NCBI GenBank assembly: GCA_038245905.1
Contig: JBBRRY010000004.1
Span: 64,001 to 128,000 of the forward strand
Length of the DNA stretch: 64,000 bases
Direction of reading: 5' to 3'
From: Thermoanaerobaculia bacterium
GTDB taxonomy: Bacteria > Acidobacteriota > Thermoanaerobaculia > UBA5066
Part shown: piece after piece, positions 1-64,000 of the stretch
How positions within the stretch are numbered: position 1 is the first letter of the stretch
How the letters are laid out: each line of letters opens with the position of its first letter
Translations under genes and position numbers: made by a program
Notes under the pieces: model-generated
Told to the model about the DNA's origin: nothing
Database searches by the model: none
Seen by the model: only the letters and a program-made list of their open reading frames with translations

Positions 1-1718
1 CTTCGAAAGGGAGTGAGAGCCACGGCCACGCGTCCGGGCGAGACCTCGCCTCCGAGAATGGCGCCCGCGGCTGGACCGAGCTCGATCGAGCGCGCGGGCG
101 ATCTTTCACCCTCCAAGAAAATTTTCAGAATTCCCTTCCCATCCGCAACGCCGGCCACCGCCATGCGGCCGCCCGACAGGAACCTCACTCTCGGCGCCTC
201 GAGATCCTCCGAGAGCGTCATGAGGTGCGCGCCTGTCCGCCCGTCGTGGAGCGTCAGGATCTGGGGCGCCGACGGGTCGTCTTTCGTTCGCCGCGTCCCG
301 ACAAGGAACCGCGCGTCTGCACTCAGGCGCAGGAACGGGAGGGTCCCGGGTTCGAACCGGCCGGTCACGAGGGATTTCTTCGAAGACAGGGAGAACTCGG
401 TGATGTCGAGTCTTGCCAGGTCCAGGCCCTTGACCTGTGTGTTGAAGAATCTCGGAAAGGCGCGAATCGTGTCCTCGTCGACGAACGTGTACCGGAGGTC
501 TCTCGCGATACGGAAGACGGCGATCTGCTTCGGGTTCCCGGCGTCTGACACGTCGAAGGCCGCGAGCGTCTTCCCGTCGAAGGACGCGAGGCGCCGGCCG
601 CTGGGCGAAAGGGCGAGCGTGGCCCAGCCCGCGGGCTCGAGGCCCGTCGCGACTGGACGGCCCGCGGAGAGGTCGGCGACGAAGAGGTCGAGCCTGTTGT
701 CCTTCATCTCGAAGAATCCGAATCGAGGCTCGCCCCACGCGGCGCGGGTGCCGTCCGCGGAGAAGGCGACGGTCCCGTCCCACGAGAACGGACACTTGAC
801 GAATCGGCCCGACATCGCGTCGAAGATGAACGAGGCCTCGGCGGAGCCGCGAGAGCGCACCGCCCCGGCGACGCCGACCCACGTACCATGCGGGGCCGCC
901 TGGATGCCATCGACGTGTACGAGGTCTTTCGGTGTGGCCGCGTTCACCCACAGGGCGAGGCCGCCGAGCGGAAGGGCGAGCAGAGCCGTGAGCCCCCACA
1001 GAGTCACCGACAGCGCGCCATGCGAGCGCCGCGCGTCCGTCCTCCCGTCGGCCACCTGCATGTAACTGGCGGCGAGGAGAGCGGTGATGAGCGGAGCGGC
1101 CAGCCACCAGGCGAGCCACTCGGGCGAATGTTTCATCTCGTAGAGGTTCCAGAAGCCGGCGAGGAAAAGACTTCGGAGGGAGAGAGCGATCAGGGCGGCG
1201 AACAAGGCGGCCAGAAGAAAGTCGAGGACGATCCAGGCCGACCGCAGGCGCACCATCGAAGAGAACGTGTGTGCCCCGGCAAGGAGCAGAAGTGTCGTGA
1301 GGACGAAGTAGACAGTGGCCGGGCCCGAAGTATCGAATGCGGCGAAGGCTCGTTTCCCGTCGACGAGAATCGTCGGGATGGCGGCGAGGCAGGCTCCGGA
1401 AACCGAGATGAAGAGAGCTCCAAGCAGCTTTCCGGCCCAGATCGAAACCGGGGGTAGCGGCCGCGAAAAATAGAATGCGATGCGCTTCTGGGTGATTTCG
1501 GAGACCAGGATCGTGGCACCGAACGCGATTGGAAATGCCACGGCGATCGTGAGGGCGAGGTAGAACGCGGCCACGAAGCGGACATCACGCGCCCCTGCGC
1601 CGCCCAGGCCTGGAAGAAACGGCAGGGTGAGCGGCAAGAGGCCCACCAGCAGCGTTCCGAGAAGAACGAGTCTCCTCTCGACGATCTCCCGCGCCGCGAC
1701 GGCGAGCGTGGTTTTCAT
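1..1718 (-). CDS. ABC transporter permease-like membrane protein with C-terminal soluble (possibly beta-propeller) domain; runs off the left edge
   Basis: Not in the ORF track; translated by hand from ATG 1718 (ATGA overlap with the ATPase stop). MKTTLAVAAREIVERRLVLLGTLLVGLLP..., FYFSRPLPPVSIWAGKLLG (ABC-2-type signature), several TM segments, then AFSADG/ALSPSG/LSADAR repeats. I saw no stop before the edge. Confidence 0.75.
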   Translation of the reverse strand, partial: MKTTLAVAAREIVERRLVLLGTLLVGLLPLTLPFLPGLGGAGARDVRFVAAFYLALTIAVAFPIAFGATILVSEITQKRIAFYFSRPLPPVSIWAGKLLGALFISVSGACLAAIPTILVDGKRAFAAFDTSGPATVYFVLTTLLLLAGAHTFSSMVRLRSAWIVLDFLLAALFAALIALSLRSLFLAGFWNLYEMKHSPEWLAWWLAAPLITALLAASYMQVADGRTDARRSHGALSVTLWGLTALLALPLGGLALWVNAATPKDLVHVDGIQAAPHGTWVGVAGAVRSRGSAEASFIFDAMSGRFVKCPFSWDGTVAFSADGTRAAWGEPRFGFFEMKDNRLDLFVADLSAGRPVATGLEPAGWATLALSPSGRRLASFDGKTLAAFDVSDAGNPKQIAVFRIARDLRYTFVDEDTIRAFPRFFNTQVKGLDLARLDITEFSLSSKKSLVTGRFEPGTLPFLRLSADARFLVGTRRTKDDPSAPQILTLHDGRTGAHLMTLSEDLEAPRVRFLSGGRMAVAGVADGKGILKIFLEGERSPARSIELGPAAGAILGGEVSPGRVAVALTPFR

Positions 1719-2659
1719 GTGTTCCTCCCCGGCGACGCTTCGCCCGCGACGGCGACAAAGATCTCCTCGAGGGACAGGGCGGAAGCCTCGGCGTCCACGA
1801 CGCCCTCCTTGGCCGCGAAGCGCGCGAACGCCTCGTCGCCGTAATTCGAGACGACCGCTTCGACGCCCCAGCCCCGCACCTTCACCTTCACCGCGTCGAA
1901 ATCGGAGAGCTCCTGGCCGTAGAGAGCCGGGTCCTCGGTCTGTTCGTTCGCGTAGCGCAGGCGCCGGAAGCGTCCTTTGAGCGTTTCGAGGTCCTCGTCG
2001 AGAACGAGCCTGCCGCCCTTGAGCATCCCCACTCGGTCGGCCATCTTCTCGACGCCTGACAGATCGTGCGAGGTGAGAAGAACGGTCGTCTCCCGGTCGG
2101 CCAGCTCGCCCACCAGCTCGTCGAAGAACGCCGCGCGCGCCACGGCATCGAGGCCCAGCGTTGGATCGTCTAGCAGCAGGAGTTCCGGCGACGATCCGAG
2201 CGCCAGCGAGAGCGACACGAGGGCTTTCTGGCCCTTCGAGAGGCTGCCGAAGAGAGTGTCCGGGGGGACTCCGAATCGGCGAAGCCTGTCGAAGACGGAG
2301 GCGTCGTTCCAGCGGGGGTAGAGTCGCGAGAAGAAAGCCGAGAGTTGGCGCGCCGTCATCGAGGGCGGCGCGTCCGGATCCTCGGGGACGACGCCGGTCC
2401 TTGCCATCAGGAGTGAGCGGTGTTTCCAGACGTCCTCGCCGAAGAGGAAGCACTTCCCGGACGACGGCTTCTGCTGGCCGAGGAGGCAGCGCACGAGAGA
2501 GGACTTCCCCGCGCCGTTGCGCCCCAGGAGGCCATAGACGGAGCCACGAGGGATGGAGAAAGAGACTTCTTCGAGCGTAGGAGAAGGGTTGCCGCCGTAC
2601 TTCACGAGGAGGCTCTTGACCTCGACCACGGCAGCCTCGTTTCCGCGCATGCCGTTCAT
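1715..2659 (-). CDS. ABC transporter ATP-binding protein (YtrB-like)
   Basis: Walker A GRNGAGKS, signature LSKGQ, Walker B LLLLDDP, H-loop SH. Confidence 0.93.
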   Translation of the reverse strand: MNGMRGNEAAVVEVKSLLVKYGGNPSPTLEEVSFSIPRGSVYGLLGRNGAGKSSLVRCLLGQQKPSSGKCFLFGEDVWKHRSLLMARTGVVPEDPDAPPSMTARQLSAFFSRLYPRWNDASVFDRLRRFGVPPDTLFGSLSKGQKALVSLSLALGSSPELLLLDDPTLGLDAVARAAFFDELVGELADRETTVLLTSHDLSGVEKMADRVGMLKGGRLVLDEDLETLKGRFRRLRYANEQTEDPALYGQELSDFDAVKVKVRGWGVEAVVSNYGDEAFARFAAKEGVVDAEASALSLEEIFVAVAGEASPGRNT

Positions 2660-3063
2660 TTCACCCCTCCGTCCCTCTTCCTTCTAAGAAATCCCAGACT
2701 GCGTTCCACGCGACCCATCGCATCCTCGTTCGTCGCGCCGAGCGTGACCGCAAGGCTCGCGTAGCGCATCGCGCCCCCCTCCAGGTCCTTCTCGCGCTCG
2801 CCTCGCGCGAGCGCGGGCGGCTTCTCGGCGACGAACGTCCCTTCGCCTCGCTTTACGTCGAGAACCCCGGCGTCTACGAGGCGCTGGTAGCCCTTTGCGA
2901 CGGTCGCGGGGTTGATCGACAGGTCGCGAGCGAGGTCACGCACCGAAGGCATGACAGAGCCGGGCTTCATCGCTCCCGACGCCACGAGCCGCCGTACGTT
3001 GTCCTCGATCTGCCGCCAGAGGGGGACGGCGTCGGAGGGGTCGACCTGCAGTCCGCGAGTCAT
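2656..3063 (-). CDS. GntR-family transcriptional regulator (YtrA subfamily)
   Basis: PLWRQI...MPSVRDLARDLSINPATVAKGYQRL...RGEGTFV winged HTH with a short C-terminus; first gene of an ABC operon. Confidence 0.93.
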   Translation of the reverse strand: MTRGLQVDPSDAVPLWRQIEDNVRRLVASGAMKPGSVMPSVRDLARDLSINPATVAKGYQRLVDAGVLDVKRGEGTFVAEKPPALARGEREKDLEGGAMRYASLAVTLGATNEDAMGRVERSLGFLRRKRDGGVK

Positions 3064-3074
3064 CCCTTACCGCC

Positions 3075-3125
3075 TCGGTGTATCATTACACCGATACAGT
3101 ACGGACGCCGACGCCTTCCTGTCAA
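3075..3125 (-). promoter_or_regulatory. sigma70-type promoter and palindromic operator for the GntR-ABC operon
   Basis: Minus strand TTGACA (3120-3125), 18 nt spacer, TACTGT (3096-3101), then inverted repeat TCGGTGTA-N4-TACACCGA (3075-3094). Confidence 0.7.
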
Positions 3126-3158
3126 GGGTTTCGCGCGAATTAAATCAAACGGGCCGGG

Positions 3159-3998
3159 TCAGGGGTTCGTCTGGCGCCTGAGCGCGTCGAACTTCAGGAG
3201 GTCGGCCAGGAACTTCGGAAGGATCGCGAGTGGAAGCTGCGTGGCCTTGTCGGACTTCGCGGCGGCGGGATTGTCGTGGACTTCGAAGAAGTAGCCGTCC
3301 ACGCCGACCGACGCCGCCGCCCGGACGAGAGCAGGAGCGTATTCGCGCGAGCCGCCTGTCTCTTTGCCGAGGCTGCCCGGAAGCTGAAGGGAGTGCGTCG
3401 CGTCGTAGATCACGGGAACGCCGAGCGACCGCATCATGGGGAGGCCTCGGAAGTCTACGACGAGGTTGTGATACCCGAAGCTCGTGCCGCGCTCGCAAAG
3501 CATGACGTTCGAGTTCCCGGCGGAATGGCACTTGTCGACGATTTGCTTGCAGTCGTCGGGCGCCAGAAACTGTCCCTTCTTGACGTTCACGGCCTTCTTC
3601 GTGGCGGCCGCCGCCATGATGAGGTCGGTCTGCCGGCAGAGGAACGCGGGGATCTGGAGGACGTCGGCCACTTCGGCCACGAGCGCGCAGTGCTCGGGGT
3701 CGTGGACGTCGGTCAGGACAGGCAGGTCGGTCTTCTCCTTCACCTCCGAGAGGATCGCGAGCCCCTTCTCGATGCCAGGCCCCCGGAAGCTGGCCCCGGC
3801 GGAACGGTTCGCCTTGTCGAACGAGGATTTGTAGACGAGCCGGTCGGCGACCCCGGCGTCCGTGAAGACCTTTTTCAGCTCTTTCGCCATTTTCAGGGCG
3901 TGCGCCCGCGACTCGATGACGCACGGGCCCGCAAAAAAGACGGGGCGACAGCGGTCGCCGACGGAAAGGTGCGGCGTGATCGAGGCGAAGACGCGCAT
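3159..3998 (-). CDS. kdsA: 3-deoxy-8-phosphooctulonate (KDO8P) synthase
   Basis: AGPCVIES, KSSFDKANRS, LQIPAFLCRQTDL, NVKKGQF, CERGTSFGY, DATHS motifs. Confidence 0.97.
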   Translation of the reverse strand: MRVFASITPHLSVGDRCRPVFFAGPCVIESRAHALKMAKELKKVFTDAGVADRLVYKSSFDKANRSAGASFRGPGIEKGLAILSEVKEKTDLPVLTDVHDPEHCALVAEVADVLQIPAFLCRQTDLIMAAAATKKAVNVKKGQFLAPDDCKQIVDKCHSAGNSNVMLCERGTSFGYHNLVVDFRGLPMMRSLGVPVIYDATHSLQLPGSLGKETGGSREYAPALVRAAASVGVDGYFFEVHDNPAAAKSDKATQLPLAILPKFLADLLKFDALRRQTNP

Positions 3999-4035
3999 GT
4001 GCAGGCCAGTCTAGCGTGACCGCGGGAGCCGCCGC

Positions 4036-4782
4036 TCAGGGCTTGTGCGCGACGAGGTAGTGGTCCATCCGGTCGGCGCGCCGCTGGACGTCCGCCAGGC
4101 CTTCGGCGGCAAGCCAGGCCTCGACGTCGGAAAGGGCGTATCGCTCGTGGACGCCCGGCGAGACGGTGTCGAAGTACTCGAGGATCTCGCCGGGCGGCGC
4201 CACGGCGCGGAGGGCCTCGACCTTCTCGGGAAAAGTAAGGGGTGCGACGCGCGCCCGCCAGGCCTCGACGCCGGCGACCTCCTGCTCGTCAGTCGGACAG
4301 CCCGGCCTTGGCCGGCCGTAGAGCATCAGGAAGAGGACGCCTCCGCGGCGGAGGGAGGCCACCAGCCGCGCGAGCGAACCGCGGACGTCGCCGGTGTGGT
4401 GAAGCACCCCGAAGCTCCAGACAAGGTCGAAGGACGCGCCCACGGCCAGCGGGGCGAGGAGGTCCGCGGCGAGCGCCCCGCGGAAACCGGGGAGGCCCGT
4501 GCAGGCCGCCCGCGTCGCCAGGAGGGCGGGGAGCGAGCGGTCGACCGCGAGGACACGCGCCCCGAGCCGGCAGAGCGCCCAGGTGTGACGGCCGCATCCG
4601 CAGCCCGCGTCGAGCGCGTCGCGCCCCGCGAACCACTCCGGAGGCCGGCCGACCCACTCGGCCACGAGCCCGGGCAGCTCCTCGCGGAACTCCGGGCTCG
4701 CGAGCGACCACCGGTTCTGGGGGAGCCGCGACCACTGGTAGTCGAAGCTCGCGCGCGTCTGGAGGACGTCCAGATCGGTCAT
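4036..4782 (-). CDS. class I SAM-dependent methyltransferase
   Basis: Motif I LDAGCGCGR, AVDRS, FDLVWSFGVLHHT, LRRGG. Start ATG 4782 chosen because it lies 19 nt after the precursor stop. Confidence 0.88.
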   Translation of the reverse strand: MTDLDVLQTRASFDYQWSRLPQNRWSLASPEFREELPGLVAEWVGRPPEWFAGRDALDAGCGCGRHTWALCRLGARVLAVDRSLPALLATRAACTGLPGFRGALAADLLAPLAVGASFDLVWSFGVLHHTGDVRGSLARLVASLRRGGVLFLMLYGRPRPGCPTDEQEVAGVEAWRARVAPLTFPEKVEALRAVAPPGEILEYFDTVSPGVHERYALSDVEAWLAAEGLADVQRRADRMDHYLVAHKP

Positions 4783-4801
4783 CGCGGCGTCGGCGGGGAG
4801 G

Positions 4802-5164
4802 TCAGCCGTGGCCGAGCTGCTTGTTCGGACCGGCGAAGCCGCCGCCGAGCTGCTGCGCGCCACCGAGCTGCTGCATGCCTCCGAGCTGGGCGCCTCCGAG
4901 CTGCTGGTGGCTCATGCCGCCCGCCACCTTGTCGAGGTCCTGGTCGACGAGCTCACCGCCAGGGAGAGGCGGCAGAACGAAATGGCGCGTGCCCGCCGTG
5001 TCCTCGACGAAGCGCACGCTCACGCCCTCCGAAAGCCGGATTCCGACCCCGGCGAGCGCCTCGTGCGGCGCGGAGAGGAGGCGGGCGCGAAACGCGGGGT
5101 CCGATGCCGCCTTCGATTCGATGGACGCGAGCGCTTCGGGGGAGATCACGTCACGAAGGCCCAT
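4802..5164 (-). CDS. NHLP (nitrile hydratase-like leader) RiPP precursor with (Q)QLGG-repeat core
   Basis: KAASDPAFRARLLSAPHEAL...VRFVEDT...HFVLPPLP..ELVDQDLDKVAGG leader; strong RBS AAGGAGG; 37-aa core after GG. Confidence 0.88.
   Translation of the reverse strand: MGLRDVISPEALASIESKAASDPAFRARLLSAPHEALAGVGIRLSEGVSVRFVEDTAGTRHFVLPPLPGGELVDQDLDKVAGGMSHQQLGGAQLGGMQQLGGAQQLGGGFAGPNKQLGHG
4811..4906 (-). repeat. imperfect tandem repeat CAGCAGCTCGGNGGC encoding (Q)QLGG
   Basis: Four QLGG units plus a terminal QLG(H)G, visible on the plus strand as repeated CCGAGCTG(CTG). Confidence 0.8.
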
Positions 5165-5285
5165 TTCGTCCTCCTTGATTCCGGGTCGGGTCGGCTCGCA
5201 ATTGAGACTCTATCAGGTTCGGAAGCGGAACCGCCCCACTCCCCCGGAAGGAGCCCGCCGGCCTCAGAATGGCCTGAGAGGGAAC

Positions 5286-5777
5286 ATGTCCATCCGCATT
5301 CTCGTGACCGGCGGGACCTTCGACAAGGAATACGACGAGTTGACGGGCCGCCTCTATTTCAAGGACACGCACATCCAGGAGATGCTGCGGCTCGGCCGCT
5401 GCCGCGTGCCGGTGGCCGTCGAGACGGTGATGATGAAGGACAGCCTCGAGATGATTCCCGGGGATCGCGAGACGATCGCCTGGCGCTGCCGGGAGGCCGC
5501 GGAAAGCTGGATCGTCGTCACGCACGGCACCGACACGATGGTCGAGACGGCGGCGATCCTCGCCGAGGCCGAGACGGGGAAGACGATCGTCCTGACGGGC
5601 GCCATGGTGCCGTGGGCGTTCGGCAGCTCCGACGGCCTCTTCAACCTCGGGAGCGCATTGTCGTTCGTCCAGGTCCTACCGCCGGGCGTCTACGTCGCCA
5701 TGAACGGCCGCTGCTTTCCGTGGGACGACGTCCGGAAGGACCGCGAGCAAGGAGTCTTCGAGAGGATCGAACGGTAG
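5286..5777 (+). CDS. short asparaginase-domain protein (N-terminal catalytic domain only)
   Basis: TGGTFDK, THGTDTM, VLTGAMVP, SDGLFNLG motifs; 163 aa from ATG 5286. Confidence 0.9.
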   Translation: MSIRILVTGGTFDKEYDELTGRLYFKDTHIQEMLRLGRCRVPVAVETVMMKDSLEMIPGDRETIAWRCREAAESWIVVTHGTDTMVETAAILAEAETGKTIVLTGAMVPWAFGSSDGLFNLGSALSFVQVLPPGVYVAMNGRCFPWDDVRKDREQGVFERIER

Positions 5778-5817
5778 GGCGTTCCGCCACAGGAGGGTTC
5801 GGCCGCAGAATGCAACC

Positions 5818-7482
5818 ATGAGTAAGCCCATCACATCTCCATTCACGGGCCTCGGCCTCGACGCCCGGCTCGTGAGTGCGCTCGTGGCCCTGGGCTACGA
5901 AGAACCCACCCCCATCCAGAGCGCCGCGATCCCGCCGCTCATCGAAGGCCACGACGTCTTCGCACAGGCCGCCACCGGTACCGGGAAGACCGCCGCATTC
6001 GCGCTCCCGATCCTCAACGCAATGGCCGCTCCTTCCGAAAGGGGAGTCGCCCCTTCCGCCCTCGTCCTCGTGCCGACCCGGGAGCTCGCGATGCAGCTCG
6101 CGGAGGCCGTACACAAGTACGGCCGGGAGATGAACGTGAGGGTGCTTCCCGTATACGGGGGAGCCTCGATGGAGACGCAGCTCCGGGCTCTCAAGCGCGG
6201 AGTGGACGTCGTCGTCGCGACCCCAGGGCGCGCGCTCGATCACGTCAACCGGAAGTCGCTCGCGCTCGGAAGTCTCAAGACGCTCGTCCTCGACGAGGCC
6301 GACGAGATGCTCGACATGGGCTTCGCGGAGGATCTCGACGCGATCCTCGCGGCGACGCCGAAGACGCGCCAGACGGCGCTCTTCTCGGCGACGCTTCCGC
6401 CCCGTATCGCGACGCTCGCGGCCCGCCACCTTCGTGACCCGATCCGGATCGCGATCGAGAAGGAAAAGACCGCTCCGGGGAAGATGCCGAAGGTGCGGCA
6501 GACGGCGTACGTCGTCGCCCGCGGCCACAAGCGCGCGGCACTCGGCCGCATCCTCGACCTCGAAAGCCCGGCGGGAGCGCTCGTGTTCTGCCGGACGCGG
6601 ATCGAGGTCGACGACCTGACCGAGAGCCTCAAGGGCCGCGGGATGCGGGTCGAGGCGATGCACGGCGGGATGTCGCAGGAGCAGCGCGACCGCGTCATGA
6701 AGAAGTTCCGCGCCGGGACGCTCGAGCTCCTCATCGCGACGGACGTGGCCGCGCGGGGCCTCGACATCGGGCATCTCTCGCACGTCGTGAACTATGACGT
6801 GCCGTCGTCGCCGGAGGTGTACGTCCACCGCATCGGCCGAACCGGGCGCGCCGGGCGGGAGGGCGTCGCCATCACTCTTGCGGAGCCCCGCGAGCACTGG
6901 CAGCTCAAGAACATCGAACGCCTCACGAAGCAGAAGATCGAGATCGCGAGCGTCCCGACCGTCGCGGACCTCCGCGCGAAGCGCCTCGAGCTGACGCGGG
7001 CGTCGCTCCGCGAGTCGATCCTCAAGGGAGGCCTCGACGACTATCGCGTCGTCGTGGAGTCGCTCGCCGAGGAGTTCGATCCGATGGACGTGGCCGCGGC
7101 AGCCGTGAAGCTGGCCGACCCGGCGGCCGAAGGCTCCGGCTCGGTCGGGGACGAGCACGAGATCCCGGCGATCGCCGCGGCACCGCCCGCGCGCGCGAAA
7201 GCGGGCCCGAAGTACCAGTCCGGGGGACGCGAACCCGGCAACTCCGCACGCATCTTCATCGGCGCCGGGCGCGCCGCGGGCGTCCGCCCGGGAGACCTCG
7301 TGGGCGCCATCTGCAACGAAGCCAAGGTCAGCCCGAAGGACGTCGGCTCGATCCAGATTGCCGATCGCTTTTCGCTCGTGGAGATCTCCGAGGCGCTCGT
7401 CGAACCGGTCATGAAGGCGCTCCGGGGCACGATGATCCGCGGCCAGAAGGTCGTCGTGAAGCGCGACCGCGTCGGGGGATAG
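5818..7482 (+). CDS. deaD: DEAD-box RNA helicase, DeaD/CsdA-like with C-terminal DbpA-type RNA-binding domain
   Basis: Q motif, ATGTGKT, PTRELA, DEAD, SAT, ARGLD, HRIGRTGRAG; C-terminal RPGDLVGAICNE. Confidence 0.88.
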   Translation: MSKPITSPFTGLGLDARLVSALVALGYEEPTPIQSAAIPPLIEGHDVFAQAATGTGKTAAFALPILNAMAAPSERGVAPSALVLVPTRELAMQLAEAVHKYGREMNVRVLPVYGGASMETQLRALKRGVDVVVATPGRALDHVNRKSLALGSLKTLVLDEADEMLDMGFAEDLDAILAATPKTRQTALFSATLPPRIATLAARHLRDPIRIAIEKEKTAPGKMPKVRQTAYVVARGHKRAALGRILDLESPAGALVFCRTRIEVDDLTESLKGRGMRVEAMHGGMSQEQRDRVMKKFRAGTLELLIATDVAARGLDIGHLSHVVNYDVPSSPEVYVHRIGRTGRAGREGVAITLAEPREHWQLKNIERLTKQKIEIASVPTVADLRAKRLELTRASLRESILKGGLDDYRVVVESLAEEFDPMDVAAAAVKLADPAAEGSGSVGDEHEIPAIAAAPPARAKAGPKYQSGGREPGNSARIFIGAGRAAGVRPGDLVGAICNEAKVSPKDVGSIQIADRFSLVEISEALVEPVMKALRGTMIRGQKVVVKRDRVGG

Positions 7483-7510
7483 TCGTCGGTGCCCGCGTAT
7501 GATCGGTTTC

Positions 7511-7783
7511 GTGCTCGAAGGTTTGCCAGGATCTGAGATCTTTCGGAGAGGAATCGACGACTTGTCGGAGGGCGTCGAATCCGAAGCCGCGCTCCTCGTC
7601 TCGATCGGGGCGCCGCGTCTCCGTCGAATCGGCTTCAGGCTTCCAAGAACGATTCCGAAACCCGAGGATCGGCTCTATGCGTTTCTGGCTCGATCGAATC
7701 CGGACTCGGCTCACTCCAGGTACAACGCGCTGATCCGGCGCCTCGTCTCGTTCGAACGCGCGGCGGAATGCGGCGTCCGGTAG
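7511..7783 (+). CDS. small hypothetical protein, partner of the downstream nucleotidyltransferase-like gene
   Basis: GLPGSEIFRRGIDDL...LLVSIGAPRLRRIG...AHSRYNALIRRLVSFERA; overlaps the next start. GTG 7511 lies 7 nt after TATGAT; ATG 7499 is the alternative start. Confidence 0.7.
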   Translation: MLEGLPGSEIFRRGIDDLSEGVESEAALLVSIGAPRLRRIGFRLPRTIPKPEDRLYAFLARSNPDSAHSRYNALIRRLVSFERAAECGVR

Positions 7784-8295
7784 ACGCGGAGCGCGTCCGG
7801 AAGCTCATGGCCGCCCTCGGGGCCGAGGCGCGGCACGAGGGGCGCATTTATCTCGTGGGAGGCGCGACCGCCGTGCTGGTCGGGTGGCGCTCCAGCACGA
7901 TCGACGTCGACCTGAAGCTGGTGCCTGAGGATGACGACATCCTCCGGGCGATCCCGCGCCTCAAAGATGAGCTCGAGATCAATGTCGAGCTGGCTTCACC
8001 CGATGCCTTCATCCCCGAGGTGGGGGGATGGGAGACGAGGAGCCCCTTCGTCGCGCGAGAGGGCCGGATCTCGTTTCATCATTACGATCTCTACTCGCAG
8101 GCCCTGGCGAAGCTGGAGCGCAGCCACGAGAAAGACCTCGACGACGTCCGCGCGATGAGAGCCGCGGGCTTGATCGACTCGAAGAGTCTCCTCTCCTACT
8201 TCGATGAGATCGAGCCGAAGCTCTACCGCTTCCCGGCGATCGACGCGCCGTCGTTTCGACGCGCGGTCGAGGGCTTCGTCGCGGGAGAAGGATAG
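7768..8295 (+). CDS. nucleotidyltransferase-fold protein (DUF6036-like)
   Basis: IYLVGGATAVL...RSSTIDVDL (GG...DxD) and C-terminal AKLERSHEKDLDD. Confidence 0.75.
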   Translation: MRRPVDAERVRKLMAALGAEARHEGRIYLVGGATAVLVGWRSSTIDVDLKLVPEDDDILRAIPRLKDELEINVELASPDAFIPEVGGWETRSPFVAREGRISFHHYDLYSQALAKLERSHEKDLDDVRAMRAAGLIDSKSLLSYFDEIEPKLYRFPAIDAPSFRRAVEGFVAGEG

Positions 8296-8421
8296 CGCTC
8301 TCGTCGCTGCATCTCTATCGCATGGAGCAGTTAGCCCGCGGCTTTCCCTGACGAGTCTGATTCATTTGCGGCATACCGAAGGGCCTCTTGCGCGGGTACC
8401 TTGACCGTGGAGGCTTCCGGT

Positions 8422-9819
8422 ATGCCAACCGCTCTCAGGGAACGTCCCAAGCCCTTCCTTCTGCCCGAGTACTGCAAGGGCTGCGGACGCTGCATCGACT
8501 CGTGCGCGAAGCATTGCATCGAGCCCGGCTCCGAGATCGACCCCCTGACGGGCCTCGTGCCGGTGACCCTCAACCTCGACGCATGCAACGGGTGCGGGCT
8601 CTGCATGGAGGCGTGCCCAGAGCCGTACGGGCTCCGGCCGCAGGTGGAAGGCGCCGACTTCGAGCTTCAGGACCCGGAGAAGCTCTTTGGCGACAGGCCG
8701 GCGATACGTCCGCGGCCCGCGGCGATTCCCCCGGAAGCGATCTCGCTCCCGCCCGTCTCGCCGCTCGTCCTCAAGGGAAACTACGCCTCGGCGATCGGGG
8801 CGCTGCTCGCCGGGTGCCGGCACGTTTTCGGCTATCCGATCACGCCCTCCACCGAGGGCGCCGAGCTGATGGCGAGGCTCATGCCGAAGCTCGACGGTGT
8901 CTTCCTGCAGGCGGTGAGCGAAGTCGCGACCGTGAACATGATGTACGGCTGCGGGGGTGCGGGACTGCCCTGCATGACGTTCACGTCGTCGCCCGGCTTC
9001 AGCCTCATGCTCGAAGGGATCTCCTACATGATCGGCGCCGAGGTGCCTGGCGTCTTCGTGAACGTGATGCGCGGCGGCCCCGGCCTCGGCAACATCGCGC
9101 CCGAGCAGGCCGACGTGAAGCTCGTGTGCCGCGGCCTCGGCCACGGGAACACACACGCGATCGTGCTCGCCCCGTCGACTCCCCAGGAGATGCTCGACCT
9201 GACGCGCCTCGCCTTCGAGCTGACGTTTCGCTACCGGAATCCGGTCGTCGTCGTCGCGGACGGTTACCTCGGGCAGATGACCGGGAAGGTCGTGCTGCCG
9301 TCCACGATGGTCCGGCCCGGCCTCCCCGACTGGGCCGTCATCGGCGACGCCGCGCATCGCGGCAACCTCATTTCCTCGATTTATCTCGACGAAAAGGACC
9401 TCGAGGCGCACAACGAGCGCCTCAACGAGAAGTACCGGCTCATGGAATCCGAGCAGAGGGCGGATCTCTTCGCGTGCGGCGACGCGTCCACGCTCGTCAT
9501 CGCGTTCGGCACGCCCGCGCGGATGGCGAAGGGGGCGGTGGAGGCGCTGCGCCGCGAGGGCCTTCCCGTGGGGCTCTTCCGGCCGCTCACGCTCTGGCCC
9601 TTCCCGATCGCGTCACTCCGGGCGTTCCTGCCTAACGTGAAGAAGATCCTCGTCGTCGAGGCGAGCAACGGGCAGCTCGAGGACGAGCTTCGCCTCGCCC
9701 TCTCGAAGGGCGGGCTGGCGGCGCCCGAGATCCAATCCGTTCGCCATTTTGGCGGCGTCCTTCCCCAGTCGAGCGAAATCGCCGCGGCTGTCCGGAACCA
9801 TGCGGAGGTGGCGGCATGA
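8422..9819 (+). CDS. 2-oxoacid:ferredoxin oxidoreductase alpha subunit (VOR-like) with N-terminal 2x[4Fe-4S] ferredoxin domain
   Basis: CKGCGRCIDSC and CNGCGLCMEACP; GYPITPSTE, TSSPGFSLM, RGGPGLGNI; RBS GGAGG upstream of ATG 8422. Confidence 0.92.
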   Translation: MPTALRERPKPFLLPEYCKGCGRCIDSCAKHCIEPGSEIDPLTGLVPVTLNLDACNGCGLCMEACPEPYGLRPQVEGADFELQDPEKLFGDRPAIRPRPAAIPPEAISLPPVSPLVLKGNYASAIGALLAGCRHVFGYPITPSTEGAELMARLMPKLDGVFLQAVSEVATVNMMYGCGGAGLPCMTFTSSPGFSLMLEGISYMIGAEVPGVFVNVMRGGPGLGNIAPEQADVKLVCRGLGHGNTHAIVLAPSTPQEMLDLTRLAFELTFRYRNPVVVVADGYLGQMTGKVVLPSTMVRPGLPDWAVIGDAAHRGNLISSIYLDEKDLEAHNERLNEKYRLMESEQRADLFACGDASTLVIAFGTPARMAKGAVEALRREGLPVGLFRPLTLWPFPIASLRAFLPNVKKILVVEASNGQLEDELRLALSKGGLAAPEIQSVRHFGGVLPQSSEIAAAVRNHAEVAA

Positions 9820-11237
9820 GCGTCTTCTACGAGAAATTCGAACGCCACGCCGGCGGCGCCGGGTTGAAGGGCCATGCCACCCACTACTGCCCCGGCTGCG
9901 GCCACGGGCTCGTGCACAAATTCCTGGCCGAGGCCATCGAGGAGCTTGGGATCCAGGACCGGACCGTCGCGATTTCGCCGGTCGGCTGCTCGGTCTTCCT
10001 CTACTACTACTTCGACGTCGGCAATTCGCAGGCGGCGCACGGGCGCGCGCCCGCTGTCGCGCTCGGACACAAGTACGCGAACCCGAATGCCGTCGTCATC
10101 AGCTATCAGGGCGACGGCGACCTCGCCTCCATCGGGCTCGCGGAAATCGTCTCGGCCGCGCAGCTCGGAACGCCCTTGACCGTGATCTTCGTGAACAACG
10201 CGATCTACGGCATGACGGGCGGCCAGATGGCCCCGACGACGCTCATGGGCCAGAAGAGCGCCACGAGCCCGGAGGGCCGCACCGCGCTGATGGGCCAGCC
10301 GATGAAGATGGCGGAGCTCATCGCGGGTCTCGACGGCCCGGTGTACGTCGAAAGGGTCGCCCTCTTCGACGCGAAGCAGCGCATGAAGGCGAAGAAAGCC
10401 GTTCTCAAGGCCGTGAAGATCCAGGCCGAGAACCGCGGGCTCGCGTTCGTCGAGGTGCTCGCCGAGTGCCCGACGCACCTCGGGATGACGCCTGAGGCCA
10501 CGGAGACCTGGGTGAAGGAGAAGATGGTTCCGGTCTTCCCGCTCGGCGTGAAGAAGGACACGGTTCCGGAGCCCTGGTTTCACCTCGAGAAGCCCCGCTT
10601 CGACGCCGACAGCCTCCTCGCGGCCGTCGGGGCCTCGGCCGAGCGCCCGCCGCGGTTCGCGACGGGATTTCCGAAGCACCTCGGCGGCACCGACATCGCC
10701 CTGAAGCTCGCGGGCGCGGGGGGCGACGGCGCGCAGACGGCCGCGATGCTTCTCACCCGCGCGGCCATCCACGAGGGGTACGACGCGACGCACATTCCGA
10801 GCTACGGGCCCGAGTCGCGTGGCGGCACGTCCTACGCCGACGTTCACGTGAGCGCGGACGAGGTGCTCTCGCCGGCCTCGCCGCATCCCTGGATCCTGGT
10901 GGCGTTCAATGCCCCGAGTCTCGCGAAGTTCGCACCGGACGTGCCGCCCGGCGGCACGATTCTCTACGACAGCTCCGTGGTGAAGAACCCACCGGCGTTC
11001 CCGGACGGCGTCCGCGTGTTCGGCGTGCCGTTCACGGAGATCGCGGTCGACCTCGGCAAGGCGATGGTGAAGAACATCGTCGCCCTCGGCGCGCTCCAGG
11101 CCGCGACGAACCTCTTTCCGGAGGAGACGTTCCGCACCGCTTTCCGCCTCGCCTTGAAGGACAAATGCGCTCTGATTCCCTTGAACGAAGAGGCCTTCTC
11201 GTGGGGCATGCGCTCCGTCCAGCCGCCCGCGAACTGA
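9816..11237 (+). CDS. 2-oxoacid:ferredoxin oxidoreductase beta-gamma fusion
   Basis: YCPGCGH, TPP motif GDGD...NN, YGMTGGQ; gamma domain AGAGGDG, SYGPESRGG, KNIVALGA. Confidence 0.92.
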   Translation: MSVFYEKFERHAGGAGLKGHATHYCPGCGHGLVHKFLAEAIEELGIQDRTVAISPVGCSVFLYYYFDVGNSQAAHGRAPAVALGHKYANPNAVVISYQGDGDLASIGLAEIVSAAQLGTPLTVIFVNNAIYGMTGGQMAPTTLMGQKSATSPEGRTALMGQPMKMAELIAGLDGPVYVERVALFDAKQRMKAKKAVLKAVKIQAENRGLAFVEVLAECPTHLGMTPEATETWVKEKMVPVFPLGVKKDTVPEPWFHLEKPRFDADSLLAAVGASAERPPRFATGFPKHLGGTDIALKLAGAGGDGAQTAAMLLTRAAIHEGYDATHIPSYGPESRGGTSYADVHVSADEVLSPASPHPWILVAFNAPSLAKFAPDVPPGGTILYDSSVVKNPPAFPDGVRVFGVPFTEIAVDLGKAMVKNIVALGALQAATNLFPEETFRTAFRLALKDKCALIPLNEEAFSWGMRSVQPPAN

Positions 11238-11253
11238 GCCAAGGAGAGACGCC

Positions 11254-11529
11254 ATGAACCAGGATCTGATCCCGGTTTCGCTGACTCAAGCCGAGTACCG
11301 CATGCTCATGGGCCTACGGGACGTGCCCGAGTCGTCGCTGAAGACGCGGGTCAAGGCCCTCATCGAGGCTCTCCTGTCGATGGCGCGGGAGCCGCGCTGC
11401 CCCGAGCAGCAGTCCGACGGCGTGCCCTGCGTCAGCGTGCACGCGAACTGCGACCAGTGCGTCGAGGTCACGCGCATGCTCGACGGCCTCGAGGCGATGG
11501 AACTGCAGATCCGCGGCTTTCCGGGATGA
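11254..11529 (+). CDS. small Cys-containing hypothetical protein
   Basis: RBS AAGGAG; C-x9-C-x6-CxxC; stop overlaps the next ATG. Confidence 0.7.
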   Translation: MNQDLIPVSLTQAEYRMLMGLRDVPESSLKTRVKALIEALLSMAREPRCPEQQSDGVPCVSVHANCDQCVEVTRMLDGLEAMELQIRGFPG

Positions 11530-13754
11530 GCGGAAGCGGTCCGGATGGCCGGACGTCTCTTCTCGAGCACGAGGTGTACGCGCTCCTCGCGGGCGCGGGA
11601 TTCGACGTTCCGCGGCATGTCTTCTGGGAAGGAGCGCCGGAAGAGATTTCGGAGGAGATAAAAGATTTCTTAGAAGGGTTGGGAGCGGAGGAGGTCGTAC
11701 TCAAGATCGCCTCGCCCGATCTCGCCCACAAGTCGGACGTCGGAGGGCTTTCATTTTCTAAGAACATGCCCCTTTCCGTCGCCGTTGCTGCGAGGAGGAT
11801 GTGGGACGACGTCGGCCGCCGCGCGCCTGGCGCGCAGCGAACCGGGATCCTCGTCGTCGAGAAGCTCGTGCCGGCGACCGGCGCGCCGGCCGCCGAGGCG
11901 CTTCTCTCGTACCGGAACGACCCGGCATTCGGGCCGGTGCTCGTCTTCGGCCTCGGAGGACTTCTCACTGAGTGGTACGGCGAGATGGCGCCGGGCAATA
12001 CGACTGTGATTCTGAGACCCGGAGAGGTGAAGCGGGGCCTCCAGGCCGCCGCGCAGGAGCAGGCGGCGCTTAGGATTTTCTTTGAAGGTAGTAGAGCCCA
12101 CGCGCAGGCGCCCCTCGTGTTGGAGACGGTTGCCGGTCTGCTCGAAAACCTTTCTAAGAATCTTTCTCTTTCTTTCTCCCCCTCGAACTCTCTCGGCAAT
12201 CTGACTCTCGAAGAGCTGGAGGTGAATCCTCTGCTCCTCTGCGAAGGCGGCCGGTGGGTGGCCGCCGACGGCAAGGCGCGCTTCTCAACCCGTCGCTTCG
12301 TCGAGTCATCGCGGCCTCTCGAGAAGATCGAGAAGCTCCTCGCCCCGAAGAGCGCGGTCGTGTTCGGAGCCTCCGCGAACGACATGAACCCGGGGCGCAT
12401 CATTCTGCGAAACCTGAAGGCGTCCGAGACGATCGCTTACGGCGGCCTCCGCACCGTGCATCCGCGTGCCGAGACGATCGAGGGCGTGCCGTGCCTCCGG
12501 AAGGCCTCGGACCTCGAGGGCCCGGTCGACCTCGCGGTCGTCGCGATCCCGGCCGCCGGCGCACGCGACGCCGTCCGGGATCTCTGTGCGGGGGACCTCG
12601 CGCGCGCGATCATCCTGATCCCGGGCGGGTTCTCGGAAACAGGGGACCGCGTCCTCGAGGACGAGATGAAGCTGGCCCTCGCGGAATCGCGGAAACTGCC
12701 TTCCCGAGGCCCCGTTCTCGTGGGTGGAAACTGCCTCGGGGTCGTCTCGAAACACGCCTACAACACCTTCTTCCTCCCGCAGTACAAGCTCCCGTTCCAC
12801 GATGCGCCGGGGGACCGCCTTGTCGCCGTGAGCCAGAGCGGCGCGTACCTCGTGTCTCTCACGAGCAATCTCGACGGTATCGTGTTCCCGCGCGCGTCGA
12901 TTTCCTACGGCAACCAGATCGACCTAACGGCGGCCGACTTTCTCGAGTACTTCGAGATGGACCCATCCGTCCGGGTCTTCGCCTTCTACGTCGAGGGCTT
13001 CCTGCCGCTCGACGGCGCGCGCTTCGCGGCCATCGCGCGGCGGCTCACGGCCGCGGGCCGGCACGTGCTCGTCTACAAGGCGGGCCGCACGCCTCTCGGC
13101 GCGCGGGCGGCCGAGAGCCACACGGCGTCCCTCGCCGGCGACTGGGAGGTCGCCCGGGCGCTGCTCGAGGGCGCGGGTGCGGTCGTGGCGGTCACGCTCG
13201 ACATGTTCGAGGACAACACGAAGATCTTCACGATGCTCGCGGACCGGCTTCCGTCGGGGCGGCGGCTCGCGGTCCTCTCGAACGCCGGCTTCGAATGCGG
13301 GGCCGTGCTCGACCGCCTGTACGCGCTCACGCCCGCGGCGCTCTCCCCCGGGACGAAAGCGCGCCTCGAGGCCTGCCTCCCCGCGATCGCGCACGCGGAC
13401 AACCCCGTCGACGCGACGCCAATGGCCGACACGGCCGCGTTCGTCGCCGCGGCCGAGGCGCTGCTCGAGGACCCCGGAGTAGACGCGCTGATCGTCTCGC
13501 CGATTCCGGTTACTCCGGCGCTCGACGACCTCGCGCCCGATCTCTCGGGTTCGCACGGGGAGAACATCTACTCTCCGGGCTCGCTGGCGCAGGAGCTTCT
13601 GCGTCTCTTCCGCGCGACGGCCAAGCCGGTCGTCGTGAACGTGGATTCCGGCCGCCTCTACGATGACTTCGTCGGCGTGCTGCAACGCGGCGGGATCCCC
13701 GTCTACCGGAAGATCGACCGTGCTTCGCGCGCGCTCTCGGCGCTCTGCTCCTGA
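11526..13754 (+). CDS. ADP-forming acyl-CoA (acetate-CoA) ligase, single chain, ATP-grasp domain first
   Basis: VLKIASPDLAHKSDVGG, DPAFGPVLVFGLGG, EVNPL; then AVVFGAS, GGNCLG, SQSGA, SHTASLAG, NPVD. Confidence 0.9.
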   Translation: MSGSGPDGRTSLLEHEVYALLAGAGFDVPRHVFWEGAPEEISEEIKDFLEGLGAEEVVLKIASPDLAHKSDVGGLSFSKNMPLSVAVAARRMWDDVGRRAPGAQRTGILVVEKLVPATGAPAAEALLSYRNDPAFGPVLVFGLGGLLTEWYGEMAPGNTTVILRPGEVKRGLQAAAQEQAALRIFFEGSRAHAQAPLVLETVAGLLENLSKNLSLSFSPSNSLGNLTLEELEVNPLLLCEGGRWVAADGKARFSTRRFVESSRPLEKIEKLLAPKSAVVFGASANDMNPGRIILRNLKASETIAYGGLRTVHPRAETIEGVPCLRKASDLEGPVDLAVVAIPAAGARDAVRDLCAGDLARAIILIPGGFSETGDRVLEDEMKLALAESRKLPSRGPVLVGGNCLGVVSKHAYNTFFLPQYKLPFHDAPGDRLVAVSQSGAYLVSLTSNLDGIVFPRASISYGNQIDLTAADFLEYFEMDPSVRVFAFYVEGFLPLDGARFAAIARRLTAAGRHVLVYKAGRTPLGARAAESHTASLAGDWEVARALLEGAGAVVAVTLDMFEDNTKIFTMLADRLPSGRRLAVLSNAGFECGAVLDRLYALTPAALSPGTKARLEACLPAIAHADNPVDATPMADTAAFVAAAEALLEDPGVDALIVSPIPVTPALDDLAPDLSGSHGENIYSPGSLAQELLRLFRATAKPVVVNVDSGRLYDDFVGVLQRGGIPVYRKIDRASRALSALCS

Positions 13755-13763
13755 GCGCGCGCT

Positions 13764-13987
13764 TCAGGAGTTGTTCGGGTTGTCCGAGGTCCTGAGGTAG
13801 TAGTAGAGGCGCTTTCCGGGATCCTGGGGAAAGACGTTCACGCGCGACACGCGGTACGTGGTCTCCCCCTCGCCCTCGAAGTTGAAGCGCGTGTCGACTT
13901 CGGCGTTCCCCTCGGAGAGGAGAACGTTTCCCCAGCGTTCCGCGGTCTTCCCGTAGCGGCTCCTCGGATCGAAGGAGACGACGTCCG

Positions 13988-13991
<4 letters not shown>
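13764..13991 (-). CDS. small hypothetical protein (75 aa) coupled to pyrG
   Basis: GTG overlaps the pyrG stop (GTGA); codon usage typical of the genome; fills the intergenic gap. Confidence 0.6.
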
Positions 13992-15679
<1,688 letters not shown>

Positions 15680-15718
15680 GCTACACCTCCGTCGCGGCTG
15701 AAAGGGTTGTGGTTCGGC

Positions 15719-16525
15719 TCACGTAAGGTTGCTTTTCTTAGAAGGTGAAGAGAGCAGGGCGGCGGCGCTCTCTTCCTTTCTAAGCAAATTTTCAATTCTT
15801 TCGGCGTCCTCGATCGTATCCACGCCGATCGAATCCGACACCGCGTCCAGAACCGCCATCGCCATCCCGGCCGCGAGCGCGCGGAGCTGCTCGAGGCCCT
15901 CCGCCCGTTCGAGGGGATGCGGCGGGAGACTCGTCCACCTTCTCAAGGCTTCTTTCCGATAGCCGTAAAGCCCGAGGTGCTTGAGTGTCGCGAGGCCCGG
16001 CTCGGCCCGCCGGCGATAGGGGAGAGGCGACCTCGAGAAGTACAGGGCGCGCCCGTCGTCTCCGCGCACGACCTTGACGTTGTTGGGGTTCGCGATCTCG
16101 TTCGGGTCACGGATGGGCAGCGCGACAGTCGCGAGCGGAAAGTCGGGATGGTCGAGGAGGAATCCCGCCACCCGGTCGATGTTCTCGGGATCCATCATCG
16201 GCTCGTCGCCCTGCACGTTCAGGACGACGGTCACGTCGAGGTCCTTTACGGCGGCGAAGACCCGGTCGGTTCCCGAAGGCAGGGCGGGATCGGTCATCAC
16301 GGCCCTTCCGCCCGCGGACTCGACGACCCGGGCGATCCGCTCGTCGTCCGTCGCGACGAGAACGAGCGAGACGCGCTTCGCCTTAAGGGCCCTCTCGAGG
16401 ACTCTCACGACCATCGGAATCCCGGCGATCGGATGGAGAGGTTTTCCTGGAAAGCGCTCCGCCCCGTAGCGGGAGGGGATGACGGCGACCGAGGAGAGGG
16501 GAGTGTTGGTCGCCAGCCGGTGCAC
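15719..16525 (-). CDS. kdsB: 3-deoxy-manno-octulosonate cytidylyltransferase (CMP-KDO synthetase)
   Basis: IPSRYGAERFPGKPL, SGTDR, NVQGDEP, ALYFSRS, LEQLRAL. Start uncertain: GTG 16525 or ATG 16540. Confidence 0.95.
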   Translation of the reverse strand: MHRLATNTPLSSVAVIPSRYGAERFPGKPLHPIAGIPMVVRVLERALKAKRVSLVLVATDDERIARVVESAGGRAVMTDPALPSGTDRVFAAVKDLDVTVVLNVQGDEPMMDPENIDRVAGFLLDHPDFPLATVALPIRDPNEIANPNNVKVVRGDDGRALYFSRSPLPYRRRAEPGLATLKHLGLYGYRKEALRRWTSLPPHPLERAEGLEQLRALAAGMAMAVLDAVSDSIGVDTIEDAERIENLLRKEESAAALLSSPSKKSNLT

Positions 16526-16587
16526 GTTCGATAATAACATCGGCGCCCGTCGGCGAGTCAACGACCGCCGGTTCGCGCCCCGGTGTC

Positions 16588-16635
16588 CCCCAAAAGGTCG
16601 TCGTCACCGGCCCGGACCCGCGGGTCGATGACGAC
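16588..16635 (-). terminator. possible intrinsic terminator after the TPR gene
   Basis: Minus-strand stem GTCGTCATCG...CGGTGACGAC followed by GACCTTTT. Confidence 0.4.
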
Positions 16636-16673
16636 TTCAAGAGGATGGGGAGAGAGGGATTCGGGGGAGCCCG

Positions 16674-17108
16674 CTATCCGGCCACGGGTTGGGCGCGGCT
16701 TTGCGTGTCTTCGCTGGATTCGTCTTCGTCCACGAGGCCCGGGAGGGAAAGCGCGGTTGTTTCGAGCGCGCCCTCCAGCTCGCGGATGCCCTCGCGGGCC
16801 GCGACGCAGTAGGAGTTGGACTCGTCGTACCCGGAGGCGGCGACGACCTTCTCGTACGTGAGGAGGGCCTTCGTCGGTTCCACGAGCGCGAAGTGATACG
16901 TGTGCGCCACCGTCATGCGGGCCTGCAGGTCGTAGGGGTTGAGGCGCAGGATCTTCGCGAGAAACACGAGCGCGTCGTTGTAGCGCTCCTCTTCGAGCGC
17001 GACTTCGGCGCGGTGGCGGTAGAGCGCGACCTCTTCCTCGAGAGTGAAGTCCTCACGCGACGTGGCGCTGAAGGGCGACCGAAAGGACCGGAAAAGCTTT
17101 TCGATCAT
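16674..17108 (-). CDS. TPR-containing protein
   Basis: RBS AGGAG before ATG 17108; helical TPR pattern AEVALEEERYNDALVFLAKILRLNPYD. Confidence 0.75.
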   Translation of the reverse strand: MIEKLFRSFRSPFSATSREDFTLEEEVALYRHRAEVALEEERYNDALVFLAKILRLNPYDLQARMTVAHTYHFALVEPTKALLTYEKVVAASGYDESNSYCVAAREGIRELEGALETTALSLPGLVDEDESSEDTQSRAQPVAG

Positions 17109-17351
17109 TCGCTCTCCTGACCGTTCCCGAAAGTTGTGGGGGCCGATCCGTGACCCACGATATGTTGGGGAGAGCTTAAGACTGCGGAGCGCTAAAATCA
17201 AGAGAGATTCCAGAAAAAAGAAGGCTGAAAGGCGAATAACCCTTACTTCATTCGGTCATTGCTTCTACAACTTGACCAACAGCTGGTTTCGTTAGGCAGA
17301 ACCTTCCCGCAGCCTAATTACATTCAAAGTCACTAAATTATTTATTATTAA

Positions 17352-18425
17352 TTACTTACGACGATTTGCGGCGTACTCGGCGGCCAGTAGGAAGCCTTCT
17401 CGGGACGCTGTCTCGGGGAAGCGCGAGGCGATTTCGCGGGCTCGCTCGGCGTGCGTCTCGACCATTTCGCGGGCGCGCTCGAGGGCGGAGAGGCGGTGGA
17501 CGATCTCGAGGATCTGCTCTGGCCTCACGGAGTCGAATCCCTCCTCGGCAACGACCGCCTCCACGAGCTTGCGCTCGGCGCGCGTGGCGTGCGGCAGACA
17601 GAGGATGAGAGGCAGCGTGAGCTTTCCCTCCTTGAGATCCGAGAGGACCGGCTTGCCGAGGTCGACTTCCTTCGCCGTGTAGTCGAGGACGTCGTCCTGG
17701 AGCTGGAAGGCGATCCCGAGGGACATTCCGTACTCCCAGAGCCGGGCGCCCCAGGTCTCGGCCGTCTCGTCGTACGCTTCCGACACGAGGAACGACGGGA
17801 TCTTGCACGCGCCCGCGAACAGAAGGGCTGTCTTGCGGCGGACGATGTCGAGGTAGCCCTCGAGCGTGAGGTCGAGCAGTCCACGCCTCTCGGCACCGAT
17901 GATCTCGCCTTCGGTCATGCGGAGCGTCACATCCGAAAGGAGGCGTAGGACGCGCAGATCGCCCTCTTCGAGGGCGATCTCCATCGATTTCATGTAAAGA
18001 AAATCGCCGAAGAGAACGGTCAGCTCGTTGCCCCAGCGGCGATTCACGCTTGGCCGGCCACGGCGCAGCTCGGCGTCGTCGATGATGTCGTCGTGGACGA
18101 GCGTCGCCGTGTGGATGAACTCGATCATCGCGGCGTAGTTCACGTCGCGCTCGCCGTCGTAGCCGAGGAGATGCGACCCCAGGAGGAGGAGCGCGGGCCG
18201 GATTCTCTTGCCCCCGCCCTCGACGAGATAGTCGCCGATGAGCGAGATCGTCGGAATCCCGGAGCGCGTCCGCTCCTGGAGGCGCGTCTCGACGAGCCGC
18301 AGCTTGCCTTCGATCGGCGCGAGAGCCGAAAGCAGACGCCGCCCGTTCTCCCGCTCTTCGGCGGGAAGGGTGGCGACGAGCAGGCGGTCTTTCAGTGAGG
18401 TCTGGAACATTTCGACGGGCTGCAT
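17352..18425 (-). CDS. polyprenyl diphosphate synthase (IspB/HepT-like)
   Basis: GGKRIRP, LVHDDIID..LRRG, FQLQDD, GKLTLP. Confidence 0.95.
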   Translation of the reverse strand: MQPVEMFQTSLKDRLLVATLPAEERENGRRLLSALAPIEGKLRLVETRLQERTRSGIPTISLIGDYLVEGGGKRIRPALLLLGSHLLGYDGERDVNYAAMIEFIHTATLVHDDIIDDAELRRGRPSVNRRWGNELTVLFGDFLYMKSMEIALEEGDLRVLRLLSDVTLRMTEGEIIGAERRGLLDLTLEGYLDIVRRKTALLFAGACKIPSFLVSEAYDETAETWGARLWEYGMSLGIAFQLQDDVLDYTAKEVDLGKPVLSDLKEGKLTLPLILCLPHATRAERKLVEAVVAEEGFDSVRPEQILEIVHRLSALERAREMVETHAERAREIASRFPETASREGFLLAAEYAANRRK

Positions 18426-18476
18426 CTTACAGCCCCCTCCGACCCGGATTACGCCCGTATGGGTGGGCAGGATGCT

Positions 18477-18968
18477 CTAGCCCCGGAAGTTCGTGAACTG
18501 GAGGGGGATGCCGAAGTCGGCGCCCCGAAGAAGAGCGATGACGGCCTGTAGATCGTCCCTCTTCTTGCCCGAGACCCGCAGCTGCTCGCCCTGGATCGCG
18601 ACCTGCACCTTCAGCTTGCTGTCCTTGATCGCCTTGACGATCTCCCGGGCCTTCTCGGACTCGATGCCCTGGCGGATCGTGACCACCTGGCGCACGGTAC
18701 CTTTCGTCGCGGGCTCGATCGTGCCGTAGTCGAGGGACTTCAGGGAGACGCCGCGCTTCACGAGCTTGGTCTGGAGAATGTCCGTCACGGCCTTCAGGCC
18801 GAATTCGTCGTTTGCCGTGAGAGTGAGCTCCTTGTCCTTGTGCTCGATCCCGGCGGCGCTGCTCTTCAGGTCGTAGCGCTGCGCGGTTTCCTTCTGAGCC
18901 TGCGCGACCGCGTTCCCGACTTCGGGAAGGTTGACCTCGGAAACAACGTCGAATGTGGGGTCTGCCAT
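18477..18968 (-). CDS. yajQ: YajQ family nucleotide/c-di-GMP-binding protein
   Basis: PTFDVVSEV...RYDLK...IQGEQLRVSGKKRDDLQ...LQFTNFR. Confidence 0.95.
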   Translation of the reverse strand: MADPTFDVVSEVNLPEVGNAVAQAQKETAQRYDLKSSAAGIEHKDKELTLTANDEFGLKAVTDILQTKLVKRGVSLKSLDYGTIEPATKGTVRQVVTIRQGIESEKAREIVKAIKDSKLKVQVAIQGEQLRVSGKKRDDLQAVIALLRGADFGIPLQFTNFRG

Positions 18969-18972
18969 GGCT

Positions 18973-19650
18973 TCACTCCGAGAGGATCTTCGTGCCCGCG
19001 GGGGGCGCGAGGGCGAAGTCCGAGTCGGGGCGCTTCGGCCCGGACATCTTCTGCGTAAACGTGAACGCCGTGCGGTTGCCGGCGGCGTCCACGAGGATGA
19101 GCCTCTTCACGTCGCCGGTCGCGGCGACGAGGAGCATGAGCGACTTCGGGTCGCCGCCGGCGCGCGGGGTGAGCGTGAGCTCGACGAGGCCGGTGTCCGT
19201 CGGGGCGGCGCGTGCGGAATAGCGCGCGAGGAGCTCCTCGGTCGACTCGAGGAAAACGAGCGGCAGGCGCGCGCGCTCTTCAGGCCGGAGGGTCCTGAGG
19301 ACGAGCTGCCGGTCGGCCGCCACGTACTGGCGGGCAAACTTCCCGTCGAACGTGAAGACCTTTCCCTCAGGGCCGTCGTAGTCGAACCGCACGCGGTCGG
19401 GCGCCTGGAGGATGAGCCGGCCGGTCTCGGGCGCGGTTTCCGCGAAACCCGCGGGCGCGTACGTCTGGACGAACGTGCAGTTGACCGAGGGAGAGGATGA
19501 GTATGCTTTTCGGATGCTCGCGAGAACGGCGTGCGCGTCGAGGGAGGCGGTCCCAACCGTACCCGGTGTCGCGGCCGGCTTCGCCGGCCGTGCTTCGAGG
19601 GTGAGAAAAACGAGGAGAAGACAGACGAGGGATTTCGCGGGCATATTCAC
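18973..19650 (-). CDS. lolA: outer-membrane lipoprotein carrier LolA-like protein
   Basis: Signal peptide; FVQTY...GRLILQAPDRVRFDY...FTFDG...FALAPPAG. Confidence 0.75.
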   Translation of the reverse strand: MNMPAKSLVCLLLVFLTLEARPAKPAATPGTVGTASLDAHAVLASIRKAYSSSPSVNCTFVQTYAPAGFAETAPETGRLILQAPDRVRFDYDGPEGKVFTFDGKFARQYVAADRQLVLRTLRPEERARLPLVFLESTEELLARYSARAAPTDTGLVELTLTPRAGGDPKSLMLLVAATGDVKRLILVDAAGNRTAFTFTQKMSGPKRPDSDFALAPPAGTKILSE

Positions 19651-19675
19651 CTTCTAAGAAGCTCTTCTCTTTCTT

Positions 19676-21220
19676 TCAATGCCTGAAGTGTCTCTTCCCC
19701 GTGAAGACCATCGTGATGCCCGCGGCGTCCGCCGCGGCGATGACGTCGGGATCCTTGACGGAGCCGCCGGGTTGGATGACCGCCGTGACGCCCGCGCCCG
19801 CGAGAACCTCGAGGCCGTCCGGGAACGGGAAGAATGCGTCGGAAGCCGCCACGGCGCCTCTCGCTCGCTCTCCGGCTTTCGCAATTGCATCCCGGCAGGC
19901 GTCCACACGGCTCGTGCGCCCTCCCCCGATGCCGTACGTCGCGGACTCGCCCGCGACGACGATGCCATTCGAGACGACGCCTCGGAGGACGAGGTTCGCG
20001 AAGCGCATCGCACGCGTCTCGGCGTCGGTCGGTGCGCGCTTCGTGACGACCTTCCACGCGCTTTCCTCGTCCGGCAGAAGGTCGCCTTCCTGTACGAGGA
20101 GGCCGCCGTCGATGCCGCGCGCCTCGAGGCGCGGGCGCGGCCCGTGCTCCGCCTCGACGGTCAGGACGCGGAGATTCGGTTTCTTCGCGAGGACGGGCTT
20201 TGCGTCGTCCGTCACGGCGTGGACGACGACGACCTCGAGGAATCGCGACGTGAGCGTGCCGGCGGCCTCCGCATCGAGCGTGCCCGTCCAGGCGACGACG
20301 CCGCCGAATCCCGCGATCGGGTCGGAGGCCCACGCGGCTTCGAACGCCTCGGCCATCGTGCGGCCCTTCGCGGCCCCCGCGGGGATTCGGTGCTTCACGA
20401 TCGTGAGGGCGTTCGCTCCCACGATGCGTGACGTGTAGAGAGCGGCGTCGGCGTCGAGGAAGTTGTTATACGAGAGCTCCTTCCCCTGCACGAAGCGGTA
20501 ACGTGAGAGGGCCGGCGCCGCCGCGGCCGCGTCGACATAGAGGGAGGCCTTCTGGTGCGGGTTTTCCCCGTAACGGAGACCGGCTCCGAGCGAAAAGGTC
20601 AGCGACAGGCGCTCCGGAAACGTCTCGCCCGGCCCCGAGGAGAACCAGCGGGCGATCGCGGCGTCGTACGCCGCCGTGTGCCGGAAGACCTTCGCGGCGA
20701 GGCGGCGGCGCGTCTCGTCCGAGAGGGTCCCACCCGTCCGCAGGAGCTCCTCGGCAATCGCGGGATAGTCGGCCGGGTCGCACACGACGCCGACGTGCGC
20801 ATGGTTCTTGGCCGCGGCCCGGAGAAGCGACGGCCCGCCGACGTCGATCTTCTCGATGGCCTCGGCGAAGGTCACGCCGGCCCGCGCGACGGTCTCCTCG
20901 AACGGGTAGAGGTTCACGACGACGAGGTCGATGGGGGAGACCCCGTTCGCGGCCGCCTCGCCGAGGTCGCGGTCCAGGGAGCGGTCGAAGAGGATGCCCC
21001 CAAAGAGCTTCGGATGCAGCGTCTTCACCCGACCGCCGAACACCTCCGGGAAACCCGTGACGTCGGAAACGCTCGTGACCGAAAGATCGGACGCGGCGAG
21101 TTGCGCCGCCGTCCCTCCCGTCGAGACGAGGCCGAACCCAATCCCGGTCAGAACGTGCGCGAAATCCACGAGGCCGGTGCGATCCGAGACGGAGAGAAGC
21201 GCGATTCGGGTGTTACTCAC
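19676..21220 (-). CDS. purH: bifunctional AICAR transformylase / IMP cyclohydrolase
   Basis: ALLSVSDRTG, GRVKTLHP, LRYGENPHQ, ASDAFFPF, IQPGGS, RHFRH; GTG start at 21220. Confidence 0.97.
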   Translation of the reverse strand: MSNTRIALLSVSDRTGLVDFAHVLTGIGFGLVSTGGTAAQLAASDLSVTSVSDVTGFPEVFGGRVKTLHPKLFGGILFDRSLDRDLGEAAANGVSPIDLVVVNLYPFEETVARAGVTFAEAIEKIDVGGPSLLRAAAKNHAHVGVVCDPADYPAIAEELLRTGGTLSDETRRRLAAKVFRHTAAYDAAIARWFSSGPGETFPERLSLTFSLGAGLRYGENPHQKASLYVDAAAAAPALSRYRFVQGKELSYNNFLDADAALYTSRIVGANALTIVKHRIPAGAAKGRTMAEAFEAAWASDPIAGFGGVVAWTGTLDAEAAGTLTSRFLEVVVVHAVTDDAKPVLAKKPNLRVLTVEAEHGPRPRLEARGIDGGLLVQEGDLLPDEESAWKVVTKRAPTDAETRAMRFANLVLRGVVSNGIVVAGESATYGIGGGRTSRVDACRDAIAKAGERARGAVAASDAFFPFPDGLEVLAGAGVTAVIQPGGSVKDPDVIAAADAAGITMVFTGKRHFRH

Positions 21221-21815
21221 GGATGGAGAGCGGTCCTTTGGATTCGGGGTGCTGGCGGACGATCGAGGCGTCGCCTCCCGCGGCGTTCCAGATCCAGGCG
21301 AAGAGGCGGGTCGAAAGCGTGACAGTCGCGTCGTAACGCTCACGCGCGGTGGTCGCGGGGAGCGGCGCCGCGGCCAGGGTTTCGGGCGCGGCGAAGGGTT
21401 CCGCCGGATAGCCGAGGAAGCGGGAGGCCTTCGAGGCGTTGCCTGGCGCGCCTCCCTGCGGAGGCAGCGCGAGGGCGAACTCGTGGACGATCCCGCCCAT
21501 CTGATAGACGATTTCGTCGAAGGCCGTATGCCGGCGAATGGCCTCGGCGAGCGCACGCGCGCCGCGGGCCGCGGCCGCGCGATGGGCGTTCGCGTCGCGC
21601 GTGCCGTGTTCTGCGGCCGCCGCGTCGCTCACGCCCTGCATGAGCCGGCGGCTGTGCCGCGCGAGCTGACGCTTGAAGTCCGGGGGCGCGAACGAGGAGG
21701 CGTCGGCCGCCATTCGGGCCTCGTCCGCGACGCTCCAGCGCACGAGCTCCGCCGCGCGCGCGCCGGACGCGAAGAGAACGGCGGCGAGACAGGCGGCGGA
21801 CGCGTGGCGTTTCAC
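21213..21815 (-). CDS. secreted hypothetical protein, possibly a degenerate S1/P1 nuclease or Zn-phospholipase C helical fold
   Basis: Signal peptide, RBS GAGGAG, operon position. The fold assignment rests on a loose pattern only. Confidence 0.65.
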   Translation of the reverse strand: MKRHASAACLAAVLFASGARAAELVRWSVADEARMAADASSFAPPDFKRQLARHSRRLMQGVSDAAAAEHGTRDANAHRAAAARGARALAEAIRRHTAFDEIVYQMGGIVHEFALALPPQGGAPGNASKASRFLGYPAEPFAAPETLAAAPLPATTARERYDATVTLSTRLFAWIWNAAGGDASIVRQHPESKGPLSIRE

Positions 21816-21828
21816 GGTTTCTCCTCTT

Positions 21829-24807
21829 CTAGAAGATCTTCAGGATGTTCAGCGAAAGGACGACGCCCGTCTGCCCGCGGTTGCGGCCGGAGACGGGCGT
21901 TCCGGCATCGAGCCGGATCAGCGTCGCCCACGGCCCGGCGAACTCGCCCGAGATTCCCGCGCCGCTGAAGTAGGCCCAGTCGAGGCCCGCGGCCCGGTCC
22001 CTCACGCGCGCATCCTCGTAGATCGCCTCGAGGCGGAAGGCGCTCCCGATGACATAACCGTACGCGACCTTCGACGTGACCGCTTCCTCGGCACGCAGGG
22101 CACCCGACCGGAAGCCGCGCAGCGACGTTCCGCCGAAGAAGCCGAAGGTGTACTTCGAGAAGCGATCCGTGTTGTCGGAGCCGACGTACCCGAGCGACGC
22201 GCGCACGCGCTGGAAGCGCGGCAGGTGGAAGTCTTTCTGAATCTCGGCGCCCCAGGTCGTGAAGACGTCCTTGCCCGGGTCGTAGTCCGGGTTACCCGCG
22301 AAGCCCCACGGATCCCACTGCGACCTCTTGTTCCACGCCCACCGGCCCGTAACCGCCCACCCGCGCCAGTCCCAGGCGAGCTGGCCCTCGAGGCGTGTGA
22401 GCCAGTGGTCCGATGGAATCGCGAACGCCGATGATGTTTCGACGTCGTCGACCGCGAAGTCCCGGTGCGACTCGGTGACCGTCCCCGTGAGCTTGATGTG
22501 GCGCGCGATCGGGACGCCCGCCTTGAACGCGGCCGCGAATGACCGGCTCTTCACCCGCTGCGCCTTGTCTTCCTCGCCGGAGACGAAGAGCGCGTCCGTG
22601 CCCCGAAGCGCGATGCCGAAGACGTCGACGCCGACGTCGACTGGCGAGCCGAAGAGCCTCGGCTGGCTCCACGAGGCCGCGAGCAGGACGCCGCCGAAGA
22701 GGACCTGGAACTGGTCATGGCGTTTGCTCGCGTCGAGGTCGATCCAGTAGACGCCGAGGAGGGGGAGCGGATAGTCGTATGCGCCATCGTAGAAAAGGCC
22801 GCCGAGCCCGAAGAGCTTGCCGTGTTTCGCGTCCTCCGTGACGCGGCGGCCGCCGTCCTTCGTCTTCTCGAGGTAACGAACACCCTTCTCGGTCTCACGC
22901 ACCATCGTGTCCTTCGACGCGAAAGTCTCTTCGCGCGCCGCGCGGAAGGCGGGATCGTCGAGCCGGATGTCGGTGAGCACGCTTTCGCGCTCGATCACGG
23001 TCGTGCGCGAAAACGTTTTGAGGATCCACTGGCCCGTCGTGCGCGTCGGGAGGCGCAGCGGCGGCCCGCCGTCGGGTGCGGGCACATCCGTGAAGTCGGC
23101 CGTCTCGTCCACGGCCTGAATCTCGGCCGTGAGGTTCAGCTGCCGCGTCCGGACGCGGACGGCCGCGAACCCGTCTCGCGCGATCCACACGCGACCCGCG
23201 TACACGGGCTTGTCCGTCACGGCGACGCGCGGCTCGAAGTCGAGCGCCCAGCAGGGAATGCCCCGCACGGTCTCTTCGCCGACGAGCGCGTAGCGGTATG
23301 TGTCGTCGAGCGTGAGGGCGAGCGGCATGTCCGAGACCTTCTCGGGCTGCAGGAGCGGGAGCTCGGGGAGCTTTTTTCCCTTCCAGCGGACGCCGTTGAA
23401 GTACGCGTCGTGCCACGCCCAGTCGAAGCCCGAGCCCCTCTCGTAGAAGAACGGCCCGGCGAGCGTGAGGTCGATCGTGTTGCCGAGGTTCGCGAAGCGA
23501 AAGCGCATCGAGAGCGAGTTCGTCGCCGAGAGCGTCTTCCAGCGCGCATCGCGGGCCGCCCGCCACGCCTGGTGCTGCGCGAGAATCTCCTCCGCCGTGA
23601 TCCCGCGCGCGGCGGCGACCCCGACCGCGGCCTTCGGGGCCTCGGCCGGGGCTTTCTCGCGCGCCGTGAGGCGCACGGCGAGGGGACCATTCGCGAGCGA
23701 GAGGGTGAGGCGTACGGGGACCGCGCCTGCAGGGATCTCGAGCTTCCTCGAGGCCCCCGTCGCGAGCTCGAAAATCTCCGCCAAGCCGTACGGCGTCGCA
23801 TCCAGGGTGACCGTCACGGGCCCCGCCGGAGCGGGCGCGCCGCCCTTCGTGCCGGGAACGAGGACGACACCGCCCAGGTCGGCGCCCGAGACGACGCGGA
23901 ATGCGTCGCGCGGCGTTCCGTCGGACGCCGCGACGGACACGGCGCGGGTGTCGGCGCCGAAGTCGCCCGCGACCATGCGCGCGAAGCGCTCGAGCGTCGC
24001 GTCTTCGGCGGCCGACCACGCGGGTGTCGCGACGACGAACGGAAGGTTCTCGGACGCGAACCGCGCGGAAGCAGCGATGAGCGCGCCGGGCGTGCGGACG
24101 GAGGCACCGAGATCGACGAGCCCCGGCTTGCCGAATGCGACGGCGTCGATCGCTTTTCGGACCTCAGACGCATCAACCTGTGCGATTTCGGTCACGCCGA
24201 CCATGTCGAGATAGGCCGTGTTTTCTTCTGAAAGGAGGAGACGGTCGGCGGGTGCGATGAGCGGGCCCGAAGCGTCGGGTGCGGCCGCGAACGCAATCAG
24301 GGCGTGGGGAGCTGCGGCGCGCGCGCCCGCGGCCACCTTTCTAAGAAAATACGCCCGTGCCTTGGGGTCGCCGGAAACGGGCGTCGCGAAGTCGATGGAT
24401 ACGAGATCCGCCGTCCTTGCCTCTCTCAGAATCTCTCCGATCCCCGGCCAGAGGTCGTCCACGTTTGCCGCTTCGGCGGCTCGTACATCGGCCGGCACGG
24501 CCACATTGGGCAGCGCGAGCGCGAGCCCCCAGCGCCAGCCGGCGGTGTGGGCGTGCTCCGCGAGCTCGCGGACGCCGGCGATCGCCGCCGGCCTGTCCAC
24601 GCCCCGCGCGTCGGGGTCGAGTCGCAGCAAGAGGCCCGGAGCGTTCGGCGAATGGGCGGCGATCGGCAGGCCCGAGATGCGGGCGATCCTCGGGTCGCCG
24701 GGCGAGACCGCGAGCCACGGCGCCGCGTATGGGCGGGGCGTCACCCCCGCCGCGGCGTGAGAGAGGAGCGCCCCGAGGAGAGCGGCAAGAGCCCGGTGCT
24801 GCGTCAC
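21829..24807 (-). CDS. large exported protein with a LolA-like middle region and a predicted C-terminal outer-membrane beta-barrel
   Basis: Signal peptide; YALVGEETVRGIPCWALDFEP...GRVWIARD; alternating aromatic beta-strands; ends in ...LSLNILKIF. Confidence 0.75.
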   Translation of the reverse strand: MTQHRALAALLGALLSHAAAGVTPRPYAAPWLAVSPGDPRIARISGLPIAAHSPNAPGLLLRLDPDARGVDRPAAIAGVRELAEHAHTAGWRWGLALALPNVAVPADVRAAEAANVDDLWPGIGEILREARTADLVSIDFATPVSGDPKARAYFLRKVAAGARAAAPHALIAFAAAPDASGPLIAPADRLLLSEENTAYLDMVGVTEIAQVDASEVRKAIDAVAFGKPGLVDLGASVRTPGALIAASARFASENLPFVVATPAWSAAEDATLERFARMVAGDFGADTRAVSVAASDGTPRDAFRVVSGADLGGVVLVPGTKGGAPAPAGPVTVTLDATPYGLAEIFELATGASRKLEIPAGAVPVRLTLSLANGPLAVRLTAREKAPAEAPKAAVGVAAARGITAEEILAQHQAWRAARDARWKTLSATNSLSMRFRFANLGNTIDLTLAGPFFYERGSGFDWAWHDAYFNGVRWKGKKLPELPLLQPEKVSDMPLALTLDDTYRYALVGEETVRGIPCWALDFEPRVAVTDKPVYAGRVWIARDGFAAVRVRTRQLNLTAEIQAVDETADFTDVPAPDGGPPLRLPTRTTGQWILKTFSRTTVIERESVLTDIRLDDPAFRAAREETFASKDTMVRETEKGVRYLEKTKDGGRRVTEDAKHGKLFGLGGLFYDGAYDYPLPLLGVYWIDLDASKRHDQFQVLFGGVLLAASWSQPRLFGSPVDVGVDVFGIALRGTDALFVSGEEDKAQRVKSRSFAAAFKAGVPIARHIKLTGTVTESHRDFAVDDVETSSAFAIPSDHWLTRLEGQLAWDWRGWAVTGRWAWNKRSQWDPWGFAGNPDYDPGKDVFTTWGAEIQKDFHLPRFQRVRASLGYVGSDNTDRFSKYTFGFFGGTSLRGFRSGALRAEEAVTSKVAYGYVIGSAFRLEAIYEDARVRDRAAGLDWAYFSGAGISGEFAGPWATLIRLDAGTPVSGRNRGQTGVVLSLNILKIF

Positions 24808-25893
24808 TTACTTCCGGAAGGCCTTCGACGGAGCCCTGGGCTCCGGTGCGGGGAGCGCCACGGGAGCCGGTCCGGCTGGCACGACGACGTCGCCCGTCGG
24901 AAGACCGAGGTTCGCCCGGATCTTCTTCTCGATCTCGGCGGCGATGTCGGGGTTGTCGCGGAAGAACTGCTTGGAGTTTTCGCGGCCCTGCCCAAGGCGG
25001 ATATCGCCGTAGCTGAACCAGGCGCCGGACTTCTCGACGATCTTCATCTCGATCCCGATGTCGATGAGCTCGCCCGTCTTCGAGATGCCCTCGCCGTACG
25101 CGATGTCGAACTCGGCGAACCGGAAGGGGGGAGCGACCTTGTTCTTGACGATCTTGACCTTCGTGCGGCTTCCGACGACGACCTCGCCGTCCTTGATGGC
25201 ATTGATGCGCCGGATGTCGATACGGACCGACGAATAGAACTTCAAGGCCCGGCCGCCCGTCGTCGTCTCTGGGTTCCCGAACATGACGCCGATCTTTTCG
25301 CGGATCTGGTTGATGAAGATGAGGGTCGTGTTCGATTTCGAGACGACCGCCGTGAGTTTGCGCATGGCCTGCGACATGAGGCGCGCCTGCAGGCCCACCA
25401 CGGCGTCGCCCATCTCGCCTTCGAGCTCGGCCTTCGGAACGAGCGCCGCGACGGAGTCGATGACGACGACGTCGATCGCGGCCGACCGCACGAGCGCCTC
25501 GGCGATCTCGAGCGCCTGTTCGCCCGAGTCGGGCTGGGACACCATGAGGTTGTCGACGTCGACGCCGAGCTTCTTGGCGTAGTCGGGGTCCATCGCGTGC
25601 TCGGCGTCGATGAAGGCGGCGAGCCCGCCACGCTTCTGCGCCTCGGCGATGACGTGGAGGGTCAGGGTCGTCTTGCCCGAAGACTCCGGCCCGAAGACTT
25701 CGATGACACGGCCGCGCGGGATGCCGCCGATTCCCAAGGCGGCGTCCACGCCGATCGAGCCCGTCGAGATGCACTGGATGACGGTGTGTGGCTTGTCACC
25801 GAGACGGACGAGAGCGCCTTTGCCGAACTGCCGGTCGATCTGCTGGAGCGCTTGCTCGAGTGCTTTCTGCTTTTCCTTGTTCACTTCGACCAT
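24808..25893 (-). CDS. recA: recombinase RecA
   Basis: [42 protein letters not shown]. Confidence 0.99.
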
Positions 25894-25919
25894 TTGGTCT
25901 CCTTCAAGAAGAGAGGCGG

Positions 25920-25925
25920 ATTATA
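25920..25925 (-). promoter_or_regulatory. candidate -10 element of recA
   Basis: Perfect TATAAT on the minus strand 26 nt upstream of the ATG; RBS AAGGAG lies between. Confidence 0.55.
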
Positions 25926-26115
25926 GGAAGAGAAAGAGGAGGATTTTGATTTGGATTCGGATTTCGGATTCGGATTTCTTAGAAGGGTGAATGAGGCTGA
26001 GGCGCTCGAAGGACGTCGAGGCGCCACACTCTGCACCGGCGCCACTCGACCTTCTAAGAAAATCTTCTCTGGGGGCGAAACGGCCTACGATGGCGTCGCC
26101 GAGCGGAAGGAACGT

Positions 26116-26661
26116 GTGAAAGTTAGGTCCGATATCTCCGAAACGCAAGGAATTCTTCGCCCGTGGCCCGAGGTTTTCGCGGCCTCGCGCGTGACGACCC
26201 TCGTCGCGACGTGGTTCGGGACCGGGCTCCTTCCGAAGGCTCCGGGCACATGGGGCAGTCTGGCCGCGATCCCGGCCGCCCATCTCGTCGCGACGATCTG
26301 GGGAGTCTCGGGCCTCATCGGCTTCGCGCTCGCGGTCACGTTTGTTGGCGTGCACGCGGCGGGCGAGACGGCGCGCCTCCGCGGCATCGGCGATCCGCCG
26401 GAAGTCGTCGTGGACGAGGTGGCGGGGCAGTCCATCGCGCTTCTGCCGGTCTACGCGCTCGTGCCGCCCGAGGCCACGCTCTTCCGGATCGGCGCCGTGC
26501 TCCTTGCGTTCGCCCTCTTTCGCGTTCTCGACGTCTGGAAGCCCGGCCCAATAGGCGCGCTCGAGCGATTGCCGCGAGGCTGGGGTGTGATGATGGACGA
26601 CGTTCTCGGCGGTGCCGTTGCGGGAGCTTGCGTCGGCGCCGCGCTTCTCCTCTGGCGATGA
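26116..26661 (+). CDS. pgpA: phosphatidylglycerophosphatase A
   Basis: APGTWGS, DPPEVVVDEVAG, FRVLDVWKP, GVMMDDVLGG. Start uncertain. Confidence 0.92.
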   Translation: MKVRSDISETQGILRPWPEVFAASRVTTLVATWFGTGLLPKAPGTWGSLAAIPAAHLVATIWGVSGLIGFALAVTFVGVHAAGETARLRGIGDPPEVVVDEVAGQSIALLPVYALVPPEATLFRIGAVLLAFALFRVLDVWKPGPIGALERLPRGWGVMMDDVLGGAVAGACVGAALLLWR

Positions 26662-27545
26662 TCGAGAGCGCCCTCTCCGGCTTGCGCGCGGTCGTCCGCG
26701 AGAACGTCCCGCTTTCCGGCCGGACGACGCTCCGAATTGGCGGACCGGCCCGGTATTTCGTGGAAGTCCACGACGCGGAGGCGCTAGCGGCTCTCCTCCG
26801 CGCGGGCCGCGCCGCAGGGCTGCCTGTTCTCGCGCTCGGGAAGGGATCGAACCTCCTCGTTCCCGACGCGGGATTCCCAGGAGTCGTTTTCGCCCTCGCG
26901 GGCGACTTCTTGAGGACGCGGATCGAACCGCCGGAGGTCATGGCGGGAGGCGGGGTCTCGCTCATGTCGCTTGCCTCCCGGACGCAGAGGGCGGGCCTCT
27001 CCGGTCTCGAGAACCTGTCCGGCATTCCGTCCTCGCTCGGCGGGGCCGTGCGCATCAACGCCGGGGCCTACGGGTCGGAGCTGTTCGACGTCCTCGTGTC
27101 GGTCGACCTCGTCTCGGGCGGTGGAGAGCAACGCACGGATTCCGCTTCGGCGATCGCGCACGGCTACCGGTGGACGGCGCTCTCGGACTGCGACGACGTC
27201 GTGACCGGGGCGCGCCTCCGCCTCACGCCGAACCCCCCCGACGAGATCGCATCGCGGATGGCGGAGGTCACCGCGAAGAGAAAAGTCGCCCTGCCGAAGC
27301 AGCCGAATGCCGGTTCGATTTTCAAGAACCCGCCGGGCCTCTTCGCAGGGAAGCTGCTCGAGGAGTGCGGTTTGAAGAGTCGCCGCATCGGAGGCGCCCA
27401 GATCTCGCCCGTCCACGCGAACGTAATCGTCAACGTCGGCGGCGCGACGGCGGCGGACGTCACGTCGCTCATGGAAGAGATGAAAAGGGCCGTGAAAGAC
27501 AGGTTCGGGATCGAATTGGCAGCCGAAATCCGACTTCTCGGATAA
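26658..27545 (+). CDS. murB: UDP-N-acetylmuramate dehydrogenase
   Basis: TTLRIGGPA, LGKGSNLL, NAGAYG, NAGSIFKNP, HANVIVN. Confidence 0.96.
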   Translation: MIESALSGLRAVVRENVPLSGRTTLRIGGPARYFVEVHDAEALAALLRAGRAAGLPVLALGKGSNLLVPDAGFPGVVFALAGDFLRTRIEPPEVMAGGGVSLMSLASRTQRAGLSGLENLSGIPSSLGGAVRINAGAYGSELFDVLVSVDLVSGGGEQRTDSASAIAHGYRWTALSDCDDVVTGARLRLTPNPPDEIASRMAEVTAKRKVALPKQPNAGSIFKNPPGLFAGKLLEECGLKSRRIGGAQISPVHANVIVNVGGATAADVTSLMEEMKRAVKDRFGIELAAEIRLLG

Positions 27546-27575
27546 CGTATCGCTCGCGCTTCTGGAGGCCGCCCC

Positions 27576-28724
27576 ATGAGAAGACGTTCCGCACTCCTTT
27601 TTCTCCTGCTCGCGGCCGCTGCGCTCGCCGGGGCCTGTGGAAAGAAGGAGCTCCCCGACCTCGCGATCGGAGTGATCGCCGAGCTCACCGGCGACATTCC
27701 CGCCGTCGGCGCCTCGTGCAAGAACGCCGCCGAGATGGCCGTCGGGGAGATCAACGAAGCCGGCGGCGTGAAGGTCGCCGGGAAGGCGTATCGGCTCCGT
27801 CTCGTCGTGGAGGACAGCAAGGGAAACGCGGCGGAGGCCGGGGAGGCCTTGAAGCGCCTCGCCTCGGAAGACAAGGTGTTCGCGATCGTGGGTCCGAACG
27901 CGAGCACGGGTGCGATTCCCGCCGCCGAGGCGGCGGAGTCAACGAAGATCCCCATGATCACTCCCTGGTCCACGAACCCGCTGACGACGGCGGGGAAGAA
28001 ATGGGTCTTTCGCGCCTGCTTCACCGACGCGTTCGAAGGGCACGTCCTCGCGCGGTTCGCGACGGGATACCTTCACGCGGCGAAGGCGGCCGTTCTCTAC
28101 GACCCGGACTCTCAGGCGCCGAAGAGCCAAGCGGAGCTCTTCCGGAAGGACTTCGAGGAGGCGGGAGGAAAAGTCGTCGCCTTCGAGACGTACAAGACCG
28201 GCGACAAGGATTTCGCAGCCCCGCTCGGCCGGATCGCGGCCGCCGCTCCCGACATCATCTTCCTGCCGAGCTATTACAACGAGGTCCCTCTGCAGATGAA
28301 GCAGGCGCGCAAGATGGGGATCAAGGTGCCTTTCCTCGGCAGCGACAACTGGAGCAGCCCGGAGCTGGTCAAGCTGGTAGGCGGGGATGCCGAGGGAGCG
28401 ACGTTCTGCAACCACTACGCGCCGGAAGTGCGCGTGGACGCTGTCGCGCACTTCGTCACGCCGTACAAGAACAAATACGGGCAGACGCCCGACGACGTGG
28501 CTGCCCTCACATACGACTCGTTCAAGCTCCTCGCGAAGGCCCTCGCGGGCGCTTCGGGGCTGAATCGCGAGGCGATTCGGGAGGCCCTGTCGAAGATCCG
28601 TGAGTTCGAAGGCGTTACCGGCAAGATGACGTTCAAGGAAGGTTCGGGCGACCCGGTCAAGAGCGCCGTGATGATGAGGGTCGAAGGCGGCAAGCCGGTC
28701 TTCGTGACCACCATCGACCCCTGA
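27576..28724 (+). CDS. branched-chain amino acid ABC transporter substrate-binding lipoprotein (LivJ/K-like)
   Basis: Lipobox LAGAC; AVGEINEAGGV, VFRACFTD, AALTYD. Confidence 0.9.
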   Translation: MRRRSALLFLLLAAAALAGACGKKELPDLAIGVIAELTGDIPAVGASCKNAAEMAVGEINEAGGVKVAGKAYRLRLVVEDSKGNAAEAGEALKRLASEDKVFAIVGPNASTGAIPAAEAAESTKIPMITPWSTNPLTTAGKKWVFRACFTDAFEGHVLARFATGYLHAAKAAVLYDPDSQAPKSQAELFRKDFEEAGGKVVAFETYKTGDKDFAAPLGRIAAAAPDIIFLPSYYNEVPLQMKQARKMGIKVPFLGSDNWSSPELVKLVGGDAEGATFCNHYAPEVRVDAVAHFVTPYKNKYGQTPDDVAALTYDSFKLLAKALAGASGLNREAIREALSKIREFEGVTGKMTFKEGSGDPVKSAVMMRVEGGKPVFVTTIDP

Positions 28725-28783
28725 CCTTTTCGAAAGCCCCGCCTCGCAATCGCCGGAGCCGCGGCGCCCGTACAATCTCGGGA

Positions 28784-29881
28784 ATGTCGAGCACCGCCGG
28801 AGTCTGCGCGCTCATCCTCGCCGGCGGGAGCGGCACAAGGCTGTGGCCCCGCTCGACGGACGAAAGGCCGAAGCCTTTCCTTGCGCTGTCGGGCGGAGAG
28901 TCGCTCCTTCGGGAGACCTGGCGGCGCGCCGCCGGCCTCGCCGGGAAGGACAACGTCTTCGTCTCGGGCCGCGCGTCGCACGAGGCGCTCCTCGTCGCAG
29001 AGCTCCCGGAAGTCCCGCGCGAGCGCCTTGTCCTCGAGCCCACGCGCCGCAACACTGCCCCCGCGATCGCCCTCTCGGCGCTGGCGGCCTCAGAGGACGC
29101 GCCCGACGTCGTTCTCGCCGTGCTGCCGTCTGACCAGGCGGTGCGCGATGAACCGGCGTTCCTCTCCGCTCTCCGCGCGGCCGTCTCGGCGGCGCGGACG
29201 CGCGAGGCGTTCGTCACACTCGGGATTCCTCCGACGCGGCCCGAGGCGGGCTTCGGATATATGGAAGTTGAAGAGCACAAGGAAGGGGAAAGCGATTTTT
29301 CTTTGAATGGGAAGAGTAGGAGCGAGGCCTCGCTCCTGCGGGTGGTGCGGTTCGTCGAGAAGCCCAGCCAGACTCGCGCGGAGGAGTTTCTTGCGTCGGG
29401 GCGCTTCCTCTGGAACGCCGGCATCTTCGTATTCCGGACGTCCTGGCTCTTCGAAGAGATGGAGAGGGTCTGTCCGGATATCCTGAAGGTCGCCCGCCGC
29501 GCGCATGCAGCGAGAAAAGCGGCGGATTCTTCCTCCTTCAAAGAAATCTTCTCCTCCTCCCCGTCCGTCTCCATCGATGTCGCCGTGATGGAGAAAGCAC
29601 GAACCGTGCTCACAGTTCCGTGTGCCTGCGGCTGGAGCGACCTGGGTTCGTGGGAAGCCGTGTTCGAGTTCCGGGGCGGATCGTCCGCGCGGAACGTTCT
29701 CGAGGGCCCGGCCGATTCGGTGGACGGCTCGGGCAACCTCGTGCTGGCGGAGGCGAGGCCGGTGCGCGTCGTCGGCCTCTCGGACATCGTGGTCGTGGAA
29801 TCTCCAGGCGGCCTCCTCGTCATGCGCCGGGGCGCGTCGGACGCGCTTCGCCGGAGCGTGGAAAAAGGGCTCAGGGGATGA
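28784..29881 (+). CDS. mannose-1-phosphate guanylyltransferase
   Basis: ILAGGSGTRLWPRS, EPTRRNTAPA, FVEKP, WNAGIF, SIDVAVMEK, WSDLGSW. Confidence 0.92.
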   Translation: MSSTAGVCALILAGGSGTRLWPRSTDERPKPFLALSGGESLLRETWRRAAGLAGKDNVFVSGRASHEALLVAELPEVPRERLVLEPTRRNTAPAIALSALAASEDAPDVVLAVLPSDQAVRDEPAFLSALRAAVSAARTREAFVTLGIPPTRPEAGFGYMEVEEHKEGESDFSLNGKSRSEASLLRVVRFVEKPSQTRAEEFLASGRFLWNAGIFVFRTSWLFEEMERVCPDILKVARRAHAARKAADSSSFKEIFSSSPSVSIDVAVMEKARTVLTVPCACGWSDLGSWEAVFEFRGGSSARNVLEGPADSVDGSGNLVLAEARPVRVVGLSDIVVVESPGGLLVMRRGASDALRRSVEKGLRG

Positions 29882-30834
29882 CCGTGGCGGCGCCTGTTCT
29901 CGCGTCTCTCTCCCGGCTCGTCGCGACCGTGCGGACCGCCTACCGCGGACCGGCGGCCGCCGTCGAGGACGCGGTCGTGTGCCTTCTCGCGCGCGGCCAC
30001 CTCCTCATCGAGGACGTGCCGGGCGTGGGCAAGACGACGCTCGCCTCCGCGCTCGGCAAGGCGATCGGCGTCGGCATGCATCGCATCCAGTTCACGCCGG
30101 ATACGCTTCCATCCGACATCCTCGGCCTCACGGTCTTCAACGTGCGGACGCAGGAGTTCGAGTTTCACCCGGGCCCCGTGTTCACGCCCGTGCTCCTCGC
30201 CGACGAGATCAACCGGGCGACACCGAAGACGCAGGCGGCGCTCCTGCAGGCGATGAACGAACGCGCCGTCTCCTCCGACGGTGTCACCCGGCCGCTGCCC
30301 GAGCCGTTCCTCGTCCTCGCGACGCAGAACCCTGTGGAGTATCTCGGGACCTACCCGCTTCCCGAGTCGCAGCTCGACCGCTTCCTCATGCGCATCTCAC
30401 TGGGCTATCCGTCGTTGGAGGAGGAGCGCCGGCTTCTCGTGTCGGGCGGTGCCGACCGCATCCTCGCGACGCTCGCGCCCGCGCTCTCGCTCGAGGAGCT
30501 GGGGGCGGCCCAGGCCGCCACCGAGCGCGTCACCGTGGCCGACAAGCTCATGGATTACGTGCTCGCGATTGTCGGTCGCACGCGGAGCGGCAAGGACCTC
30601 CTTCTCGGCGTCTCGCCACGGGGCGCGCAGGGGTTTTTCCGCGCGGTGCAGGCTCGCGCGCTCGTCTCGGGCCGGCCCTATGCGACTCCAGACGACGTCA
30701 AGCGCGTCGCCGTCCCGACGCTCGCCCACCGCGTCCTCGCGTCGCAGCCGGGTGCCTGGGACGGCGGAGGAAGCGGCCAGCGCGAGCGCGACGCGATCCA
30801 GCGCATCCTCGACGAGACGCCGGTTCCCCTCTGA
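29878..30834 (+). CDS. MoxR-family AAA+ ATPase
   Basis: EDVPGVGKT, RIQFTPD, LADEINRA, ATQNP, LPESQLDRF. Confidence 0.95.
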   Translation: MTVAAPVLASLSRLVATVRTAYRGPAAAVEDAVVCLLARGHLLIEDVPGVGKTTLASALGKAIGVGMHRIQFTPDTLPSDILGLTVFNVRTQEFEFHPGPVFTPVLLADEINRATPKTQAALLQAMNERAVSSDGVTRPLPEPFLVLATQNPVEYLGTYPLPESQLDRFLMRISLGYPSLEEERRLLVSGGADRILATLAPALSLEELGAAQAATERVTVADKLMDYVLAIVGRTRSGKDLLLGVSPRGAQGFFRAVQARALVSGRPYATPDDVKRVAVPTLAHRVLASQPGAWDGGGSGQRERDAIQRILDETPVPL

Positions 30835-30838
30835 AACC

Positions 30839-31858
30839 GTGGCTTTCGGCGCGCGCCTCCAGAAGCTCCTGCATCCCGGAATCCTGGTCCGGGTCACGAA
30901 CGTCGGACTCGGCTTCATCCTGATGACGCTCGTCGTCGCCGTCGCCGCGACGAACACGGGAAACAACGGCCTCTACGTCCTCGTCTCGCTTTTCCTTGGC
31001 GCGCTCGTCGTCTCGGGAATCGTCTCGCGCCGGAACGTGGAGAACGTCGCGCTAGAGCTGGACGGCCCCGCGGAGATCTTCGCCGGCGTCCCGGTGCGGT
31101 TCACGCTCCGGCTGACGAATCGGGGGCGGCTGCCGCGCCGCGCCCTTCTCGTGAAAATCTCGAGCGCGGCCGCCCCGATCCTCTTCGGGCGCCTGGATCC
31201 GGGACGGCCCGCCGAACGTGGCGTCGACCTGGTCTTCCCGAGACGCGGCCGCCGGTCCATCGAGTCGCTCCTCCTTTACAGCGGCTATCCGATCGGGCTC
31301 TTCCGAAAGGGACGGGTGCACCCGCTCGAGGACGAGCGCCTCGTCTATCCGGCCCCGGCGAACGTGTCTACCATTCCCCCCGACCCCCGGGAAGCCGAGG
31401 GCGGCGACCCGCGCGACCGGCGCCGCGGGCGAGGCGCCGAGATCCGCAACCTCCGCGAGGCGGGCTTCGGCGACGATCCGCGCGACGTCCATTGGCCGCA
31501 GACGGCGCGCCAGGGCAAATTCATCGTGAAGGAGCGTGCCTCCGAGGAAGGCCGGGACGCGCTCGTGGCTCTGGAAACGCATCGCCCGGCGGGCGCCGGC
31601 GCCGCCTGGGGCGACGCCTTCGAGAGGTCGGTGTCCGAGGCCGCGGGTCTCGCCCTGCTGCTCCTCACCCGCGGCAGCCGGGTGGGACTGCTGCTCGGAG
31701 GCTCCCTCGTGCCGCCGGGCTCGGGCCCGGCCCATCGCCGCGGCCTTTTGCGCGCGCTCGCGCTCGTCGAGCCGTCGACGGAGTCCGGGCGGCCGCCCGC
31801 CGTACCCGGTTCGGTCGCCGTCTACCGGGCGGGCCGCGGTCCGGAGCGCGCCGCATGA
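30839..31858 (+). CDS. DUF58 family protein
   Basis: AATNTGNNGLY, YPIGLF, LREAGFGDDPRDVHWPQTAR; canonical position after MoxR. Confidence 0.85.
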   Translation: MAFGARLQKLLHPGILVRVTNVGLGFILMTLVVAVAATNTGNNGLYVLVSLFLGALVVSGIVSRRNVENVALELDGPAEIFAGVPVRFTLRLTNRGRLPRRALLVKISSAAAPILFGRLDPGRPAERGVDLVFPRRGRRSIESLLLYSGYPIGLFRKGRVHPLEDERLVYPAPANVSTIPPDPREAEGGDPRDRRRGRGAEIRNLREAGFGDDPRDVHWPQTARQGKFIVKERASEEGRDALVALETHRPAGAGAAWGDAFERSVSEAAGLALLLLTRGSRVGLLLGGSLVPPGSGPAHRRGLLRALALVEPSTESGRPPAVPGSVAVYRAGRGPERAA

Positions 31859-33966
31859 GCGGAGGTCCCGGCGCAGCCGCCGAAATCCCGTTCCTCCGGG
31901 AACGGCTTCTGGCGCTCGGAAGCCTCGCGCTTCTCGCCCCGGTTCCGCTCTTTTTCACGAACGCCCTCGAGTTCGCGGTTCTCCTCGTCTACCTCGTTGT
32001 TCTTGCGCTCTTTCTGGCACGCGTGCGCCTCGGAAGTGTGCCGCGCCTCGGGAATCGCGTGCTGAATCTCGCCGGGTTTCTCTACCTTCCGGTCATCTAC
32101 CTCGACGTGCGCTTCGGGAGTCAGACGCTCCTGAAGGCGATGCTCCACCTTCTCCTCTTCACGACGCTCTTCAAGCTCGCGGCGATTCGCAAGGAGCGCG
32201 ACCTCTCGCTCGCGCTGATCCTGTCGGGCCTTCTCTTCGTCACGTCGGTCTCGACTTCGTTCCATTGGGCGATCCTCCTTTATGTGCTGCTCGTGGCCTT
32301 CGTCGGCTGGAGAGTGCTCGTGAAGTGGGCCCTCTGGCGCGACCTCTCCGGGGCCCCCGAGGAATGGAGCCGCGACCGCACGGCGCGCGCTCTTCCCGGT
32401 CGCGGCCCGCTCGTCACATCGGTGATGTCCACGGTCCTCGTCGCCATTCCGCTCTTTCTGTTCCTTCCGCGCCTCAAGGCGCCCTACGTGAAGGGCGCCG
32501 AAGCGGGGCGCGAAATCACAACGGGTTTCTCGGAGAACGTTGATCCGGACCTGTTCGGCGCACTCAAGCAGAGCGACCGCGTCTTCCTCCGGATCACGAG
32601 CGAGGAGGCTCTCGACGAGAGCGGGGCGGCGCTGAGGCTCCGGACGCTCGCCCTCTCGCGGTGGGAGAACGGGGTGTGGAAGAGGCCGCCGGAACATTCC
32701 GCCGCCTCCGTCCGCTCCGGCTTCCAGGCGCTCGTCCCACTCGCTCCCCGCGGCCGCGGCGCCGGAGGAGGTACGGCGATGACGGTCGACCTCACCCCGA
32801 TCCAGACGCCCTACCTGCCCTATCCGCTCGTCGGCAACGCGCTGCGTCTCTCCGAGGCCCCGTTTCGCAGCCGGGCGTATGTCGAGCGCGATGCGGCCCG
32901 TAACCTCCGCCTGTCCTTCGAACCGGACCGCACGATCCAGTACACCGTGACCTACGGGAGGCACCCGATCGCGGACCTCGAGCCGGGCGACGTGGTCGAA
33001 GCCCGAACGCCGCCCGGCTCGGAGGCGCTGCGCGCTTTCGCACTCTCTCGACTCGACGGGATCGATCCCTCGAAAAATCCTGAGGCCGCCGCGCGCGCTC
33101 TCGAGTCGGTGCTCAAGGGCTGGACATACGAGCTGGATCTGCAGCCGCGCGGCCCGAACGCCGTCGAGGACTTCGTCCTCCACCGCCACAAGGGCCACTG
33201 CCAGACGTTTGCGACGGCGATGGCGCTGCTCCTCCGGGAGGTGGGCGTCCCCACGCGCTTCGTGACCGGATTTCTCGGCGGGGAGCTCGGCGCGTTCGGA
33301 AGGTACGTGCTCGTCCGCAGCCAGAACGTCCACGCCTGGGTCGAAGTCTGGTGCGGTGACGCGCGGGGATGGGTCACGTTCGACCCGACGCCTTCGGCCG
33401 GGCAGCCGGGGCTCGAGCGCGTGCCGCTCGCTCAACGTCTTCGCCAGGTGACCGACGGGCTCGAGTTCTTCTACGACCGCTTCGTCCTTTCCTTCGGGCA
33501 AGGCGATCAGGCCGAGATCCTTCGAATGTTGCGGGAGGCGGCGGGCGGTGCCATTTCCGCCGTGCTCCGCGCCGGCGCGGGAGTGAGCCCCTTCCTCGGC
33601 CGCCTGTCGGCGGCCGCGCTCGTGGCGTCCGCTCTCCTTCTTGCGTCTCTGATGTTTCTCGGGCGCCGCGTGCTCCGCGTTTCCTGGAAAACGCGCGGTC
33701 TCGCGCCCGCGTCCGCAGCCTACCGCCGCCTCCAGAATGCGCTCCACCGGCTCGGCGCGCCGCTCCGCCCCTCGTCCGTTCCCGCCGAGACCCTCGCCGC
33801 TGCCGCGGCGCTCGGCCCGGGCGCGGAGCGGCCCGCCGAAGCGATCGTGCGCGCCTACGTCCGGGAGTCCTTCGGAGGGTTCGCGCCCGCGCCGGGGGAG
33901 GAAGGCCGGTTGCGGGGCCTGCTCGACGAGTTTCGCGAGGCGGCCAGACGGTCGCAAGTGCGATAG
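31855..33966 (+). CDS. TgpA-like membrane transglutaminase-domain protein (DUF3488)
   Basis: N-terminal TM helices; GHCQTFATAM, HAWVEVW, WVTFDPTP catalytic triad motifs. Confidence 0.92.
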   Translation: MSGGPGAAAEIPFLRERLLALGSLALLAPVPLFFTNALEFAVLLVYLVVLALFLARVRLGSVPRLGNRVLNLAGFLYLPVIYLDVRFGSQTLLKAMLHLLLFTTLFKLAAIRKERDLSLALILSGLLFVTSVSTSFHWAILLYVLLVAFVGWRVLVKWALWRDLSGAPEEWSRDRTARALPGRGPLVTSVMSTVLVAIPLFLFLPRLKAPYVKGAEAGREITTGFSENVDPDLFGALKQSDRVFLRITSEEALDESGAALRLRTLALSRWENGVWKRPPEHSAASVRSGFQALVPLAPRGRGAGGGTAMTVDLTPIQTPYLPYPLVGNALRLSEAPFRSRAYVERDAARNLRLSFEPDRTIQYTVTYGRHPIADLEPGDVVEARTPPGSEALRAFALSRLDGIDPSKNPEAAARALESVLKGWTYELDLQPRGPNAVEDFVLHRHKGHCQTFATAMALLLREVGVPTRFVTGFLGGELGAFGRYVLVRSQNVHAWVEVWCGDARGWVTFDPTPSAGQPGLERVPLAQRLRQVTDGLEFFYDRFVLSFGQGDQAEILRMLREAAGGAISAVLRAGAGVSPFLGRLSAAALVASALLLASLMFLGRRVLRVSWKTRGLAPASAAYRRLQNALHRLGAPLRPSSVPAETLAAAAALGPGAERPAEAIVRAYVRESFGGFAPAPGEEGRLRGLLDEFREAARRSQVR

Positions 33967-33969
33967 CGG

Positions 33970-35334
33970 TTACGCGGAAGGGGGTTTCGGGAGGCCGAAT
34001 TTCTCGATACGATAGCGGATCTGGTCGCGATTGAGGCCGAGGAGCCGCCCGGCCTGCGTCTGGTTGCCCGCGCTTCGCTTCAGAGCCTGAACCACGAGCG
34101 ATCGTTCGAGCTGTTCGACGTCGAGGCCGCCCGGAGGAAGCTGGAAGCTCGGGGAGAGCGCGGCCAGAGGCGTCAGGAGGACGTCGCTCCGCTCAAGAAT
34201 CTCGCCCTCCGAAAGCAGGACGGCCCGCTCCAGGACGTTCCGGAGCTCCCGGATGTTGCCCGGCCACGGATAGGCGTCGAGCGCATCGCGCGCGTCCGGC
34301 GCGAGACCGCGCACGTTCTTCTTGAACTCGCGGTTGAAGCCGTCGACGAAATGATTCGCGAGGAGCGGCACGTCGCCCTTCCGCTCGCGCAGCGGCGGCA
34401 ACGGAACGGGGAGAACGCGGAGGCGATAGTAGAGATCCTCGCGAAATCGTCCCTCGCGAACCCCGTCTTCGAGATTGCGATTCGTCGCCGCGATGACGCG
34501 CACGTCGACGCGCACGTCTGCCGAGCCCCCGACGCGCCGGAAAGCCTTCTCCTCCAGGAAGCGGAGGAGCTTGGCCTGCAATGCGGGCGCCATCTCGCCG
34601 ATCTCGTCGAGGAAGGCGGTGCCTGCGTCGGCCTGCTCGAGAAGGCCCTTCTTCTGCCCCTTGGCATCGGTAAAGGCGCCCCTTTCGTGGCCGAAGAGCT
34701 CGCTCTCGAGAAGCGTGTCGGGAATCGCCGAGCAGGTGATGTTCAGGAAGGGACCGGTGCGGCGCTCGCTCGCGAAGTGAATCGCCTTGGCCGCGAGGTC
34801 CTTGCCCGTGCCGCTCTCACCGGTCAGGAGAACGGTCGAGGACGGACTTGCCGCGACCTTTCGGAGAAGCGCCTTCACCTCGAGCATCAACGGGGATTCG
34901 CCCACGATGCGGTCGAAGCCGTAGGGCGCGGACTCGCGGGCGCGCAGCGTGCGCACCTCACGGCGAAGTTGGGTCGTCTCGAGCGCCTTCTCGACGAGAG
35001 CGAGCATCTCGTCGAGGTCGAACGGCTTGTTCACGTAGTGAAAGGCGCCTCGCTTGATGGCGTCGATGGCACTCGAGACGCTCGCGTAAGCGGTCATCAG
35101 GATGACGACGGCTTCCGGATTGCGCTCCTTGATTTTCGGGATCAGCGTGACGCCGTCGGTATCAGGCAGGCGGAAGTCGAGGATGACGAGATCGACGTCC
35201 TCCCCGCAGCGCTCCAGGGCTTCGGCGCCGTCCTCGGCCTCCAGGACCCGGTATCCGGCGGCCTGCAAGCGCTCCTTCAGCGACCAGCGGATCAGCTTCT
35301 CGTCGTCGACGATGAGGATCCGCGGCGATGCCAT
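33970..35334 (-). CDS. sigma54-dependent response regulator (NtrC/AtoC family)
   Basis: REC domain, [33 protein letters not shown], Fis-type HTH. Confidence 0.96.
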
Positions 35335-35344
35335 GGCCGGAATT

Positions 35345-35755
35345 CTAGACGGGCGAGGGTGGCGCGGCTCCCGCCGGAGGAAGCGTGGAGCCCACGAGGC
35401 TGATCATGCGGTCGAAATCGAACGGTTTCGTGATGAAGTGCGCCGCGCCGAGGGAGGTCGCCCGCTCGGCCGTGCCGGGCGAATCGTAAGCCGTCATGAC
35501 GATGACCGGACATGCCGGGCGCGAACCCTTGACGCGCTCGAGGACACCGAGGCCGTCCAGCTCGGGCAGCGAGAGATCGAGCAGCATCAGGTCAACGGGG
35601 TTCCCCGCGAAGACGGCGACGGCCTCGAGTCCGGTCTCGGCCTCGAGGACCGTGTACCCCGCGGCGAGGAGACGCTCGCGCAGGGACCAACGGATGAGGC
35701 TTTCGTCGTCGACGACGAGGACGACCGGTTTGAGAGAGCTCGCCCCGGCGTTCAC
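35345..35755 (-). CDS. single-domain response regulator
   Basis: VLVVDDE, LLDLSLP, MTA, KPFD; RBS GGAGG. Confidence 0.9.
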
Positions 35756-35772
35756 GGGTATCCTCCGCGGAG

Positions 35773-37248
35773 GTGGAAGAGCGGGGCGCGGGAGGCCGGC
35801 CTCCGGGCGAGGAGCTGGCGGACATCGTGTACGCCCTCGACCAGTCCGCGATCGTCGCCCGCACGGACCAGCGCGGAATCATCGACTACGTCAACGAGAA
35901 GTTCTGCGAAATCTCGAAGTACTCCCGCGACGAGCTGCTCGGGCAGGACCACCGCATCATCAACTCGGGGTACCACTCCAGGGCGTTCATCGCGGAGCTC
36001 TGGCGCACGATCGCGGGCGGCCGCGTGTGGCGGGGCGAGATGCGCAACCGCGCCAAGGACGGGAGCATCTACTGGGTCGACACGACGATCGTTCCCTTCC
36101 CGGACGCGGATGGGAAGCCCCACCGATACCTCGCGATTCGCGCGGACATCACGGCCCGGAAACGCGCCGAGGATGAGCTGAGGCGCGCGGCGGCCATCAT
36201 CGAGAGCTCGGACGACGCGATCATCGGGAAGACGCTCGACGGCACGATCACGACGTGGAGCGCCGGAGCGGCGAGGATCTACGGCTGGACGCGCGAGGAG
36301 ATCCTGGGCGAGCCTGTCACGCGCATCCTGGCGGCGGACCGGACGGACGAGTTCCGGGGCCTGCTCGAGAGGATCGGGCGCGGCGAACGCGTGGTTCACT
36401 TCGAGACGCGCCGGCTCCGGCGCGATGGGACCGAGTTCGACGTCTCGCTCACGCTGTCGGCCGTGAGGGACGACTCCGGGAAGATCGTCGGCGCCTCGGC
36501 CGTCGAGCGCGACGTGTCCGAACAGCGCCGCGTCGAGGCCGAGCTCCGGGAGCAGGCGGCACTCGCGCGCCTCGGCGAGATGGCGGCCATCGTCGCCCAC
36601 GAGGTCAAGAATCCCCTCGCCGGAATCGGCGGCGCCCTGCAGATCATTCGGGATCGCATGCCTGCCGAGAGCTCCGATCGGCAGATCATCGCGGAAATCC
36701 TCGCGAGGCTGGACGGCCTGAACACGCTCGTACGCGACCTTCTCGTGTTCTCTCACCCGCGTGCGCCCCAGCTGGCGCCGATGCTCATCCTGCCTCTTCT
36801 GGAGGAAGTCGCGGCCGAGATTCGCCGCGATCCCGGTTTGCGCGGTCTCCGGATCGAGATCGAGGGAGACAGCCGCCCGATCCGGGGCGACGTGGCTCTC
36901 CTCCGAAGCGTCTTCTTCAACCTCGCGATGAACGGGGCGCAGGCCGCGGGGCGGAAGGGCACGGTGCGTGTCGTCGTGGCCTCTCGCGAGGGGATCTGCG
37001 AGGTTCGGGTCATCGACACGGGGCCGGGCATCCGGGAGGAAATTCGAGGCAAGATCTTCGATCCCTTCTTCACGACGAAACATCGAGGCAGCGGGCTCGG
37101 CCTCCCGGTCGTGAAACGCGTCGTGGAGGCTCACGGGGGCGAAATCGCCGTGACGTGCCCACCGGAGGGAGGCACCGTGGCGACCGTGCGCCTGCCCCTC
37201 GATGAATCGACTTCCGGGAGCGGCCGGGGCGGAGGCCCCGGGGTCTGA
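35773..37248 (+). CDS. cytoplasmic two-PAS sensor histidine kinase
   Basis: Two PAS/PAC domains, H-box AHEVKNPL, N-box, DTGPG, FFTTK, GSGLGL; no TM segment. Confidence 0.95.
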   Translation: MEERGAGGRPPGEELADIVYALDQSAIVARTDQRGIIDYVNEKFCEISKYSRDELLGQDHRIINSGYHSRAFIAELWRTIAGGRVWRGEMRNRAKDGSIYWVDTTIVPFPDADGKPHRYLAIRADITARKRAEDELRRAAAIIESSDDAIIGKTLDGTITTWSAGAARIYGWTREEILGEPVTRILAADRTDEFRGLLERIGRGERVVHFETRRLRRDGTEFDVSLTLSAVRDDSGKIVGASAVERDVSEQRRVEAELREQAALARLGEMAAIVAHEVKNPLAGIGGALQIIRDRMPAESSDRQIIAEILARLDGLNTLVRDLLVFSHPRAPQLAPMLILPLLEEVAAEIRRDPGLRGLRIEIEGDSRPIRGDVALLRSVFFNLAMNGAQAAGRKGTVRVVVASREGICEVRVIDTGPGIREEIRGKIFDPFFTTKHRGSGLGLPVVKRVVEAHGGEIAVTCPPEGGTVATVRLPLDESTSGSGRGGGPGV

Positions 37249-37264
37249 GGTCGCGGCGAGAAGC

Positions 37265-37822
37265 TCATCCGCCTGCGGCGATCGCCTCGGCGGCGAAATG
37301 GGGAAGAGTTCGAGCCGGGTTGGCCCAGCGCGGCTCCTGCCGGTCGACCCATCCGCGTCGCAGCGCGAGCGCGACGAGCTCGACCTGGCTGTGAACTTCC
37401 AGCCGGCGAAGGGCGTTCTGGATGTGATTGCGCACGGTCGCGTGGGACAGGTTCAGGCGGGCCGCGATGTTGAGAGCCGCGTAGCCATCGGCGAGGAGCG
37501 CGACGACTTCGTGCTCACGTTTCGACAGCGGGCACGAGGTCATGAGAGCTGAGGTGCCGCGCAGGAGGTAGATCGTTCTCTCGCCGCGCGGCCCCGGCCC
37601 CGGGATCTTCAGAAGGGTAGCTCCCGCGATCGTGTCCAGCACGCCGCGCGAGAGGAGGGCCGTCAGATCGCACCCGATCAAGGCGTCCTCGTGAACGCCC
37701 AGCATGCGTTCCGCGCCGGGGTTCATGTAGACGATTCTGTTCCTCCCGTCGGTGGCGAATGCGGGCGGCTCATTGGCGGGCGAAACTCTCGGAAGGCCAG
37801 CGGCTTCAGGGGTCATGTTCAT
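37265..37822 (-). CDS. LuxR-type HTH regulator with N-terminal PAS-like segment
   Basis: LSKREHEVVALLADG...IAARLNLSHATVRNHI; RBS AGGAG before ATG 37822. Confidence 0.85.
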   Translation of the reverse strand: MNMTPEAAGLPRVSPANEPPAFATDGRNRIVYMNPGAERMLGVHEDALIGCDLTALLSRGVLDTIAGATLLKIPGPGPRGERTIYLLRGTSALMTSCPLSKREHEVVALLADGYAALNIAARLNLSHATVRNHIQNALRRLEVHSQVELVALALRRGWVDRQEPRWANPARTLPHFAAEAIAAGG

Positions 37823-37849
37823 GTGGCGCTCCTGACGACCCTTGACAGC

Positions 37850-37864
37850 GCAAGTGCGGTGCCA
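37850..37864 (-). promoter_or_regulatory. sigma54 -24/-12 promoter of the LuxR gene
   Basis: Minus strand TGGCAC-CGCAC-TTGC, an exact match to TGGCAC-N5-TTGC. Confidence 0.8.
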
Positions 37865-37912
37865 GCCGAAATCTCTCGATTTCCGGTTCTTTGGCGCGGA
37901 GTTTTCCCCGAT

Positions 37913-37930
37913 CGCGGGAAATTTCCCGCG
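37913..37930. promoter_or_regulatory. 18-bp palindrome, candidate enhancer (UAS)
   Basis: CGCGGGAAATTTCCCGCG, about 50 bp upstream of the sigma54 box. Confidence 0.5.
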
Positions 37931-38028
37931 CGCCTCGCCTTCCCGCCGGCTGTCGGCGCACTGATTCAATTTGGGGATATGATTTTGGGGTCGTGCGGGG
38001 CTCTCATGGGCCTAACTTGGAGGAAAAA

Positions 38029-38376
38029 ATGAAGAAGACGACTGTTGCAGTGATTGCTCTCGTGGCGTTCTGTGCAGCCACCACGCTGCTCGCCAACCTC
38101 AACAACCAGAAAGCGTTCGTGACGACGTATCCCGACGCCAAGGCCTCCCTGGGCAAGTGCTCGACGTGTCACATGAAGCCTCTCCCGAAGAAGGAAGATC
38201 ACGAGATGAACCCGTACGGGAAGGATGTCCAGACGAAGGCCGTCGTCGACCCGAAGGCCGAGAAGAAGACCTACAAGTTCGAGAAGATCGAGAGTCTCGA
38301 CAGCGATGGCGACGGCGTGAAGAACATCGACGAGATCAAGGCCGGCACGAACCCCGGCGACCCGAAGTCCAAGTAG
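38029..38376 (+). CDS. small exported monoheme cytochrome c
   Basis: RBS GGAGG, signal peptide, CSTCH, C-terminal DSDGDG..N.DE...GTNPGD Ca-binding-like motif. Confidence 0.85.
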   Translation: MKKTTVAVIALVAFCAATTLLANLNNQKAFVTTYPDAKASLGKCSTCHMKPLPKKEDHEMNPYGKDVQTKAVVDPKAEKKTYKFEKIESLDSDGDGVKNIDEIKAGTNPGDPKSK

Positions 38377-38381
38377 GCCCC

Positions 38382-38843
38382 TTGGAACGCGAGGGGTTGG
38401 CGCCGACCACGCGGCGACTGTGGATCGACGTCCTGCTCGGATCGAGCTTCGTCGCCTGGGCGGGTGCCGTCGTCTACCCGATCGTGCGGTATCTGACGCC
38501 CGCCAAGGATGGCGGCGGCACCAACAAGGCGACGCTCACGGAAGCTCAGGAGAAGGAGATCCAGGCGAGCGGATTCGTCATCGCGCGCCTTGGGAGCGAC
38601 CGCGTCATCGTCCTGAAGGGCAAGGACCAGAAGCTGCGCGCGCTGTCGGCCAAATGCACGCACGAGGGCTGCACGGTCCAGTTCGTGAAGGCCGACGGGA
38701 TCGTCTGGTGCGCGTGTCACAACGGGAAATTCGCCCTGGACGGGCGCGTGATCTCCGGCCCGCCGCCGCGGCCGCTGGCGGCCTACAACGTGGAGGGCGA
38801 TCTCAAGGGCGCCGTCACGATCTCGAAGGGAAGCGCCGCGTGA
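38382..38843 (+). CDS. Rieske [2Fe-2S] subunit of a cytochrome bc complex
   Basis: TRR Tat-like motif plus TM helix; CTHEGC and CACHNG; GPPPRPL. Start approximate. Confidence 0.92.
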   Translation: MEREGLAPTTRRLWIDVLLGSSFVAWAGAVVYPIVRYLTPAKDGGGTNKATLTEAQEKEIQASGFVIARLGSDRVIVLKGKDQKLRALSAKCTHEGCTVQFVKADGIVWCACHNGKFALDGRVISGPPPRPLAAYNVEGDLKGAVTISKGSAA

Positions 38844-41791
38844 GCGCGACGCCCGCCCCCCGCAACCTCGCCGACCGCGCCTGGCAGGCGATCGACGAGC
38901 GCTTCCACCTCTCCGGCCTCGTCGAGTTCCTCTCGCACAAGGAAATCCCGGCCTCCCATTCGATCGTCTGGTACTACCTCGGTGGGCTCTCGCTCTTCCT
39001 CTTCGTCGTCCAGATCGGCACGGGAATACTGCTCCTCATGAACTATCAGGTCGGGGAGAGCACGTCCTACGAGTCCATGAAGCACCTCGTGGGCCGCGTG
39101 CCGTTCGGCTGGCTTGTCCGGTCGATCCACTGCTGGTCGGCGCACCTCATGACCCTCGCGGTGATCGCGCACCTGTTCAGCGTCCTTTTCGTCAAGGCGT
39201 ACCGCAAGCCGCGCGAGCTCACCTGGTACACGGGCTTCATGATGCTCGGGCTCGTCCTCGGCTTCGGTTTCTCGGGCTACCTCCTTCCGTGGAACGAGCT
39301 GAGCTACTTCGCAACGGCGGTCGGAACGGACTCGCTGAAGGCGGTTCCCTACATCGGCCCGTGGCTTCTGCGCGTCCTGCGCGGCGGCGACGAGGTTTCC
39401 GTCCAGACGCTCTACCGGTTCTTCGCGCTCCACGTGTGCATCCTGCCGCTCGCGATCGCGGGCCTCATCGGAGCCCATCTCCTCTTCATCCAGCGGCAGG
39501 GCATGGCCGAGCCGATGGAGACCGGCCACGCGCCCCTCGAGAAGAGGAGGGGGATGCCGTTCTTCCCGAACTTCGCGCTCCGGGACCTGCTCCTCTGGGT
39601 CATGGTCCTCAACGTCCTCGCGCTCCTTGCCGTCATCCTTCCGTTCGGATCCGGCATCCCCGGGATGGAGTGGGAGCTCGGCGAGAAGGCGAACCCGCTC
39701 AAGCCCGCGTACCCCGGCATCAAGCCCGAATGGTACTTCCTGTGGGTCTACCAGATGCTCAAGGAGTTCCCGGCGCACATCGCGGGCATGGAAGGGCCGC
39801 AGGCCTGCATCCTCCTCGCGAGCATCCTCGGCGGCATCGCGTTCTTTATTCCGCTCCTCGACCGCAACGCGGCGAAGGGCAAGCCGAGCCCGTTCTTCAC
39901 GGATCTCGGCGTCGCGGGCCTCCTCTTCCTCGGGTTCCTGACCGTCAAGGCGTGGGACGTCGGCGTGACGGTCCCGAAGGGGCAGGACCCCACTGCCGAT
40001 CCCGTCCTCGCGAACACGATCGCGCGGACGGCGGCGATCTGGATCATCGGGATCGGGATCACCGTGACGCTCATACGCCGGCTGAAGTGGAAGCATTCCG
40101 CATTCGACTTCACGATCGCGGTCCTCCTGCAGGCCGCCCTCAACGGTTTCGCGCACCTTTCCTGGCTCGTCGCGGGCGGCATCGCGCTGGCCCTCCTCGC
40201 GGCGATGACGATCGTTCGCCGCGTTCGCGGCGGGGGAGCGATCGCCGCTCTCGTGCTTCTCGCGATCGTCGCGGCTCCGGTTCGCGCCGAAGACAAGGCG
40301 GCCGACAAGGCCGGCCACGTGGCCGAAGCCTCCTGGCCGGCGGACTTCCAGAAGATATATGCCGCGGAGGAGAAGGGCGTGCCCGTCCTCGACGACAAGG
40401 CCCGCGCGCGCTTCAAAGCCCTCCCGACCCACGCCCAGGAGCTGTTCTTCTCGGCCGCGAAGGCGGGGACTCTCTCCGGGGGCACGCATCTCGCCGCGCT
40501 CCTCGCCCTCGAGATCGACGACCGCAAGGTCGAGCTCATCCTCTCGGACAACTGCTTTCTCTGCCACTCGAACCCCGACCTCCCGGACGAGATCCTCTTC
40601 AGGAGGCGCGACAAAGGCGACCCGCTCGTCCACCTCGAGATCCGCGAGGTCGTGAGCGACGTCCACGTCCGCGGCGGCCTCATGTGCGCGGGCTGCCACG
40701 GCGGCAAGCCCACGGACATGGAGATGTCGGCCGACATCGGCAAGCGGTGGCCGTCCTCCGAGGTCCGCCACAAGGACCGCTCGTGGATCCCGGAGTTCTG
40801 CGCGAAATGCCACTCGTCGAGCGAGTTCATGCGGGCCTACAACCCCTCGCTCCCCGTGGACCAGCTCCTGAAGTACCGGACGTCGAAGCACGGCCAGCTC
40901 CTCCTCGAGAAGAAGGATTCCAAGGCCGCTCAGTGCGTGAGCTGCCACGGCGTGCACGGCATCCGGCCGCCGGACTCGACGACGTCCCTCGTCTACCGCG
41001 AGAACATCCCGTCGACCTGCGGCAAGTGCCACGCGGACGCCGCGTACATGAAGGGCTACATGAAGGAGGACGGCAAGACGCCGCTTCCGACAAACCAGCT
41101 CGAGCAGTACAAGAAGAGCGTTCACGGGATCGCCCTTCTCGTGAAGCACGACGTCGGCGCCCCGGCCTGCAACAGCTGCCACGGCAACCACGCGGCGCTG
41201 CCTCCTCAGGTCGCGTTCGTCTCGCAGGTGTGCCGGAACTGCCACGCGGCGAACGGAAACCTCTTCGACGGCAGCCCGCACAAGAAGTCGTTCGAGAAGC
41301 ACGGCTGGCCCGAGTGCCAGACCTGTCACGGCAAACACGACATCCAGCGTCCGACGGACGAGATGCTGAAGGACGACCCGAAGGGGCTCTGCCACGCCTG
41401 TCACGCCCAGTACGGCCAGCCGAAGTGCGACGAGACGGCGCGGTATTTCTACAAGTCGATCACGGGCCTCGCCGAGTCGCACGCGGCGCTCAACCACGAC
41501 GTCGACCGGCTCCTGGAGCGCGGCTTCGACGTCGACGAGCTCCGATTCCAGTCGAGCGCCGTCGCCGACGCGCTCCGAAAGACGCGCCTCGGCATCCACA
41601 CGTTCGACCGGAGCGACTTCGCGCGCAACGCGGACGCGACGACGACGGCCCTCGATGCGCTCAAAGCCGGTGCGGCGAACGTGTGGAAGGAGTACCGGTT
41701 CCGCCGGAACGGACTGCTCCTCGCGACCGTCCTCATCTCGCTCTTCGGCGTGCTCCTCTACCTGAAGATTCGCCAGGTGGACCGGCGGTGA
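38840..41791 (+). CDS. cytochrome b (b6 + subunit IV-like) fused to a nine-heme cytochrome c domain
   Basis: GWLVRSIHCWSAHL, SGYLLPW, RFFALHV, KPEWYF; then CFLCH, CAGCH, CAKCH, CVSCH, CGKCH, CNSCH, CRNCH, CQTCH, CHACH and a C-terminal TM anchor. Confidence 0.92.
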   Translation: MSATPAPRNLADRAWQAIDERFHLSGLVEFLSHKEIPASHSIVWYYLGGLSLFLFVVQIGTGILLLMNYQVGESTSYESMKHLVGRVPFGWLVRSIHCWSAHLMTLAVIAHLFSVLFVKAYRKPRELTWYTGFMMLGLVLGFGFSGYLLPWNELSYFATAVGTDSLKAVPYIGPWLLRVLRGGDEVSVQTLYRFFALHVCILPLAIAGLIGAHLLFIQRQGMAEPMETGHAPLEKRRGMPFFPNFALRDLLLWVMVLNVLALLAVILPFGSGIPGMEWELGEKANPLKPAYPGIKPEWYFLWVYQMLKEFPAHIAGMEGPQACILLASILGGIAFFIPLLDRNAAKGKPSPFFTDLGVAGLLFLGFLTVKAWDVGVTVPKGQDPTADPVLANTIARTAAIWIIGIGITVTLIRRLKWKHSAFDFTIAVLLQAALNGFAHLSWLVAGGIALALLAAMTIVRRVRGGGAIAALVLLAIVAAPVRAEDKAADKAGHVAEASWPADFQKIYAAEEKGVPVLDDKARARFKALPTHAQELFFSAAKAGTLSGGTHLAALLALEIDDRKVELILSDNCFLCHSNPDLPDEILFRRRDKGDPLVHLEIREVVSDVHVRGGLMCAGCHGGKPTDMEMSADIGKRWPSSEVRHKDRSWIPEFCAKCHSSSEFMRAYNPSLPVDQLLKYRTSKHGQLLLEKKDSKAAQCVSCHGVHGIRPPDSTTSLVYRENIPSTCGKCHADAAYMKGYMKEDGKTPLPTNQLEQYKKSVHGIALLVKHDVGAPACNSCHGNHAALPPQVAFVSQVCRNCHAANGNLFDGSPHKKSFEKHGWPECQTCHGKHDIQRPTDEMLKDDPKGLCHACHAQYGQPKCDETARYFYKSITGLAESHAALNHDVDRLLERGFDVDELRFQSSAVADALRKTRLGIHTFDRSDFARNADATTTALDALKAGAANVWKEYRFRRNGLLLATVLISLFGVLLYLKIRQVDRR

Positions 41792-41838
41792 CGGTGCGCG
41801 TGCGGACGGAGACGCGCGCCGGCTGACGGGGGACCGCA

Positions 41839-43380
41839 ATGGACGGCCGGCGCGTCGACCTGGAAGGCCGCGTGGCGCTCCTCGAGGGCGCCCTGAGAGA
41901 CGTCTCCGCGCGTCTCGAGGCGCTCGAGGGCACGACGGAGCCGCCGGTCGCGGTTGCCGCTGCGGCCGCGGTGGTCTCCGCATCTCCGCTCGCGGCGCCC
42001 GCGGTCTCCGAGGCGGCGGAAGAGGGCGCGCCTGTCGCGAACGCGCTTACGCTCGCGGGGAGGAGCTTCCTCGTCCTCGGCGGCGCGTTCCTGCTGCGCG
42101 CGATCACGGAGGGCGGGCGCCTGCCGGTCTTCTTCGGCGCGCTTCTCGGTCTCGCTTACGCCCTCCTCTGGATTGGAGCGTCGTGGCGGGCCGGAGCGCG
42201 CGGCGAGCGGACGAGCGCGAGCGTGCACGGCGTGACCGCGGCGCTCATCGCGTTCCCCCTGGTCGGCGAGGCCGCGACGCGGCTCGGCGCGTTCTCACCG
42301 GCCGTCGCCGCGCTCGCGCTCGCGGCGGTCGCGGCCGCGTTTTGCGCGTCGGGCTTGCTCACGCGCCTGGCGCTCCTCGTGTGGATCGGCGTCCTCGCGG
42401 GTGCCGCGACGGCGTCGGGCCTGTTCGTCGCGACGGGCGCGATCGGGACGTTCGTCGTCTTTCTTCTCGCGCTCTACGCCGCGACGCTGGCTCTCCGGCG
42501 GGCGCCGGGCGCCGCCCGGATCGAGTGGATTCCCGGCATCGCGGCCGCGGTGACCCTCGCCGTCGGCGCCTGGCTCTCGACGCGGGCTGCCGGTACGCCC
42601 GAGAGCTGGACCCCTGTCTCTCCGGTGGGAATCGCCACTTTCGCCGCCGCCCTCGTTCTCCTCGCGGTTGCGGGCGCGGCGCACGACGCAAGGTCGCGCG
42701 GCCTCGTGCCGACGGTGACGGACGTCCTGCAACCCGCCGGGGCCCTCACCGTCATTGTTGGGATCCTCTGGGGTGGCGCTGCCGTTGCCGTCTTCTGGAG
42801 CCTCCTCGGAATCGTGCTGTCGGCGCGGTCGCCTCGGGACGGGCGTGGCTGGATTGCGTGGCTTGCCGGAGGCGTCGTCTTCGGCTCGTCCATTCTCTCG
42901 GGTCTCTTCAAGGACGAGGTGCTGGCGTTCGTCGTCGCGCCGGGCGAATTCCCCTCCGCCACTGGGCCCGCGGTCTTCGCCGCGATCTCGGCTTTCGTCG
43001 CCTTCGCCGTCGCGGCCGCCGGGGCGCCGGACGTCCCCGTCCTCCGGGCGGGGCCGGCGCTCGTGAGCGCCGCACTCGCGCTCGGCAGCGTTCTCGCGCT
43101 TGCCGTCGGGCTCGCGCCGTTCAACTCGACGCCGTCCGGCCTCGCTCTCGTCCGCACGGCCGTCCTTTGCGCGGGCGCACTCGCGGCGGCCTGGACGGCC
43201 CGCTGGCCGCGGCTCCTGACGCTCGCGATCCTCTCGCTTCCGATTCTCGCGGCCGCCGGAATCAAGCTCTTCATCCAGGACCTGGGCGCCGGGCGACCCG
43301 TGACGCTCTTCGGGGCATTCGTTCTCTACGGCACGACGCTCCTCATCGTACCGCGCCTGCTCAAGGTCCGGCCACGCTGA
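41839..43380 (+). CDS. polytopic membrane protein (DUF2339-like)
   Basis: N-terminal coiled coil, many hydrophobic segments, C-terminal KLFIQDL. Confidence 0.7.
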   Translation: MDGRRVDLEGRVALLEGALRDVSARLEALEGTTEPPVAVAAAAAVVSASPLAAPAVSEAAEEGAPVANALTLAGRSFLVLGGAFLLRAITEGGRLPVFFGALLGLAYALLWIGASWRAGARGERTSASVHGVTAALIAFPLVGEAATRLGAFSPAVAALALAAVAAAFCASGLLTRLALLVWIGVLAGAATASGLFVATGAIGTFVVFLLALYAATLALRRAPGAARIEWIPGIAAAVTLAVGAWLSTRAAGTPESWTPVSPVGIATFAAALVLLAVAGAAHDARSRGLVPTVTDVLQPAGALTVIVGILWGGAAVAVFWSLLGIVLSARSPRDGRGWIAWLAGGVVFGSSILSGLFKDEVLAFVVAPGEFPSATGPAVFAAISAFVAFAVAAAGAPDVPVLRAGPALVSAALALGSVLALAVGLAPFNSTPSGLALVRTAVLCAGALAAAWTARWPRLLTLAILSLPILAAAGIKLFIQDLGAGRPVTLFGAFVLYGTTLLIVPRLLKVRPR

Positions 43381-43481
43381 TCGCCCCGGCCGGGGCGCCC
43401 CGGCCGCCGGCCCCCGGGCCCGGGAGCCTGATCGGTTTGCACCATAGCCGCCGGACCCTTGGATACGGAGAATCCATCTCC

Positions 43482-46460
43482 ATGTATCAGATCGTCCGCC
43501 GCCATCAGTTTTCGGAATCGACCTTCCTGTGGGACGTGTACGCGCCCGACGTGGCCCGTGCCGCCCAGCCAGGGCATTTCGTCATGCTGCGCCTCCGCGA
43601 GGGGGGCGAGCGCATTCCCCTGACGGTGGCCGACTACGACCGCGACTGGGGAACCGTGACGATCGTCATTCAGGCGATCGGCAAGACGACCCGCGAGATG
43701 ATGGGGGCCTACCAGGAAGGCGACACGTTTCTCGATTTCGTGGGCCCGCTCGGCATGCCCAGCCACGTGAAGAACGTCGGCCACGTCGTCCTCGTCGGGG
43801 GCGGCCTCGGCGTCGCGCCCGTGTTCCCGCAGCTCCGGGCCTTCAAGGAGGCCGGCAACCGCGTCACGGGAATCATCGGCTTCAGGACGAAGGAGCTCGT
43901 GTTCTGGGAGGATCGGTTCAAGAAGTATTGCGACGATCTGATCGTCTGCACCGACGACGGCACCTACGGCCGGCCGGGGTTCGTGACGGCCGCGCTCGAG
44001 GACGTCCTCTCGAAGGAGAAGGTCGACGAGGTCGTGGCGATCGGTCCGCTCCCGATGATGAAGGCCTGCACCGAGGTCACGCGCCCGCGCGGCGTGCCGA
44101 CGGCCGTGAGCCTCAACGCGATCATGGTCGACGGCACGGGCATGTGCGGCTCCTGCCGCGTCAGCGTCGACGGCGAAATCAAGTTCGCCTGTGTCGAGGG
44201 CCCCGACTTCGACGCGCACAAGATCGACTTCGGAGAGCTCATGCTCAGGCAGCAGCGCTTCAAGTCGCAGGAGACGCGCGCGAACGAGGATTTCGCCCAC
44301 ACCTGCAAAATGGAGAAGCAGCTCTTCGAGGACGAGAAGCGCAACTACAAGAAGCTCAAGGACGTGACGCCGCACGCGGTGCACATGGCCGAGCGGAATG
44401 CGGACGAGCGCGCACACAACTTCCTCGAGGTGAACCTCGGCTACACGATGGCCGACGCGCTGACGGAGGCCGAGCGCTGCATCCAGTGCCTCCGGCCCAC
44501 CTGCGTGCAGGGCTGCCCGGTCGCGATCGACATCCCGCGCTTCATCCGCCACCTCCTCGTGCGCGACCTCGGGGGCGCCGCCGCGGCCATCCGCGAGATC
44601 TCCCCCTTCCCCTCCGTGTGCGGCCGCGTCTGCCCGCAGGAGAGCCAGTGCGAGGCGCTTTGCATCCTCACGAAGACCAAGACGATGGAATCCGTCGCGA
44701 TCGGCCGGCTCGAGCGCTTCGTGGGCGACCACGCCCCCGTGACGGCGCCCCCACCACGCCCCGCGAGCGCCCCGATCGGAAAGGTCGCGATCGTGGGCTC
44801 GGGCCCGGCCGGCCTCGCCTGCGCGGGCGACCTCGCGCGCGACGGTGCGGACGTCACCATCTTCGAGGCTCTTCACATCATCGGCGGCGTCCTCCGGTAC
44901 GGGATCCCGTCCTTCCGGCTGCCGCGCAACATCATCGACCGCGAAGTGAAGCAGCTTGAGGACATGGGCGTGCGGTTCGAGACGAACAAGGTCATCGGCA
45001 AGACGTTCACGATCCCGCAGCTCCTCTCGGAGCAGAAGTTCGACGCCGTGTTCGTGGGCACGGGCGCGGGCGCGCCCGCGTTCCTCGGCATCCCCGGCGA
45101 GTTCGCCGGGCAGGTCTACAGCGCGAACGAGTTCCTCACCCGTGTGAACCTCATGGGCGGCGACAACTTCCCGTACGAGGACACTCCCGTCACGCTCGGG
45201 CAGAAGATCGTCGTCATCGGCGCGGGGAACACGGCGATGGACTGCCTGCGCGTGTCGAAGCGCCTCGGCGCCGAACTGGTCCGCTGCGTCTACCGGCGCA
45301 CGAAGGCGGAGGCGCCTGCCCGCATCGAGGAGCTCCGCCACGCCGAGGAAGAGGGCATCACGTTCCACTGGCTGCGAGGCCCGACCGAGATCGTCACGGA
45401 CGACAAGGGCGGCGTGAAGGGGCTCGTCTGCCAGAAGATGGAGCTGGGACCCGCCGACGCTTCGGGCCGCCGCCGCCCCGTCCCCATCCCGGGCGAGATG
45501 GAGACGTTCGAGTGCGACACCGTCATCTACGCGCTCGGCACGCGCGCGAACCCCGTCATCGCGCGGTCCACGCCGGGACTCTCCGTGCGCGGCGAGGGCT
45601 ACATCAACGTGGATGAGACGACCCAGGCCGCGAACATCCCCGGCGTCTTCGCTGGCGGCGACATCGTCACGGGCGCCGCCACGGTCATCCTCGCGCTCGG
45701 CGCGGGCCGGCGCGCGGCGCGCGCGATTCGTTCCTATCTCGGGAACCGCGTCTGGCCTCCCGTGATCCGCGAGGACTCGAAGATCCCGGCCGTGGCCGCG
45801 CCCGACGAGAGCGTCTGCAAGAAGTGCCGCCGGCCGATTGAGGCGGGCGAGGATTACGTCTGCTGCGCGGGGGAGCGCCTCACTTTCCAGTGCACGTCCT
45901 GCCACAAGGTGTCCGAGGGCTTCGCGTTCCCTTACGGCCTCTGCCCGTACTGCGGCGGCGCGTTCGAGACGCGCGCGGAGATCGCGGCCCCCGAGGGCGC
46001 CCTCGCCGAGGCCGTCCGGAAGGCCTACGAGATCGAGATCGGCGGAGTCCTCTTCTACGCCAACGGCGCGAAGGAGATGGAGAGGTCCGGTGCCGACCCG
46101 GAGGTCATTGCGCTCTTCAGCCGGCTCTCGGCGATGGAGCGAGAGCACATGGAAATTCTCGCGCGGCGTTACCACCTCGAAGCGCCCGATCTCTCCGGCG
46201 ACGGGCCGTCCCCGGCGCAGCTCGCGGTCTTCTCGGGCAGCGAGCCCTCGGCGACGGCCGACGGCGTCGCGCTGCTACGCCTCGCCGTCCACCTCGAGAA
46301 GCGCGCGGGCCGGTTCTTCCTGGAGACCGGGCGCAAGTTCTCCGAGGCCTCGCCCGAGTGGCGGCTCTACCGCGAGCTGGAGGCTGAGGAGAGAGAGCAC
46401 GCGGAGCTCCTCGAAGGCGCCGCGATGCGGCTCAAGGCGGGGCGTCCGCTCGTCATCTAG
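43482..46460 (+). CDS. NfnA-NfnB (SudB-SudA/GltD-like) fusion with C-terminal Cys-rich and rubrerythrin/ferritin-like domains
   Basis: ERIPLT, GGGLG, DGTGMCGSCR..CVEGP; RCIQC..CVQGCP, CGRVCPQESQC, GSGPAG, GAGNTAMD, AGGD; tail with two EREH motifs. ATG 43482. Confidence 0.92.
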   Translation: MYQIVRRHQFSESTFLWDVYAPDVARAAQPGHFVMLRLREGGERIPLTVADYDRDWGTVTIVIQAIGKTTREMMGAYQEGDTFLDFVGPLGMPSHVKNVGHVVLVGGGLGVAPVFPQLRAFKEAGNRVTGIIGFRTKELVFWEDRFKKYCDDLIVCTDDGTYGRPGFVTAALEDVLSKEKVDEVVAIGPLPMMKACTEVTRPRGVPTAVSLNAIMVDGTGMCGSCRVSVDGEIKFACVEGPDFDAHKIDFGELMLRQQRFKSQETRANEDFAHTCKMEKQLFEDEKRNYKKLKDVTPHAVHMAERNADERAHNFLEVNLGYTMADALTEAERCIQCLRPTCVQGCPVAIDIPRFIRHLLVRDLGGAAAAIREISPFPSVCGRVCPQESQCEALCILTKTKTMESVAIGRLERFVGDHAPVTAPPPRPASAPIGKVAIVGSGPAGLACAGDLARDGADVTIFEALHIIGGVLRYGIPSFRLPRNIIDREVKQLEDMGVRFETNKVIGKTFTIPQLLSEQKFDAVFVGTGAGAPAFLGIPGEFAGQVYSANEFLTRVNLMGGDNFPYEDTPVTLGQKIVVIGAGNTAMDCLRVSKRLGAELVRCVYRRTKAEAPARIEELRHAEEEGITFHWLRGPTEIVTDDKGGVKGLVCQKMELGPADASGRRRPVPIPGEMETFECDTVIYALGTRANPVIARSTPGLSVRGEGYINVDETTQAANIPGVFAGGDIVTGAATVILALGAGRRAARAIRSYLGNRVWPPVIREDSKIPAVAAPDESVCKKCRRPIEAGEDYVCCAGERLTFQCTSCHKVSEGFAFPYGLCPYCGGAFETRAEIAAPEGALAEAVRKAYEIEIGGVLFYANGAKEMERSGADPEVIALFSRLSAMEREHMEILARRYHLEAPDLSGDGPSPAQLAVFSGSEPSATADGVALLRLAVHLEKRAGRFFLETGRKFSEASPEWRLYRELEAEEREHAELLEGAAMRLKAGRPLVI

Positions 46461-46470
46461 GACAGGCCGG

Positions 46471-48426
46471 CTACTCCACCCGGCTGAGGTCTACGAGCCT
46501 CGAGTTCTTGCCCTGGAAGGCCATCCATTCCGGGTGGCGATCCAGGATCGGGCCGAGCCGACGCGAAAGAGCCGAGAGCTCCCACGGGAATCTGGTGTCG
46601 AGCAGGTAATCGAATCCGCGGGCTCGAAAAGCTCCGAGGATCTGTACTTCGGACGCGGCACTCGAGACTTCCTGCCGCCAGAGCCGATCCAGCGACAGGT
46701 CGTCCGTCGCGGCGGAGACGTCGTGTCCGAGCATGTAATAGATCTCGTTGTCGCCGGTCGTCACGATGCGCGCGGACCTCGGCACGTTCGTCGCGATCCA
46801 CAGCTTCGCGTCTCCAGCCGAGTGCTCCAGGAGCGCGCGCTGGAGGGGAAGATCCCGGGCCCGGTCGAGGACCGCTTCCGGTGCCAGCCGGGAGGTTGCG
46901 ACGACGGCGCCGAGGACGACGAGGCCGCTGGGCAGCAGGCGGAACGCCCGCACGCGTCTCGAGAGAAACCGCAATACGAGCAGCGAGAGGAGGGTCCCGG
47001 ACACGTTCAGAAGGACGAGGCCGGGACCCAGCAGGCGGAACTGCGTTCCTGGCCTCGCGACGACGAGGAAGCAGAGAAGGCTTCCGAGGGCGACAAAGAA
47101 CAGCAGGAAGCACCGCCGGCGAAACGCGAAGCTCCTTGCCGGAGCGAAGAGGCCGCGCACGAGAAAGAGGGGGATTGCGAGGGCGACGATGGCGAGCGTT
47201 CCTTCGTGCGCCAGACCCCCGAGTCGTTCCAGTCTCCAGGCGACGTGATCGTCTCGCAGCGACGGTGCCATCCCGTAGATGATTTCGCGCTGGCTGTTGC
47301 TCAGGGTGGTGAGAGGCGTGGCCCCGAGCGCGAGAGGATAGATAGCGCTTCCGGTGCCTCGGAGATTCCGGGCGAGAAGGGGAGTGGCGGCCAGCAGAAC
47401 TCCCAGAAGCACACTTGCCGCGGCCGACGGGACTCTCCTGGGGGCGTCGAGGAACTGATACACGAGCCAGCCGAGAAGCAGCGGCAGCAGGGTGAATGCG
47501 ACCGTGTACTTGGCAACGAACGCGGCGCCGAGGAAGACACCCGCCGCGACGTTCCTCCTCCACGAGCTTCGTACTCCCGACAGGAGGACGGCCCCGCACA
47601 GCAGCCATGCGGCCGCGCCGCAGTCGTTCTTCGCGAGAACGCCGTACCGCCATAGGGAAGAGGTCGCGAGGGCGGCAAACCCGCCGATGAGCGAAACCGC
47701 GGGAGGGAACCGAAGCCGTTGCAAGAGAGCGATGACCGCGAGCCCGATGGCGACCCAACCCAGTGTCAGGTGCGTCCACTGCGCGAAGATCTGGATCGCC
47801 GGGAGGCCGGCCTCGCCTTTCCCGAGGAAGAACTGTGCCGGCCAGAGATACAGGTACTCCCAGAGAGAAGCCTGGAAGTTCAGCGGATGCTGCGGGTCGA
47901 ATGCGATCGTTCCGCTGCGCAGCCAGAGGACCGGCGCGACGAGGTGATAGTAAAGCGGGTCGCCATGCCGTGCGAGATGCGTGGATTGAACGAAGCGAAG
48001 GCCGCAGTACGAGGCCAGGAGAGCGGTCAAGACGGCATGTCGTCGCGCGCGCGGCACGGGCGGAGCGCTCGGGAGCATGGCGAAAGAAAGGACACCGCCC
48101 AGGAGAAACGCGTTCGATGAGATGGGACCGTGAATACCGGCGACCAAGGTTAGGTAGGCCCACCACGCCGCGAAGAGGCTCCCAAGGCCCAGCGTCACGG
48201 CCCAGGCCTCCGCCCCGCGAAGGGCGTCCGGCGACGAGAGTCCGATCAGCCGGCTCGCCGCCCGTCCCCAGCCGGCTATCGCAATAACCCAGAACAGAAA
48301 AATGAGGAACAGGCCGAGCAGGCTCCTGAGACCGAAATCCTCCGTGGTCGAGGTGGGCACGTATCCGCCCACGGCGGCGAACCCCACCGCCGAAAAAGCC
48401 AGGGCTACCAAGATGCGGTTCTGCAA
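46471..48426 (-). CDS. polytopic membrane protein, probable GT-C-fold glycosyltransferase
   Basis: Many TM segments, DPLYYHL and KND motifs; follows a WcaJ-like gene. Start uncertain. Confidence 0.65.
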   Translation of the reverse strand: MQNRILVALAFSAVGFAAVGGYVPTSTTEDFGLRSLLGLFLIFLFWVIAIAGWGRAASRLIGLSSPDALRGAEAWAVTLGLGSLFAAWWAYLTLVAGIHGPISSNAFLLGGVLSFAMLPSAPPVPRARRHAVLTALLASYCGLRFVQSTHLARHGDPLYYHLVAPVLWLRSGTIAFDPQHPLNFQASLWEYLYLWPAQFFLGKGEAGLPAIQIFAQWTHLTLGWVAIGLAVIALLQRLRFPPAVSLIGGFAALATSSLWRYGVLAKNDCGAAAWLLCGAVLLSGVRSSWRRNVAAGVFLGAAFVAKYTVAFTLLPLLLGWLVYQFLDAPRRVPSAAASVLLGVLLAATPLLARNLRGTGSAIYPLALGATPLTTLSNSQREIIYGMAPSLRDDHVAWRLERLGGLAHEGTLAIVALAIPLFLVRGLFAPARSFAFRRRCFLLFFVALGSLLCFLVVARPGTQFRLLGPGLVLLNVSGTLLSLLVLRFLSRRVRAFRLLPSGLVVLGAVVATSRLAPEAVLDRARDLPLQRALLEHSAGDAKLWIATNVPRSARIVTTGDNEIYYMLGHDVSAATDDLSLDRLWRQEVSSAASEVQILGAFRARGFDYLLDTRFPWELSALSRRLGPILDRHPEWMAFQGKNSRLVDLSRVE

Positions 48427-48478
48427 CGGTCGTTTGAGTTGCGCTCGGCTGAAGTATGCAGTTGCCGCCGGCGGCGGC

Positions 48479-49879
48479 TCAGTACGCGTTCTTGTGGGTA
48501 AAGCCCCACTTGACCGTGAGCCACAGGATCTTCACGTCGAGGCCGAACGACCAGTTCTCGATGTAGTAGAGGTCGTACTCGATGCGCTTCGAGAGGCTCG
48601 TGTTGCCGCGCCAGCCGTGCACCTGCGCCCAGCCCGTGATGCCGGCGCGGACCCGGTGGCGGAGCATGTACTGGGGGAACTTGTCCCGGAACGTGCTCAC
48701 GAACTCCGGGCGCTCCGGACGGGGACCCACGAGAGACATCTCGCCCGTGAAGACGTTCACGAGCTGCGGCAGCTCGTCGAGCGAGGTCTTGCGCAGGAAT
48801 GCGCCGACATGCGTGCGGCGCGCGTCGTTCTCTTCGGCCCAGCGCGCGCCGTCGTTTTCGGCGTCGACGCGCATCGAGCGGAACTTCAACATCCGGAAGA
48901 GCCGCCCGTCGAGGCCCATGCGCTCCTGCGCGTAGAAGATCGGGCCGCGGTCTTCGAGCCAGATCGCGAGCGCGATGACCGGGAAGAGAACGGCGATCGC
49001 GACGAGGCCGAGGGCCGAGAGTGCGACGTCCATCGTGCGCTTCACGAGGGAATTCCAGCCCTCGAGCGGCATCTGGGTCAGGTTGATGACGGGCAGGCCG
49101 TCGAAGTCCTCGACTCCGGCCTTGAACGTCACGTACTGGAAAAGGTCGGGCACGACCTTCAGGTCGACCATCTCGTTGCCCACGTCCTTGAGGATCGTGA
49201 GCATCGTGCGGTGGGCCTCGACGGGCAGAGCGAGAAAGACCGTATCGACATCGTGGGCCCGGATCAGCGCCGTGACCTCCGCGGTGACGCCGAGGACCGC
49301 GAGTCCCCGATAGCCGTCCGCGCGCTTCGCGGGGTCGTCGTCCGCGAAGCCGACGGGTTTGAGGCCGGTCGCGGGATGGTCGAGCAGCTTGTCGGCGAGC
49401 GCGCGCCCGGTGTGTCCCGCGCCCACGATGAGCGTCCGGCGCACGCCGGCGCCCGTCGACCACATGTTCTCGAGGTATTTGCGGATCCCGAAGCGCACGA
49501 GCGAGACGAAGAGGACATCCAGGACGAGAAAAAGGACGAGCATCTGGCGGCTCGTGTACGTGAAGCCTCGCCAGAAGGAAAGAAGGCCGACGAGCAGGAT
49601 CGTCCCGAGGGACGCCGCGACGATGACGGCGAGCACTTCGTCGATGGTCGAGCGGTCGCGGCGGATCTGATACAGCCGGTGGAAGTAGAAAACGACTGGC
49701 CAGATCGCGATGAGGATCGGGATGAACGCGACGTAATTCTCGAAAGGCTGCGCGCCTTTCGGTGTCGGCCAGACCGACTCGAAGCGGATGAGCCACGCCG
49801 CACCCAGCGCGAGCACGGTCGCGAGGACGTCGGCGGCCACGAAGAGGGCTTGAAGACGGCGGGTCTGGCGGCGAATCAC
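48479..49879 (-). CDS. undecaprenyl-phosphate sugar phosphotransferase (WcaJ-like)
   Basis: KFRSM, SLDELPQL, MSLVGPRPE, GITGWAQV, DLYYIENWS. Confidence 0.95.
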   Translation of the reverse strand: MIRRQTRRLQALFVAADVLATVLALGAAWLIRFESVWPTPKGAQPFENYVAFIPILIAIWPVVFYFHRLYQIRRDRSTIDEVLAVIVAASLGTILLVGLLSFWRGFTYTSRQMLVLFLVLDVLFVSLVRFGIRKYLENMWSTGAGVRRTLIVGAGHTGRALADKLLDHPATGLKPVGFADDDPAKRADGYRGLAVLGVTAEVTALIRAHDVDTVFLALPVEAHRTMLTILKDVGNEMVDLKVVPDLFQYVTFKAGVEDFDGLPVINLTQMPLEGWNSLVKRTMDVALSALGLVAIAVLFPVIALAIWLEDRGPIFYAQERMGLDGRLFRMLKFRSMRVDAENDGARWAEENDARRTHVGAFLRKTSLDELPQLVNVFTGEMSLVGPRPERPEFVSTFRDKFPQYMLRHRVRAGITGWAQVHGWRGNTSLSKRIEYDLYYIENWSFGLDVKILWLTVKWGFTHKNAY

Positions 49880-51012
49880 ACGGGCTCCGGAGCGTCGATT
49901 CTAGCGTTCTCGGGCTCGTTTCCGGCCCGGCTCCTCGCCCTCCCGAGGGCGGCGAGGAAACGGCTTCGAAAAACGTCCCGCGAGAAACGGGACGCGTTCC
50001 GGGTCAGGGCGACGGGATCGAGCGTCAGGCCGCGCAGCCGGTCGAGCGCCGTCAGGAGGCCCGTCGCGCCCGGCGAGTCGTACAGGACACCTGTCTCTCC
50101 GTCCCGGACGGTCTCCTTCGCCCCGCCGCGGCCGAGCGCCACGACCGGCGCGCCGCACGCCTGCGCCTCCAGCGGCACGATGCCGAAATCTTCCTCTCCG
50201 GGCATCAGGACGGCCTCGGCGGTCCGGTAGCACGCGCGCAGCATGTCGTCCTCTGGAGTGTCGAGGAATCGGACCGTCTCACCGGCCCGGGCGGCGAGGC
50301 GCGCGCGCTCGGGCCCGAACCCCGCGATCGTGAGGGGCAGCCGGCGGGTGTTCGCGGCGTCGATCGCGTCCTCGAGGCGCTTGTATGGCGCGAGGGCCGA
50401 CACGACGAGGAGACCGTTCCGGAGCGAACCGGGCGGCGGCGGCGTGTAGAAACCGGTGTCGACGGGCGGGAAGACCACCTCCGCCTCGCGCCCCCAGAGG
50501 CGGGCGATGCGTCCCCTCACGTTCTCCGAGTTCGCGAGAAAGGCGTCGACGCGAGGCACGGCCGCGCGATCCCATGCCCGGAGCGGTCCGCGAACGAGCC
50601 GCGCGGCCGCGGTCACGAGGGCCGGCCGGCCCCGGAAGTAGTCGTCGAACTGATCGTGGAGATAGCGGACCGGCGTGTGGCAGTAGCAGAGATGAAACGC
50701 GCCCGGAGCCTTCTTCGCGTTCTTGGCGACGCAGTGGGAGGTCGAGATTACGAGCTCGAAGTCCGACAGGTCCCATGTCTCGGCGGCGACGAAGAAGAGG
50801 GGGAGCAGCTTGCGGTAGTTGGCGCGCGGCGAGACGAGCTTCTGGAGGAACGTAGTCCGGATTTCGGCGGCCTCGATCTCCGGGGCCTGCGAACCCTTGA
50901 AGTGAAAAAGCGTGAAGACGGGCGCGCCGGGGAACATCCGCACCAGCTCGAGCAGTACCTTCTCGCCGCCGCGGGTGCCCGTCAGCCAGTCGTGGACGAG
51001 GGCGACCCTCAC
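49876..51012 (-). CDS. GT4 glycosyltransferase
   Basis: VALVHDWLTGTRGGEKVL, EDFGIVPLEAQACG; GTG 51012 overlaps the upstream stop. Confidence 0.93.
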   Translation of the reverse strand: MRVALVHDWLTGTRGGEKVLLELVRMFPGAPVFTLFHFKGSQAPEIEAAEIRTTFLQKLVSPRANYRKLLPLFFVAAETWDLSDFELVISTSHCVAKNAKKAPGAFHLCYCHTPVRYLHDQFDDYFRGRPALVTAAARLVRGPLRAWDRAAVPRVDAFLANSENVRGRIARLWGREAEVVFPPVDTGFYTPPPPGSLRNGLLVVSALAPYKRLEDAIDAANTRRLPLTIAGFGPERARLAARAGETVRFLDTPEDDMLRACYRTAEAVLMPGEEDFGIVPLEAQACGAPVVALGRGGAKETVRDGETGVLYDSPGATGLLTALDRLRGLTLDPVALTRNASRFSRDVFRSRFLAALGRARSRAGNEPENARIDAPEPV

Positions 51013-52103
51013 GACGAAAGCCTCGGTTTTTCGGAGGAGAGATTTTCTTTGAATGGAAAGAGAACGCCGTCGTAGATACCTGCCGTTCGTTCTGCGACGC
51101 GGGCCCACGTGAATTGCGCTACCCGGTCCCTCCCCCTTTTTCTAAGCAAATCTCTCCTCTCTTCATCTCCGAGCAGAATCTCCAACGCTGCGGCCATCGA
51201 ACCGATGTCGTGCGGGTCGAAGAAAACCGCCGCGTCGCCCGCCGCCTCGCGGAGCGCCGGGAGGTCCGAGCATGCCACGGGCGTGCCGGCCGCCTGCGCT
51301 TCGAGGACGGGCAGGCCGAAGCCCTCGGCGAAGGAGGGTTGGACGAGAACGCGGGCGCCCGCGACGAGCGCCGGCACGTCCTCGTCGGGCACCCAGCCGA
51401 GAGCCTTCGCGCCCGCGGGCAGCGTCCGGCCGGGGCCAACACCCGCGAGGACGAGAGACAGCGAAGGCGTCGAAACGCGGAGACGCGCGAATGCGGCAAG
51501 CAGCCCGTCAAGGTTCTTGTGCGGCTTGTCGTTCCCGAGGAAGAGAAGATAGGACTCGGACGAAGATCCCCCCCCCCTCCCCCTTTCAAAGAAATCTTCT
51601 CTTACGCCGTAGGGAAGGACCACGACCTTGCCTTCCCGCTCGGGTCCGAAAGCAAGAATTTCCCTCTTCGTCTCCTCGGACCCCGCGATGACCGCCGCCG
51701 ACAGGCGGAGTGCGCGTCCCACCATCCAGCGCGCGTACGCCCGCTTCGCGAGCGCCCCGTGCTCGGGCCTCGTGAGGTGCATGAGGTCGTGGATGGTGAC
51801 GACCGTCGCCTTCGGCGGAAAGAACGGAACGACATAGTGCGGGGCATGGAAGAGATCAGGCTGAATCGCCGAGATCGCCCGCCTCACGGCGACCAGCTCC
51901 CCGAAGGAGTAATGGGGAGCGTCGCAGATCCTCGCGAGTACGCCCGTCGGAAGAAGAGCCTCCTCGCCGGGGAGCACGAGCGCATGAAGCTCGTAGCGGT
52001 CGAGCCCGGCGAGGCCGCCGAGGAGGCCGCGGATGTAAGTCCCGATCCCGAAGTCGCGCGCCTTGCGGGCGTCGACGAGGACCCGTTTCCTTCGTCCGGT
52101 CAA
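51009..52103 (-). CDS. GT4 glycosyltransferase
   Basis: DARKARDFGIGTY, VTIHDL, KPHKN, EGFGLPVLEAQAAG; TTG 52103 overlaps the upstream stop. Confidence 0.9.
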   Translation of the reverse strand: MTGRRKRVLVDARKARDFGIGTYIRGLLGGLAGLDRYELHALVLPGEEALLPTGVLARICDAPHYSFGELVAVRRAISAIQPDLFHAPHYVVPFFPPKATVVTIHDLMHLTRPEHGALAKRAYARWMVGRALRLSAAVIAGSEETKREILAFGPEREGKVVVLPYGVREDFFERGRGGGSSSESYLLFLGNDKPHKNLDGLLAAFARLRVSTPSLSLVLAGVGPGRTLPAGAKALGWVPDEDVPALVAGARVLVQPSFAEGFGLPVLEAQAAGTPVACSDLPALREAAGDAAVFFDPHDIGSMAAALEILLGDEERRDLLRKRGRDRVAQFTWARVAERTAGIYDGVLFPFKENLSSEKPRLSS

Positions 52104-53185
52104 CCGAGCGCCTCCTCGAAGAGGATGCGCATCTTCGCGGCGGCGGCGGTCCACGTGAAGCTCGCCGCGCGCCGCGGGCCCTCGACGGTCGCGCGGCGGC
52201 GGAAGCCGGCGTCGTCGTGCGCGCGCTCGAGGGCCCGGGCTATGTCCGGAACGCTCGTGGGGTCGGGCAGAAGGCCGGCGTCGCCCATGACCTCCGGCAG
52301 CGACGCCGCCGACGAGCCCACGACGGGGATGCCCTGCGCCATGGCCTCGAGGGGCGGAAGACCGAAGCCTTCGTAGAGGCTCGGGTACGCGAAGATCCGC
52401 GCGTCCCTCAGCCAACGGGCCCTCTCGCCCGCGCCGAGATAGCCCGCGAGCGTGACGCGATTCGCGTGCCTCGAACGCGCGACGTCCCCGGCGAAGCCTC
52501 CCATTCCCCAGCCGTCGCCTCCCGCGAGGACGAGGTCGGGAAAGTCCGGGCGGCGGTCCCAGATCGCCTCCATCGCCGCGACGAGCCGGACGACGTTCTT
52601 GCGCGGCTCGAGCGTTCCCACGTAGAGAACATACGGACGTCCTGCGTGCGGAGCCTCGCCGTCCGCGCGCGGCGTCTCGGGCTCGACGCCGTTGTGGACG
52701 ACGCGCGTCTTGCCGTCTGCGTCGGGGTACGCGGCCACGAGGTCCCGGCGCGTGGCTTCCGACACGGCGGCGATCCGCCGCGCGCGGCGGACGGTCGCAC
52801 CGATGAACGGCGTAAAGCCGAAGCGGTTCTTCAGCGAATGCCATTCGGGGAAGAGGATCGGCGTGAGGTCGTGCACCGTCGCGACCCCGGGGAGCCTGCA
52901 GGCGAGGGGAAGGATGCCGAGACTCCCGAGAAACGCGTCTGCCCCGGCGCGGCGAGCCGCCGGGCCGGCGGCGGTCTGCAGCCAGATCGTGCCCGGAAGC
53001 GCGGGGGAGGGCGCCACGGCCACTCGCCCCTCGAGACCGGGGGGCAGGTGGACAGGGCGAGGCGACAGGAGGACGAAGCTGTCCCCGGGCCGGGCGTGAA
53101 GCCAGGCGGAGAGCAGCCCGTCGAGATAGCGCCCGACGCCGGTCGGACGCTCCTCGAGCGGGCGCGCGTCGACGGCGATGCGCAT
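52100..53185 (-). CDS. GT4 glycosyltransferase
   Basis: TGVGRY, TVHDL, GTLEPRKN, YEGFGLPPLEAMAQG. Confidence 0.93.
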   Translation of the reverse strand: MRIAVDARPLEERPTGVGRYLDGLLSAWLHARPGDSFVLLSPRPVHLPPGLEGRVAVAPSPALPGTIWLQTAAGPAARRAGADAFLGSLGILPLACRLPGVATVHDLTPILFPEWHSLKNRFGFTPFIGATVRRARRIAAVSEATRRDLVAAYPDADGKTRVVHNGVEPETPRADGEAPHAGRPYVLYVGTLEPRKNVVRLVAAMEAIWDRRPDFPDLVLAGGDGWGMGGFAGDVARSRHANRVTLAGYLGAGERARWLRDARIFAYPSLYEGFGLPPLEAMAQGIPVVGSSAASLPEVMGDAGLLPDPTSVPDIARALERAHDDAGFRRRATVEGPRRAASFTWTAAAAKMRILFEEALG

Positions 53186-53237
53186 GCTTCCATGTTATAT
53201 TCCGCGGCTCCTCTTCGTTTGGGAGGAGCCTTTTCCC

Positions 53238-53786
53238 ATGGATCTGAACCTCGAAGCGGCTTTTGACGAGCCGATTGTTCTTTCTCATCAGTTCGACTTT
53301 CCGGCCGCCGTTCTCGCGCGTCCGGAGCTCGTGTCGCTCTCTCACGTGTCCTTCACCGGCCGTCTCGAGCGCCAGGAGCCCGGCTTCGTCCTGAACGGTC
53401 ACGTCGTTTTCGACGGCGTCACGGCGTGCGCGCGCTGCCTCGCTCACGTCCCTTTCCGCCGCTCGAGCGAGGCCTACTGGCACTTCGCTCCCGCGCACGC
53501 GAAGCCGCGGGACGAAAAGCCGGCCAAGGGCGACCCGGAGGACGGCCTCGAGCTCCTCGCGGCGGATCTCGACGTCCTCTACTACGACGACCTCGTCGTC
53601 CCGTTCGACGCGCTCGTCGAGGAACAGGTGCAGCTCGAGCTTCCGCTCAAGGCGCTTTGCCGCGACGACTGCCGGGGGCTCTGTCCGATGTGCGGCGCCG
53701 ACCGGAACCTCGACCCGTGCTCCTGCAAGCCTTCGGGGGACGAGCGCTGGAAAACGCTCCGGACTCTTCTCGATCCCGGGAACTGA
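53238..53786 (+). CDS. yceD: YceD/DUF177 family protein
   Basis: CARCL, LCRDDCRGLCPMCG, DERW; lies upstream of rpmF. Confidence 0.9.
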   Translation: MDLNLEAAFDEPIVLSHQFDFPAAVLARPELVSLSHVSFTGRLERQEPGFVLNGHVVFDGVTACARCLAHVPFRRSSEAYWHFAPAHAKPRDEKPAKGDPEDGLELLAADLDVLYYDDLVVPFDALVEEQVQLELPLKALCRDDCRGLCPMCGADRNLDPCSCKPSGDERWKTLRTLLDPGN

Positions 53787-53843
53787 AGCAACGACCTTTC
53801 TCGTCCTCGCCCTCGCAGCGTGTGACCGTCACAGGAGATCGCC

Positions 53844-54029
53844 ATGCCGAATCCAAAACATCGCCACAGCAAGACGCGCCGCGACTTGCGCCGCGCCCAC
53901 GACTTCCTGAAGCCCAAGCAGACCTCGAAGTGCACGAACTGCGGCACGGAGAAGCTTCCGCACCGCGTGTGCCCCTCCTGCGGGCACTACAAGGGCCGCG
54001 AAGTCATGAGCGGAGCCGAGAAGGCCTGA
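53844..54029 (+). CDS. rpmF: 50S ribosomal protein L32
   Basis: MPNPKHRHSKTRRDLRRAH...CTNCG..KLPHRVCPSCGHY. Confidence 0.97.
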   Translation: MPNPKHRHSKTRRDLRRAHDFLKPKQTSKCTNCGTEKLPHRVCPSCGHYKGREVMSGAEKA

Positions 54030-54030
54030 C

Positions 54031-55041
54031 TTGACGATCGCCGTCGACGCCATGGGGGGTGACCACGCCCCCCGCGTCAACGTGGAAGGCGCCGTCGCGG
54101 CTGCCGTCGATTTCGGCCTCGACACGCTGCTCGTCGGAAAACGGCGCGAGGTGGAGTCGGAGCTCCACAAGACCGGCTACAGCGGGAGCCGCGTCGGCGT
54201 CGTCGAGGCGGACGAGGTCGTCCTTTTCGACGAGCCCGCCATCACCCCGATCCGCAAGAAACGCCGCGCGTCCATCCGGATTGCCGCGGAATGCGTCCGG
54301 GACGGCCGCGCGAATGGAATGTTCACCGCGGGGCATACGGGCGCCGCGATGGTCGTCGCGAAGATGATCATGGGCGTCGTCGACGGCATCGACCGGCCGG
54401 CCCTCGCCACCGTGCTGCCGGGCCTCGACCGCAAACGGGTTCTCCTGGACATCGGGGCGAATCTGAGCTGTCGGCCCGAGCACTACCGCGAGTTCGCCCT
54501 CATGGGGCACTTCTTCGCGCAGGAGGTCCTCGGCATCGAGAAGCCGAAGATCGGCCTCATGTCCGTGGGCGAGGAAGAGGGCAAGGGCACGGATATCGTG
54601 AAGGAATCATTCCGTCTCTTGAAGGAGTCCGGCCTCCGATTCGTCGGCAATGTCGAGGGCCGCGACGTGTACGACGGCGACGTTGACGTCATCGTCACCG
54701 ACGGCTTCACGGGAAACGTCATTCTGAAGGTCTCCGAGAGCCTCGCGCACCTCGTCGAGGAGGCGCTCAAACAGGAGATCACGCGCAGCCTGCAGGCATC
54801 GATGGGGTTTCTGCTCTCGAAGGACGCCTTTCGCTCGTTCAAGAAGCGCCTCGACTACAGCGAATACGGTGGCGCACCCCTTCTCGGCGTGAACGGGGCC
54901 TGTTTCATCGGGCACGGGCGCTCGAACGTGAAGGCCGTACGCAACGCCATTCGCGCCGCCGACGACTTCGTCCGGCGCGGAATTCCCGAGAAAATCCGCG
55001 CGCGCGCCCTCACGTTCGCGCCGCCGCCGCTCTCCCGGTAA
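54031..55041 (+). CDS. plsX: phosphate acyltransferase
   Basis: IAVDAMGGDHAP, GNVEG, DGFTGN, GGAPLLG, GHGRS. Confidence 0.97.
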   Translation: MTIAVDAMGGDHAPRVNVEGAVAAAVDFGLDTLLVGKRREVESELHKTGYSGSRVGVVEADEVVLFDEPAITPIRKKRRASIRIAAECVRDGRANGMFTAGHTGAAMVVAKMIMGVVDGIDRPALATVLPGLDRKRVLLDIGANLSCRPEHYREFALMGHFFAQEVLGIEKPKIGLMSVGEEEGKGTDIVKESFRLLKESGLRFVGNVEGRDVYDGDVDVIVTDGFTGNVILKVSESLAHLVEEALKQEITRSLQASMGFLLSKDAFRSFKKRLDYSEYGGAPLLGVNGACFIGHGRSNVKAVRNAIRAADDFVRRGIPEKIRARALTFAPPPLSR

Positions 55042-55072
55042 CATTCCGGCTCCACGTACTCAGGGAGGAACG

Positions 55073-56053
55073 ATGTTTCACGCCACGATCGCCGGCACGG
55101 GTCGGGCCGTTCCCGAAAAGGTCCTGACGAACGCCGACCTGTCGAAGATGGTCGAGACGTCCGACGAGTGGATCACGTCGCGGACGGGCATTCGCGAGCG
55201 TCGCGTGGTCCAGGAAGGTGACGTCCTCTCGGACTTCTGCGTGCGCGCGGCCGTTCCCGCGCTCGCCGACGCCGGGATTCTCGCGGCCGACCTCGACGTC
55301 GTGATCCTCGCGACCTGCACGCCCGACCACCCGATCCCCGGCGCGGCCCCGGTCGTCCAGCACAAGCTCGGCGCGACGAAGGCCGCAGCCTTCGACCTGA
55401 ACGCCGCCTGCTCGGGCTGGCTCTACGGACTCCACGTGGCGGACGGGCTCATCCAGTCGGGCAAGGCGAAGAACATTCTCCTCGTGGGCGCAGAGTTCCT
55501 AACGCGTTTCGTGGACTACACCGATCGCTCGACGTGCATCCTCTTCGGAGACGGGGCGGGCGCCACCGTTCTCAAGGCCACGAAGGCCGACCACGGCGTT
55601 CTCTCCACCGCGATCCGCTCGGACGGGGAGGGATCGCGGTTCATCTCGATGCCCGGCGGCGGCTCCAACTTCCCGCCGAACCGTCCCGGGTTCGACAAAG
55701 GACTCATGTACATCCAGATGAAGGGCGGCGAGACGTTCAAGATCGCGATCCGCAGAATGGTCGAGGTCTGCAAGGAAGTCCTCGCGGAGAGCGGCTTCAC
55801 GACCGAGGACGTGAAATGGCTCCTGCCGCACCAGGCGAACGAGCGGATTCTGACCGCGACCGCCGAACGTCTTCAGATTCCTCCCGAGCGCTGCATGAAC
55901 AACATCGGGCGCTACGGGAACACGAGCGCGGCCTCGATTCCGATCGCGCTCGACGAATACGCGCGCGACGGCCGGCTGAAGCGCGGCGACCTCATCCTCA
56001 TCACGGCCTTCGGTGGAGGCCTGACCTGGGGCGCCGCGCTCGTCCGCTGGTAG
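55073..56053 (+). CDS. fabH: beta-ketoacyl-ACP synthase III
   Basis: AACSG, LFGDGAGA, PHQAN, GNTSAAS, GGGLTWG. Confidence 0.97.
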   Translation: MFHATIAGTGRAVPEKVLTNADLSKMVETSDEWITSRTGIRERRVVQEGDVLSDFCVRAAVPALADAGILAADLDVVILATCTPDHPIPGAAPVVQHKLGATKAAAFDLNAACSGWLYGLHVADGLIQSGKAKNILLVGAEFLTRFVDYTDRSTCILFGDGAGATVLKATKADHGVLSTAIRSDGEGSRFISMPGGGSNFPPNRPGFDKGLMYIQMKGGETFKIAIRRMVEVCKEVLAESGFTTEDVKWLLPHQANERILTATAERLQIPPERCMNNIGRYGNTSAASIPIALDEYARDGRLKRGDLILITAFGGGLTWGAALVRW

Positions 56054-56066
56054 CTCGAGCGTCGCT

Positions 56067-56999
56067 GTGAGCCTCGCCTTCCTCTTTCCCGGACAAGGAT
56101 CGCAGTTCGCGGGCATGGGGAGAGACCTCGTCGACGCGTTCCCCGAGGCGAGGCGCGTGTACGAGCGCGCGGACGCCGCGCTCGCGCCTTTTGGCCTGTC
56201 GATCTCGAAGATCTCCTTCGAGGGCAGCGACGAGGACCTCAAGCAGACGGCCGTTACCCAGCCGGCCATCGTGACGCACGCCGTCGCTGTCTTCGAGGTC
56301 CTGAGAGCCCGGGGCGCCATGCCGTCGGTCGCGGCCGGCCACTCGCTGGGCGAATATGCCGCCCTCGTGGCGGCGGGCGCGCTCACGCTCGAGGACGCCG
56401 TCGTCCTCGTGAGGCGCCGGGGGCTCTTCATGCAGGAGGCCGTGCCGGCCGGGCAGGGCGCGATGGCGGCGGTGATCGGGCTCTCGCCCGAGGCGGTGTC
56501 GGCCGCCTGCTTGGAGGCCGCCTCCGCAACCGGGGAGGTCTGCTCGGCCGCGAATTTCAACTCGCCGGAGCAGACGGTCATCGCCGGGAGCGCGGCGGGC
56601 GTCGCGAAGGCCGGAGAGATCCTCAAGGCGAAGGGCGCCAAGCGCGTTCTCCCGCTCCCGGTGTCCGCTCCGTTCCATTGCGCGCTCATGAAGCCGGCCG
56701 AGGAAAAGCTGGCTCCGTTCCTCGCCGCGGCCGCCTTCTCGGCGCTGTCGATTCCGGTCGTCACGAACGTGGATGCCCGGGAGACGACCGACCCCGAGGT
56801 CGCGCGCGAATCTCTCCGCCGGCAGATCTGCTCACCTGTTCGCTGGGTCGAGTCCGTGCGGCGACTCGCCGCGCTCGCGCCGTCCGCGGTCGAGTCCGGG
56901 CCCGGGACGGTTCTCCAGGGGCTCGCGAAGCGCATCGAGAAGGAATGGCCCGTGAAGACGACGTCCACGGCCTCCGCGCTCGCGTTGATGGAGCCCTGA
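56067..56999 (+). CDS. fabD: malonyl-CoA:ACP transacylase
   Basis: FPGQGSQ, GHSLGE, VSAPFH, PVRW. Confidence 0.97.
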   Translation: MSLAFLFPGQGSQFAGMGRDLVDAFPEARRVYERADAALAPFGLSISKISFEGSDEDLKQTAVTQPAIVTHAVAVFEVLRARGAMPSVAAGHSLGEYAALVAAGALTLEDAVVLVRRRGLFMQEAVPAGQGAMAAVIGLSPEAVSAACLEAASATGEVCSAANFNSPEQTVIAGSAAGVAKAGEILKAKGAKRVLPLPVSAPFHCALMKPAEEKLAPFLAAAAFSALSIPVVTNVDARETTDPEVARESLRRQICSPVRWVESVRRLAALAPSAVESGPGTVLQGLAKRIEKEWPVKTTSTASALALMEP

Positions 57000-57044
57000 C
57001 CGGGCGGATCTGATAGAAGTCGGGATCGCGAAAGGAACAGGGAG

Positions 57045-57803
57045 ATGACCGTTTCGTTCTCACTCGAGGGGAAGATCGCGCTCGTCACGGGCGGCTCGCA
57101 GGGCATCGGCGAATCGATCGCGAAGGCGCTCGCCGCGGCCGGCGCCCACGTCGTCGTCGCGGCCCGCGGCGAAGAGAAGGCCGCTGCTGTCGCCGGGGCC
57201 ATCGTGGCCGCGGGCGGGAAGGCCGAGGCCCTGCGCCTCGACGTCGGCGATCCGGCTTCCGTCTCGGCGGCGTTCAAGGCGGTCGCCCTGAAGCACGGGA
57301 AGCTCGACATCCTCGTGAACAACGCAGGCATCACGGACGACGGCTTGATCCTCCGCATGGCGAAAGAGTCCTGGGACAAGGTCATTGCGACGGACCTCAC
57401 GGGGGTCTTCCTGTGCGCGCAGGAGGCCGCGAAGCTCATGCTCAAGAAGCGGGTTCCCGGACGCATCGTGAACATCACGTCCGTCGTGGGGCTCATGGGG
57501 AATCCGGGCCAGACGAACTACGCGGCGGCCAAGGCGGGCGTCGTCGGGTTCACGAAGGCCCTCGCGCGCGAGATCGGCTCGAGGGGAATCACCGTGAACG
57601 CCGTCGCGCCGGGCTACGTCGAGACGACCATGACGGACGTCCTCAACGAAGACCAGAAGAAGGCGCTCGTGGGTCAGATCGTGCTCGGACGGCTGGGAAC
57701 CGCGGACGACGTGGCCGGCGCGGTGGTCTATCTGGCCTCCGACGCGGCCGCGTACGTGACGGGCACCTGTCTCAATGTGAGCGGCGGGCTCTACATCGGA
57801 TAG
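57045..57803 (+). CDS. fabG: 3-oxoacyl-ACP reductase
   Basis: TGGSQGIG, NNAGIT, NYAAAK; position in the fab operon. Confidence 0.96.
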   Translation: MTVSFSLEGKIALVTGGSQGIGESIAKALAAAGAHVVVAARGEEKAAAVAGAIVAAGGKAEALRLDVGDPASVSAAFKAVALKHGKLDILVNNAGITDDGLILRMAKESWDKVIATDLTGVFLCAQEAAKLMLKKRVPGRIVNITSVVGLMGNPGQTNYAAAKAGVVGFTKALAREIGSRGITVNAVAPGYVETTMTDVLNEDQKKALVGQIVLGRLGTADDVAGAVVYLASDAAAYVTGTCLNVSGGLYIG

Positions 57804-57808
57804 AGCGC

Positions 57809-58141
57809 TTATCTGCGCTCGGCGGAGTGCTCCGTCCACGACAGCACCGCGAGCCTCACCGCGGTGTTCGTCGAGAGCCCAGAAGCCTTCGCTTGCCTTT
57901 GCAACGCGCGCCACGTCGAGTCTGAAATGCGGAGCGACCGAACTCTTCCCGGCTCGACCTTCGCGCCCTTCGGCGGCCGGCCGCGGCGCGTAATCCGCGC
58001 GACTTCAGGCCCGAATCGCTTCTCGATCCACGCCGCGTCCTTCGCCTGCGTGAGCTTGGCCTCTTCGAGCGAGACGAACGTCTTCGGAAGCTCGGCGAGC
58101 GAGCGGTAGGTCTTCCGCGATCGTTTCTGCTTTCCTCTCAT
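57809..58141 (-). CDS. putative antitoxin with C-terminal ribbon-helix-helix (BrnA-like)
   Basis: RRGRPP...VRSLRISDSTWRALQRQAKASGLSTNTAVRLAV; ATGA overlap with the upstream gene. Confidence 0.65.
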   Translation of the reverse strand: MRGKQKRSRKTYRSLAELPKTFVSLEEAKLTQAKDAAWIEKRFGPEVARITRRGRPPKGAKVEPGRVRSLRISDSTWRALQRQAKASGLSTNTAVRLAVLSWTEHSAERR

Positions 58142-58383
58142 GTCCGCCGCCTCCTTCGTCCGATCGGATACGCCGTGATGACGTGCGCCTCGTCCGGTCC
58201 GCTCAGCGTGAACGCGACGCGGAGAGCGCGCCCCGCGACCGTACCCTCGGCGATCCACCGCCCGCGCCTGCCGGATGCTGCAATGCCGAGATTCTTCGCG
58301 CCAAACACGGCCTCCGCTTCCCGCAGGCTCAGCCCGTGGCGCGCGACGTGCTCGGTGTTCTCCCGATGCCAGACGAAGCGCAC
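58138..58383 (-). CDS. putative BrnT-like ribonuclease toxin
   Basis: FVWHRENTEHVARHGLSLREAEAVF...GRALRVAFT...VITAY; GTG lies 7 nt after TACAAT. Confidence 0.75.
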   Translation of the reverse strand: MRFVWHRENTEHVARHGLSLREAEAVFGAKNLGIAASGRRGRWIAEGTVAGRALRVAFTLSGPDEAHVITAYPIGRRRRRT

Positions 58384-58632
58384 GGTCCAAATTGTACTAC
58401 GTTTTCGCAATCTCACGACGGCCGCCGCCCCGCGCGTCACAGGTGGCCGGACGCCGCGGGCCGTGGGTTTCTTGAATCCCGAGTCCTCTTGACGGACGGC
58501 AGAAAATCCTTGGAATCGTCCGATCCGGTACGGAGCGGCTTCATCGGATAGACTCATTCACGCTTGAATTCGAGTCCCGGCTGCCCTCAGAATGCCGGTC
58601 TCTAAGACGACAAAATTTTCGGAGGATCTCAG

Positions 58633-58878
58633 ATGGCTGATTCGGTGGAAGAAAAGGTCAAGGGCATCATCGTGGAGCAGCTTGGCGTCCAAGCGGACGA
58701 GGTGAAGCCTGATGCCTCGTTCGTGGACGATCTCGGCGCGGATTCTCTCGACACGGTCGAGCTCGTCATGGCCTTCGAGGAGGCGTTCGGCATCGAGATC
58801 CCGGACGAGGACGCCGAGAAGATCCAGAGGGTCAAGGACGCGGTCTCCTACATCGAATCGCACGCCAAGCCCGCCTGA
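58633..58878 (+). CDS. acpP: acyl carrier protein
   Basis: [18 protein letters not shown]; RBS GGAGG. Confidence 0.98.
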
Positions 58879-58897
58879 CCCGAGTTTTCGCGAACGC

Positions 58898-60169
58898 GTG
58901 TCCGCGAATCCCGCATCCCTGCTCGACGGCCGAGGCCGTCGCCGCGTCGCCGTCACGGGCGTCGGCCTCGTGTCTCCCGTGGGCCTCACCGCGAAGGAGA
59001 ACTGGGCCAACCTGACGGCCGGCGTGTCCGGCATCGGGATGATCACGCGTTTCGACGCCGCGGATTACGCCTGCCGCATTGCCGGTGAAGTGAAGGGTTT
59101 CGACCCGGGCGCGTTCCTCGAGAAGAAGGAAATCAAGAAGTTCGACACGTTCATCCACTACGCCGTCGCGGCGGCGAAGGAGGCCATGACCGATTCGGGC
59201 CTCGTCGTCACGCCGGAGAACGCCGAGCGCGTGGGCGTCTGCATCGGATCCGGGATCGGCGGCCTGCCGCTCATCGAGGAGACACACAAGATCGTCCTCG
59301 AGAAAGGGCCCCGGCGCATCAGCCCGTTCTTCATCCCGGGTCTCATCGTCAACATGTGCTCCGGCCTCGTCTCGATCCAGACCGGCGCGAAGGGTCCGAA
59401 TTCGGCCACGGCCACGGCCTGCGCGACGTCGGCGCACGCCATCGGCGACGCGGCAAACGTCATCCGCCGCGGGGACGCCGATGCGATGATCGCGGGCGGC
59501 TCGGAAGCCGTCATCACCTCGCTCGCCGTCGGAGGCTTTTCCGCGATGCGCGCCCTCTCGACGCGCAACGACGATCCCAAGGCGGCCTCGCGGCCCTGGG
59601 ACAAGGACCGCGACGGTTTCGTCCTCGGCGAAGGCGCGGGCATCCTCGTGCTCGAGGACATGGGCATCGCGAAGGCGCGTGGCGCGGTCATCTACGCCGA
59701 GCTCGCGGGCTACGGCATGTCAGGCGACGCGTATCACATCTCGGCGCCTTCGGAGGACGGAGACGGCCCGTTCCGCGTCATGCGCAACACGCTTCTCGAC
59801 GCGGGCGTGAACCCGGAGGACGTCGCCTACGTCAACGCGCACGGAACGTCCACGCCGCACGGGGATCGCATCGAGACGATCGCCATCAAGCGGGTGTTCG
59901 GCGACCATGCCCGGAAGCTCTCCGTCTCCTCGACGAAGTCCATGACGGGGCATCTCCTTGGCGCCGCGGGCGGATTCGAGGCCGGCGTCCTCGCGCTCGC
60001 GATGAGGCACAGCGTGATTCCTCCCACGATCAATTACGTGACGCCGGACCCCGATTGCGATCTCGATTACACGCCGAACACGGCGCACGAGAGGAAGCTC
60101 CCGATCGGCCTTTCGAACTCCTTCGGGTTCGGCGGGACGAACGCCAGCATTCTGCTGCGACTCGTCTAG
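58898..60169 (+). CDS. fabF: beta-ketoacyl-ACP synthase II
   Basis: [31 protein letters not shown]. Start approximate. Confidence 0.96.
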
Positions 60170-60212
60170 GCAGCCTCCTGCCGGGGCTTCCCGTCGCGGA
60201 GCCCCTGTTAAC

Positions 60213-62294
60213 ATGAGAACGCCGACGGAGGACATCGAGATTCGACGCGTCTTCGTGGTCGCGGCCGCCGCCCTTACGCTTGCGATTCTCGTGGCGGGAT
60301 TCTTCGTCCTCCGCGGGAGGCGGCCCTTCGTCTCCAGGTTCGGAGCCGACGTCCAGCGGCTCGTGTCGCCGGCACGAATCGGCGAAACCGTGGAAGTTCT
60401 CGCGAAGAGGCCGCATCGCGCGGGCACGACGGCGAACGCGGCGGCCGCCGACGAGATCGCGCGCCGCCTGACGGCGTCCGGGCTCAAGCCCTGGAGCGAC
60501 GTCCACGAGGTCGAGCTTTGGGAACCCGTGGCGCTCTCGCTCGCCCTCACGAAGCCGGCGGCGAGGAACTTCGACCTTCACGAACGCGCCCTCGCGGAAG
60601 ATCCGGCGACGTCGGTGGCGAACGAGGAGCTGCCCTTTCTCGCCTACGCGCCGGATGGCGATGTCGAGGCGGCGGTCGTCTACGCGGGCTTCGGCGGCCC
60701 CGCGGACTTCGCCGTGCTCCGGAAGGCGGGCGTCGACGTGCGCGGCAAGATCGCGCTCGTCAAGGCACAGGGCGTCTGCCGCGGAATGAAGACTCTCGCG
60801 GCCGAGCGCGCGGGCGCCGCCGGCCTCCTGATCTACATCGAGCCGCGGGACCAGGGCATCGTGAAGCCTTCCTATCCGCTCGGGCCGTCGACAAACCGCT
60901 GGGCGGCCTCCCGCGGAACGCTCCTCAAGTACTTCCTTCGTCCCGGCGACCCGCGCCGCGCGAAGGCTGCGGGAGTCGACACCCTGCCGAAGATTCCGGC
61001 GCTCGCGATCTCGCAGGACGTGGCCGAGGCGCTTCTCAAGGAGATGGGTGGACCGGCGCCACCCCCGGACTGGAAGGGCCTCCTCGACGCGCCCTATTCG
61101 CTCGGTCCGGGGCCGGCGCGCGCGCGGATGACCGTGCGTGGAAAGACGGTGCGCGCGTCACTGCGCAACGTCTTCGCGACGATTCCCGGAAGCGATCCGA
61201 AAGCCGCCCCGGTCGTCCTTGGCAGTCACATCGACGCCTGGGTCTACGGAGCGGTAGACCCGTCTTCCGGCACGGCGGCCGTGCTCGAGGTCGCGACCGT
61301 TCTCGCGGCGCTCGCCGATCGCGGCTGGACGCCCTCGCGGCCAGTCGTGTTCGCGTTCTTCGATGGCGAAGAGTTCGGCATGCTCGGCTCGACGCGCTGG
61401 CTCGAGGCGCGGCTGGCGGGTGCCGAACTCCCCGCCCTTGCGTTCGTCAACGTGGACTCGGCGGTCCGGGCGAATGACTTCTATGCTTCGACGACGCCCG
61501 GGCTCCGCGGTCCGCTCGCCGAAGTGCTCGCGCTCGTCAACGACCCCGATTCGGGTAAGTCGCTTCGGGAGAGCTCGGGCGAACCCGCCCTTCCGGGGTT
61601 TTCGAGCGACGCCGCGCCCTTTCTTGGATTCAGCGCCACACCCGTCGCGGAGCTGGGCTTCGGCCGTTGGTATGGAAGCTACCACACGCTCTACGACACG
61701 GTGACGTGGCTGAAGCGCTTCGGCGACCCCGGCTTTCGTCGTACCGCGGCCCTCGCGCACGTCGGTGCGTTATACGTGGGCGCGCTCGCGACCCCACGAA
61801 TCTTTCCCCTGCGTTTTTCGGAGATTTCCGACTTTACGAACCGCGAGATCCGCGAGATCCAGGCACGTCATCCGGCGTCGATCGCATGGATCCCCCAGGT
61901 GGCCCGGTCGCTCGCGAGCCAGATCGAGGGCTTCGAGAGGAGCGCGCGTGCCTGGGACGCCCGCGCGCTCGCGTCGCGGGGCCCGGGAAAGGACGCCGGG
62001 CGATTCGACCGGAGCGTCTCGCTCGCGCTCGGCGCATTCGGGGCGCCGGGTGATTCGTTCGGCCGGGGATGCCGCCTGTGGGGACCTTCGCTCGAGACGG
62101 GTTGCGGCACAACGGCGCTCGCGGAGCTCGAAGAGGCCATCGGCCGGAACGACCGCGCGGCGGCGGTGAGGGAGGTCGGGCGCCTCACGAACGCGTTTTC
62201 CACCGCGCGCGACCTGCTTCTTGTGGCAGAGCGGGCCGCCGAGGGCACCCGGCGTCCCCCTCGGTCGACGCCTGGGATCTCGCGCAATCAGTAA
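60213..62294 (+). CDS. M28 metallopeptidase with PA domain (glutamate carboxypeptidase II-like), membrane-anchored
   Basis: HIDAW..GAVDPSSG, DGEEFGMLGS, NVDS, YHTLYD; PA domain GKIALV. Confidence 0.9.
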   Translation: MRTPTEDIEIRRVFVVAAAALTLAILVAGFFVLRGRRPFVSRFGADVQRLVSPARIGETVEVLAKRPHRAGTTANAAAADEIARRLTASGLKPWSDVHEVELWEPVALSLALTKPAARNFDLHERALAEDPATSVANEELPFLAYAPDGDVEAAVVYAGFGGPADFAVLRKAGVDVRGKIALVKAQGVCRGMKTLAAERAGAAGLLIYIEPRDQGIVKPSYPLGPSTNRWAASRGTLLKYFLRPGDPRRAKAAGVDTLPKIPALAISQDVAEALLKEMGGPAPPPDWKGLLDAPYSLGPGPARARMTVRGKTVRASLRNVFATIPGSDPKAAPVVLGSHIDAWVYGAVDPSSGTAAVLEVATVLAALADRGWTPSRPVVFAFFDGEEFGMLGSTRWLEARLAGAELPALAFVNVDSAVRANDFYASTTPGLRGPLAEVLALVNDPDSGKSLRESSGEPALPGFSSDAAPFLGFSATPVAELGFGRWYGSYHTLYDTVTWLKRFGDPGFRRTAALAHVGALYVGALATPRIFPLRFSEISDFTNREIREIQARHPASIAWIPQVARSLASQIEGFERSARAWDARALASRGPGKDAGRFDRSVSLALGAFGAPGDSFGRGCRLWGPSLETGCGTTALAELEEAIGRNDRAAAVREVGRLTNAFSTARDLLLVAERAAEGTRRPPRSTPGISRNQ

Positions 62295-62301
62295 CGTCGT
62301 G

Positions 62302-64000
62302 ATGCGCCGCCCGAGCGCTGCCATCGTCCTCGTCTGCGGAGTGCTCGCGGCCTGCGGGTCTCGCAATCCGATCGCGCGGCGCGCCGCGCGTCTCGAGTCC
62401 CTCGTGGACGCCCGCCGGATCGAGAAGACCGTCGAGGCGCTGGCCCGCGTTCCACACCGGGCGGGGACTCCCGCGCAACGCGCCGCGGTCGCCGCCGTCG
62501 TGGAAATTCTCCGTGCGAACGGCCTCGAGACCGTCGTCGCCGAGCAGCCGGTGAATCTGCCGGAGCCCGTCGAGGCCTCGCTGGTCGTCGAGGGACCGTC
62601 GGAACACGCGTTCGACGTCACCGAGCGCGCGCTTCCGGGCGACCCCTACTCCAAGGCGGCCCCTCTCGAGATTCCCTTCTTCGCCTGGGCTCCCGACGGT
62701 GACGTGTCCGCGCGGGTCGTCTACGCGAATCACGGAGCGCGGGAGGACTACGACGTCCTGCGCCGGGCCGGCGTCTCCGTGAAAGGGGCCATCGTCCTCG
62801 CTCGCGCGCAAGGGATCTGCCGGGCGATGAAGTCGGTTCTCGCCGAGGACGAAGGGGCCATAGCGCTGCTCCTCTACCCAGAGCGGCGCGACCTCGGGAT
62901 CGTGAAGCCCGATTTTCCCGCGGGACCCTACCTGAACCCGTGGACCGTGCAACGAGGCTCGATGCTGCGTTACTTCCTTCGCCCCGGCGATCCGGACTGC
63001 GCGCCAGGCCGCGAGCTTCCGCGTCTCCGGCCCGCGTTGCCCGCGCTGCCCGTGTCGGAAACCGTCGCGGCGGATCTGCTCGGTCGCGTGGAGGGGGCGG
63101 CCGCGCCCCAGGACTGGACCGGATGGCTGCCGATTCCCTATCGCCTGGGAACGACGAAGGAGGCCGTGCGCCTGCATACGCGATCGCGCACCGAGGCGCG
63201 CGTGCTCTTCAACGTCACGGCGACTCTCGCGGGACGCCGGCCAGGCGCCGCGGCGGTCGTCGTGGGGGGGCACACGGATGCTTGGGTGAACGGAGCCGTC
63301 GATCCCGTGTCGGGCGCCGCCGTCGTCCTCGAGACCGCGGCCGCGCTCTCGGCGCTCGTCCGGGAAGGCTGGAAGCCGGAGCGCGACATCGTCTTCGCGC
63401 TCTTCGACGGCGAGGAATACGGCATGCTCGGCTCGACTCGCTGGGTCGAGCAGCGTCTCGCCGCGCGGGCGGCGCCCCTGGGCGTGTTCCTTTACGTGGA
63501 CTCATCGGTCCGCGCGCTCGATTTCATGGCGGACGCCTCCCCGGGGCTCGCCGAGTCTCTCGACGAGATCCTGGGGCGCGTCGTCGATCCGGTCTCGAAT
63601 CATCTCCTTCTGGCGGTGCGCCCTGCCATGCAGCTTCCTGGCTTCAGCGGCGACACGTCGCCGTTCCTCGGTCTCGGCGGTGTGCCCTCCGCGCAGCTCG
63701 GATTCGGCCGGCGCACCTACGCGCAATACCACTCCGCGTACGACGACCCCTATCTCCTGGGCCGCATCCTCGATCCCGGCTACGTGATGAGCGCCACGCT
63801 CGCGCGCATCCTCACGCTTTGGACGTCGGTGCTCGCCGAGTCGTCCGAGCCGCCCTGGCGCCTGTCCGAGGTCGCGGCGTTTCTGACGGACGAATTCGCG
63901 AAGCTGGAAAAGACGTCTGCCGCGCGCCTTTCGCGTCGCGGCGAGCTCTTCGCGGCGGTCGTGAGGCTGCGTCTCGCGGCGCGTGCGTGGGAGTCGATCG
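62302..64000 (+). CDS. second M28/PA peptidase paralog, lipoprotein; runs off the right edge
   Basis: Translated by hand: MRRPSAAIVLVCGVLAACG lipobox, HTDAWVNGAVDPVSG, DGEEYGMLGS, YHSAYD. Confidence 0.85.
   Translation, partial: MRRPSAAIVLVCGVLAACGSRNPIARRAARLESLVDARRIEKTVEALARVPHRAGTPAQRAAVAAVVEILRANGLETVVAEQPVNLPEPVEASLVVEGPSEHAFDVTERALPGDPYSKAAPLEIPFFAWAPDGDVSARVVYANHGAREDYDVLRRAGVSVKGAIVLARAQGICRAMKSVLAEDEGAIALLLYPERRDLGIVKPDFPAGPYLNPWTVQRGSMLRYFLRPGDPDCAPGRELPRLRPALPALPVSETVAADLLGRVEGAAAPQDWTGWLPIPYRLGTTKEAVRLHTRSRTEARVLFNVTATLAGRRPGAAAVVVGGHTDAWVNGAVDPVSGAAVVLETAAALSALVREGWKPERDIVFALFDGEEYGMLGSTRWVEQRLAARAAPLGVFLYVDSSVRALDFMADASPGLAESLDEILGRVVDPVSNHLLLAVRPAMQLPGFSGDTSPFLGLGGVPSAQLGFGRRTYAQYHSAYDDPYLLGRILDPGYVMSATLARILTLWTSVLAESSEPPWRLSEVAAFLTDEFAKLEKTSAARLSRRGELFAAVVRLRLAARAWESI

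Follow-up and report, generated by a model that had tools for sequence, protein, structure and literature searches.

Relation to described repeat systems

The USS of Pasteurellaceae and the DUS of Neisseriaceae are described, in the available parts of two sources (PMC2817400; PMC2346458), as short words with extended flanks that occur in hundreds of copies on both strands, form inverted pairs near gene ends and are specific to a lineage; many genic copies stand at poorly conserved positions, and the words arise from near-cognate ones in balance with codon selection (Findlay and Redfield, PMC2817400, same parts). Intragenic invertons, in the portion available of Chanin et al. (bioRxiv 10.1101/2023.03.11.532203), have repeats placed wholly inside a gene, enclosing a segment of tens to hundreds of bp, and a shared repeat 'grammar' is expected of them there. 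For REPINs, inverted-repeat doublets of ~70-120 bp are given as the hallmark in the accessible part of PMC3116915.

The window (the whole 64,000-nt stretch of DNA that was analysed) belongs to a soil or sediment bacterium with a GC-rich genome (68% GC). The 9-nt word TTCWAAGAA found in it resembles USS and DUS in being short, extended by flanks, lineage-specific, present in hundreds of copies on both strands, often genic at poorly conserved positions, derived by mutation of near-cognate words, balanced against codon selection, and found in inverted pairs near gene ends, with the intergenic pairs enriched between convergent genes. It differs in that known uptake sequences are single sites, whereas about three quarters of the copies here (termed arms) lie in polar inverted pairs 30-300 nt apart; in an arm density ~10x below the USS and DUS counts quoted in the available parts of PMC2346458 and PMC2817400; in being AT-rich within a 68% GC genome; and in being patchy even within one coded genus (G165 vs G072), which is unreported for the USS and DUS families. 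Obligate polar pairing inside genes had no counterpart in those parts of the USS/DUS literature (PMC2346458; PMC2817400), and this paired geometry is new. The word is tentatively read, at a probability of about 0.3, as the core of a lineage-specific recognition signal that acts at the DNA level and evolves as a USS/DUS-like uptake or recombination signal does; an uptake-like sequence is the closest known analogue of its evolutionary behaviour.

Copy number, flanks and codon-aware enrichment

The window held 14 copies of TTCWAAGAA where 100 dinucleotide-preserving shuffles gave an expectation of 0.15 (maximum 2), and the 3.8-Mb genome held 268. An earlier note on this DNA had listed 14 copies and claimed over-representation; each position was recovered exactly, the two copies of TTCTAAGCA that it gave at 15778 and 51140 were both present, and the shuffles upheld the excess. 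By crude gene calls, 198 of the 268 copies lay in CDS (100 sense, 98 antisense, with every open frame used), in agreement with the description of copies inside genes in different frames. The codon-aware background that the note had proposed left the enrichment standing: CDS of the window held 11 copies vs 0.53 by synonymous-codon and 0.18 by codon-order shuffling (200 shuffles each, maximum 2), and CDS of the genome 198 vs 12.7 and 7.2, respectively (maxima 20 and 12 in 20 shuffles of each kind), an excess of 15- to 28-fold.

The core is palindromic about its centre (TTCT-A-AGAA) and the full arm, pyrimidine-rich on both sides of the core, spans ~36 nt. Of the 268 genomic copies, 94% had C at -2 and 73% had A at +9, with pyrimidine-rich surroundings from about -18 to +27, matching the agreeing flanks noticed earlier, and the same arm logo was obtained from CDS and intergenic DNA. 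Strand skew of the arms was absent relative to both GC skew and gene strand, so a polar chromosome-organisation signal of the KOPS or Chi kind, one form of what the note had suggested, is unsupported; the uptake-like sequence named above was its other suggestion.

An origin of the motif in faulty assembly, polishing or binning is hardly credible, and nothing was found in favour of it. Over the arms, Logan contigs from the run that is probably the source showed 0 differences; contigs from a second study spanned 11000-11956 and 25601-26671 and, with them, two of the pairs. The same 12-mer was abundant in 18/18 other genomes of the genus, and the word had the same paired arrangement there, in G165 and at orthologous positions.

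Paired arrangement of the arms

Arms were scored with a position weight matrix (PWM) and partners were sought at a relaxed threshold, at which an inverted partner 26-300 nt away was found on the CC side for 343 of 462 arms and on the tail side for 12 of 462. Among neighbouring arms, 120 of 147 in -+ order lay within 300 nt, as did 4 of 138 in +- order, and six syntenic 64-kb regions held 5, 4, 3, 2, 5 and 0 pairs in -+ order and 0 in +- order in all six. The copies, handled in the earlier note as independent single sites, are mostly halves of inverted pairs with fixed polarity. Sites in the window are given in Table 1, with gene identities taken from Pfam matches and the gene map.

Table 1. 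Arms and arm pairs in the window, with their state in related genomes
Feature	Positions	Strand	PWM	Location and remarks	Relatives
Arm, variant core CTCCAAGAA	111-119	+	25.8	Expected partner would fall left of window start	
Weak arm, core CTCGAAGAA	2567-2575	-	18.3	Within ABC-ATPase gene (Pfam ABC_tran); probably the partner of arm 2682, 115 nt apart	Word identical and same-positioned in G004, G013, G011
Arm TTCTAAGAA	2682-2690	+		3' end of GntR-family gene; 23 nt upstream of ABC-ATPase start codon	Retained in G004, G011; degenerate in G013
Pair 1	11667-11675 / 11756-11764	-/+		In ADP-forming acyl-CoA synthetase-like gene; flanks conserved ATP-grasp segment VVLKIASPDLAHKSDVGG	
Pair 2	12078-12086 / 12152-12160	-/+		Same gene as pair 1; long pyrimidine tail past right arm	
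Tight pair	15735-15743 / 15778-15786 (TTCTAAGCA)	-/+		Hairpin at 3' end of cytidylyltransferase (CTP_transf_3) gene	Degenerate in G004; absent from G013, G011
Strong arm, no partner detected	19652-19660	+	39.3	Between PurH-like stop and LolA-like start	
Weak arm, exact core, poor flanks	24339-24347	+	18.9	In 992-aa gene without Pfam match	Orthologs have cores with one or two mismatches
Intergenic pair	25976-25984 / 26052-26060	-/+		Divergent spacer, 83-167 nt upstream of recA start codon	Both arms, same interior orientation in G004, G011; left arm deleted in G013
Wide pair	29299-29307 / 29537-29545	-/+		In nucleotidyl-transferase (GMP-like) gene	Left arm in lineage-variable low-complexity insertion; G013 without 26-aa segment there; G004, G011 with different arm-like insertions
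Pair	51045-51053 / 51140-51148 (TTCTAAGCA)	-/+		3' end of GT4 glycosyltransferase gene	Arm 51045 part of ~27-nt segment missing from G013, G011
Arm TTCAAAGAA, no strong partner	51585-51593	+	37.1	Same GT4 gene as 51045 pair	Retained in G013; core variant TTCGAAGAA (motif strand) in G004

Median spacing was 76 nt for intergenic and 116 nt for genic pairs (p = 0.0015), and neither helical phasing nor a mod-3 preference was seen in it. The pairs had no conserved spacer or second interior motif, and -+ pairs showed no excess at 1-3 kb. Pyrimidine skew and AT excess extended ~100 nt outward of each arm, with the pair interior at baseline. Cores of partners were about as alike as those of random arm pairs (7.87 vs 7.80 of 9 positions, 120 pairs) and differed in 3 of the 6 window pairs. 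Partner-specific complementarity was absent from all 120 pairs taken together, from 90 within-gene pairs and from 16-28 intergenic pairs, and each arm therefore looks like an independent consensus match, not half of a co-evolving helix.

This bears on an RNA-level account, in which a purine-rich 5' and a pyrimidine-rich 3' arm would form a bidirectional terminator, an attenuator or an RNase entry site, latent in genes where translation masks it. With this polarity the second arm is followed by a U/C-rich tail in transcripts of both strands, which bidirectional terminators require; of 29 intergenic pairs, spacers between convergent genes (10% of intergenic bases) hold 8, an enrichment, and spacers between divergent genes (35%) hold 5, a depletion; the cores pair mutually in minimum-free-energy folds of intergenic pairs; and the tight pair at 15735-15786 folds at -27.9 kcal/mol (z -2.72). 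Such a role is nevertheless improbable, given the missing complementarity and given that in the outer flanks of the sense RNA G-U pairs (338) did not exceed A-C mismatches (353), with Watson-Crick pairs at 771 of 2250 positions. Most pairs would leave loops of 60-140 nt, the arms of the five pairs in divergent spacers could belong to separate transcripts, and Rfam gave zero matches within the window.

The pairs might instead be invertons, their interiors of 30-300 bp flipped by a site-specific recombinase so that the host gene is recoded or truncated in a fraction of the population. Inverted repeats of one consensus around genic segments of tens to hundreds of bp are the defining anatomy of such elements (bioRxiv 10.1101/2023.03.11.532203, in the part available), and the palindromic core would also suit them. 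When inverted in frame, three of the four genic interiors in the window are free of stops and the fourth has one, which is near chance at 68% GC. Strand exchange normally requires identical crossover regions, whereas the cores of partners here are no closer than random and half of the window pairs are unequal. A flipped interior was not seen in 14 synthetase orthologs or at the recA-upstream pair in 3 species, and none of the 15 contig joints listed (there being 214 more) fell at an arm or switched strand, although contigs drop rare variants. Serine recombinase or invertase genes numbered none in G000 and G165 and two in G072, the interiors hold catalytic segments of housekeeping enzymes, and the spacing ignores the reading frame. 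With one consensus common to ~120 pairs in housekeeping genes and the inverted allele not seen, the likeness to intragenic invertons is judged unlikely to reflect a common nature.

Origin and retention of the arms in relatives

In an alignment of the acyl-CoA synthetase from 14 species, the four cores fell in identical columns with no indels there; G013, G009 and the outgroup G072 were GC-rich and arm-less at the sites of pairs 1 and 2. Arms of G165 likewise aligned with GC-richer near-cognate words in G072. Point substitution in codons that tolerate change is the origin of most arms; it is not the sole route, because two window arms (51045 and 29299) sit in lineage-variable indels.

Those two insertions (27 nt and 26 aa), the patchiness among close relatives, the variable copy number and the doublet-like arms, REPIN-like in their 70-120 bp inverted unit and in singlets that resemble decayed doublets (PMC3116915, in the part available), point toward remnants or copies of a REPIN-, MITE- or RPE-type miniature element, inserted in frame into genes and mobilised in trans. 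That origin is very unlikely. The interiors are native conserved coding sequence, the cores are gap-free across the 14 species, motif-less relatives have near-cognate words at the arm sites, and arm positions are common to species, not scattered. Unlike REPINs and BIMEs (REP doublets with RAYT transposases), the pairs are mostly intragenic (198/268 copies genic, whereas REPs are extragenic), enclose native unconserved spacers and show no hairpin co-variation; the conserved spacer, the second interior motif and the -+ excess at 1-3 kb that would indicate an autonomous element are all absent. Neither G000 nor G001 had a gene for a Y1 transposase or RAYT, whereas motif-negative G072 had Y1 genes; G000, G001 and G165 all lacked reverse transcriptase genes. 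Rickettsia palindromic elements (RPEs) are a repeat family translated within many unrelated proteins, as insertions of 100-150 bp; the present family is likewise found inside coding genes, but it consists mostly of in-place substitutions around ancestral coding sequence.

G004 and G011 each had 8 in-gene arms at G000 positions, and the 2 apparently unique arms of each matched sub-threshold arms of G000. G013, the closest relative in the window region, had only 6 arms left, a wholesale loss. Identity over all positions was lower in arms (0.59-0.81) than in the gene background (0.81-0.88). At third positions, A/T was kept at 26 of 41 arm sites in G004 (background 470/2034) and at 26 of 42 in G011 (413/1876), a retention at synonymous sites ~3x background in two of three species; the third, G013, showed no difference (13/31 vs 606/1709). 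The core inference of the earlier note, that the word is maintained as DNA and not for what it encodes, is supported by the use of both strands and all frames, the large excess over codon-aware nulls, the common logo and the A/T retention in two species; the third species does not speak for it. Arms avoid codon-biased genes: with rising codon score their density per 100 kb drops ~30-fold, 21.4 at the low end and 0.7 at the high end.

Candidate forces acting on the pairs

Under the uptake- or recombination-like reading, an arm of ~36 nt consists of CCTTCWAAGAAA within pyrimidine-rich flanks, and the functional unit would be two inverted arms 30-300 bp apart, CC side turned toward CC side. Where codons are tolerant, and in spacers, near-cognate words would mutate toward the consensus, and a weak directional force, roughly equal to codon selection in strength, would then keep them. 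The most likely options for this force are biased uptake or recombination of signal-bearing DNA (molecular drive) and selection for binding by a putative sequence-specific factor engaging both arms. We infer a protein reader of the arms, which may engage both jointly, and a force that would lie in an uptake or recombination bias.

Host selection offers a different account, which seems rather doubtful: the arms would be sites for a putative lineage-specific architectural or topological protein, nucleoid-associated or topoisomerase-recruiting, that binds cooperatively on the inverted pair. The model would be BIMEs, which bind gyrase and IHF. The strict polarity, the arm-wise consensus in the absence of helix co-variation, the compositional footprint running ~100 nt outward from a baseline interior, the closer pairs where coding leaves them free and the persistence of arms at orthologous positions all fit such sites. 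Against them stand the absence of the helical phasing expected of rigid looping; the very uneven density (~1 arm per 8 kb overall, with the 25 largest contigs ranging over 0.13-2.95 per 10 kb); the range of 45-210 copies of the 12-mer among species of one genus; the wholesale loss in G013 in this region and the lack of arms in 200 kb of G072, no replacement word being in evidence; and the genic position of most copies although spacers would be cheaper. A candidate protein was not found.

Distribution and candidate genes

RAYT transposase, reverse transcriptase and serine invertase were considered as motif enzymes and rejected, none tracking the motif across genomes. Genes for ComEC, DprA, ComEA-like proteins and secretin were present; these competence genes do not discriminate, as they are equally present in motif-negative relatives. 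G072 shares its coded genus with motif-positive G165 and lacked the motif in the 200 kb covered. The exact 12-mer, abundant in all 18 other genomes of its genus, was restricted to that genus and one genome of a sister genus.

Enrichment over codon-aware backgrounds

An over-represented AT-rich word, taken to be selected at the DNA level, had been proposed in the earlier note from the sequence of the window (C4:64001-128000). All 14 TTCWAAGAA sites that it named were found where it had placed them, and both of its TTCTAAGCA sites were also present. Dinucleotide-preserving shuffles of the window (n = 100) contained a mean of 0.15 and a maximum of 2 TTCWAAGAA words, against the 14 observed. Across the whole assembly (3,797,265 bp in 113 contigs, 67.8% GC) the word occurs 268 times, as 149 copies of TTCTAAGAA and 119 of TTCAAAGAA, and these words and their overlapping neighbours top all 9-mers with at least seven A or T; the genome averages 4.5 copies per 64 kb, about a third of the count in the window.

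Genes were called with a codon log-odds model trained on long ORFs of high GC3, which gave 3,254 genes covering 93.5% of the assembly; the caller is crude and gene boundaries are to be read accordingly. Called CDS contain 198 of the 268 copies (100 sense, 98 antisense), in every frame that keeps the reading frame open, in keeping with the earlier remark that most copies lie within genes in differing frames. Genic copies are spread evenly along genes. Visual inspection had raised the idea that the purine-rich strand acts as a Shine-Dalgarno sequence or promoter; it was dropped because of this even spread and because no start codon lies at a fixed distance.

Two codon-aware backgrounds were used, one of them a synonymous-codon shuffle within each gene that retains both the protein and the rare codons contributed by the motif itself. 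Against the 198 copies observed in genome CDS, this shuffle gave 12.7 (sd 3.5, maximum 20) and a codon-order shuffle gave 7.2 (maximum 12), with 20 shuffles each; in window CDS 11 copies were observed against 0.53 and 0.18, respectively (maximum 2, 200 shuffles each). The enrichment thus survives a codon-aware background, and the objection that the earlier note had raised against itself, namely that the excess might vanish under such a null, fails. Its other concern, an assembly artefact, is ruled out by independent Logan contigs, which agree at the arms, and by recurrence of the word in relatives. Where contigs from what is probably the source run cover arms, among others at 11445-12623, 25865-28435 and 28647-30036, they show no differences. 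A second study, whose strain diverges by a few percent, contributes contigs that span 11000-11956 and 25601-26671, and the 12-mer CCTTCTAAGAAA is present at 45-210 copies each in 18/18 other genomes of the genus, where the reversed control word reaches at most 3.

Arm logo and polar pairing

The logo of the 268 aligned copies is asymmetric: pyrimidine-rich sequence from about position -18, C(C/A)CC, the core, A, (T/A), and pyrimidine-rich sequence to about +27, with C at -2 in 94% and A at +9 in 73% of copies. Intergenic and CDS arms have identical logos, so the fuzzy flanks are not a coding compromise. A position weight matrix built from these copies, at a threshold of >22 bits, identified 470 non-overlapping arms in the genome.

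Arms are paired with one polarity. Adjacent arms in minus-then-plus order lie within 300 nt of each other in 120 of 147 cases, and those in the opposite order in 4 of 138. At a relaxed partner threshold (>10 bits), an inverted partner was present 26-300 nt away on the CC side of 343 of 462 arms, and on the tail side of 12 of 462. A pair therefore reads, on either strand, as a purine-rich tail, TTTCTTWGAAGG, the interior, CCTTCWAAGAAA, and a pyrimidine-rich tail. Scoring at 22 bits yields five strong pairs in the window; inspection by eye adds a sixth, whose arm at 11756 falls just short of that score (see table). Six syntenic 64-kb regions of the genus contained 5, 4, 3, 2, 5 and 0 minus-plus pairs and none of opposite polarity.

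Inverted arm pairs in the window, with start positions of the left and right arms
Class	Left arm	Right arm	Remark
pair	11667	11756	right arm 21.7 bits
pair	12078	12152	
pair	15735	15778	
pair	25976	26052	
pair	29299	29537	
pair	51045	51140	
probable weak pair	2567	2682	

Both arms fall within a single gene in 90 of the 120 pairs; 17 pairs lie entirely between genes, 12 are mixed, and one extends across two genes. Spacing has a broad peak at 70-140 nt, shows over the 120 pairs neither a 10-11-nt periodicity nor a mod-3 preference, and is shorter where coding constraint is absent (median 76 vs 116 nt, p = 0.0015). Outside each arm an AT excess and a pyrimidine skew continue over about 100 nt, while the interior is at the genome baseline. 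Two further readings of the pairs were rejected: a third site inside them (interiors hold no second motif, only a mild excess of GC-rich words), and an autonomous element with the arms as terminal repeats (minus-plus pairs are not in excess at 1-3 kb).

Folding and strand of the arms

Co-evolving hairpins were also rejected, partner arms being no more complementary to each other than arms of different pairs. Partners compared with shuffled partners gave z of -1.3 to 1.5 (all 120, the 90 within-gene and 16-28 intergenic pairs), and complementarity across all 120 pairs gave z of -0.02 to 1.4. At outer positions in the sense RNA, Watson-Crick combinations made up 771 of 2250, and G-U combinations were not in excess (338, vs 353 A-C mismatches). 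H-DNA, or a mirror-repeat triplex, was discarded since arm-specific mirror symmetry is absent (z -1.7 to 0.9), and a search of the window against Rfam returned no matches.

An intrinsic terminator, with a stable stem and a U tract at gene ends, fits the tight intergenic pairs, such as 15735-15786, which folds as a hairpin of -27.9 kcal/mol (z -2.7). It also fits the placement of intergenic pairs: convergent spacers are enriched, with 8 of the 29 pairs in 10% of intergenic bases, and divergent ones are depleted, with 5 in 35%. The 90 within-gene pairs are at odds with it. As an account of the motif, a terminator or processing signal at the RNA level is improbable, being plausible only for the tight intergenic subset.

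Chi and KOPS sites differ from the arms in their replication-linked strand skew. No strand bias of arms with GC skew or gene strand was detected: single arms on the plus and minus strands numbered 56 and 66 at positive GC skew, and 44 and 64 at negative skew (p = 0.5; paired arms are symmetric by construction in this test). A polar chromosome signal was rejected on this basis. On the 3.9-Mb contig C1 of the relative G011, exact 12-mer matches show weak like-strand runs (runs test p = 0.03), such as 15 consecutive plus-strand matches at 2.20-2.55 Mb; such runs are absent in the source genome G000, where neighbouring single arms are on the same strand in 77 cases and on different strands in 82.

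Origin and persistence of arms in orthologs

The gene at 11574-13754, which encodes an ADP-forming acyl-CoA-synthetase-like protein (Pfam ATP-grasp_5, CoA_binding_2 and Succ_CoA_lig), bears two pairs, the first of which brackets a conserved ATP-grasp segment. When the genes of 14 species (70-87% protein identity) are aligned by codon, all four cores fall in shared columns, without a gap at any core. All four arms are missing, with GC-rich codons in their place, in the relatives G013 and G009 and likewise in the motif-negative outgroup G072; lack of arms is thus the ancestral condition, and substitutions created the arms. Arms of G165, from a sister genus, align in the same way with GC-richer near-cognate words of G072, for example TTCGAAGAA for TTCTAAGAA. 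Substitution does not account for every arm, as two arms are exceptions and sit in indels: that at 29299 lies in a low-complexity insertion (G013 is without this segment of 26 aa), and that at 51045 lies within a 27-nt segment missing from G013 and G011.

These alignments bear on whether the pairs are miniature mobile elements, such as RPEs or in-frame MITEs. Such elements are insertions relative to orthologs that lack them, whereas the synthetase cores are gapless in 14 species and G072, the arms at 29299 and 51045 being the exceptions; a miniature mobile element is the least probable of the rivals weighed here and is very unlikely.

Nearly all in-gene arms that G004 and G011 carry across the syntenic window coincide with arm positions of the source genome: each shares 8 positions, and the 2 'unique' arms of each correspond to sub-threshold arms in G000. 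Retention was measured at third codon positions with A or T in G000, within arms and elsewhere. In G004, A or T was kept at 26/41 arm positions vs 470/2034 elsewhere, and in G011 at 26/42 vs 413/1876 (p about 1e-7 for both); in G013 the values were 13/31 and 606/1709, which is not significant. The proposed retention at the DNA level therefore holds for G004 and G011 but not for G013, whose syntenic region has lost most arms, with 6 arms and no pairs left. The intergenic pair at 25976-26060 lies 83-167 nt upstream of the start codon of recA (24808-25893, minus strand; Pfam RecA, E 7e-141) and is retained in G004 and G011; its left arm is deleted in G013.

Three further loci were noted in these comparisons. 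In the nucleotidyl-transferase gene at 28784-29881, an insertion rich in Glu, Lys and Gly is hypervariable, measuring 0-26 aa across four species; it consists mostly of arm-like purine-rich sequence and in G011 has two tandem arm-like units. The synthetase gene of the relative G017 looks mosaic, its first ~70 codons resembling arm-less G013 and G009 and the remainder, with pair 2, resembling arm-bearing species, which suggests recombination between species within the gene. The synthetase ortholog of G165 (G165:C1:1296313-1297695) was matched only over residues 266-726, has 2 in-frame TGA codons, and may be a broken or rearranged gene.

Placement of arms within the genome

Arms are placed in fast-evolving parts of proteins, with an all-position identity of 0.59-0.81 against a gene background of 0.81-0.88. 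After masking of the arms, genes of the lowest codon score have 21.4 arms per 100 kb and those of the highest 0.7; with rising GC3 the density declines from 24.5 to 2.9 per 100 kb. Contigs differ in density from 0.13 to 2.95 arms per 10 kb. A host architectural or topological binding site would account for the pairing, but would leave this uneven, gene-embedded and lineage-labile distribution unaccounted for; it is unlikely, although it carries the most weight among the rivals, ahead of intragenic invertons, an RNA-level signal and a miniature mobile element, in that order.

No ortholog of the genes called at 4036-5164 and 46471-48426 is present in syntenic G004, G013 and G011, and those at 33970-37822 have one in G004 only; all are likely accessory insertions. 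They contain 0 arms vs about 1.6 expected by length, a difference that is not significant. An ORF at 21829-24807 (minus strand) encodes 992 aa with a strong coding score and 68-82% identity in G004, G013 and G011, and has no Pfam match at E <= 0.001.

Distribution among genomes and candidate enzymes

Of 201 genomes sampled from the class, only those of the window's genus (10/10 genomes plus G000, 45-138 copies) and G165 (16 copies) have the exact 12-mer in abundance. All remaining genomes have at most 4, so that in this sample the exact word is not class-wide, although related 'dialects' may exist. The zero-match tallies in other families take in G024, an unpublished genome on which no other result depends. 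In 200 kb of G165 the word forms the same polar pairs. It has 0 matches in 200 kb of G072, which is labelled as the same genus as G165, and no comparable word was found in 200 kb of G021, from another family. In a 200-kb stretch of G022, from a third family, different AT-rich heptamer arrays occur as inverted pairs about 100 nt apart (for example near 81016/81108, 95211/95351 and 112878/112969), and could be another 'dialect' of this phenomenon. A similar run of heptamer-like units, of GGATTTC or GGATTCG type, is present in the window at 25940-25975, beside the left arm upstream of recA.

RAYT (Y1) transposases, reverse transcriptases and serine recombinases were rejected as enzymes of the motif, since none tracks it: PF01797 has 0 matches in G000 and its relative G001 and 3 in motif-negative G072, reverse transcriptase genes number 0 in G000, G001 and G165, and serine recombinase (PF00239) has 0 matches in G000 and G165. 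Genes for ComEC, DprA, a ComEA-like protein and secretin are present, equally so in motif-negative relatives; since competence genes occur in every genome tested, they are uninformative on the motif.

The enzyme searches also bear on intragenic invertons, in which inverted repeats bracket an invertible segment within a gene. The anatomy of the pairs, 90 of 120 of which bracket a within-gene segment, matches the description by Chanin et al. (bioRxiv 10.1101/2023.03.11.532203). Against this, partner cores are often unequal, and the dedicated invertase of such systems has no serine-type counterpart in G000. No flipped interior was seen in the 14 synthetase orthologs, upstream of recA in 3 species, or at the listed contig joints, contigs being a form of data that hides rare variants. 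Inverted interiors read in frame were open in 3 of 4 cases, too few to tell. Overall, invertons are an improbable explanation.

Comparison with known systems and interpretation

The motif lacks features that define REPINs, RPEs and uptake sequences acting as single sites. REPINs and REP-RAYT systems are extragenic, whereas 198 of 268 copies here lie in CDS and 90 of 120 pairs within one gene; they form hairpins with a conserved spacer and co-varying partners, and here there is neither co-variation nor a shared interior motif; and their cognate Y1 gene is missing from G000 and G001. Uptake sequences (USS/DUS) are closer. As with these, the word is strongly over-represented genome-wide with strands about equal, and genic copies arose by point mutation at weakly constrained sites, traded against codon selection. 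According to Findlay and Redfield (PMC2817400), imperfect uptake sequences mutate into perfect ones, which occupy genes and residues of low conservation and are maintained by a drive about as strong as codon selection; inverted intergenic copies close to gene ends are a known USS/DUS feature (PMC2346458).

Because the population-genetic picture is that of uptake sequences as portrayed there, an uptake- or recombination-type signal accumulating by drive is the preferred reading, to which we assign a probability of about 0.3. The 'uptake-like' label of the earlier note is apt as to substitution origin, codon trade-off and poorly conserved sites, and inapt as to obligate pairing, a density about 10-fold lower, and patchiness between close relatives. 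A single copy is the unit in USS/DUS, whereas arms here are paired on one defined side. USS/DUS words are family-wide with dialects; this one is found in 18/18 and 10/10 genomes of the genus and in G165, 200 kb of G072 have none, and G022 has its own AT-rich heptamer arrays.

The picture drawn by these data is of a sequence-specific signal that is read from the DNA through two arms, whose polarity to each other is fixed, and that a weak directional force creates and keeps in competition with codon selection. The pairs could, tentatively, represent an undescribed class of intragenic DNA signal read jointly by one lineage-specific machine. In this class, two asymmetric sites with tails outward would bracket any 30-300 bp. 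The sites might serve as a self-DNA marker for an uptake, recombination or defence nuclease system, or as the recombination sites of intragenic invertons across the genome; the machine could be gained or lost between close relatives and, where present, would rewrite hundreds of housekeeping codons. Searches of the literature, supplements excluded, returned no description of the motif or of obligately paired intragenic signal words, and a search with four core strings returned only STAT sites, primers and the like. The motif is a variant of the genome-wide signal word, with a real chance of being a new kind of system; the probability left over falls to an explanation not yet thought of.

Should the pairs prove to be an uptake or recombination signal, uncultured Acidobacteriota would provide the first example from outside Proteobacteria, and one showing that such signals can be bipartite. 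If the arms are protein-binding or recombination sites, they would mark out about 120 loci per genome, a set the size of a regulon, for one factor. Motif-positive and motif-negative close relatives, such as G165 and G072, offer a comparative route to the gene of the putative reader. Either way, a DNA-level force strong enough to rival codon selection reshapes ordinary enzyme proteins, in which the motif gives rise to the recurrent peptides SKKSS, FLEGE and ISLKGE.

Follow-up and report, generated by a model that had tools for sequence, protein, structure and literature searches.

A precursor gene and a methyltransferase gene inserted beside kdsA

The window analysed here is a 64,000-nucleotide stretch of contig C4 from a Thermoanaerobaculia bacterium. 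On its reverse strand we find a gene for a peptide precursor with an NHLP leader and, directly behind it, a gene for a class I SAM-dependent methyltransferase (Table 1). The initial annotation had described the former as a 120-residue frame with a strong ribosome-binding site and an 83-residue leader and had placed the latter 19 nt downstream on the same strand; the ORF coordinates and an AAGGAGG sequence agree with both. The spacer lacks a clear Shine-Dalgarno sequence, from which we infer an operon with coupled translation. From position 4863 a longer methyltransferase frame opens with GTG, but homologues begin at the ATG.

Table 1. Features of the precursor and methyltransferase locus, in window coordinates
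Feature	Position	Strand	Details	Basis
kdsA	3159-3998	-
Inserted two-gene segment between kdsA and asparaginase-like gene	3999..5285	.		Comparison with relatives
Class I SAM-dependent methyltransferase	4036..4782	-	248 aa; ATG 4782, stop 4036-4038	Pfam, AlphaFold2
Spacer, precursor stop to methyltransferase ATG	4783..4801	-	19 nt
Precursor gene with NHLP leader	4802..5164	-	120 aa	ORF listing and TIGR03793
Precursor stop codon	4802-4804	-
Core	4805-4915	-	Residues 84-120; five Q-L-G motifs	Motif count
Tandem DNA repeats encoding (A/M)Q(Q)LGG units of the core	4840..4906	.	Period 15/18 nt; score 85, 3.9 copies	Tandem Repeats Finder
Leader	4916-5164	-	Residues 1-83; ends VAGG	TIGR03793, alignment
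Shine-Dalgarno-like AAGGAGG	5170..5176	-	5 nt before precursor ATG	Direct reading of sequence
Short asparaginase-like gene	5286-5777	+

The precursor leader terminates in ELVDQDLDKVAGG. It matches the NCBIfam model TIGR03793 at 61.2 bits (cut-off 50.9), with residues 12-83 aligned to profile positions 6-77 of 77, and Pfam NHase_alpha at 29.0 (cut-off 27.2). G82 and G83, which form the double-glycine cleavage motif, are invariant in all 13 aligned precursors, and TIGR03793 also exceeds its cut-off at the pair locus in each of the five other pair-bearing genomes. The precursor is a genuine member of the NHLP leader family, as had been proposed from the sequence of its leader before any profile was run.

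The two genes occupy a site that is empty in most relatives. kdsA and the asparaginase-like gene are divergent neighbours in related genomes, and in 11 of 12 relatives' loci nothing lies between them, their start codons standing 37-45 nt apart. We rejected the asparaginase-like gene as a third member of the module since it occurs in 23 of 24 same-genus genomes, whereas only 2 of the 24 have the methyltransferase. A scan of positions 3900-5400 gave no promoter sites and a single terminator-like site where chance alone would give 0.8, an uninformative result.

The precursor is linked to a single clade of methyltransferases

An NHLP gene was found in 10 of the 158 methyltransferase-family loci examined, a count obtained with a leader HMM built from only four leaders, so that divergent precursors near other clades could be missed. 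In all 10 the NHLP gene immediately precedes the methyltransferase and shares its strand; the intergenic distance is -1 to 27 nt in the nine loci measured besides the window, where it is 19 nt. A quick IQ-TREE search over 121 distinct rows placed the linked enzymes in one clade (nine of nine rows, SH-aLRT 98) that includes no unlinked rows, and none of 500 label shuffles came out as low as the linked clade. The pair is more than a chance neighbourhood. It recurs in soil and sediment Acidobacteria, in a small set of related members: six lineages, of which those with a name all appear to belong to Acidobacteriota.

Flanking genes differ from locus to locus. The window has kdsA, the asparaginase-like gene and a DEAD helicase; two loci have an ECF sigma factor and a cyclase, and another has PadR and a large upstream ORF. 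Across all six linked lineages the only common genes are the methyltransferase and the precursor, together with their antisense shadow ORFs. A cyclase-family neighbour, considered as a third gene on account of its presence in three lineages, was set aside because its distances and strands differ and the only copy in the window's own genome is on contig C34.

The initial annotation had pointed to co-occurrence of methyltransferase homologues with NHLP peptides as one check on a functional pairing, and the 10 linked loci in one clade bear this out. It had also reasoned that closest homologues confined to polysaccharide or other loci with no peptide neighbour would speak against one. That pattern does hold for homologues below about 48% identity, whose loci, in many cases of the polysaccharide type, yielded no NHLP gene, but among closer homologues every one that can be scored has an NHLP gene.

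Linked cores share a glutamine-containing motif

The window precursor carries a 37-residue core, MSHQQLGGAQLGGMQQLGGAQQLGGGFAGPNKQLGHG, with no Cys, no Thr and one Ser, the same counts as first reported for it. When the residues of this core were shuffled, at least five Q[LIM]G motifs appeared in none of 10,000 trials. All 10 methyltransferase-linked cores contain the motif Q-[L/I/M]-G, at one to seven copies each, whereas none of the eight unlinked NHLP cores that these genomes also encode contains it. By residue type, the 10 linked cores have only Gln and Gly in common; none contains Cys, and some lack Arg, some Lys, some Ser/Thr, some Asp/Glu and some His. These comparisons support a Gln-containing motif as the feature that linked cores share.

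Motif number varies widely. A 96%-identical relative (G019/L011 core) has seven Q-L-G motifs against five in the window, single-motif linked cores of 11-13 residues occur, and the closest leader relatives in a library of 1.84 billion proteins (P0131 and P0143) have similar repeat cores. There are exceptions to the motif: one sequence ends NKLLG where others show NKQLG, and P0142, a near leader relative from the database, carries QQLR. In one sublineage His stands in place of Gln at the motif position (SHLGG); a Q-to-H replacement takes a single-base change, so an argument from this exchange is weak. Gln and His both bear a nitrogen at the epsilon position.

The methyltransferase appears to be drawn from a family of polysaccharide-type loci

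Three Pfam models match the methyltransferase above their gathering cut-offs (Methyltransf_11, 50.1 bits; Methyltransf_12, 48.2; Methyltransf_25, 42.1), and the glycine-rich SAM loop DAGCGxGR is invariant in its alignments. The AlphaFold2 model (mean pLDDT 96.6) matches class I folds, and searches by PDB sequence, Foldseek, NCBIfam and ESM Atlas returned generic class I methyltransferases only, none of which reveals the chemistry done on the substrate. No NCBIfam equivalog was found, the best match reaching 32 bits against a cut-off of 155, and the daptide-type methyltransferase model NF041820 gave 26 bits against 175. The best Foldseek matches are the sugar O-methyltransferases AtmM and RebM (TM ~0.55-0.6), with the RiPP C-terminal methyltransferase LahSB among the matches. 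As these best matches are generic class I enzymes, the fold carries no pointer to amide N-methylation.

The rest of the family is 33-47% identical to the window enzyme over near full length. Most other members are extended, either at the N-terminus by what looks like a coiled coil or at the C-terminus. An asparagine-synthase-like neighbour is present in 59 of 123 family loci without an NHLP gene, and several such loci hold glycosyltransferases, epimerases or deacetylases. As the remaining family resides largely in loci of polysaccharide type, the enzyme was apparently recruited to the peptide. At least 97% conservation extends across the whole family, members from polysaccharide-type loci included, at 28 positions, in motifs such as QTxASFDYQW, GVLHHTG and FDAxSP, and only five positions are specific to the NHLP-linked clade, which suggests that the chemistry is probably that of the parent family. 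About half of the family has an asparagine-synthase-like amidotransferase as neighbour, so the parent enzymes may place methyl groups on carboxamide or amidine nitrogens of sugars, and the peptide clade may have retained that chemistry on a new scaffold. A further lead, a methyltransferase for N-methylacetimidoyl sugars, was dropped when no literature on such an enzyme was found.

An export system encoded elsewhere in the genome

The initial annotation saw no YcaO, LanM, radical-SAM or C39 gene in the window, and at the Pfam level this agrees with our searches, in which matches fall on other contigs or are missing altogether. No match to YcaO, the mark of azol(in)e (TOMM) pathways, was obtained from this 96.4% complete genome. 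Radical-SAM enzymes, as expected of proteusin maturation, have 24 matches in the genome and none on contig C4. For a lanthipeptide pathway, the genome does encode a LanM-like gene, and its only LanC-like match is off-contig, on C74; the Cys-free composition of all 10 linked cores makes lanthionine rings impossible.

A genome-wide search for C39 transporters, suggested at the outset, led to a three-gene NHLP export and cleavage system on contig C64, with matches to TIGR03796 (1079.9; cut-off 853.3), TIGR03797 (893.8; 709.4) and TIGR03794 (200.9; 156.2). The genome's sole Peptidase_C39 match in Pfam lies on the same contig. Peptidase_C39 is found in all five other pair-bearing genomes and in 7 of the 24 genomes of the genus, both pair-bearers being among those seven. 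Given this co-occurrence across genomes, the window peptide is likely exported in trans by the contig C64 system. The description of the locus as a minimal unit therefore holds for the two-gene pair but not for self-sufficiency, the exporter being encoded on contig C64. With that exporter, the LanM-like gene and three further NHLP precursors elsewhere in the genome, the pair appears to be a satellite of a wider NHLP system.

A proposed pathway and its alternatives

A leader-bearing peptide gene directly before a methyltransferase gene, recurring across lineages, is probably an undescribed and very simple modified-peptide pathway. In the scheme we propose, the 83-residue nitrile-hydratase-like leader and a core of Q-[L/I/M]-G motifs would be made as one precursor, and the co-transcribed class I SAM methyltransferase would modify the core in the cytoplasm. 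Within each Q-[L/I/M]-G motif its likeliest target would be the amide nitrogen of the Gln side chain, so that a single-motif core would receive one methyl group and a repeat core several. The NHLP export system encoded elsewhere would then cut after the VAGG double glycine and export the peptide. An undescribed RiPP class with methylated Gln repeats was the reading first offered for this locus, and the NHLP precursor, the repeated linkage, the shared Gln motif and the lack of a description in the literature searched support that reading in part.

The steps of this scheme differ in strength. The peptide is probably the substrate of the methyltransferase, and we lean slightly towards the Q-[L/I/M]-G motif as the site of methylation. 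Taking the whole chain loosely, that the peptide is methylated at its motif has even chances. The Gln amide nitrogen is our favoured reading of the methylated atom, held tentatively. The proposal in its fullest form is doubtful: a RiPP class in which an NHLP leader carries Q-[L/I/M]-G units and the sole modification is iterative N-methylation of their Gln side-chain amides (His in some members), by an enzyme recruited from a family largely of polysaccharide loci. Co-folding of the enzyme (108-row alignment) and precursor (13-row alignment) with SAM returned a score of 0.01 (mark, 0.32), which bears on binding neither way.

The enzyme might instead act on a peptide terminus, the Q-L-G repeats then serving the activity of the peptide and not the enzyme. 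A methyl ester on the C-terminal carboxylate would be the likelier case, since the amine at the N-terminus of the core is not exposed until the leader has been cut away. The fold is also that of RiPP terminal methyltransferases, LahSB ranking 13th in Foldseek and appearing together with CypM in the PDB profile search, and every core has termini, whatever its composition. However, the C-terminal residues of the cores vary (G, Q, L, A), as do their N-terminal residues (M, F, A). C39 ABC exporters cleave the leader during export, so a free N-terminus would arise at the C39 cut, beyond a cytoplasmic enzyme. The restriction of Q[LIM]G to linked cores and the expansion in motif number would also go unexplained, and we consider terminal methylation rather unlikely. 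Methylation within the motif could alternatively fall on a backbone amide, borosin-style, and not on the Gln side chain. Backbone amides exist in every core, and steric access would be provided by the Gly that is conserved behind the hydrophobic residue. Yet the known peptide backbone N-methyltransferases, of the OphMA/borosin family, have a fold different from that of class I Rossmann enzymes, to which the model of the window enzyme belongs, and the alternation of Q and H at one position suggests that the side chain matters; we put very little weight on backbone methylation.

A further possibility is that the genes travel together while the enzyme acts on a small molecule or glycan, the NHLP protein being exported unmodified, processed by the LanM-like enzyme or otherwise used. 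The asparagine-synthase-like and sugar-related neighbours in NHLP-less family loci, the 28 near-invariant positions shared with those relatives and the LanM-like gene in the genome would all fit. Against it stand the strict same-strand, near-overlapping linkage in six lineages with unrelated flanks and the presence of a nearby sugar gene in none of the 10 linked loci. The clade-specific association is also hard to explain without a functional tie, and we judge a separate substrate improbable. Finally, repeat cores could be multi-copy precursors from which the C39 peptidase frees each ...QLGG unit, with or without methylation. Repeat units that end in GG, the change from five to seven motifs between close relatives and the existence of short single-motif cores are in keeping with such processing, but the hydrophobic residues at -4 and -7 that belong to the leader context of the true site (DLDKVAGG, for example) are missing from internal units, and many repeats in other lineages end GR, GS, GI or GA and not GG; we give such processing a very low probability.

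If motif methylation is correct, the pathway would be among the simplest RiPP pathways known, with a single precursor and a single enzyme relying on a shared exporter. Gln methylation would join the RiPP repertoire, and a first function could be assigned to the methyltransferases of polysaccharide-type loci, a widespread and so far uncharacterised family. The natural series of cores, from an 11-residue single-motif peptide to seven motifs, offers ready substrates for studies of recognition and processivity. The pair would also illustrate how a leader-peptide system can capture a tailoring enzyme in the form of a small mobile insertion.

Relation to known systems

No description of the precursor and methyltransferase pair was found in the literature searched. 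The terms "glutamine", "Gln" and "NHLP" have no occurrences in a 2024 review of RiPP methyltransferases, and methylglutamine was found only in methyl-coenzyme M reductase in the literature searched.

PrmC/HemK acts on a folded protein via an (N/D)PPY-type motif. The window methyltransferase has no NPPY or DPPY in its 248 residues and scores 11.8 bits against 199.1 with TIGR03534 (PrmC); judged by its sequence, it is not a member of PrmC/HemK. The likeness lies in a class I enzyme and a proposed Gln side-chain amide target near glycines, the available portion of the source describing class I methylation of the Gln side-chain amide beside glycines (GGQ) in release factors (PMC9060474).

The closest chemical parallels are the polytheonamide (PoyA/PoyE) and aeronamide (AerA/AerE) systems. 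As far as the accessible text describes them, PoyE and AerE iteratively N-methylate the side-chain amides of Asn residues in precursors of NHLP type (PMC11285071, PMC9060474), and the systems resemble ours in a long NHLP-type leader, a repetitive core and a class I SAM methyltransferase acting on side-chain carboxamides. Within the same excerpts, their target is Asn (for AerE, D-Asn made first by a radical-SAM epimerase in a large cluster), whereas Gln is shared here, and the two-gene window cluster, with no radical-SAM gene on its contig, is unlike those large clusters. Relatives of the window enzyme lie largely in polysaccharide-type loci, and neither PoyE nor AerE is among the best 60 of 143 PDB matches or among the Foldseek matches listed. 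Those relatives, themselves uncharacterised, belong to the same family as the window enzyme but mostly bear extensions and lie in loci where no NHLP gene was detected.

Haft et al. 2010 (PMC2887384), in the part available, describe NHLP/Nif11 precursors, the TIGR03794/03796/03797 export cluster and leaders linked to cyclodehydratases and LanM. Our system shares with these families the leader family, the double-glycine end, precursors located away from the exporter and several paralogues per genome. In contrast to the cyclodehydratases and LanM of that account, the methyltransferase is the only linked enzyme here; that part of the paper has a single mention of a methyltransferase, among proteins that do not mark a cluster alone. 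CypM and LahSB are likewise small class I tailoring enzymes that adjoin a precursor, but they act on the termini of peptides already modified by other enzymes. Their similarity to the window enzyme is restricted to the Rossmann core, with E ~1e-9 to 1e-12 over ~100 residues and TM ~0.5.

A leader-peptide gene paired with a methyltransferase

By every feature tested, the short gene upstream of the methyltransferase encodes a member of the NHLP precursor family. TIGR03793, the curated NHLP leader model, scores 61.2 bits against it (cut-off 50.9) across profile positions 6–77 of 77, which bears out the leader assignment made by eye, and Pfam NHase_alpha also passes (29.0, cut-off 27.2). AAGGAGG lies five bases 5’ of the precursor ATG, the leader ends in ELVDQDLDKVAGG, and the 37-residue core, MSHQQLGGAQLGGMQQLGGAQQLGGGFAGPNKQLGHG, has a single Ser and lacks both Cys and Thr. 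The methyltransferase ATG follows the precursor stop after 19 bases. The initial annotation had described the reading frame, ribosome-binding site, leader and core, spacing and methyltransferase correctly in all details.

The enzyme exceeds the cut-offs of Pfam Methyltransf_11, _12 and _25, whereas all NCBIfam models fall far short of their cut-offs against it (best 32 bits versus 155); the daptide methyltransferase model reaches 26 versus 175, and the PrmC model 11.8 versus 199.1. An AlphaFold2 model built from a 108-row alignment (mean pLDDT 96.6, pTM 0.93) matched generic class I methyltransferases alone in Foldseek (TM ~0.5–0.6), headed by the sugar O-methyltransferases AtmM and RebM, with the RiPP C-terminal methyltransferase LahSB also in the list. 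Matches from a PDB profile search were confined to the Rossmann core, and the ESM Atlas returned unnamed Methyltransf_11 clusters.

Coordinates of the features discussed (C, contigs of the same genome; L, fetched loci)
Feature	Sequence	Positions	Strand	Description
Class I SAM methyltransferase	window	4036–4782 (ATG at 4782)	-	248 aa
NHLP precursor ORF	window	4802–5164	-	120 aa
Tandem repeat encoding core	window	4840–4906		15/18-nt, DNA level
Short asparaginase-like protein	window	5286–5777	+	163 aa; N-terminal type I asparaginase/GatD match only
Two tandem NHLP precursors	C79 (2.9 kb)	1844–2302, 2372–2821	+	Gly-rich, Cys-containing
Isolated NHLP precursor	C28	27893–28228	-	core AGGTTRGGRTTDIDPGVKTAVDL
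NHLP export set	C64	626–6912	-	complete, three genes
LanC-like domain	C74	961–2016	-	in 1234-residue frame; one in genome
Cyclase-family (PF04199) gene	L013	5655–6431	-	
Cyclase-family (PF04199) gene	L015	1230–2087	-	
Cyclase-family (PF04199) gene	L037	453–1301	-	
Cyclase-family (PF04199) gene	L097	1–296	-	

Linkage of the two genes across genomes

Two of 24 sampled same-genus genomes carry an orthologous methyltransferase (96% and 71% identity), each with an NHLP gene directly upstream; a third match, with 33% identity over residues 11–154, is a different enzyme. Using a family alignment of 24 members, we scanned species-representative genomes (129 pattern matches, 116 confirmed, 78 loci kept) and a metagenome collection (391 matches, 321 confirmed, 80 loci kept). 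A leader HMM made from four leaders of this analysis matched 10 of the 158 loci, in every case immediately upstream of the methyltransferase and on the same strand, so the co-occurrence that the initial annotation proposed looking for exists, always as adjoining genes and in one clade. One extra locus bears the same enzyme as locus L012, but its 108 nt of upstream sequence are too short to score. At nine loci the precursor stop and the enzyme start are separated by −1, 0, 3, 16, 18, 18, 19, 19 and 27 nt, against 19 nt in the window.

A quick IQ-TREE was computed from 121 distinct family rows, leaving out identical duplicates, rows below 250 bits and rows below 200 profile positions (hence the truncated locus L106). 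The nine linked rows formed one clade (SH-aLRT 98) with no unlinked row inside, and the linkage label required a single change on the tree, a result equaled in 0 of 500 shuffles. Clustering of ORFs showed that the methyltransferase and precursor, with their antisense shadows, are all that the six linked lineages have in common.

Of the 123 family loci that lack an NHLP gene, 85 encode an enzyme with an N-terminal, coiled-coil-looking extension and 38 a short form; the short forms have a C-terminal extension and in the tree form the sister clade to the linked enzymes. An asparagine-synthase-like neighbor occurs in 38/85 extended-form, 21/38 short-form and 0/10 linked loci; glycosyltransferase, epimerase/dehydratase and polysaccharide-deacetylase genes are further neighbors of the unlinked family. 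Conservation reaches 97% or more at 28 positions family-wide, including the N-terminal QTxASFDYQW, GVLHHTG, Y155, R176 and FDAxSP, while just five residues (S26, F100, G102, A105 and D240) are invariant among the linked enzymes but rare in the rest of the family. We read the linked enzyme as a methyltransferase of polysaccharide-type loci that would have been recruited to a peptide with its chemistry largely kept. Some sister-clade enzymes, from Gemmatimonadaceae and one Pyrinomonadaceae genome, lie in frames of ~480–520 aa (L062 3965–5455, also L047, L060, L064 and L065); Pfam matches the L062 protein in its methyltransferase domain only, the C-terminal half having no match.

A shared motif in the linked cores

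The GG at the leader end is kept in 13/13 aligned precursors, and the ten linked cores are 11 (AGPQQLGRRGA) to 50 residues long. Each of them carries between one and seven copies of Q-[L/I/M]-G, a motif found in none of eight distinct NHLP cores encoded away from the enzyme in the same genomes. When each core’s own residues were shuffled, the observed count was reached in 0/10,000 trials for the four cores with the most motifs, ~0.2–0.3% of trials for two others and 3–5% for the four single-motif cores. Copy number differs between close relatives (seven in the 96%-identical relative versus five in the window), and His takes the Gln position in several repeats of the 71%-identity sublineage, which read SHLGG. 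No residue types other than Gln and Gly occur in all ten linked cores; Cys occurs in none, and for each of Arg, Lys, His, Ser/Thr and Asp/Glu there is at least one core without it.

Run as a profile against 1.84 billion representatives, the precursor alignment returned 7,912 hits at E ≤0.001. The nearest single-domain hits include two proteins with further repeat cores of the linked kind (P0131 and P0143) and one, P0142, with QQLR in place of Q-L-G. Most of the best leader-profile hits (P0128–P0274) are 150–330 aa long with two to four tandem NHLP-like stretches.

Export and maturation genes in the genome

The own assembly spans 3.8 Mb at 96.4% completeness, with the window within contig C4, and its close database relatives are labeled Acidobacteriota / Thermoanaerobaculia. 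It holds four NHLP precursors: that of the window, two on C79 and one on C28. The statement that the window has neither a maturase nor a C39 transporter holds: YcaO has no match in this 96.4% complete genome, none of 24 radical-SAM matches falls on C4, and the single Peptidase_C39 match lies on the 7-kb contig C64. There it belongs to a full NHLP export and cleavage set, with TIGR03796 at 1079.9 bits (cut-off 853.3), TIGR03797 at 893.8 (709.4) and TIGR03794 at 200.9 (156.2), the last in a gene cut by the contig end. Haft et al. (PMC2887384) used phylogenetic profiling to connect this export system with NHLP precursors, and they report some NHLP genes without known maturases. C39 transporters occur in 5/5 other pair-bearing genomes, which are related and so do not form an independent test; within the genus 7/24 genomes have one, both pair-bearers among them, a count likewise not independent owing to kinship.

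Contigs C79, C74 and C64 resemble pieces of a classical lanthipeptide-type NHLP system and may be one locus that the assembly split. By eye, the C28 precursor has a small antitoxin/PIN-like gene pair on one side, an amino-acid permease on the other and no tailoring enzyme nearby.

A proposed model for peptide methylation

The tight coupling of the genes, the clade-specific association and the lack of any other shared gene make it quite probable that the peptide is the substrate of its co-encoded methyltransferase. The Q-[L/I/M]-G unit is a slightly favored candidate for the methylation site, being the sole common core feature, absent from unlinked cores and variable in copy number. Within it, the side-chain amide nitrogen of Gln is a tentative choice of methylated atom, reached by elimination, as Gln side chains, backbone amides and termini are all that every core offers. 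The His-for-Gln swap keeps a nitrogen at the epsilon position, and PoyE and AerE, the proteusin Asn N-methyltransferases, iteratively N-methylate Asn side-chain amides of NHLP precursors, as described in PMC11285071 and PMC9060474. However, the enzyme lacks a PrmC-type motif, neither PoyE nor AerE is among the 60 of its 143 PDB matches listed or among its listed Foldseek matches, and its fold neighbors are mostly O-methyltransferases. After modification, we infer, the peptide would be cut after VAGG and exported in trans by the C64 system.

Proteusins, lanthipeptides and TOMMs were ruled out as the class of the pair by tests for their defining enzymes; relative to proteusins, the pair most resembles the PoyE/AerE step without the rest of the pathway. 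A literature search covering the main texts of largely open-access journals turned up neither an NHLP precursor whose sole partner is a class I methyltransferase nor Gln methylation in a RiPP. The one paper found on NHLP leaders, methyltransferases and Acidobacteria dealt with lipopeptides, ‘methylglutamine’ appeared alongside RiPP terms only for methyl-coenzyme M reductase, and neither ‘glutamine’, ‘Gln’ nor ‘NHLP’ appears in a 2024 review of RiPP methyltransferases. The suggestion of an undescribed RiPP class stands insofar as no published description was found, but the NHLP leader family itself is known. We rate the pair as a putative NHLP-leader RiPP set apart by a new enzyme clade and a new core motif: a well-supported lead that is cheap to test, rather than established new chemistry.

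Genomic setting of the gene pair

In the window’s genus the pair is flanked by kdsA, the short asparaginase-like gene and a DEAD-box helicase. Because the starts of the asparaginase-like gene and the divergent kdsA lie 37–45 nt apart in 11/12 relatives’ loci, the pair amounts to a ~1.3-kb insertion at 3999–5285. The twelfth locus (L172, genome G008) has an unrelated 507-nt insert at this same site (1990–2496), with a small minus-strand ORF that looks secreted by eye, and small insertions may land repeatedly in this intergenic region. The asparaginase-like protein scores 64 bits against type I asparaginase/GatD (cut-off 260); its gene is conserved in 23/24 same-genus genomes, so the product is a short stand-alone asparaginase-like domain kept in the genus.

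Elsewhere the flanks comprise an ECF sigma factor, a Pfam-less ORF, a cyclase-family gene and a PSD1-domain protein (two Vicinamibacterales genomes), or PadR and a large, 968-codon upstream ORF (another linked genome). In three of the six lineages a cyclase-family gene lies within 1–3 kb of the pair, though not at a constant position; the L013 and L015 copies share 36% identity, and the sole copy in the window’s genome is on contig C34. The proximity of these genes to the pair is probably coincidence. At three loci (L173, L180 and L181) the asparaginase-like gene and the helicase are ~700 nt apart, versus ~40 nt in the window, a spacing that points to another small variable insert.

Follow-up and report, generated by a model that had tools for sequence, protein, structure and literature searches.

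A short directional motif that recurs as inverted pairs in the stretch of 64,000 nucleotides analysed here (the window) belongs to a genome-wide family, and our reading, to which we assign a probability of about 0.5, is that these pairs represent a clade-specific, directional double-stranded signal that is kept by selection, is concentrated towards the terminus and is likely bound by a putative chromosome-organizing protein. The core of the motif is TTC[T/A/G]AAG[A/C]A in the pyrimidine-rich strand, within a directional site of approximately 40–42 bp, and the string TTCWAAGVA occurs 16 times in the window (expected 0.48), a count that none of 100 shuffles reached. An earlier note on this DNA had listed six reverse cores, each followed by a forward partner, and all of them were found at the claimed positions and offsets (Table 1); VLKIASPDLAHKSDVGG is indeed encoded within pair 1, so that the enclosed DNA can be coding. 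The same note described the tails as pointing outward; pyrimidines in fact predominate in the motif strand on either flank of the core, in a short inner and a longer outer tract. The motif also resembles its own complement.

Table 1. Paired and unpaired motif sites in the window
Site	Span	Strand	Reverse core	Forward core	Offset (bp)	Location and remarks
Pair 1			11667-11675	11756-11764	89	within ATP-grasp/CoA-binding acyl-CoA ligase gene (11526-13754, +); encloses VLKIASPDLAHKSDVGG coding DNA
Pair 2	12078..12160		12078	12152	74	same acyl-CoA ligase gene as pair 1 (11526-13754, +)
Pair 3	15735..15786		15735	15778	43	3' end of cytidylyltransferase gene (15719-16525, -)
Pair 4	25976..26060		25976	26052	76	intergenic, upstream of recA (24808-25893, -)
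Pair 5	29299..29545		29299	29537	238	within nucleotidyltransferase/mannose-1-phosphate guanylyltransferase-like gene (28784-29881, +)
Pair 6	51045..51148		51045	51140	95	within predicted gene (51009-52103, -; gene call only) between two GT4 glycosyltransferase genes
Pair 7	2567..2690		2567	2682		additional to the earlier six; reverse site (G-variant core) in ABC ATPase gene, forward site in GntR gene
Unpaired forward site	19652..19660	+				strong (37 bits); intergenic; best upstream reverse score 0.9
Unpaired forward site	51585..51593	+				strong (34 bits); coding
Forward site	24339..24347	+				weak (15 bits); possible degenerate partner at 24223 (8 bits)
Forward site	111..119	+				28.5 bits; window edge, partner side mostly beyond the window

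At a PWM cut-off of 14 bits, approximately 715 sites were detected genome-wide, whereas a Markov null predicts 25, and 436 of the 715 form 218 pairs, approximately 39% of sites having no partner at 14 bits. Of 98 reverse-then-forward neighbours, 75 are no more than 300 bp apart, compared with 1/86 for forward-then-reverse and 3/84 for same-strand neighbours. As random placement gives a mean of only 2.6 such reverse-then-forward cases (maximum 9 in 1000), the orientation and spacing of neighbouring copies are not random across the genome, and back-to-back order is strongly preferred. The pairing proposed earlier therefore holds, but its suggested centre at 75–95 bp does not, the spacing ranging from 28 to 313 bp and falling mostly between 70 and 150 bp, with a median of approximately 116 bp. 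A fixed 75–95-bp wrap or a rigid loop is likewise unsupported, because no 10.5-bp periodicity was detected (Rayleigh 0.6, n=191) and the span of pair 1 varies among species, at 89, 95, 98, 101 or 102 bp. A helical phase at the best period of approximately 9 bp (Rayleigh 5.8 over approximately 60 periods tried) was unconvincing, and a tandem outward repeat of approximately 30 bp, hinted at by the PWM, all but disappeared when cores only were matched (three cases at 30 bp) and was discarded. Loci are not evenly spaced (CV 1.1).

Most of the sites (573/715) lie in CDS, and the 142 located between genes fall in 7% of the DNA, an approximately 3-fold enrichment; 160 of the 218 pairs are contained in a single gene. 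Both gene strands are used (295 versus 265), as are all six frames, the cores in CDS number 238 against 10–17 after synonymous resampling, and on contigs with clear GC skew we found no leading/lagging strand bias (215 versus 200). These data indicate a signal at the level of DNA and not of protein or RNA. A signal read in the transcript, whether as the long-range RNA stems considered in the earlier note or as pyrimidine tracts for Rho loading or pausing, is very unlikely: any reverse copy can pair with a forward copy (approximately -27 kcal/mol) and the motif strand is C/U-rich, but partners display no complementarity specific to each other (23.10 of 54 positions, compared with 23.12 after shuffling; 208 pairs, z=-0.1; duplex energies barely differ), the transcribed strand is not preferred and most coding sites are interior to the gene, far from its ends (458/560). 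No Rfam match was found in the window.

The view that the pairs are not MITE insertions was borne out by comparison with orthologues, which align without insertion at the arms and, where motif-free, carry ordinary GC-rich codons there; the sites are written into genes by substitution. Pair 1 is present in 23 of the 27 loci examined (its own included), with a spacing of 89–102 bp, and pair 2 in 25 of 27, with a spacing of 74–75 bp; in the spacer of pair 3 one close relative has 48 letters replacing 17. In outline, inverted doublets of variable spacing look like invertons, attC sites and REPINs, but we regard recombination or inversion sites, or selfish REP/REPIN-like doublets, as barely credible here. 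The 27 aligned orthologues are collinear across the enclosed segments, inversion would disrupt the genes that contain the pairs, and G021 and G006 contain only two PF00589 (tyrosine recombinase) genes each at E<=1e-20 despite having 265 and 330 sites respectively; there was also no inversion joint among 15 of the 96 joints listed, in contigs, which drop rare variants. The RAYT family PF01797 was found in 0/29 g1 genomes at the strict cut-off of E<=1e-15, several of them being without any candidate, and seven of the eight RAYT-positive genomes among the 63 of the family belong to motif-negative genera. Given that neither phasing, arm covariation, inversion, RAYT nor an extra tyrosine recombinase was found, hairpins, inversion sites, REPINs and rigid 75–95-bp wrapping are all unsupported.

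In one genus the sites are abundant; in a second genus of the same family the signal is weaker (very few sites in its 99% complete member G101), and the rest of the class is close to background. In congeners approximately 21% diverged the sites occupy the same positions, G011 retaining 70 of 81 in place and G020 51 of 55, compared with none of four in the outgroup G029, and core identity is 0.85–0.90 against a background of 0.78–0.79. A 400-kb sample of this outgroup gave two PWM hits at 16 bits or above and no obvious substitute motif. Such clade limitation, together with the substitution into genes in all frames and the enrichment between genes, would also fit a new uptake-sequence dialect, in which a competence receptor prefers the motif, biased uptake and recombination spread it into coding positions that tolerate it, and pairing reflects a two-site receptor. 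We consider this possible but doubtful. The gene comEC is present in 26/28 congeners plus G000, which also has pilin/T2SSE genes, but it is equally present in motif-negative genera (16/17 in g2) and, overall, in 57/63 family genomes, motif-negative ones included, so that its presence does not discriminate. According to PMC3630211, DUS occur within genes and can be arranged as inverted pairs, although the pairs are described there as intergenic terminator stem-loops, whereas those found here are mostly intragenic (160/218), lie 28–313 bp apart and do not covary in their arms. Furthermore, uptake bias would offer no obvious reason for a concentration of sites towards the terminus.

This concentration was observed in G011, G028, G180 and G000, in which site density is 2–3 times higher in the dif half of the chromosome than in the origin half and the bias is centred on dif; the contig order of the first three was inferred, and the tests are not independent, since the genomes are kin. 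The dif and origin halves hold 128 and 47 loci in G011 (p=7e-10), 104 and 54 in G028, and 41 and 18 in G180, from the second genus (p=0.004), and G000 has 2.86 versus 1.19 sites per 10 kb. The circular mean of the G011 loci is 2.02 Mb, with the dif-adjacent parB at 2.04 Mb, i.e. 20 kb from dif, and the bias is also seen over 40 G011 samples (rho -0.61) and in DNA common to G011 and G000 (75 sites in 270 kb versus 16 in 222 kb). The two halves differ little in GC content, site strength or spacing. Gene content may contribute to the bias, and an underpowered test on the family core gave four sites in 20 kb versus five in 47 kb. Sites occur 70 bp from dif, and three are present in 4/6 congeneric parB2 loci; sites also lie between dnaA and parS. 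The bias is only 2–3-fold, and roughly one-quarter to one-third of the loci fall in the origin half, unlike the confined matS. One exception is G020, in which the origin lies approximately 740 kb from dif with dense sites adjoining (29 sites in 775 kb); this genome looks rearranged, but the sites that were relocated show no decay. Certain restriction and repair enzymes require two inversely oriented sites at a flexible distance, and a directional, abundant, clade-limited mark at DNA level might similarly serve a nuclease, helicase or modification system needing two opposed sites, as a self-mark or as a Chi- or HIP1-like repair/processing signal. This is unlikely, as a self-mark would not be expected to thin out near the origin and, in contrast with Chi or KOPS, the sites show no replichore strand bias. 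In addition, the motif was matched exactly in 61 viral contigs, none of which exceeds 55% GC around the match, and hence there is no sign of phage mimicry, although viruses of this genus may be sparse in that set.

Paired protein sites are the best-supported of the options suggested earlier, in a form other than the rigid, fixed-distance one. In the mechanism that we propose, each approximately 40-bp site would position one protein unit with fixed polarity, and two back-to-back units, 40–300 bp apart, would co-operate by way of a contact that is flexible or slides; this would account for a minimum distance without helical phase and without complementary arms. The most likely role of this two-way station would be to stall, unload or exclude motors that track along DNA, namely SMC loop extruders, or to hold DNA of the terminus half in place during division, in the manner of matS/MatP and XDS/XerD in other bacteria. 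A more speculative and less probable reading is a bacterial counterpart of back-to-back insulators, in which hundreds of polar elements, evolved in place inside genes, would form paired two-way SMC barriers or unloading stations, would divide the terminus half into domains of approximately 3–15 kb and would be recognized by a putative new reader. A second ParAB system, located at dif, is also present in this lineage. Among the candidates tried, no reader protein was found: ParB2 has a nearly identical recognition helix in motif-positive and motif-negative genera (g1, g18, g2, g4 and g6), and both ParBs occur across the family and order; lexA promoters bear a different palindrome, common to motif-negative genera with the same LexA recognition helix; and MatP (PF06303) was detected in 0/29 genomes, with a positive E. 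coli control. Of 108 short genes in the neighbourhood of ori, dif, smc, xer and dense site clusters, 82 were scanned against Pfam and none emerged as a candidate, and literature searches found no paper on the motif.

To our knowledge, few bacterial chromosome-shaping signals have been described (parS, matS, KOPS, Chi, NBS/SBS and DUS), and none of them is long, polar and arranged in unphased back-to-back pairs. The present signal is so strong that it has overridden both codon and amino-acid choice in hundreds of housekeeping genes, its positions are held across the whole genus and its density follows the origin–terminus axis. The motif therefore offers a tangible bait with which a new DNA-binding system could be identified, and makes testable both the existence of orientation-specific boundary elements in bacteria and the rise of such sites by point mutation. 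KOPS, Chi and HIP1 are likewise abundant short chromosome motifs tolerated within genes, but the motif described here is much longer, is paired and lacks replichore polarity. The inverted doublets of REP/REPIN/BIME elements with RAYT also have spacers of tens to hundreds of bases, whereas our sites are mostly coding, made by substitution, with unrelated spacers and no RAYT found. DUS of the Neisseriaceae and USS of the Pasteurellaceae share clade limitation, hundreds of copies, intragenic location in several frames, AT-rich extensions and inverted pairs; here, however, the pairs have long spacers, lie mostly inside genes and are unlike terminator hairpins, with a terminus bias and a distribution that comEC does not track. 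Divergent CTCF pairs at TAD boundaries, TrmBL2 of Thermococcus and the inverted ORC sites of yeast origins are similar in having polar sites of fixed relative orientation at a flexible, unphased distance that act on a sliding motor, but these systems are eukaryotic or archaeal, no homologous reader is known here, and the enclosed DNA, at 69% GC, is not an unwinding element. CTCF and TrmBL2 are both treated as roadblocks in parts of PMC11840125, and passages in PMC11894783, PMC10945525 and PMC11840125 give precedent for terminus-specific sites that block SMC. Like matS/MatP of the gamma-proteobacterial Ter macrodomain and XDS/XerD of Bacillus subtilis (PMC10945525, PMC11894783 and PMC11840125), the sites are dispersed and, G020 excepted, denser towards dif, and an SMC-limiting role is plausible. 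Differences are also evident, in that MatP was not found, the approximately 700 sites (12–29 per 100 kb) compare with approximately three matS per 100 kb according to PMC10945525, and the sites form directional back-to-back pairs of approximately 40-bp units that occur in the origin half as well, with no dif-like XerD arm evident. By analogy, the best reading is that these sites may work like matS and XDS, without being members of either group.

Re-examination of the window recovered all six inverted pairs described in the earlier note, at the same positions and with equal offsets. The core TTCWAAGVA occurs there in 16 copies, compared with 0.48 expected by chance, and no words are more over-represented in the source genome (G000; 3.8 Mb, 68% GC) than nine-mers of the motif. 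The window corresponds to G000:C4:64001-128000; its RecA is most similar, among named records, to proteins of Acidobacteriota, several of them assigned to Thermoanaerobaculia, the probable class of the genome. A weight matrix of 42 positions and about 31 bits describes the site as a short pyrimidine tract followed by (C/A)C(C/T/A), TTC[T/A/G]AAG[A/C]A, A(T/A) and a longer pyrimidine tract; these unequal flanks make the site directional, though its core is nearly palindromic. At a threshold of at least 14 bits, G000 carries 715 sites compared with about 25 under an order-5 Markov null. A strict motif pattern is present at 55-330 copies in each of the 29 genomes of the genus, whereas 32 other genomes of the family and order hold 0-4 copies. 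When 301 genomes of the class were surveyed, G180 (26 versus 2), from a second genus, g18, was the one genome outside the first genus that clearly exceeded its control; the small genomes G075 and G079 gave less than twofold excess with high controls. A G-core variant was found in seven of eight g18 genomes versus none of 17 in g2. The near-complete g18 genomes G101 and G321 contain very few or no copies, whereas their congeners have dozens; this scarcity possibly reflects natural loss or an early stage, and makes both a useful contrast for tracing the protein that would recognize the sites. These data clearly show that the paired DNA signal is real, strongly non-random and clade-limited, and no published description of it was found in the literature searched, which covered few subscription journals.

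Features located in this analysis (pairs as reverse/forward site)
Feature	Location	Stretch
Pair 1	window:11667/11756	
Pair 2	window:12078/12152	
Pair 3	window:15735/15778	
Pair 4	window:25976/26052	
Pair 5	window:29299/29537	
Pair 6	window:51045/51140	
ATCCGA-type repeats	window:25945-25975	
Second parB, adjoining dif	G000:C1:216347-218200	L328
lexA promoters	G000:C5:70372-70440 (in G000)	L341-L390
EF-G/EF-Tu cluster	G000:C17:3000-28000	L122
dnaA/parB, G020	G020:C2, about 0.84 Mb	L135-L147
dif, G020	G020:C2, about 0.107 Mb	L135-L147
T/G-rich stretch	G011:C1:50001-70000	L111

The fixed polarity proposed from the window holds genome-wide. Among the 317 strict-core copies in G000, 75 of 98 reverse-then-forward neighbours lie at most 300 bp apart (null mean 2.6, maximum 9 in 1000), compared with one of 86 forward-then-reverse neighbours, the exception being the lexA promoter, where the site abuts a different palindrome. 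With the matrix, 218 pairs account for 436 of the 715 sites, and many seemingly single sites are accompanied by a weak partner where the polarity predicts one. Pair spacing ranges from 28 to 313 bp (median about 116) and is rarely below 65 bp, with no 10.5-bp phase among matrix pairs across G000; pair 1 spans 89, 95, 98, 101 or 102 bp according to species (27 of 30 loci, three partial loci being excluded), and the pair 3 spacer of a close relative is longer by 31 bp. Wrapping of a fixed length of DNA, one of the earlier proposals, is not supported by these distances, and a minimum distance without phasing would fit instead two separately bound units in flexible or sliding contact. Long-range RNA stems, also proposed for the inverted arms, did not withstand comparison of the partners, as in 208 of the 218 pairs these were no more alike than randomly drawn arms and duplex energies of real and shuffled arms differed by about 0.5 of 27 kcal/mol; each arm matches the family consensus rather than its own partner. 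Recombinational inversion also seems unlikely, tyrosine recombinases numbering as few as two in site-rich genomes.

By our own gene calls, 573 of the 715 sites fall in coding DNA, which makes up 93% of the G000 genome, so that intergenic DNA is about threefold enriched. Sites occur on either strand and in every frame, and 160 of the 218 pairs have both members inside one gene. Coding sequences contain 238 cores versus 10-17 in five synonymous resamplings, and these rely on uncommon codons, TTA (0.2% of Leu) among them. An acyl-CoA ligase gene alignment of motif-bearing and motif-free species revealed no insertion at the arms, where, for example, GGLSLSKKSS in the former stands against GGVAFAPRDP in the latter; the signal arose by substitution, paying in amino-acid changes. 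Of the G000 sites that fall within aligned blocks, 70 of 81 still reach 14 bits or more in congener G011, and for congener G020 the figure is 51 of 55; core conservation exceeds background, and the motif-poor outgroup G029 keeps none of four. Such alignments show the sites to be old and maintained.

Density also varies along the chromosome. In G000, the origin contig C3 (dnaA, parS, parB and skew switch) carries 0.47 sites per 10 kb and contig C1, bearing dif and a second parB, 3.0. G011 is assembled as two contigs, and the orientation chosen for them (2.38/2.37-Mb arms) is consistent with GC skew. Three disjoint patterns together matched 199 times in this genome, which reduced to 175 loci: the dif half has 128 and the origin half 47 (p=7e-10), with a circular mean of 2.02 Mb and the dif-adjacent parB at 2.04 Mb; forty 20-kb samples of G011 gave a rho of -0.61. 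The halves hold 104 versus 54 in congener G028 and 41 versus 18 in G180 (contig order inferred). DNA common to G011 and G000 contains 75 sites in 270 kb versus 16 in 222 kb (dif versus origin half), and the placeable G000 contigs (29 of 113) 2.86 versus 1.19 per 10 kb; the genomes in these tests are kin, and the family-core gene test is too small. GC (67.6 versus 68.1%), site score and spacing are similar in the two halves, sites show no strand bias by replichore, and the density forms what looks like a plateau reaching about 1.2 Mb to each side of dif, not a peak. G020 (3.9 Mb, mixed GC skew) departs from this bias, dense sites reaching an origin only about 740 kb from dif. This layout is a large inversion or a mis-assembly; G020 differs from G000 in the arrangement of its blocks, which implies a recent event, an assembly error, or a weaker influence of position than of ancestry. 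The EF-G/EF-Tu cluster lies in G011 about 660 kb from dif, in the terminus half and not near the origin. One very low-complexity G011 stretch (GC 58%, skew +0.24) is probably an assembly artefact.

The 29 genomes of the genus yielded no MatP and, at E<=1e-15, no RAYT-family protein. Nor did a candidate for the recognizing protein emerge when 82 genes close to ori, dif, smc, xer and the dense site clusters were scanned against Pfam. Nearly all of the 61 genomes surveyed from the family and order have two ParB genes, and in several congeners motif sites flank the dif-adjacent copy, near which no clear palindromic parS was found. This terminus ParB is not supported as the recognizing protein: it is spread throughout the family and order, and motif-negative genera have it with almost the same helix. 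LexA likewise lacks support, having an unchanged helix and its own separate palindrome. The latter, close to CCKAA-N5-TWHGG and usually twice in tandem, lies upstream of lexA in nearly every family genome inspected, including those of motif-negative genera, and is likely the LexA operator; G000 has few further exact intergenic copies, none evident before recA. Short tandem repeats sit immediately outside the reverse motif site upstream of recA.

Paired protein sites are the proposal that survives. The polarity of the sites, their conservation as DNA, the independence of the two arms and their indifference to transcription together argue for recognition of the double-stranded site by a protein. 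The dif-centred bias would fit chromosome organization better than DNA uptake, for which PMC3630211 provided the DUS comparison; comEC is present whether or not the motif is. Comparisons also covered Chi, KOPS, HIP1, REPINs, attC, divergent CTCF pairs and ORC, as well as XDS as reportedly characterized by Karaboja in 2021 (relayed by citing papers). For every one of the nearest known families open to testing, there is a defining test that the signal fails. We favour a pair acting as a two-way barrier or tether, whose two units would bind separately and be joined through flexible or sliding contact. The analogy is with matS/MatP and XDS/XerD, systems that exclude SMC complexes from the terminus (PMC10945525, PMC11894783 and PMC11840125), and with the roadblock proteins that stall loop extrusion (PMC11840125).
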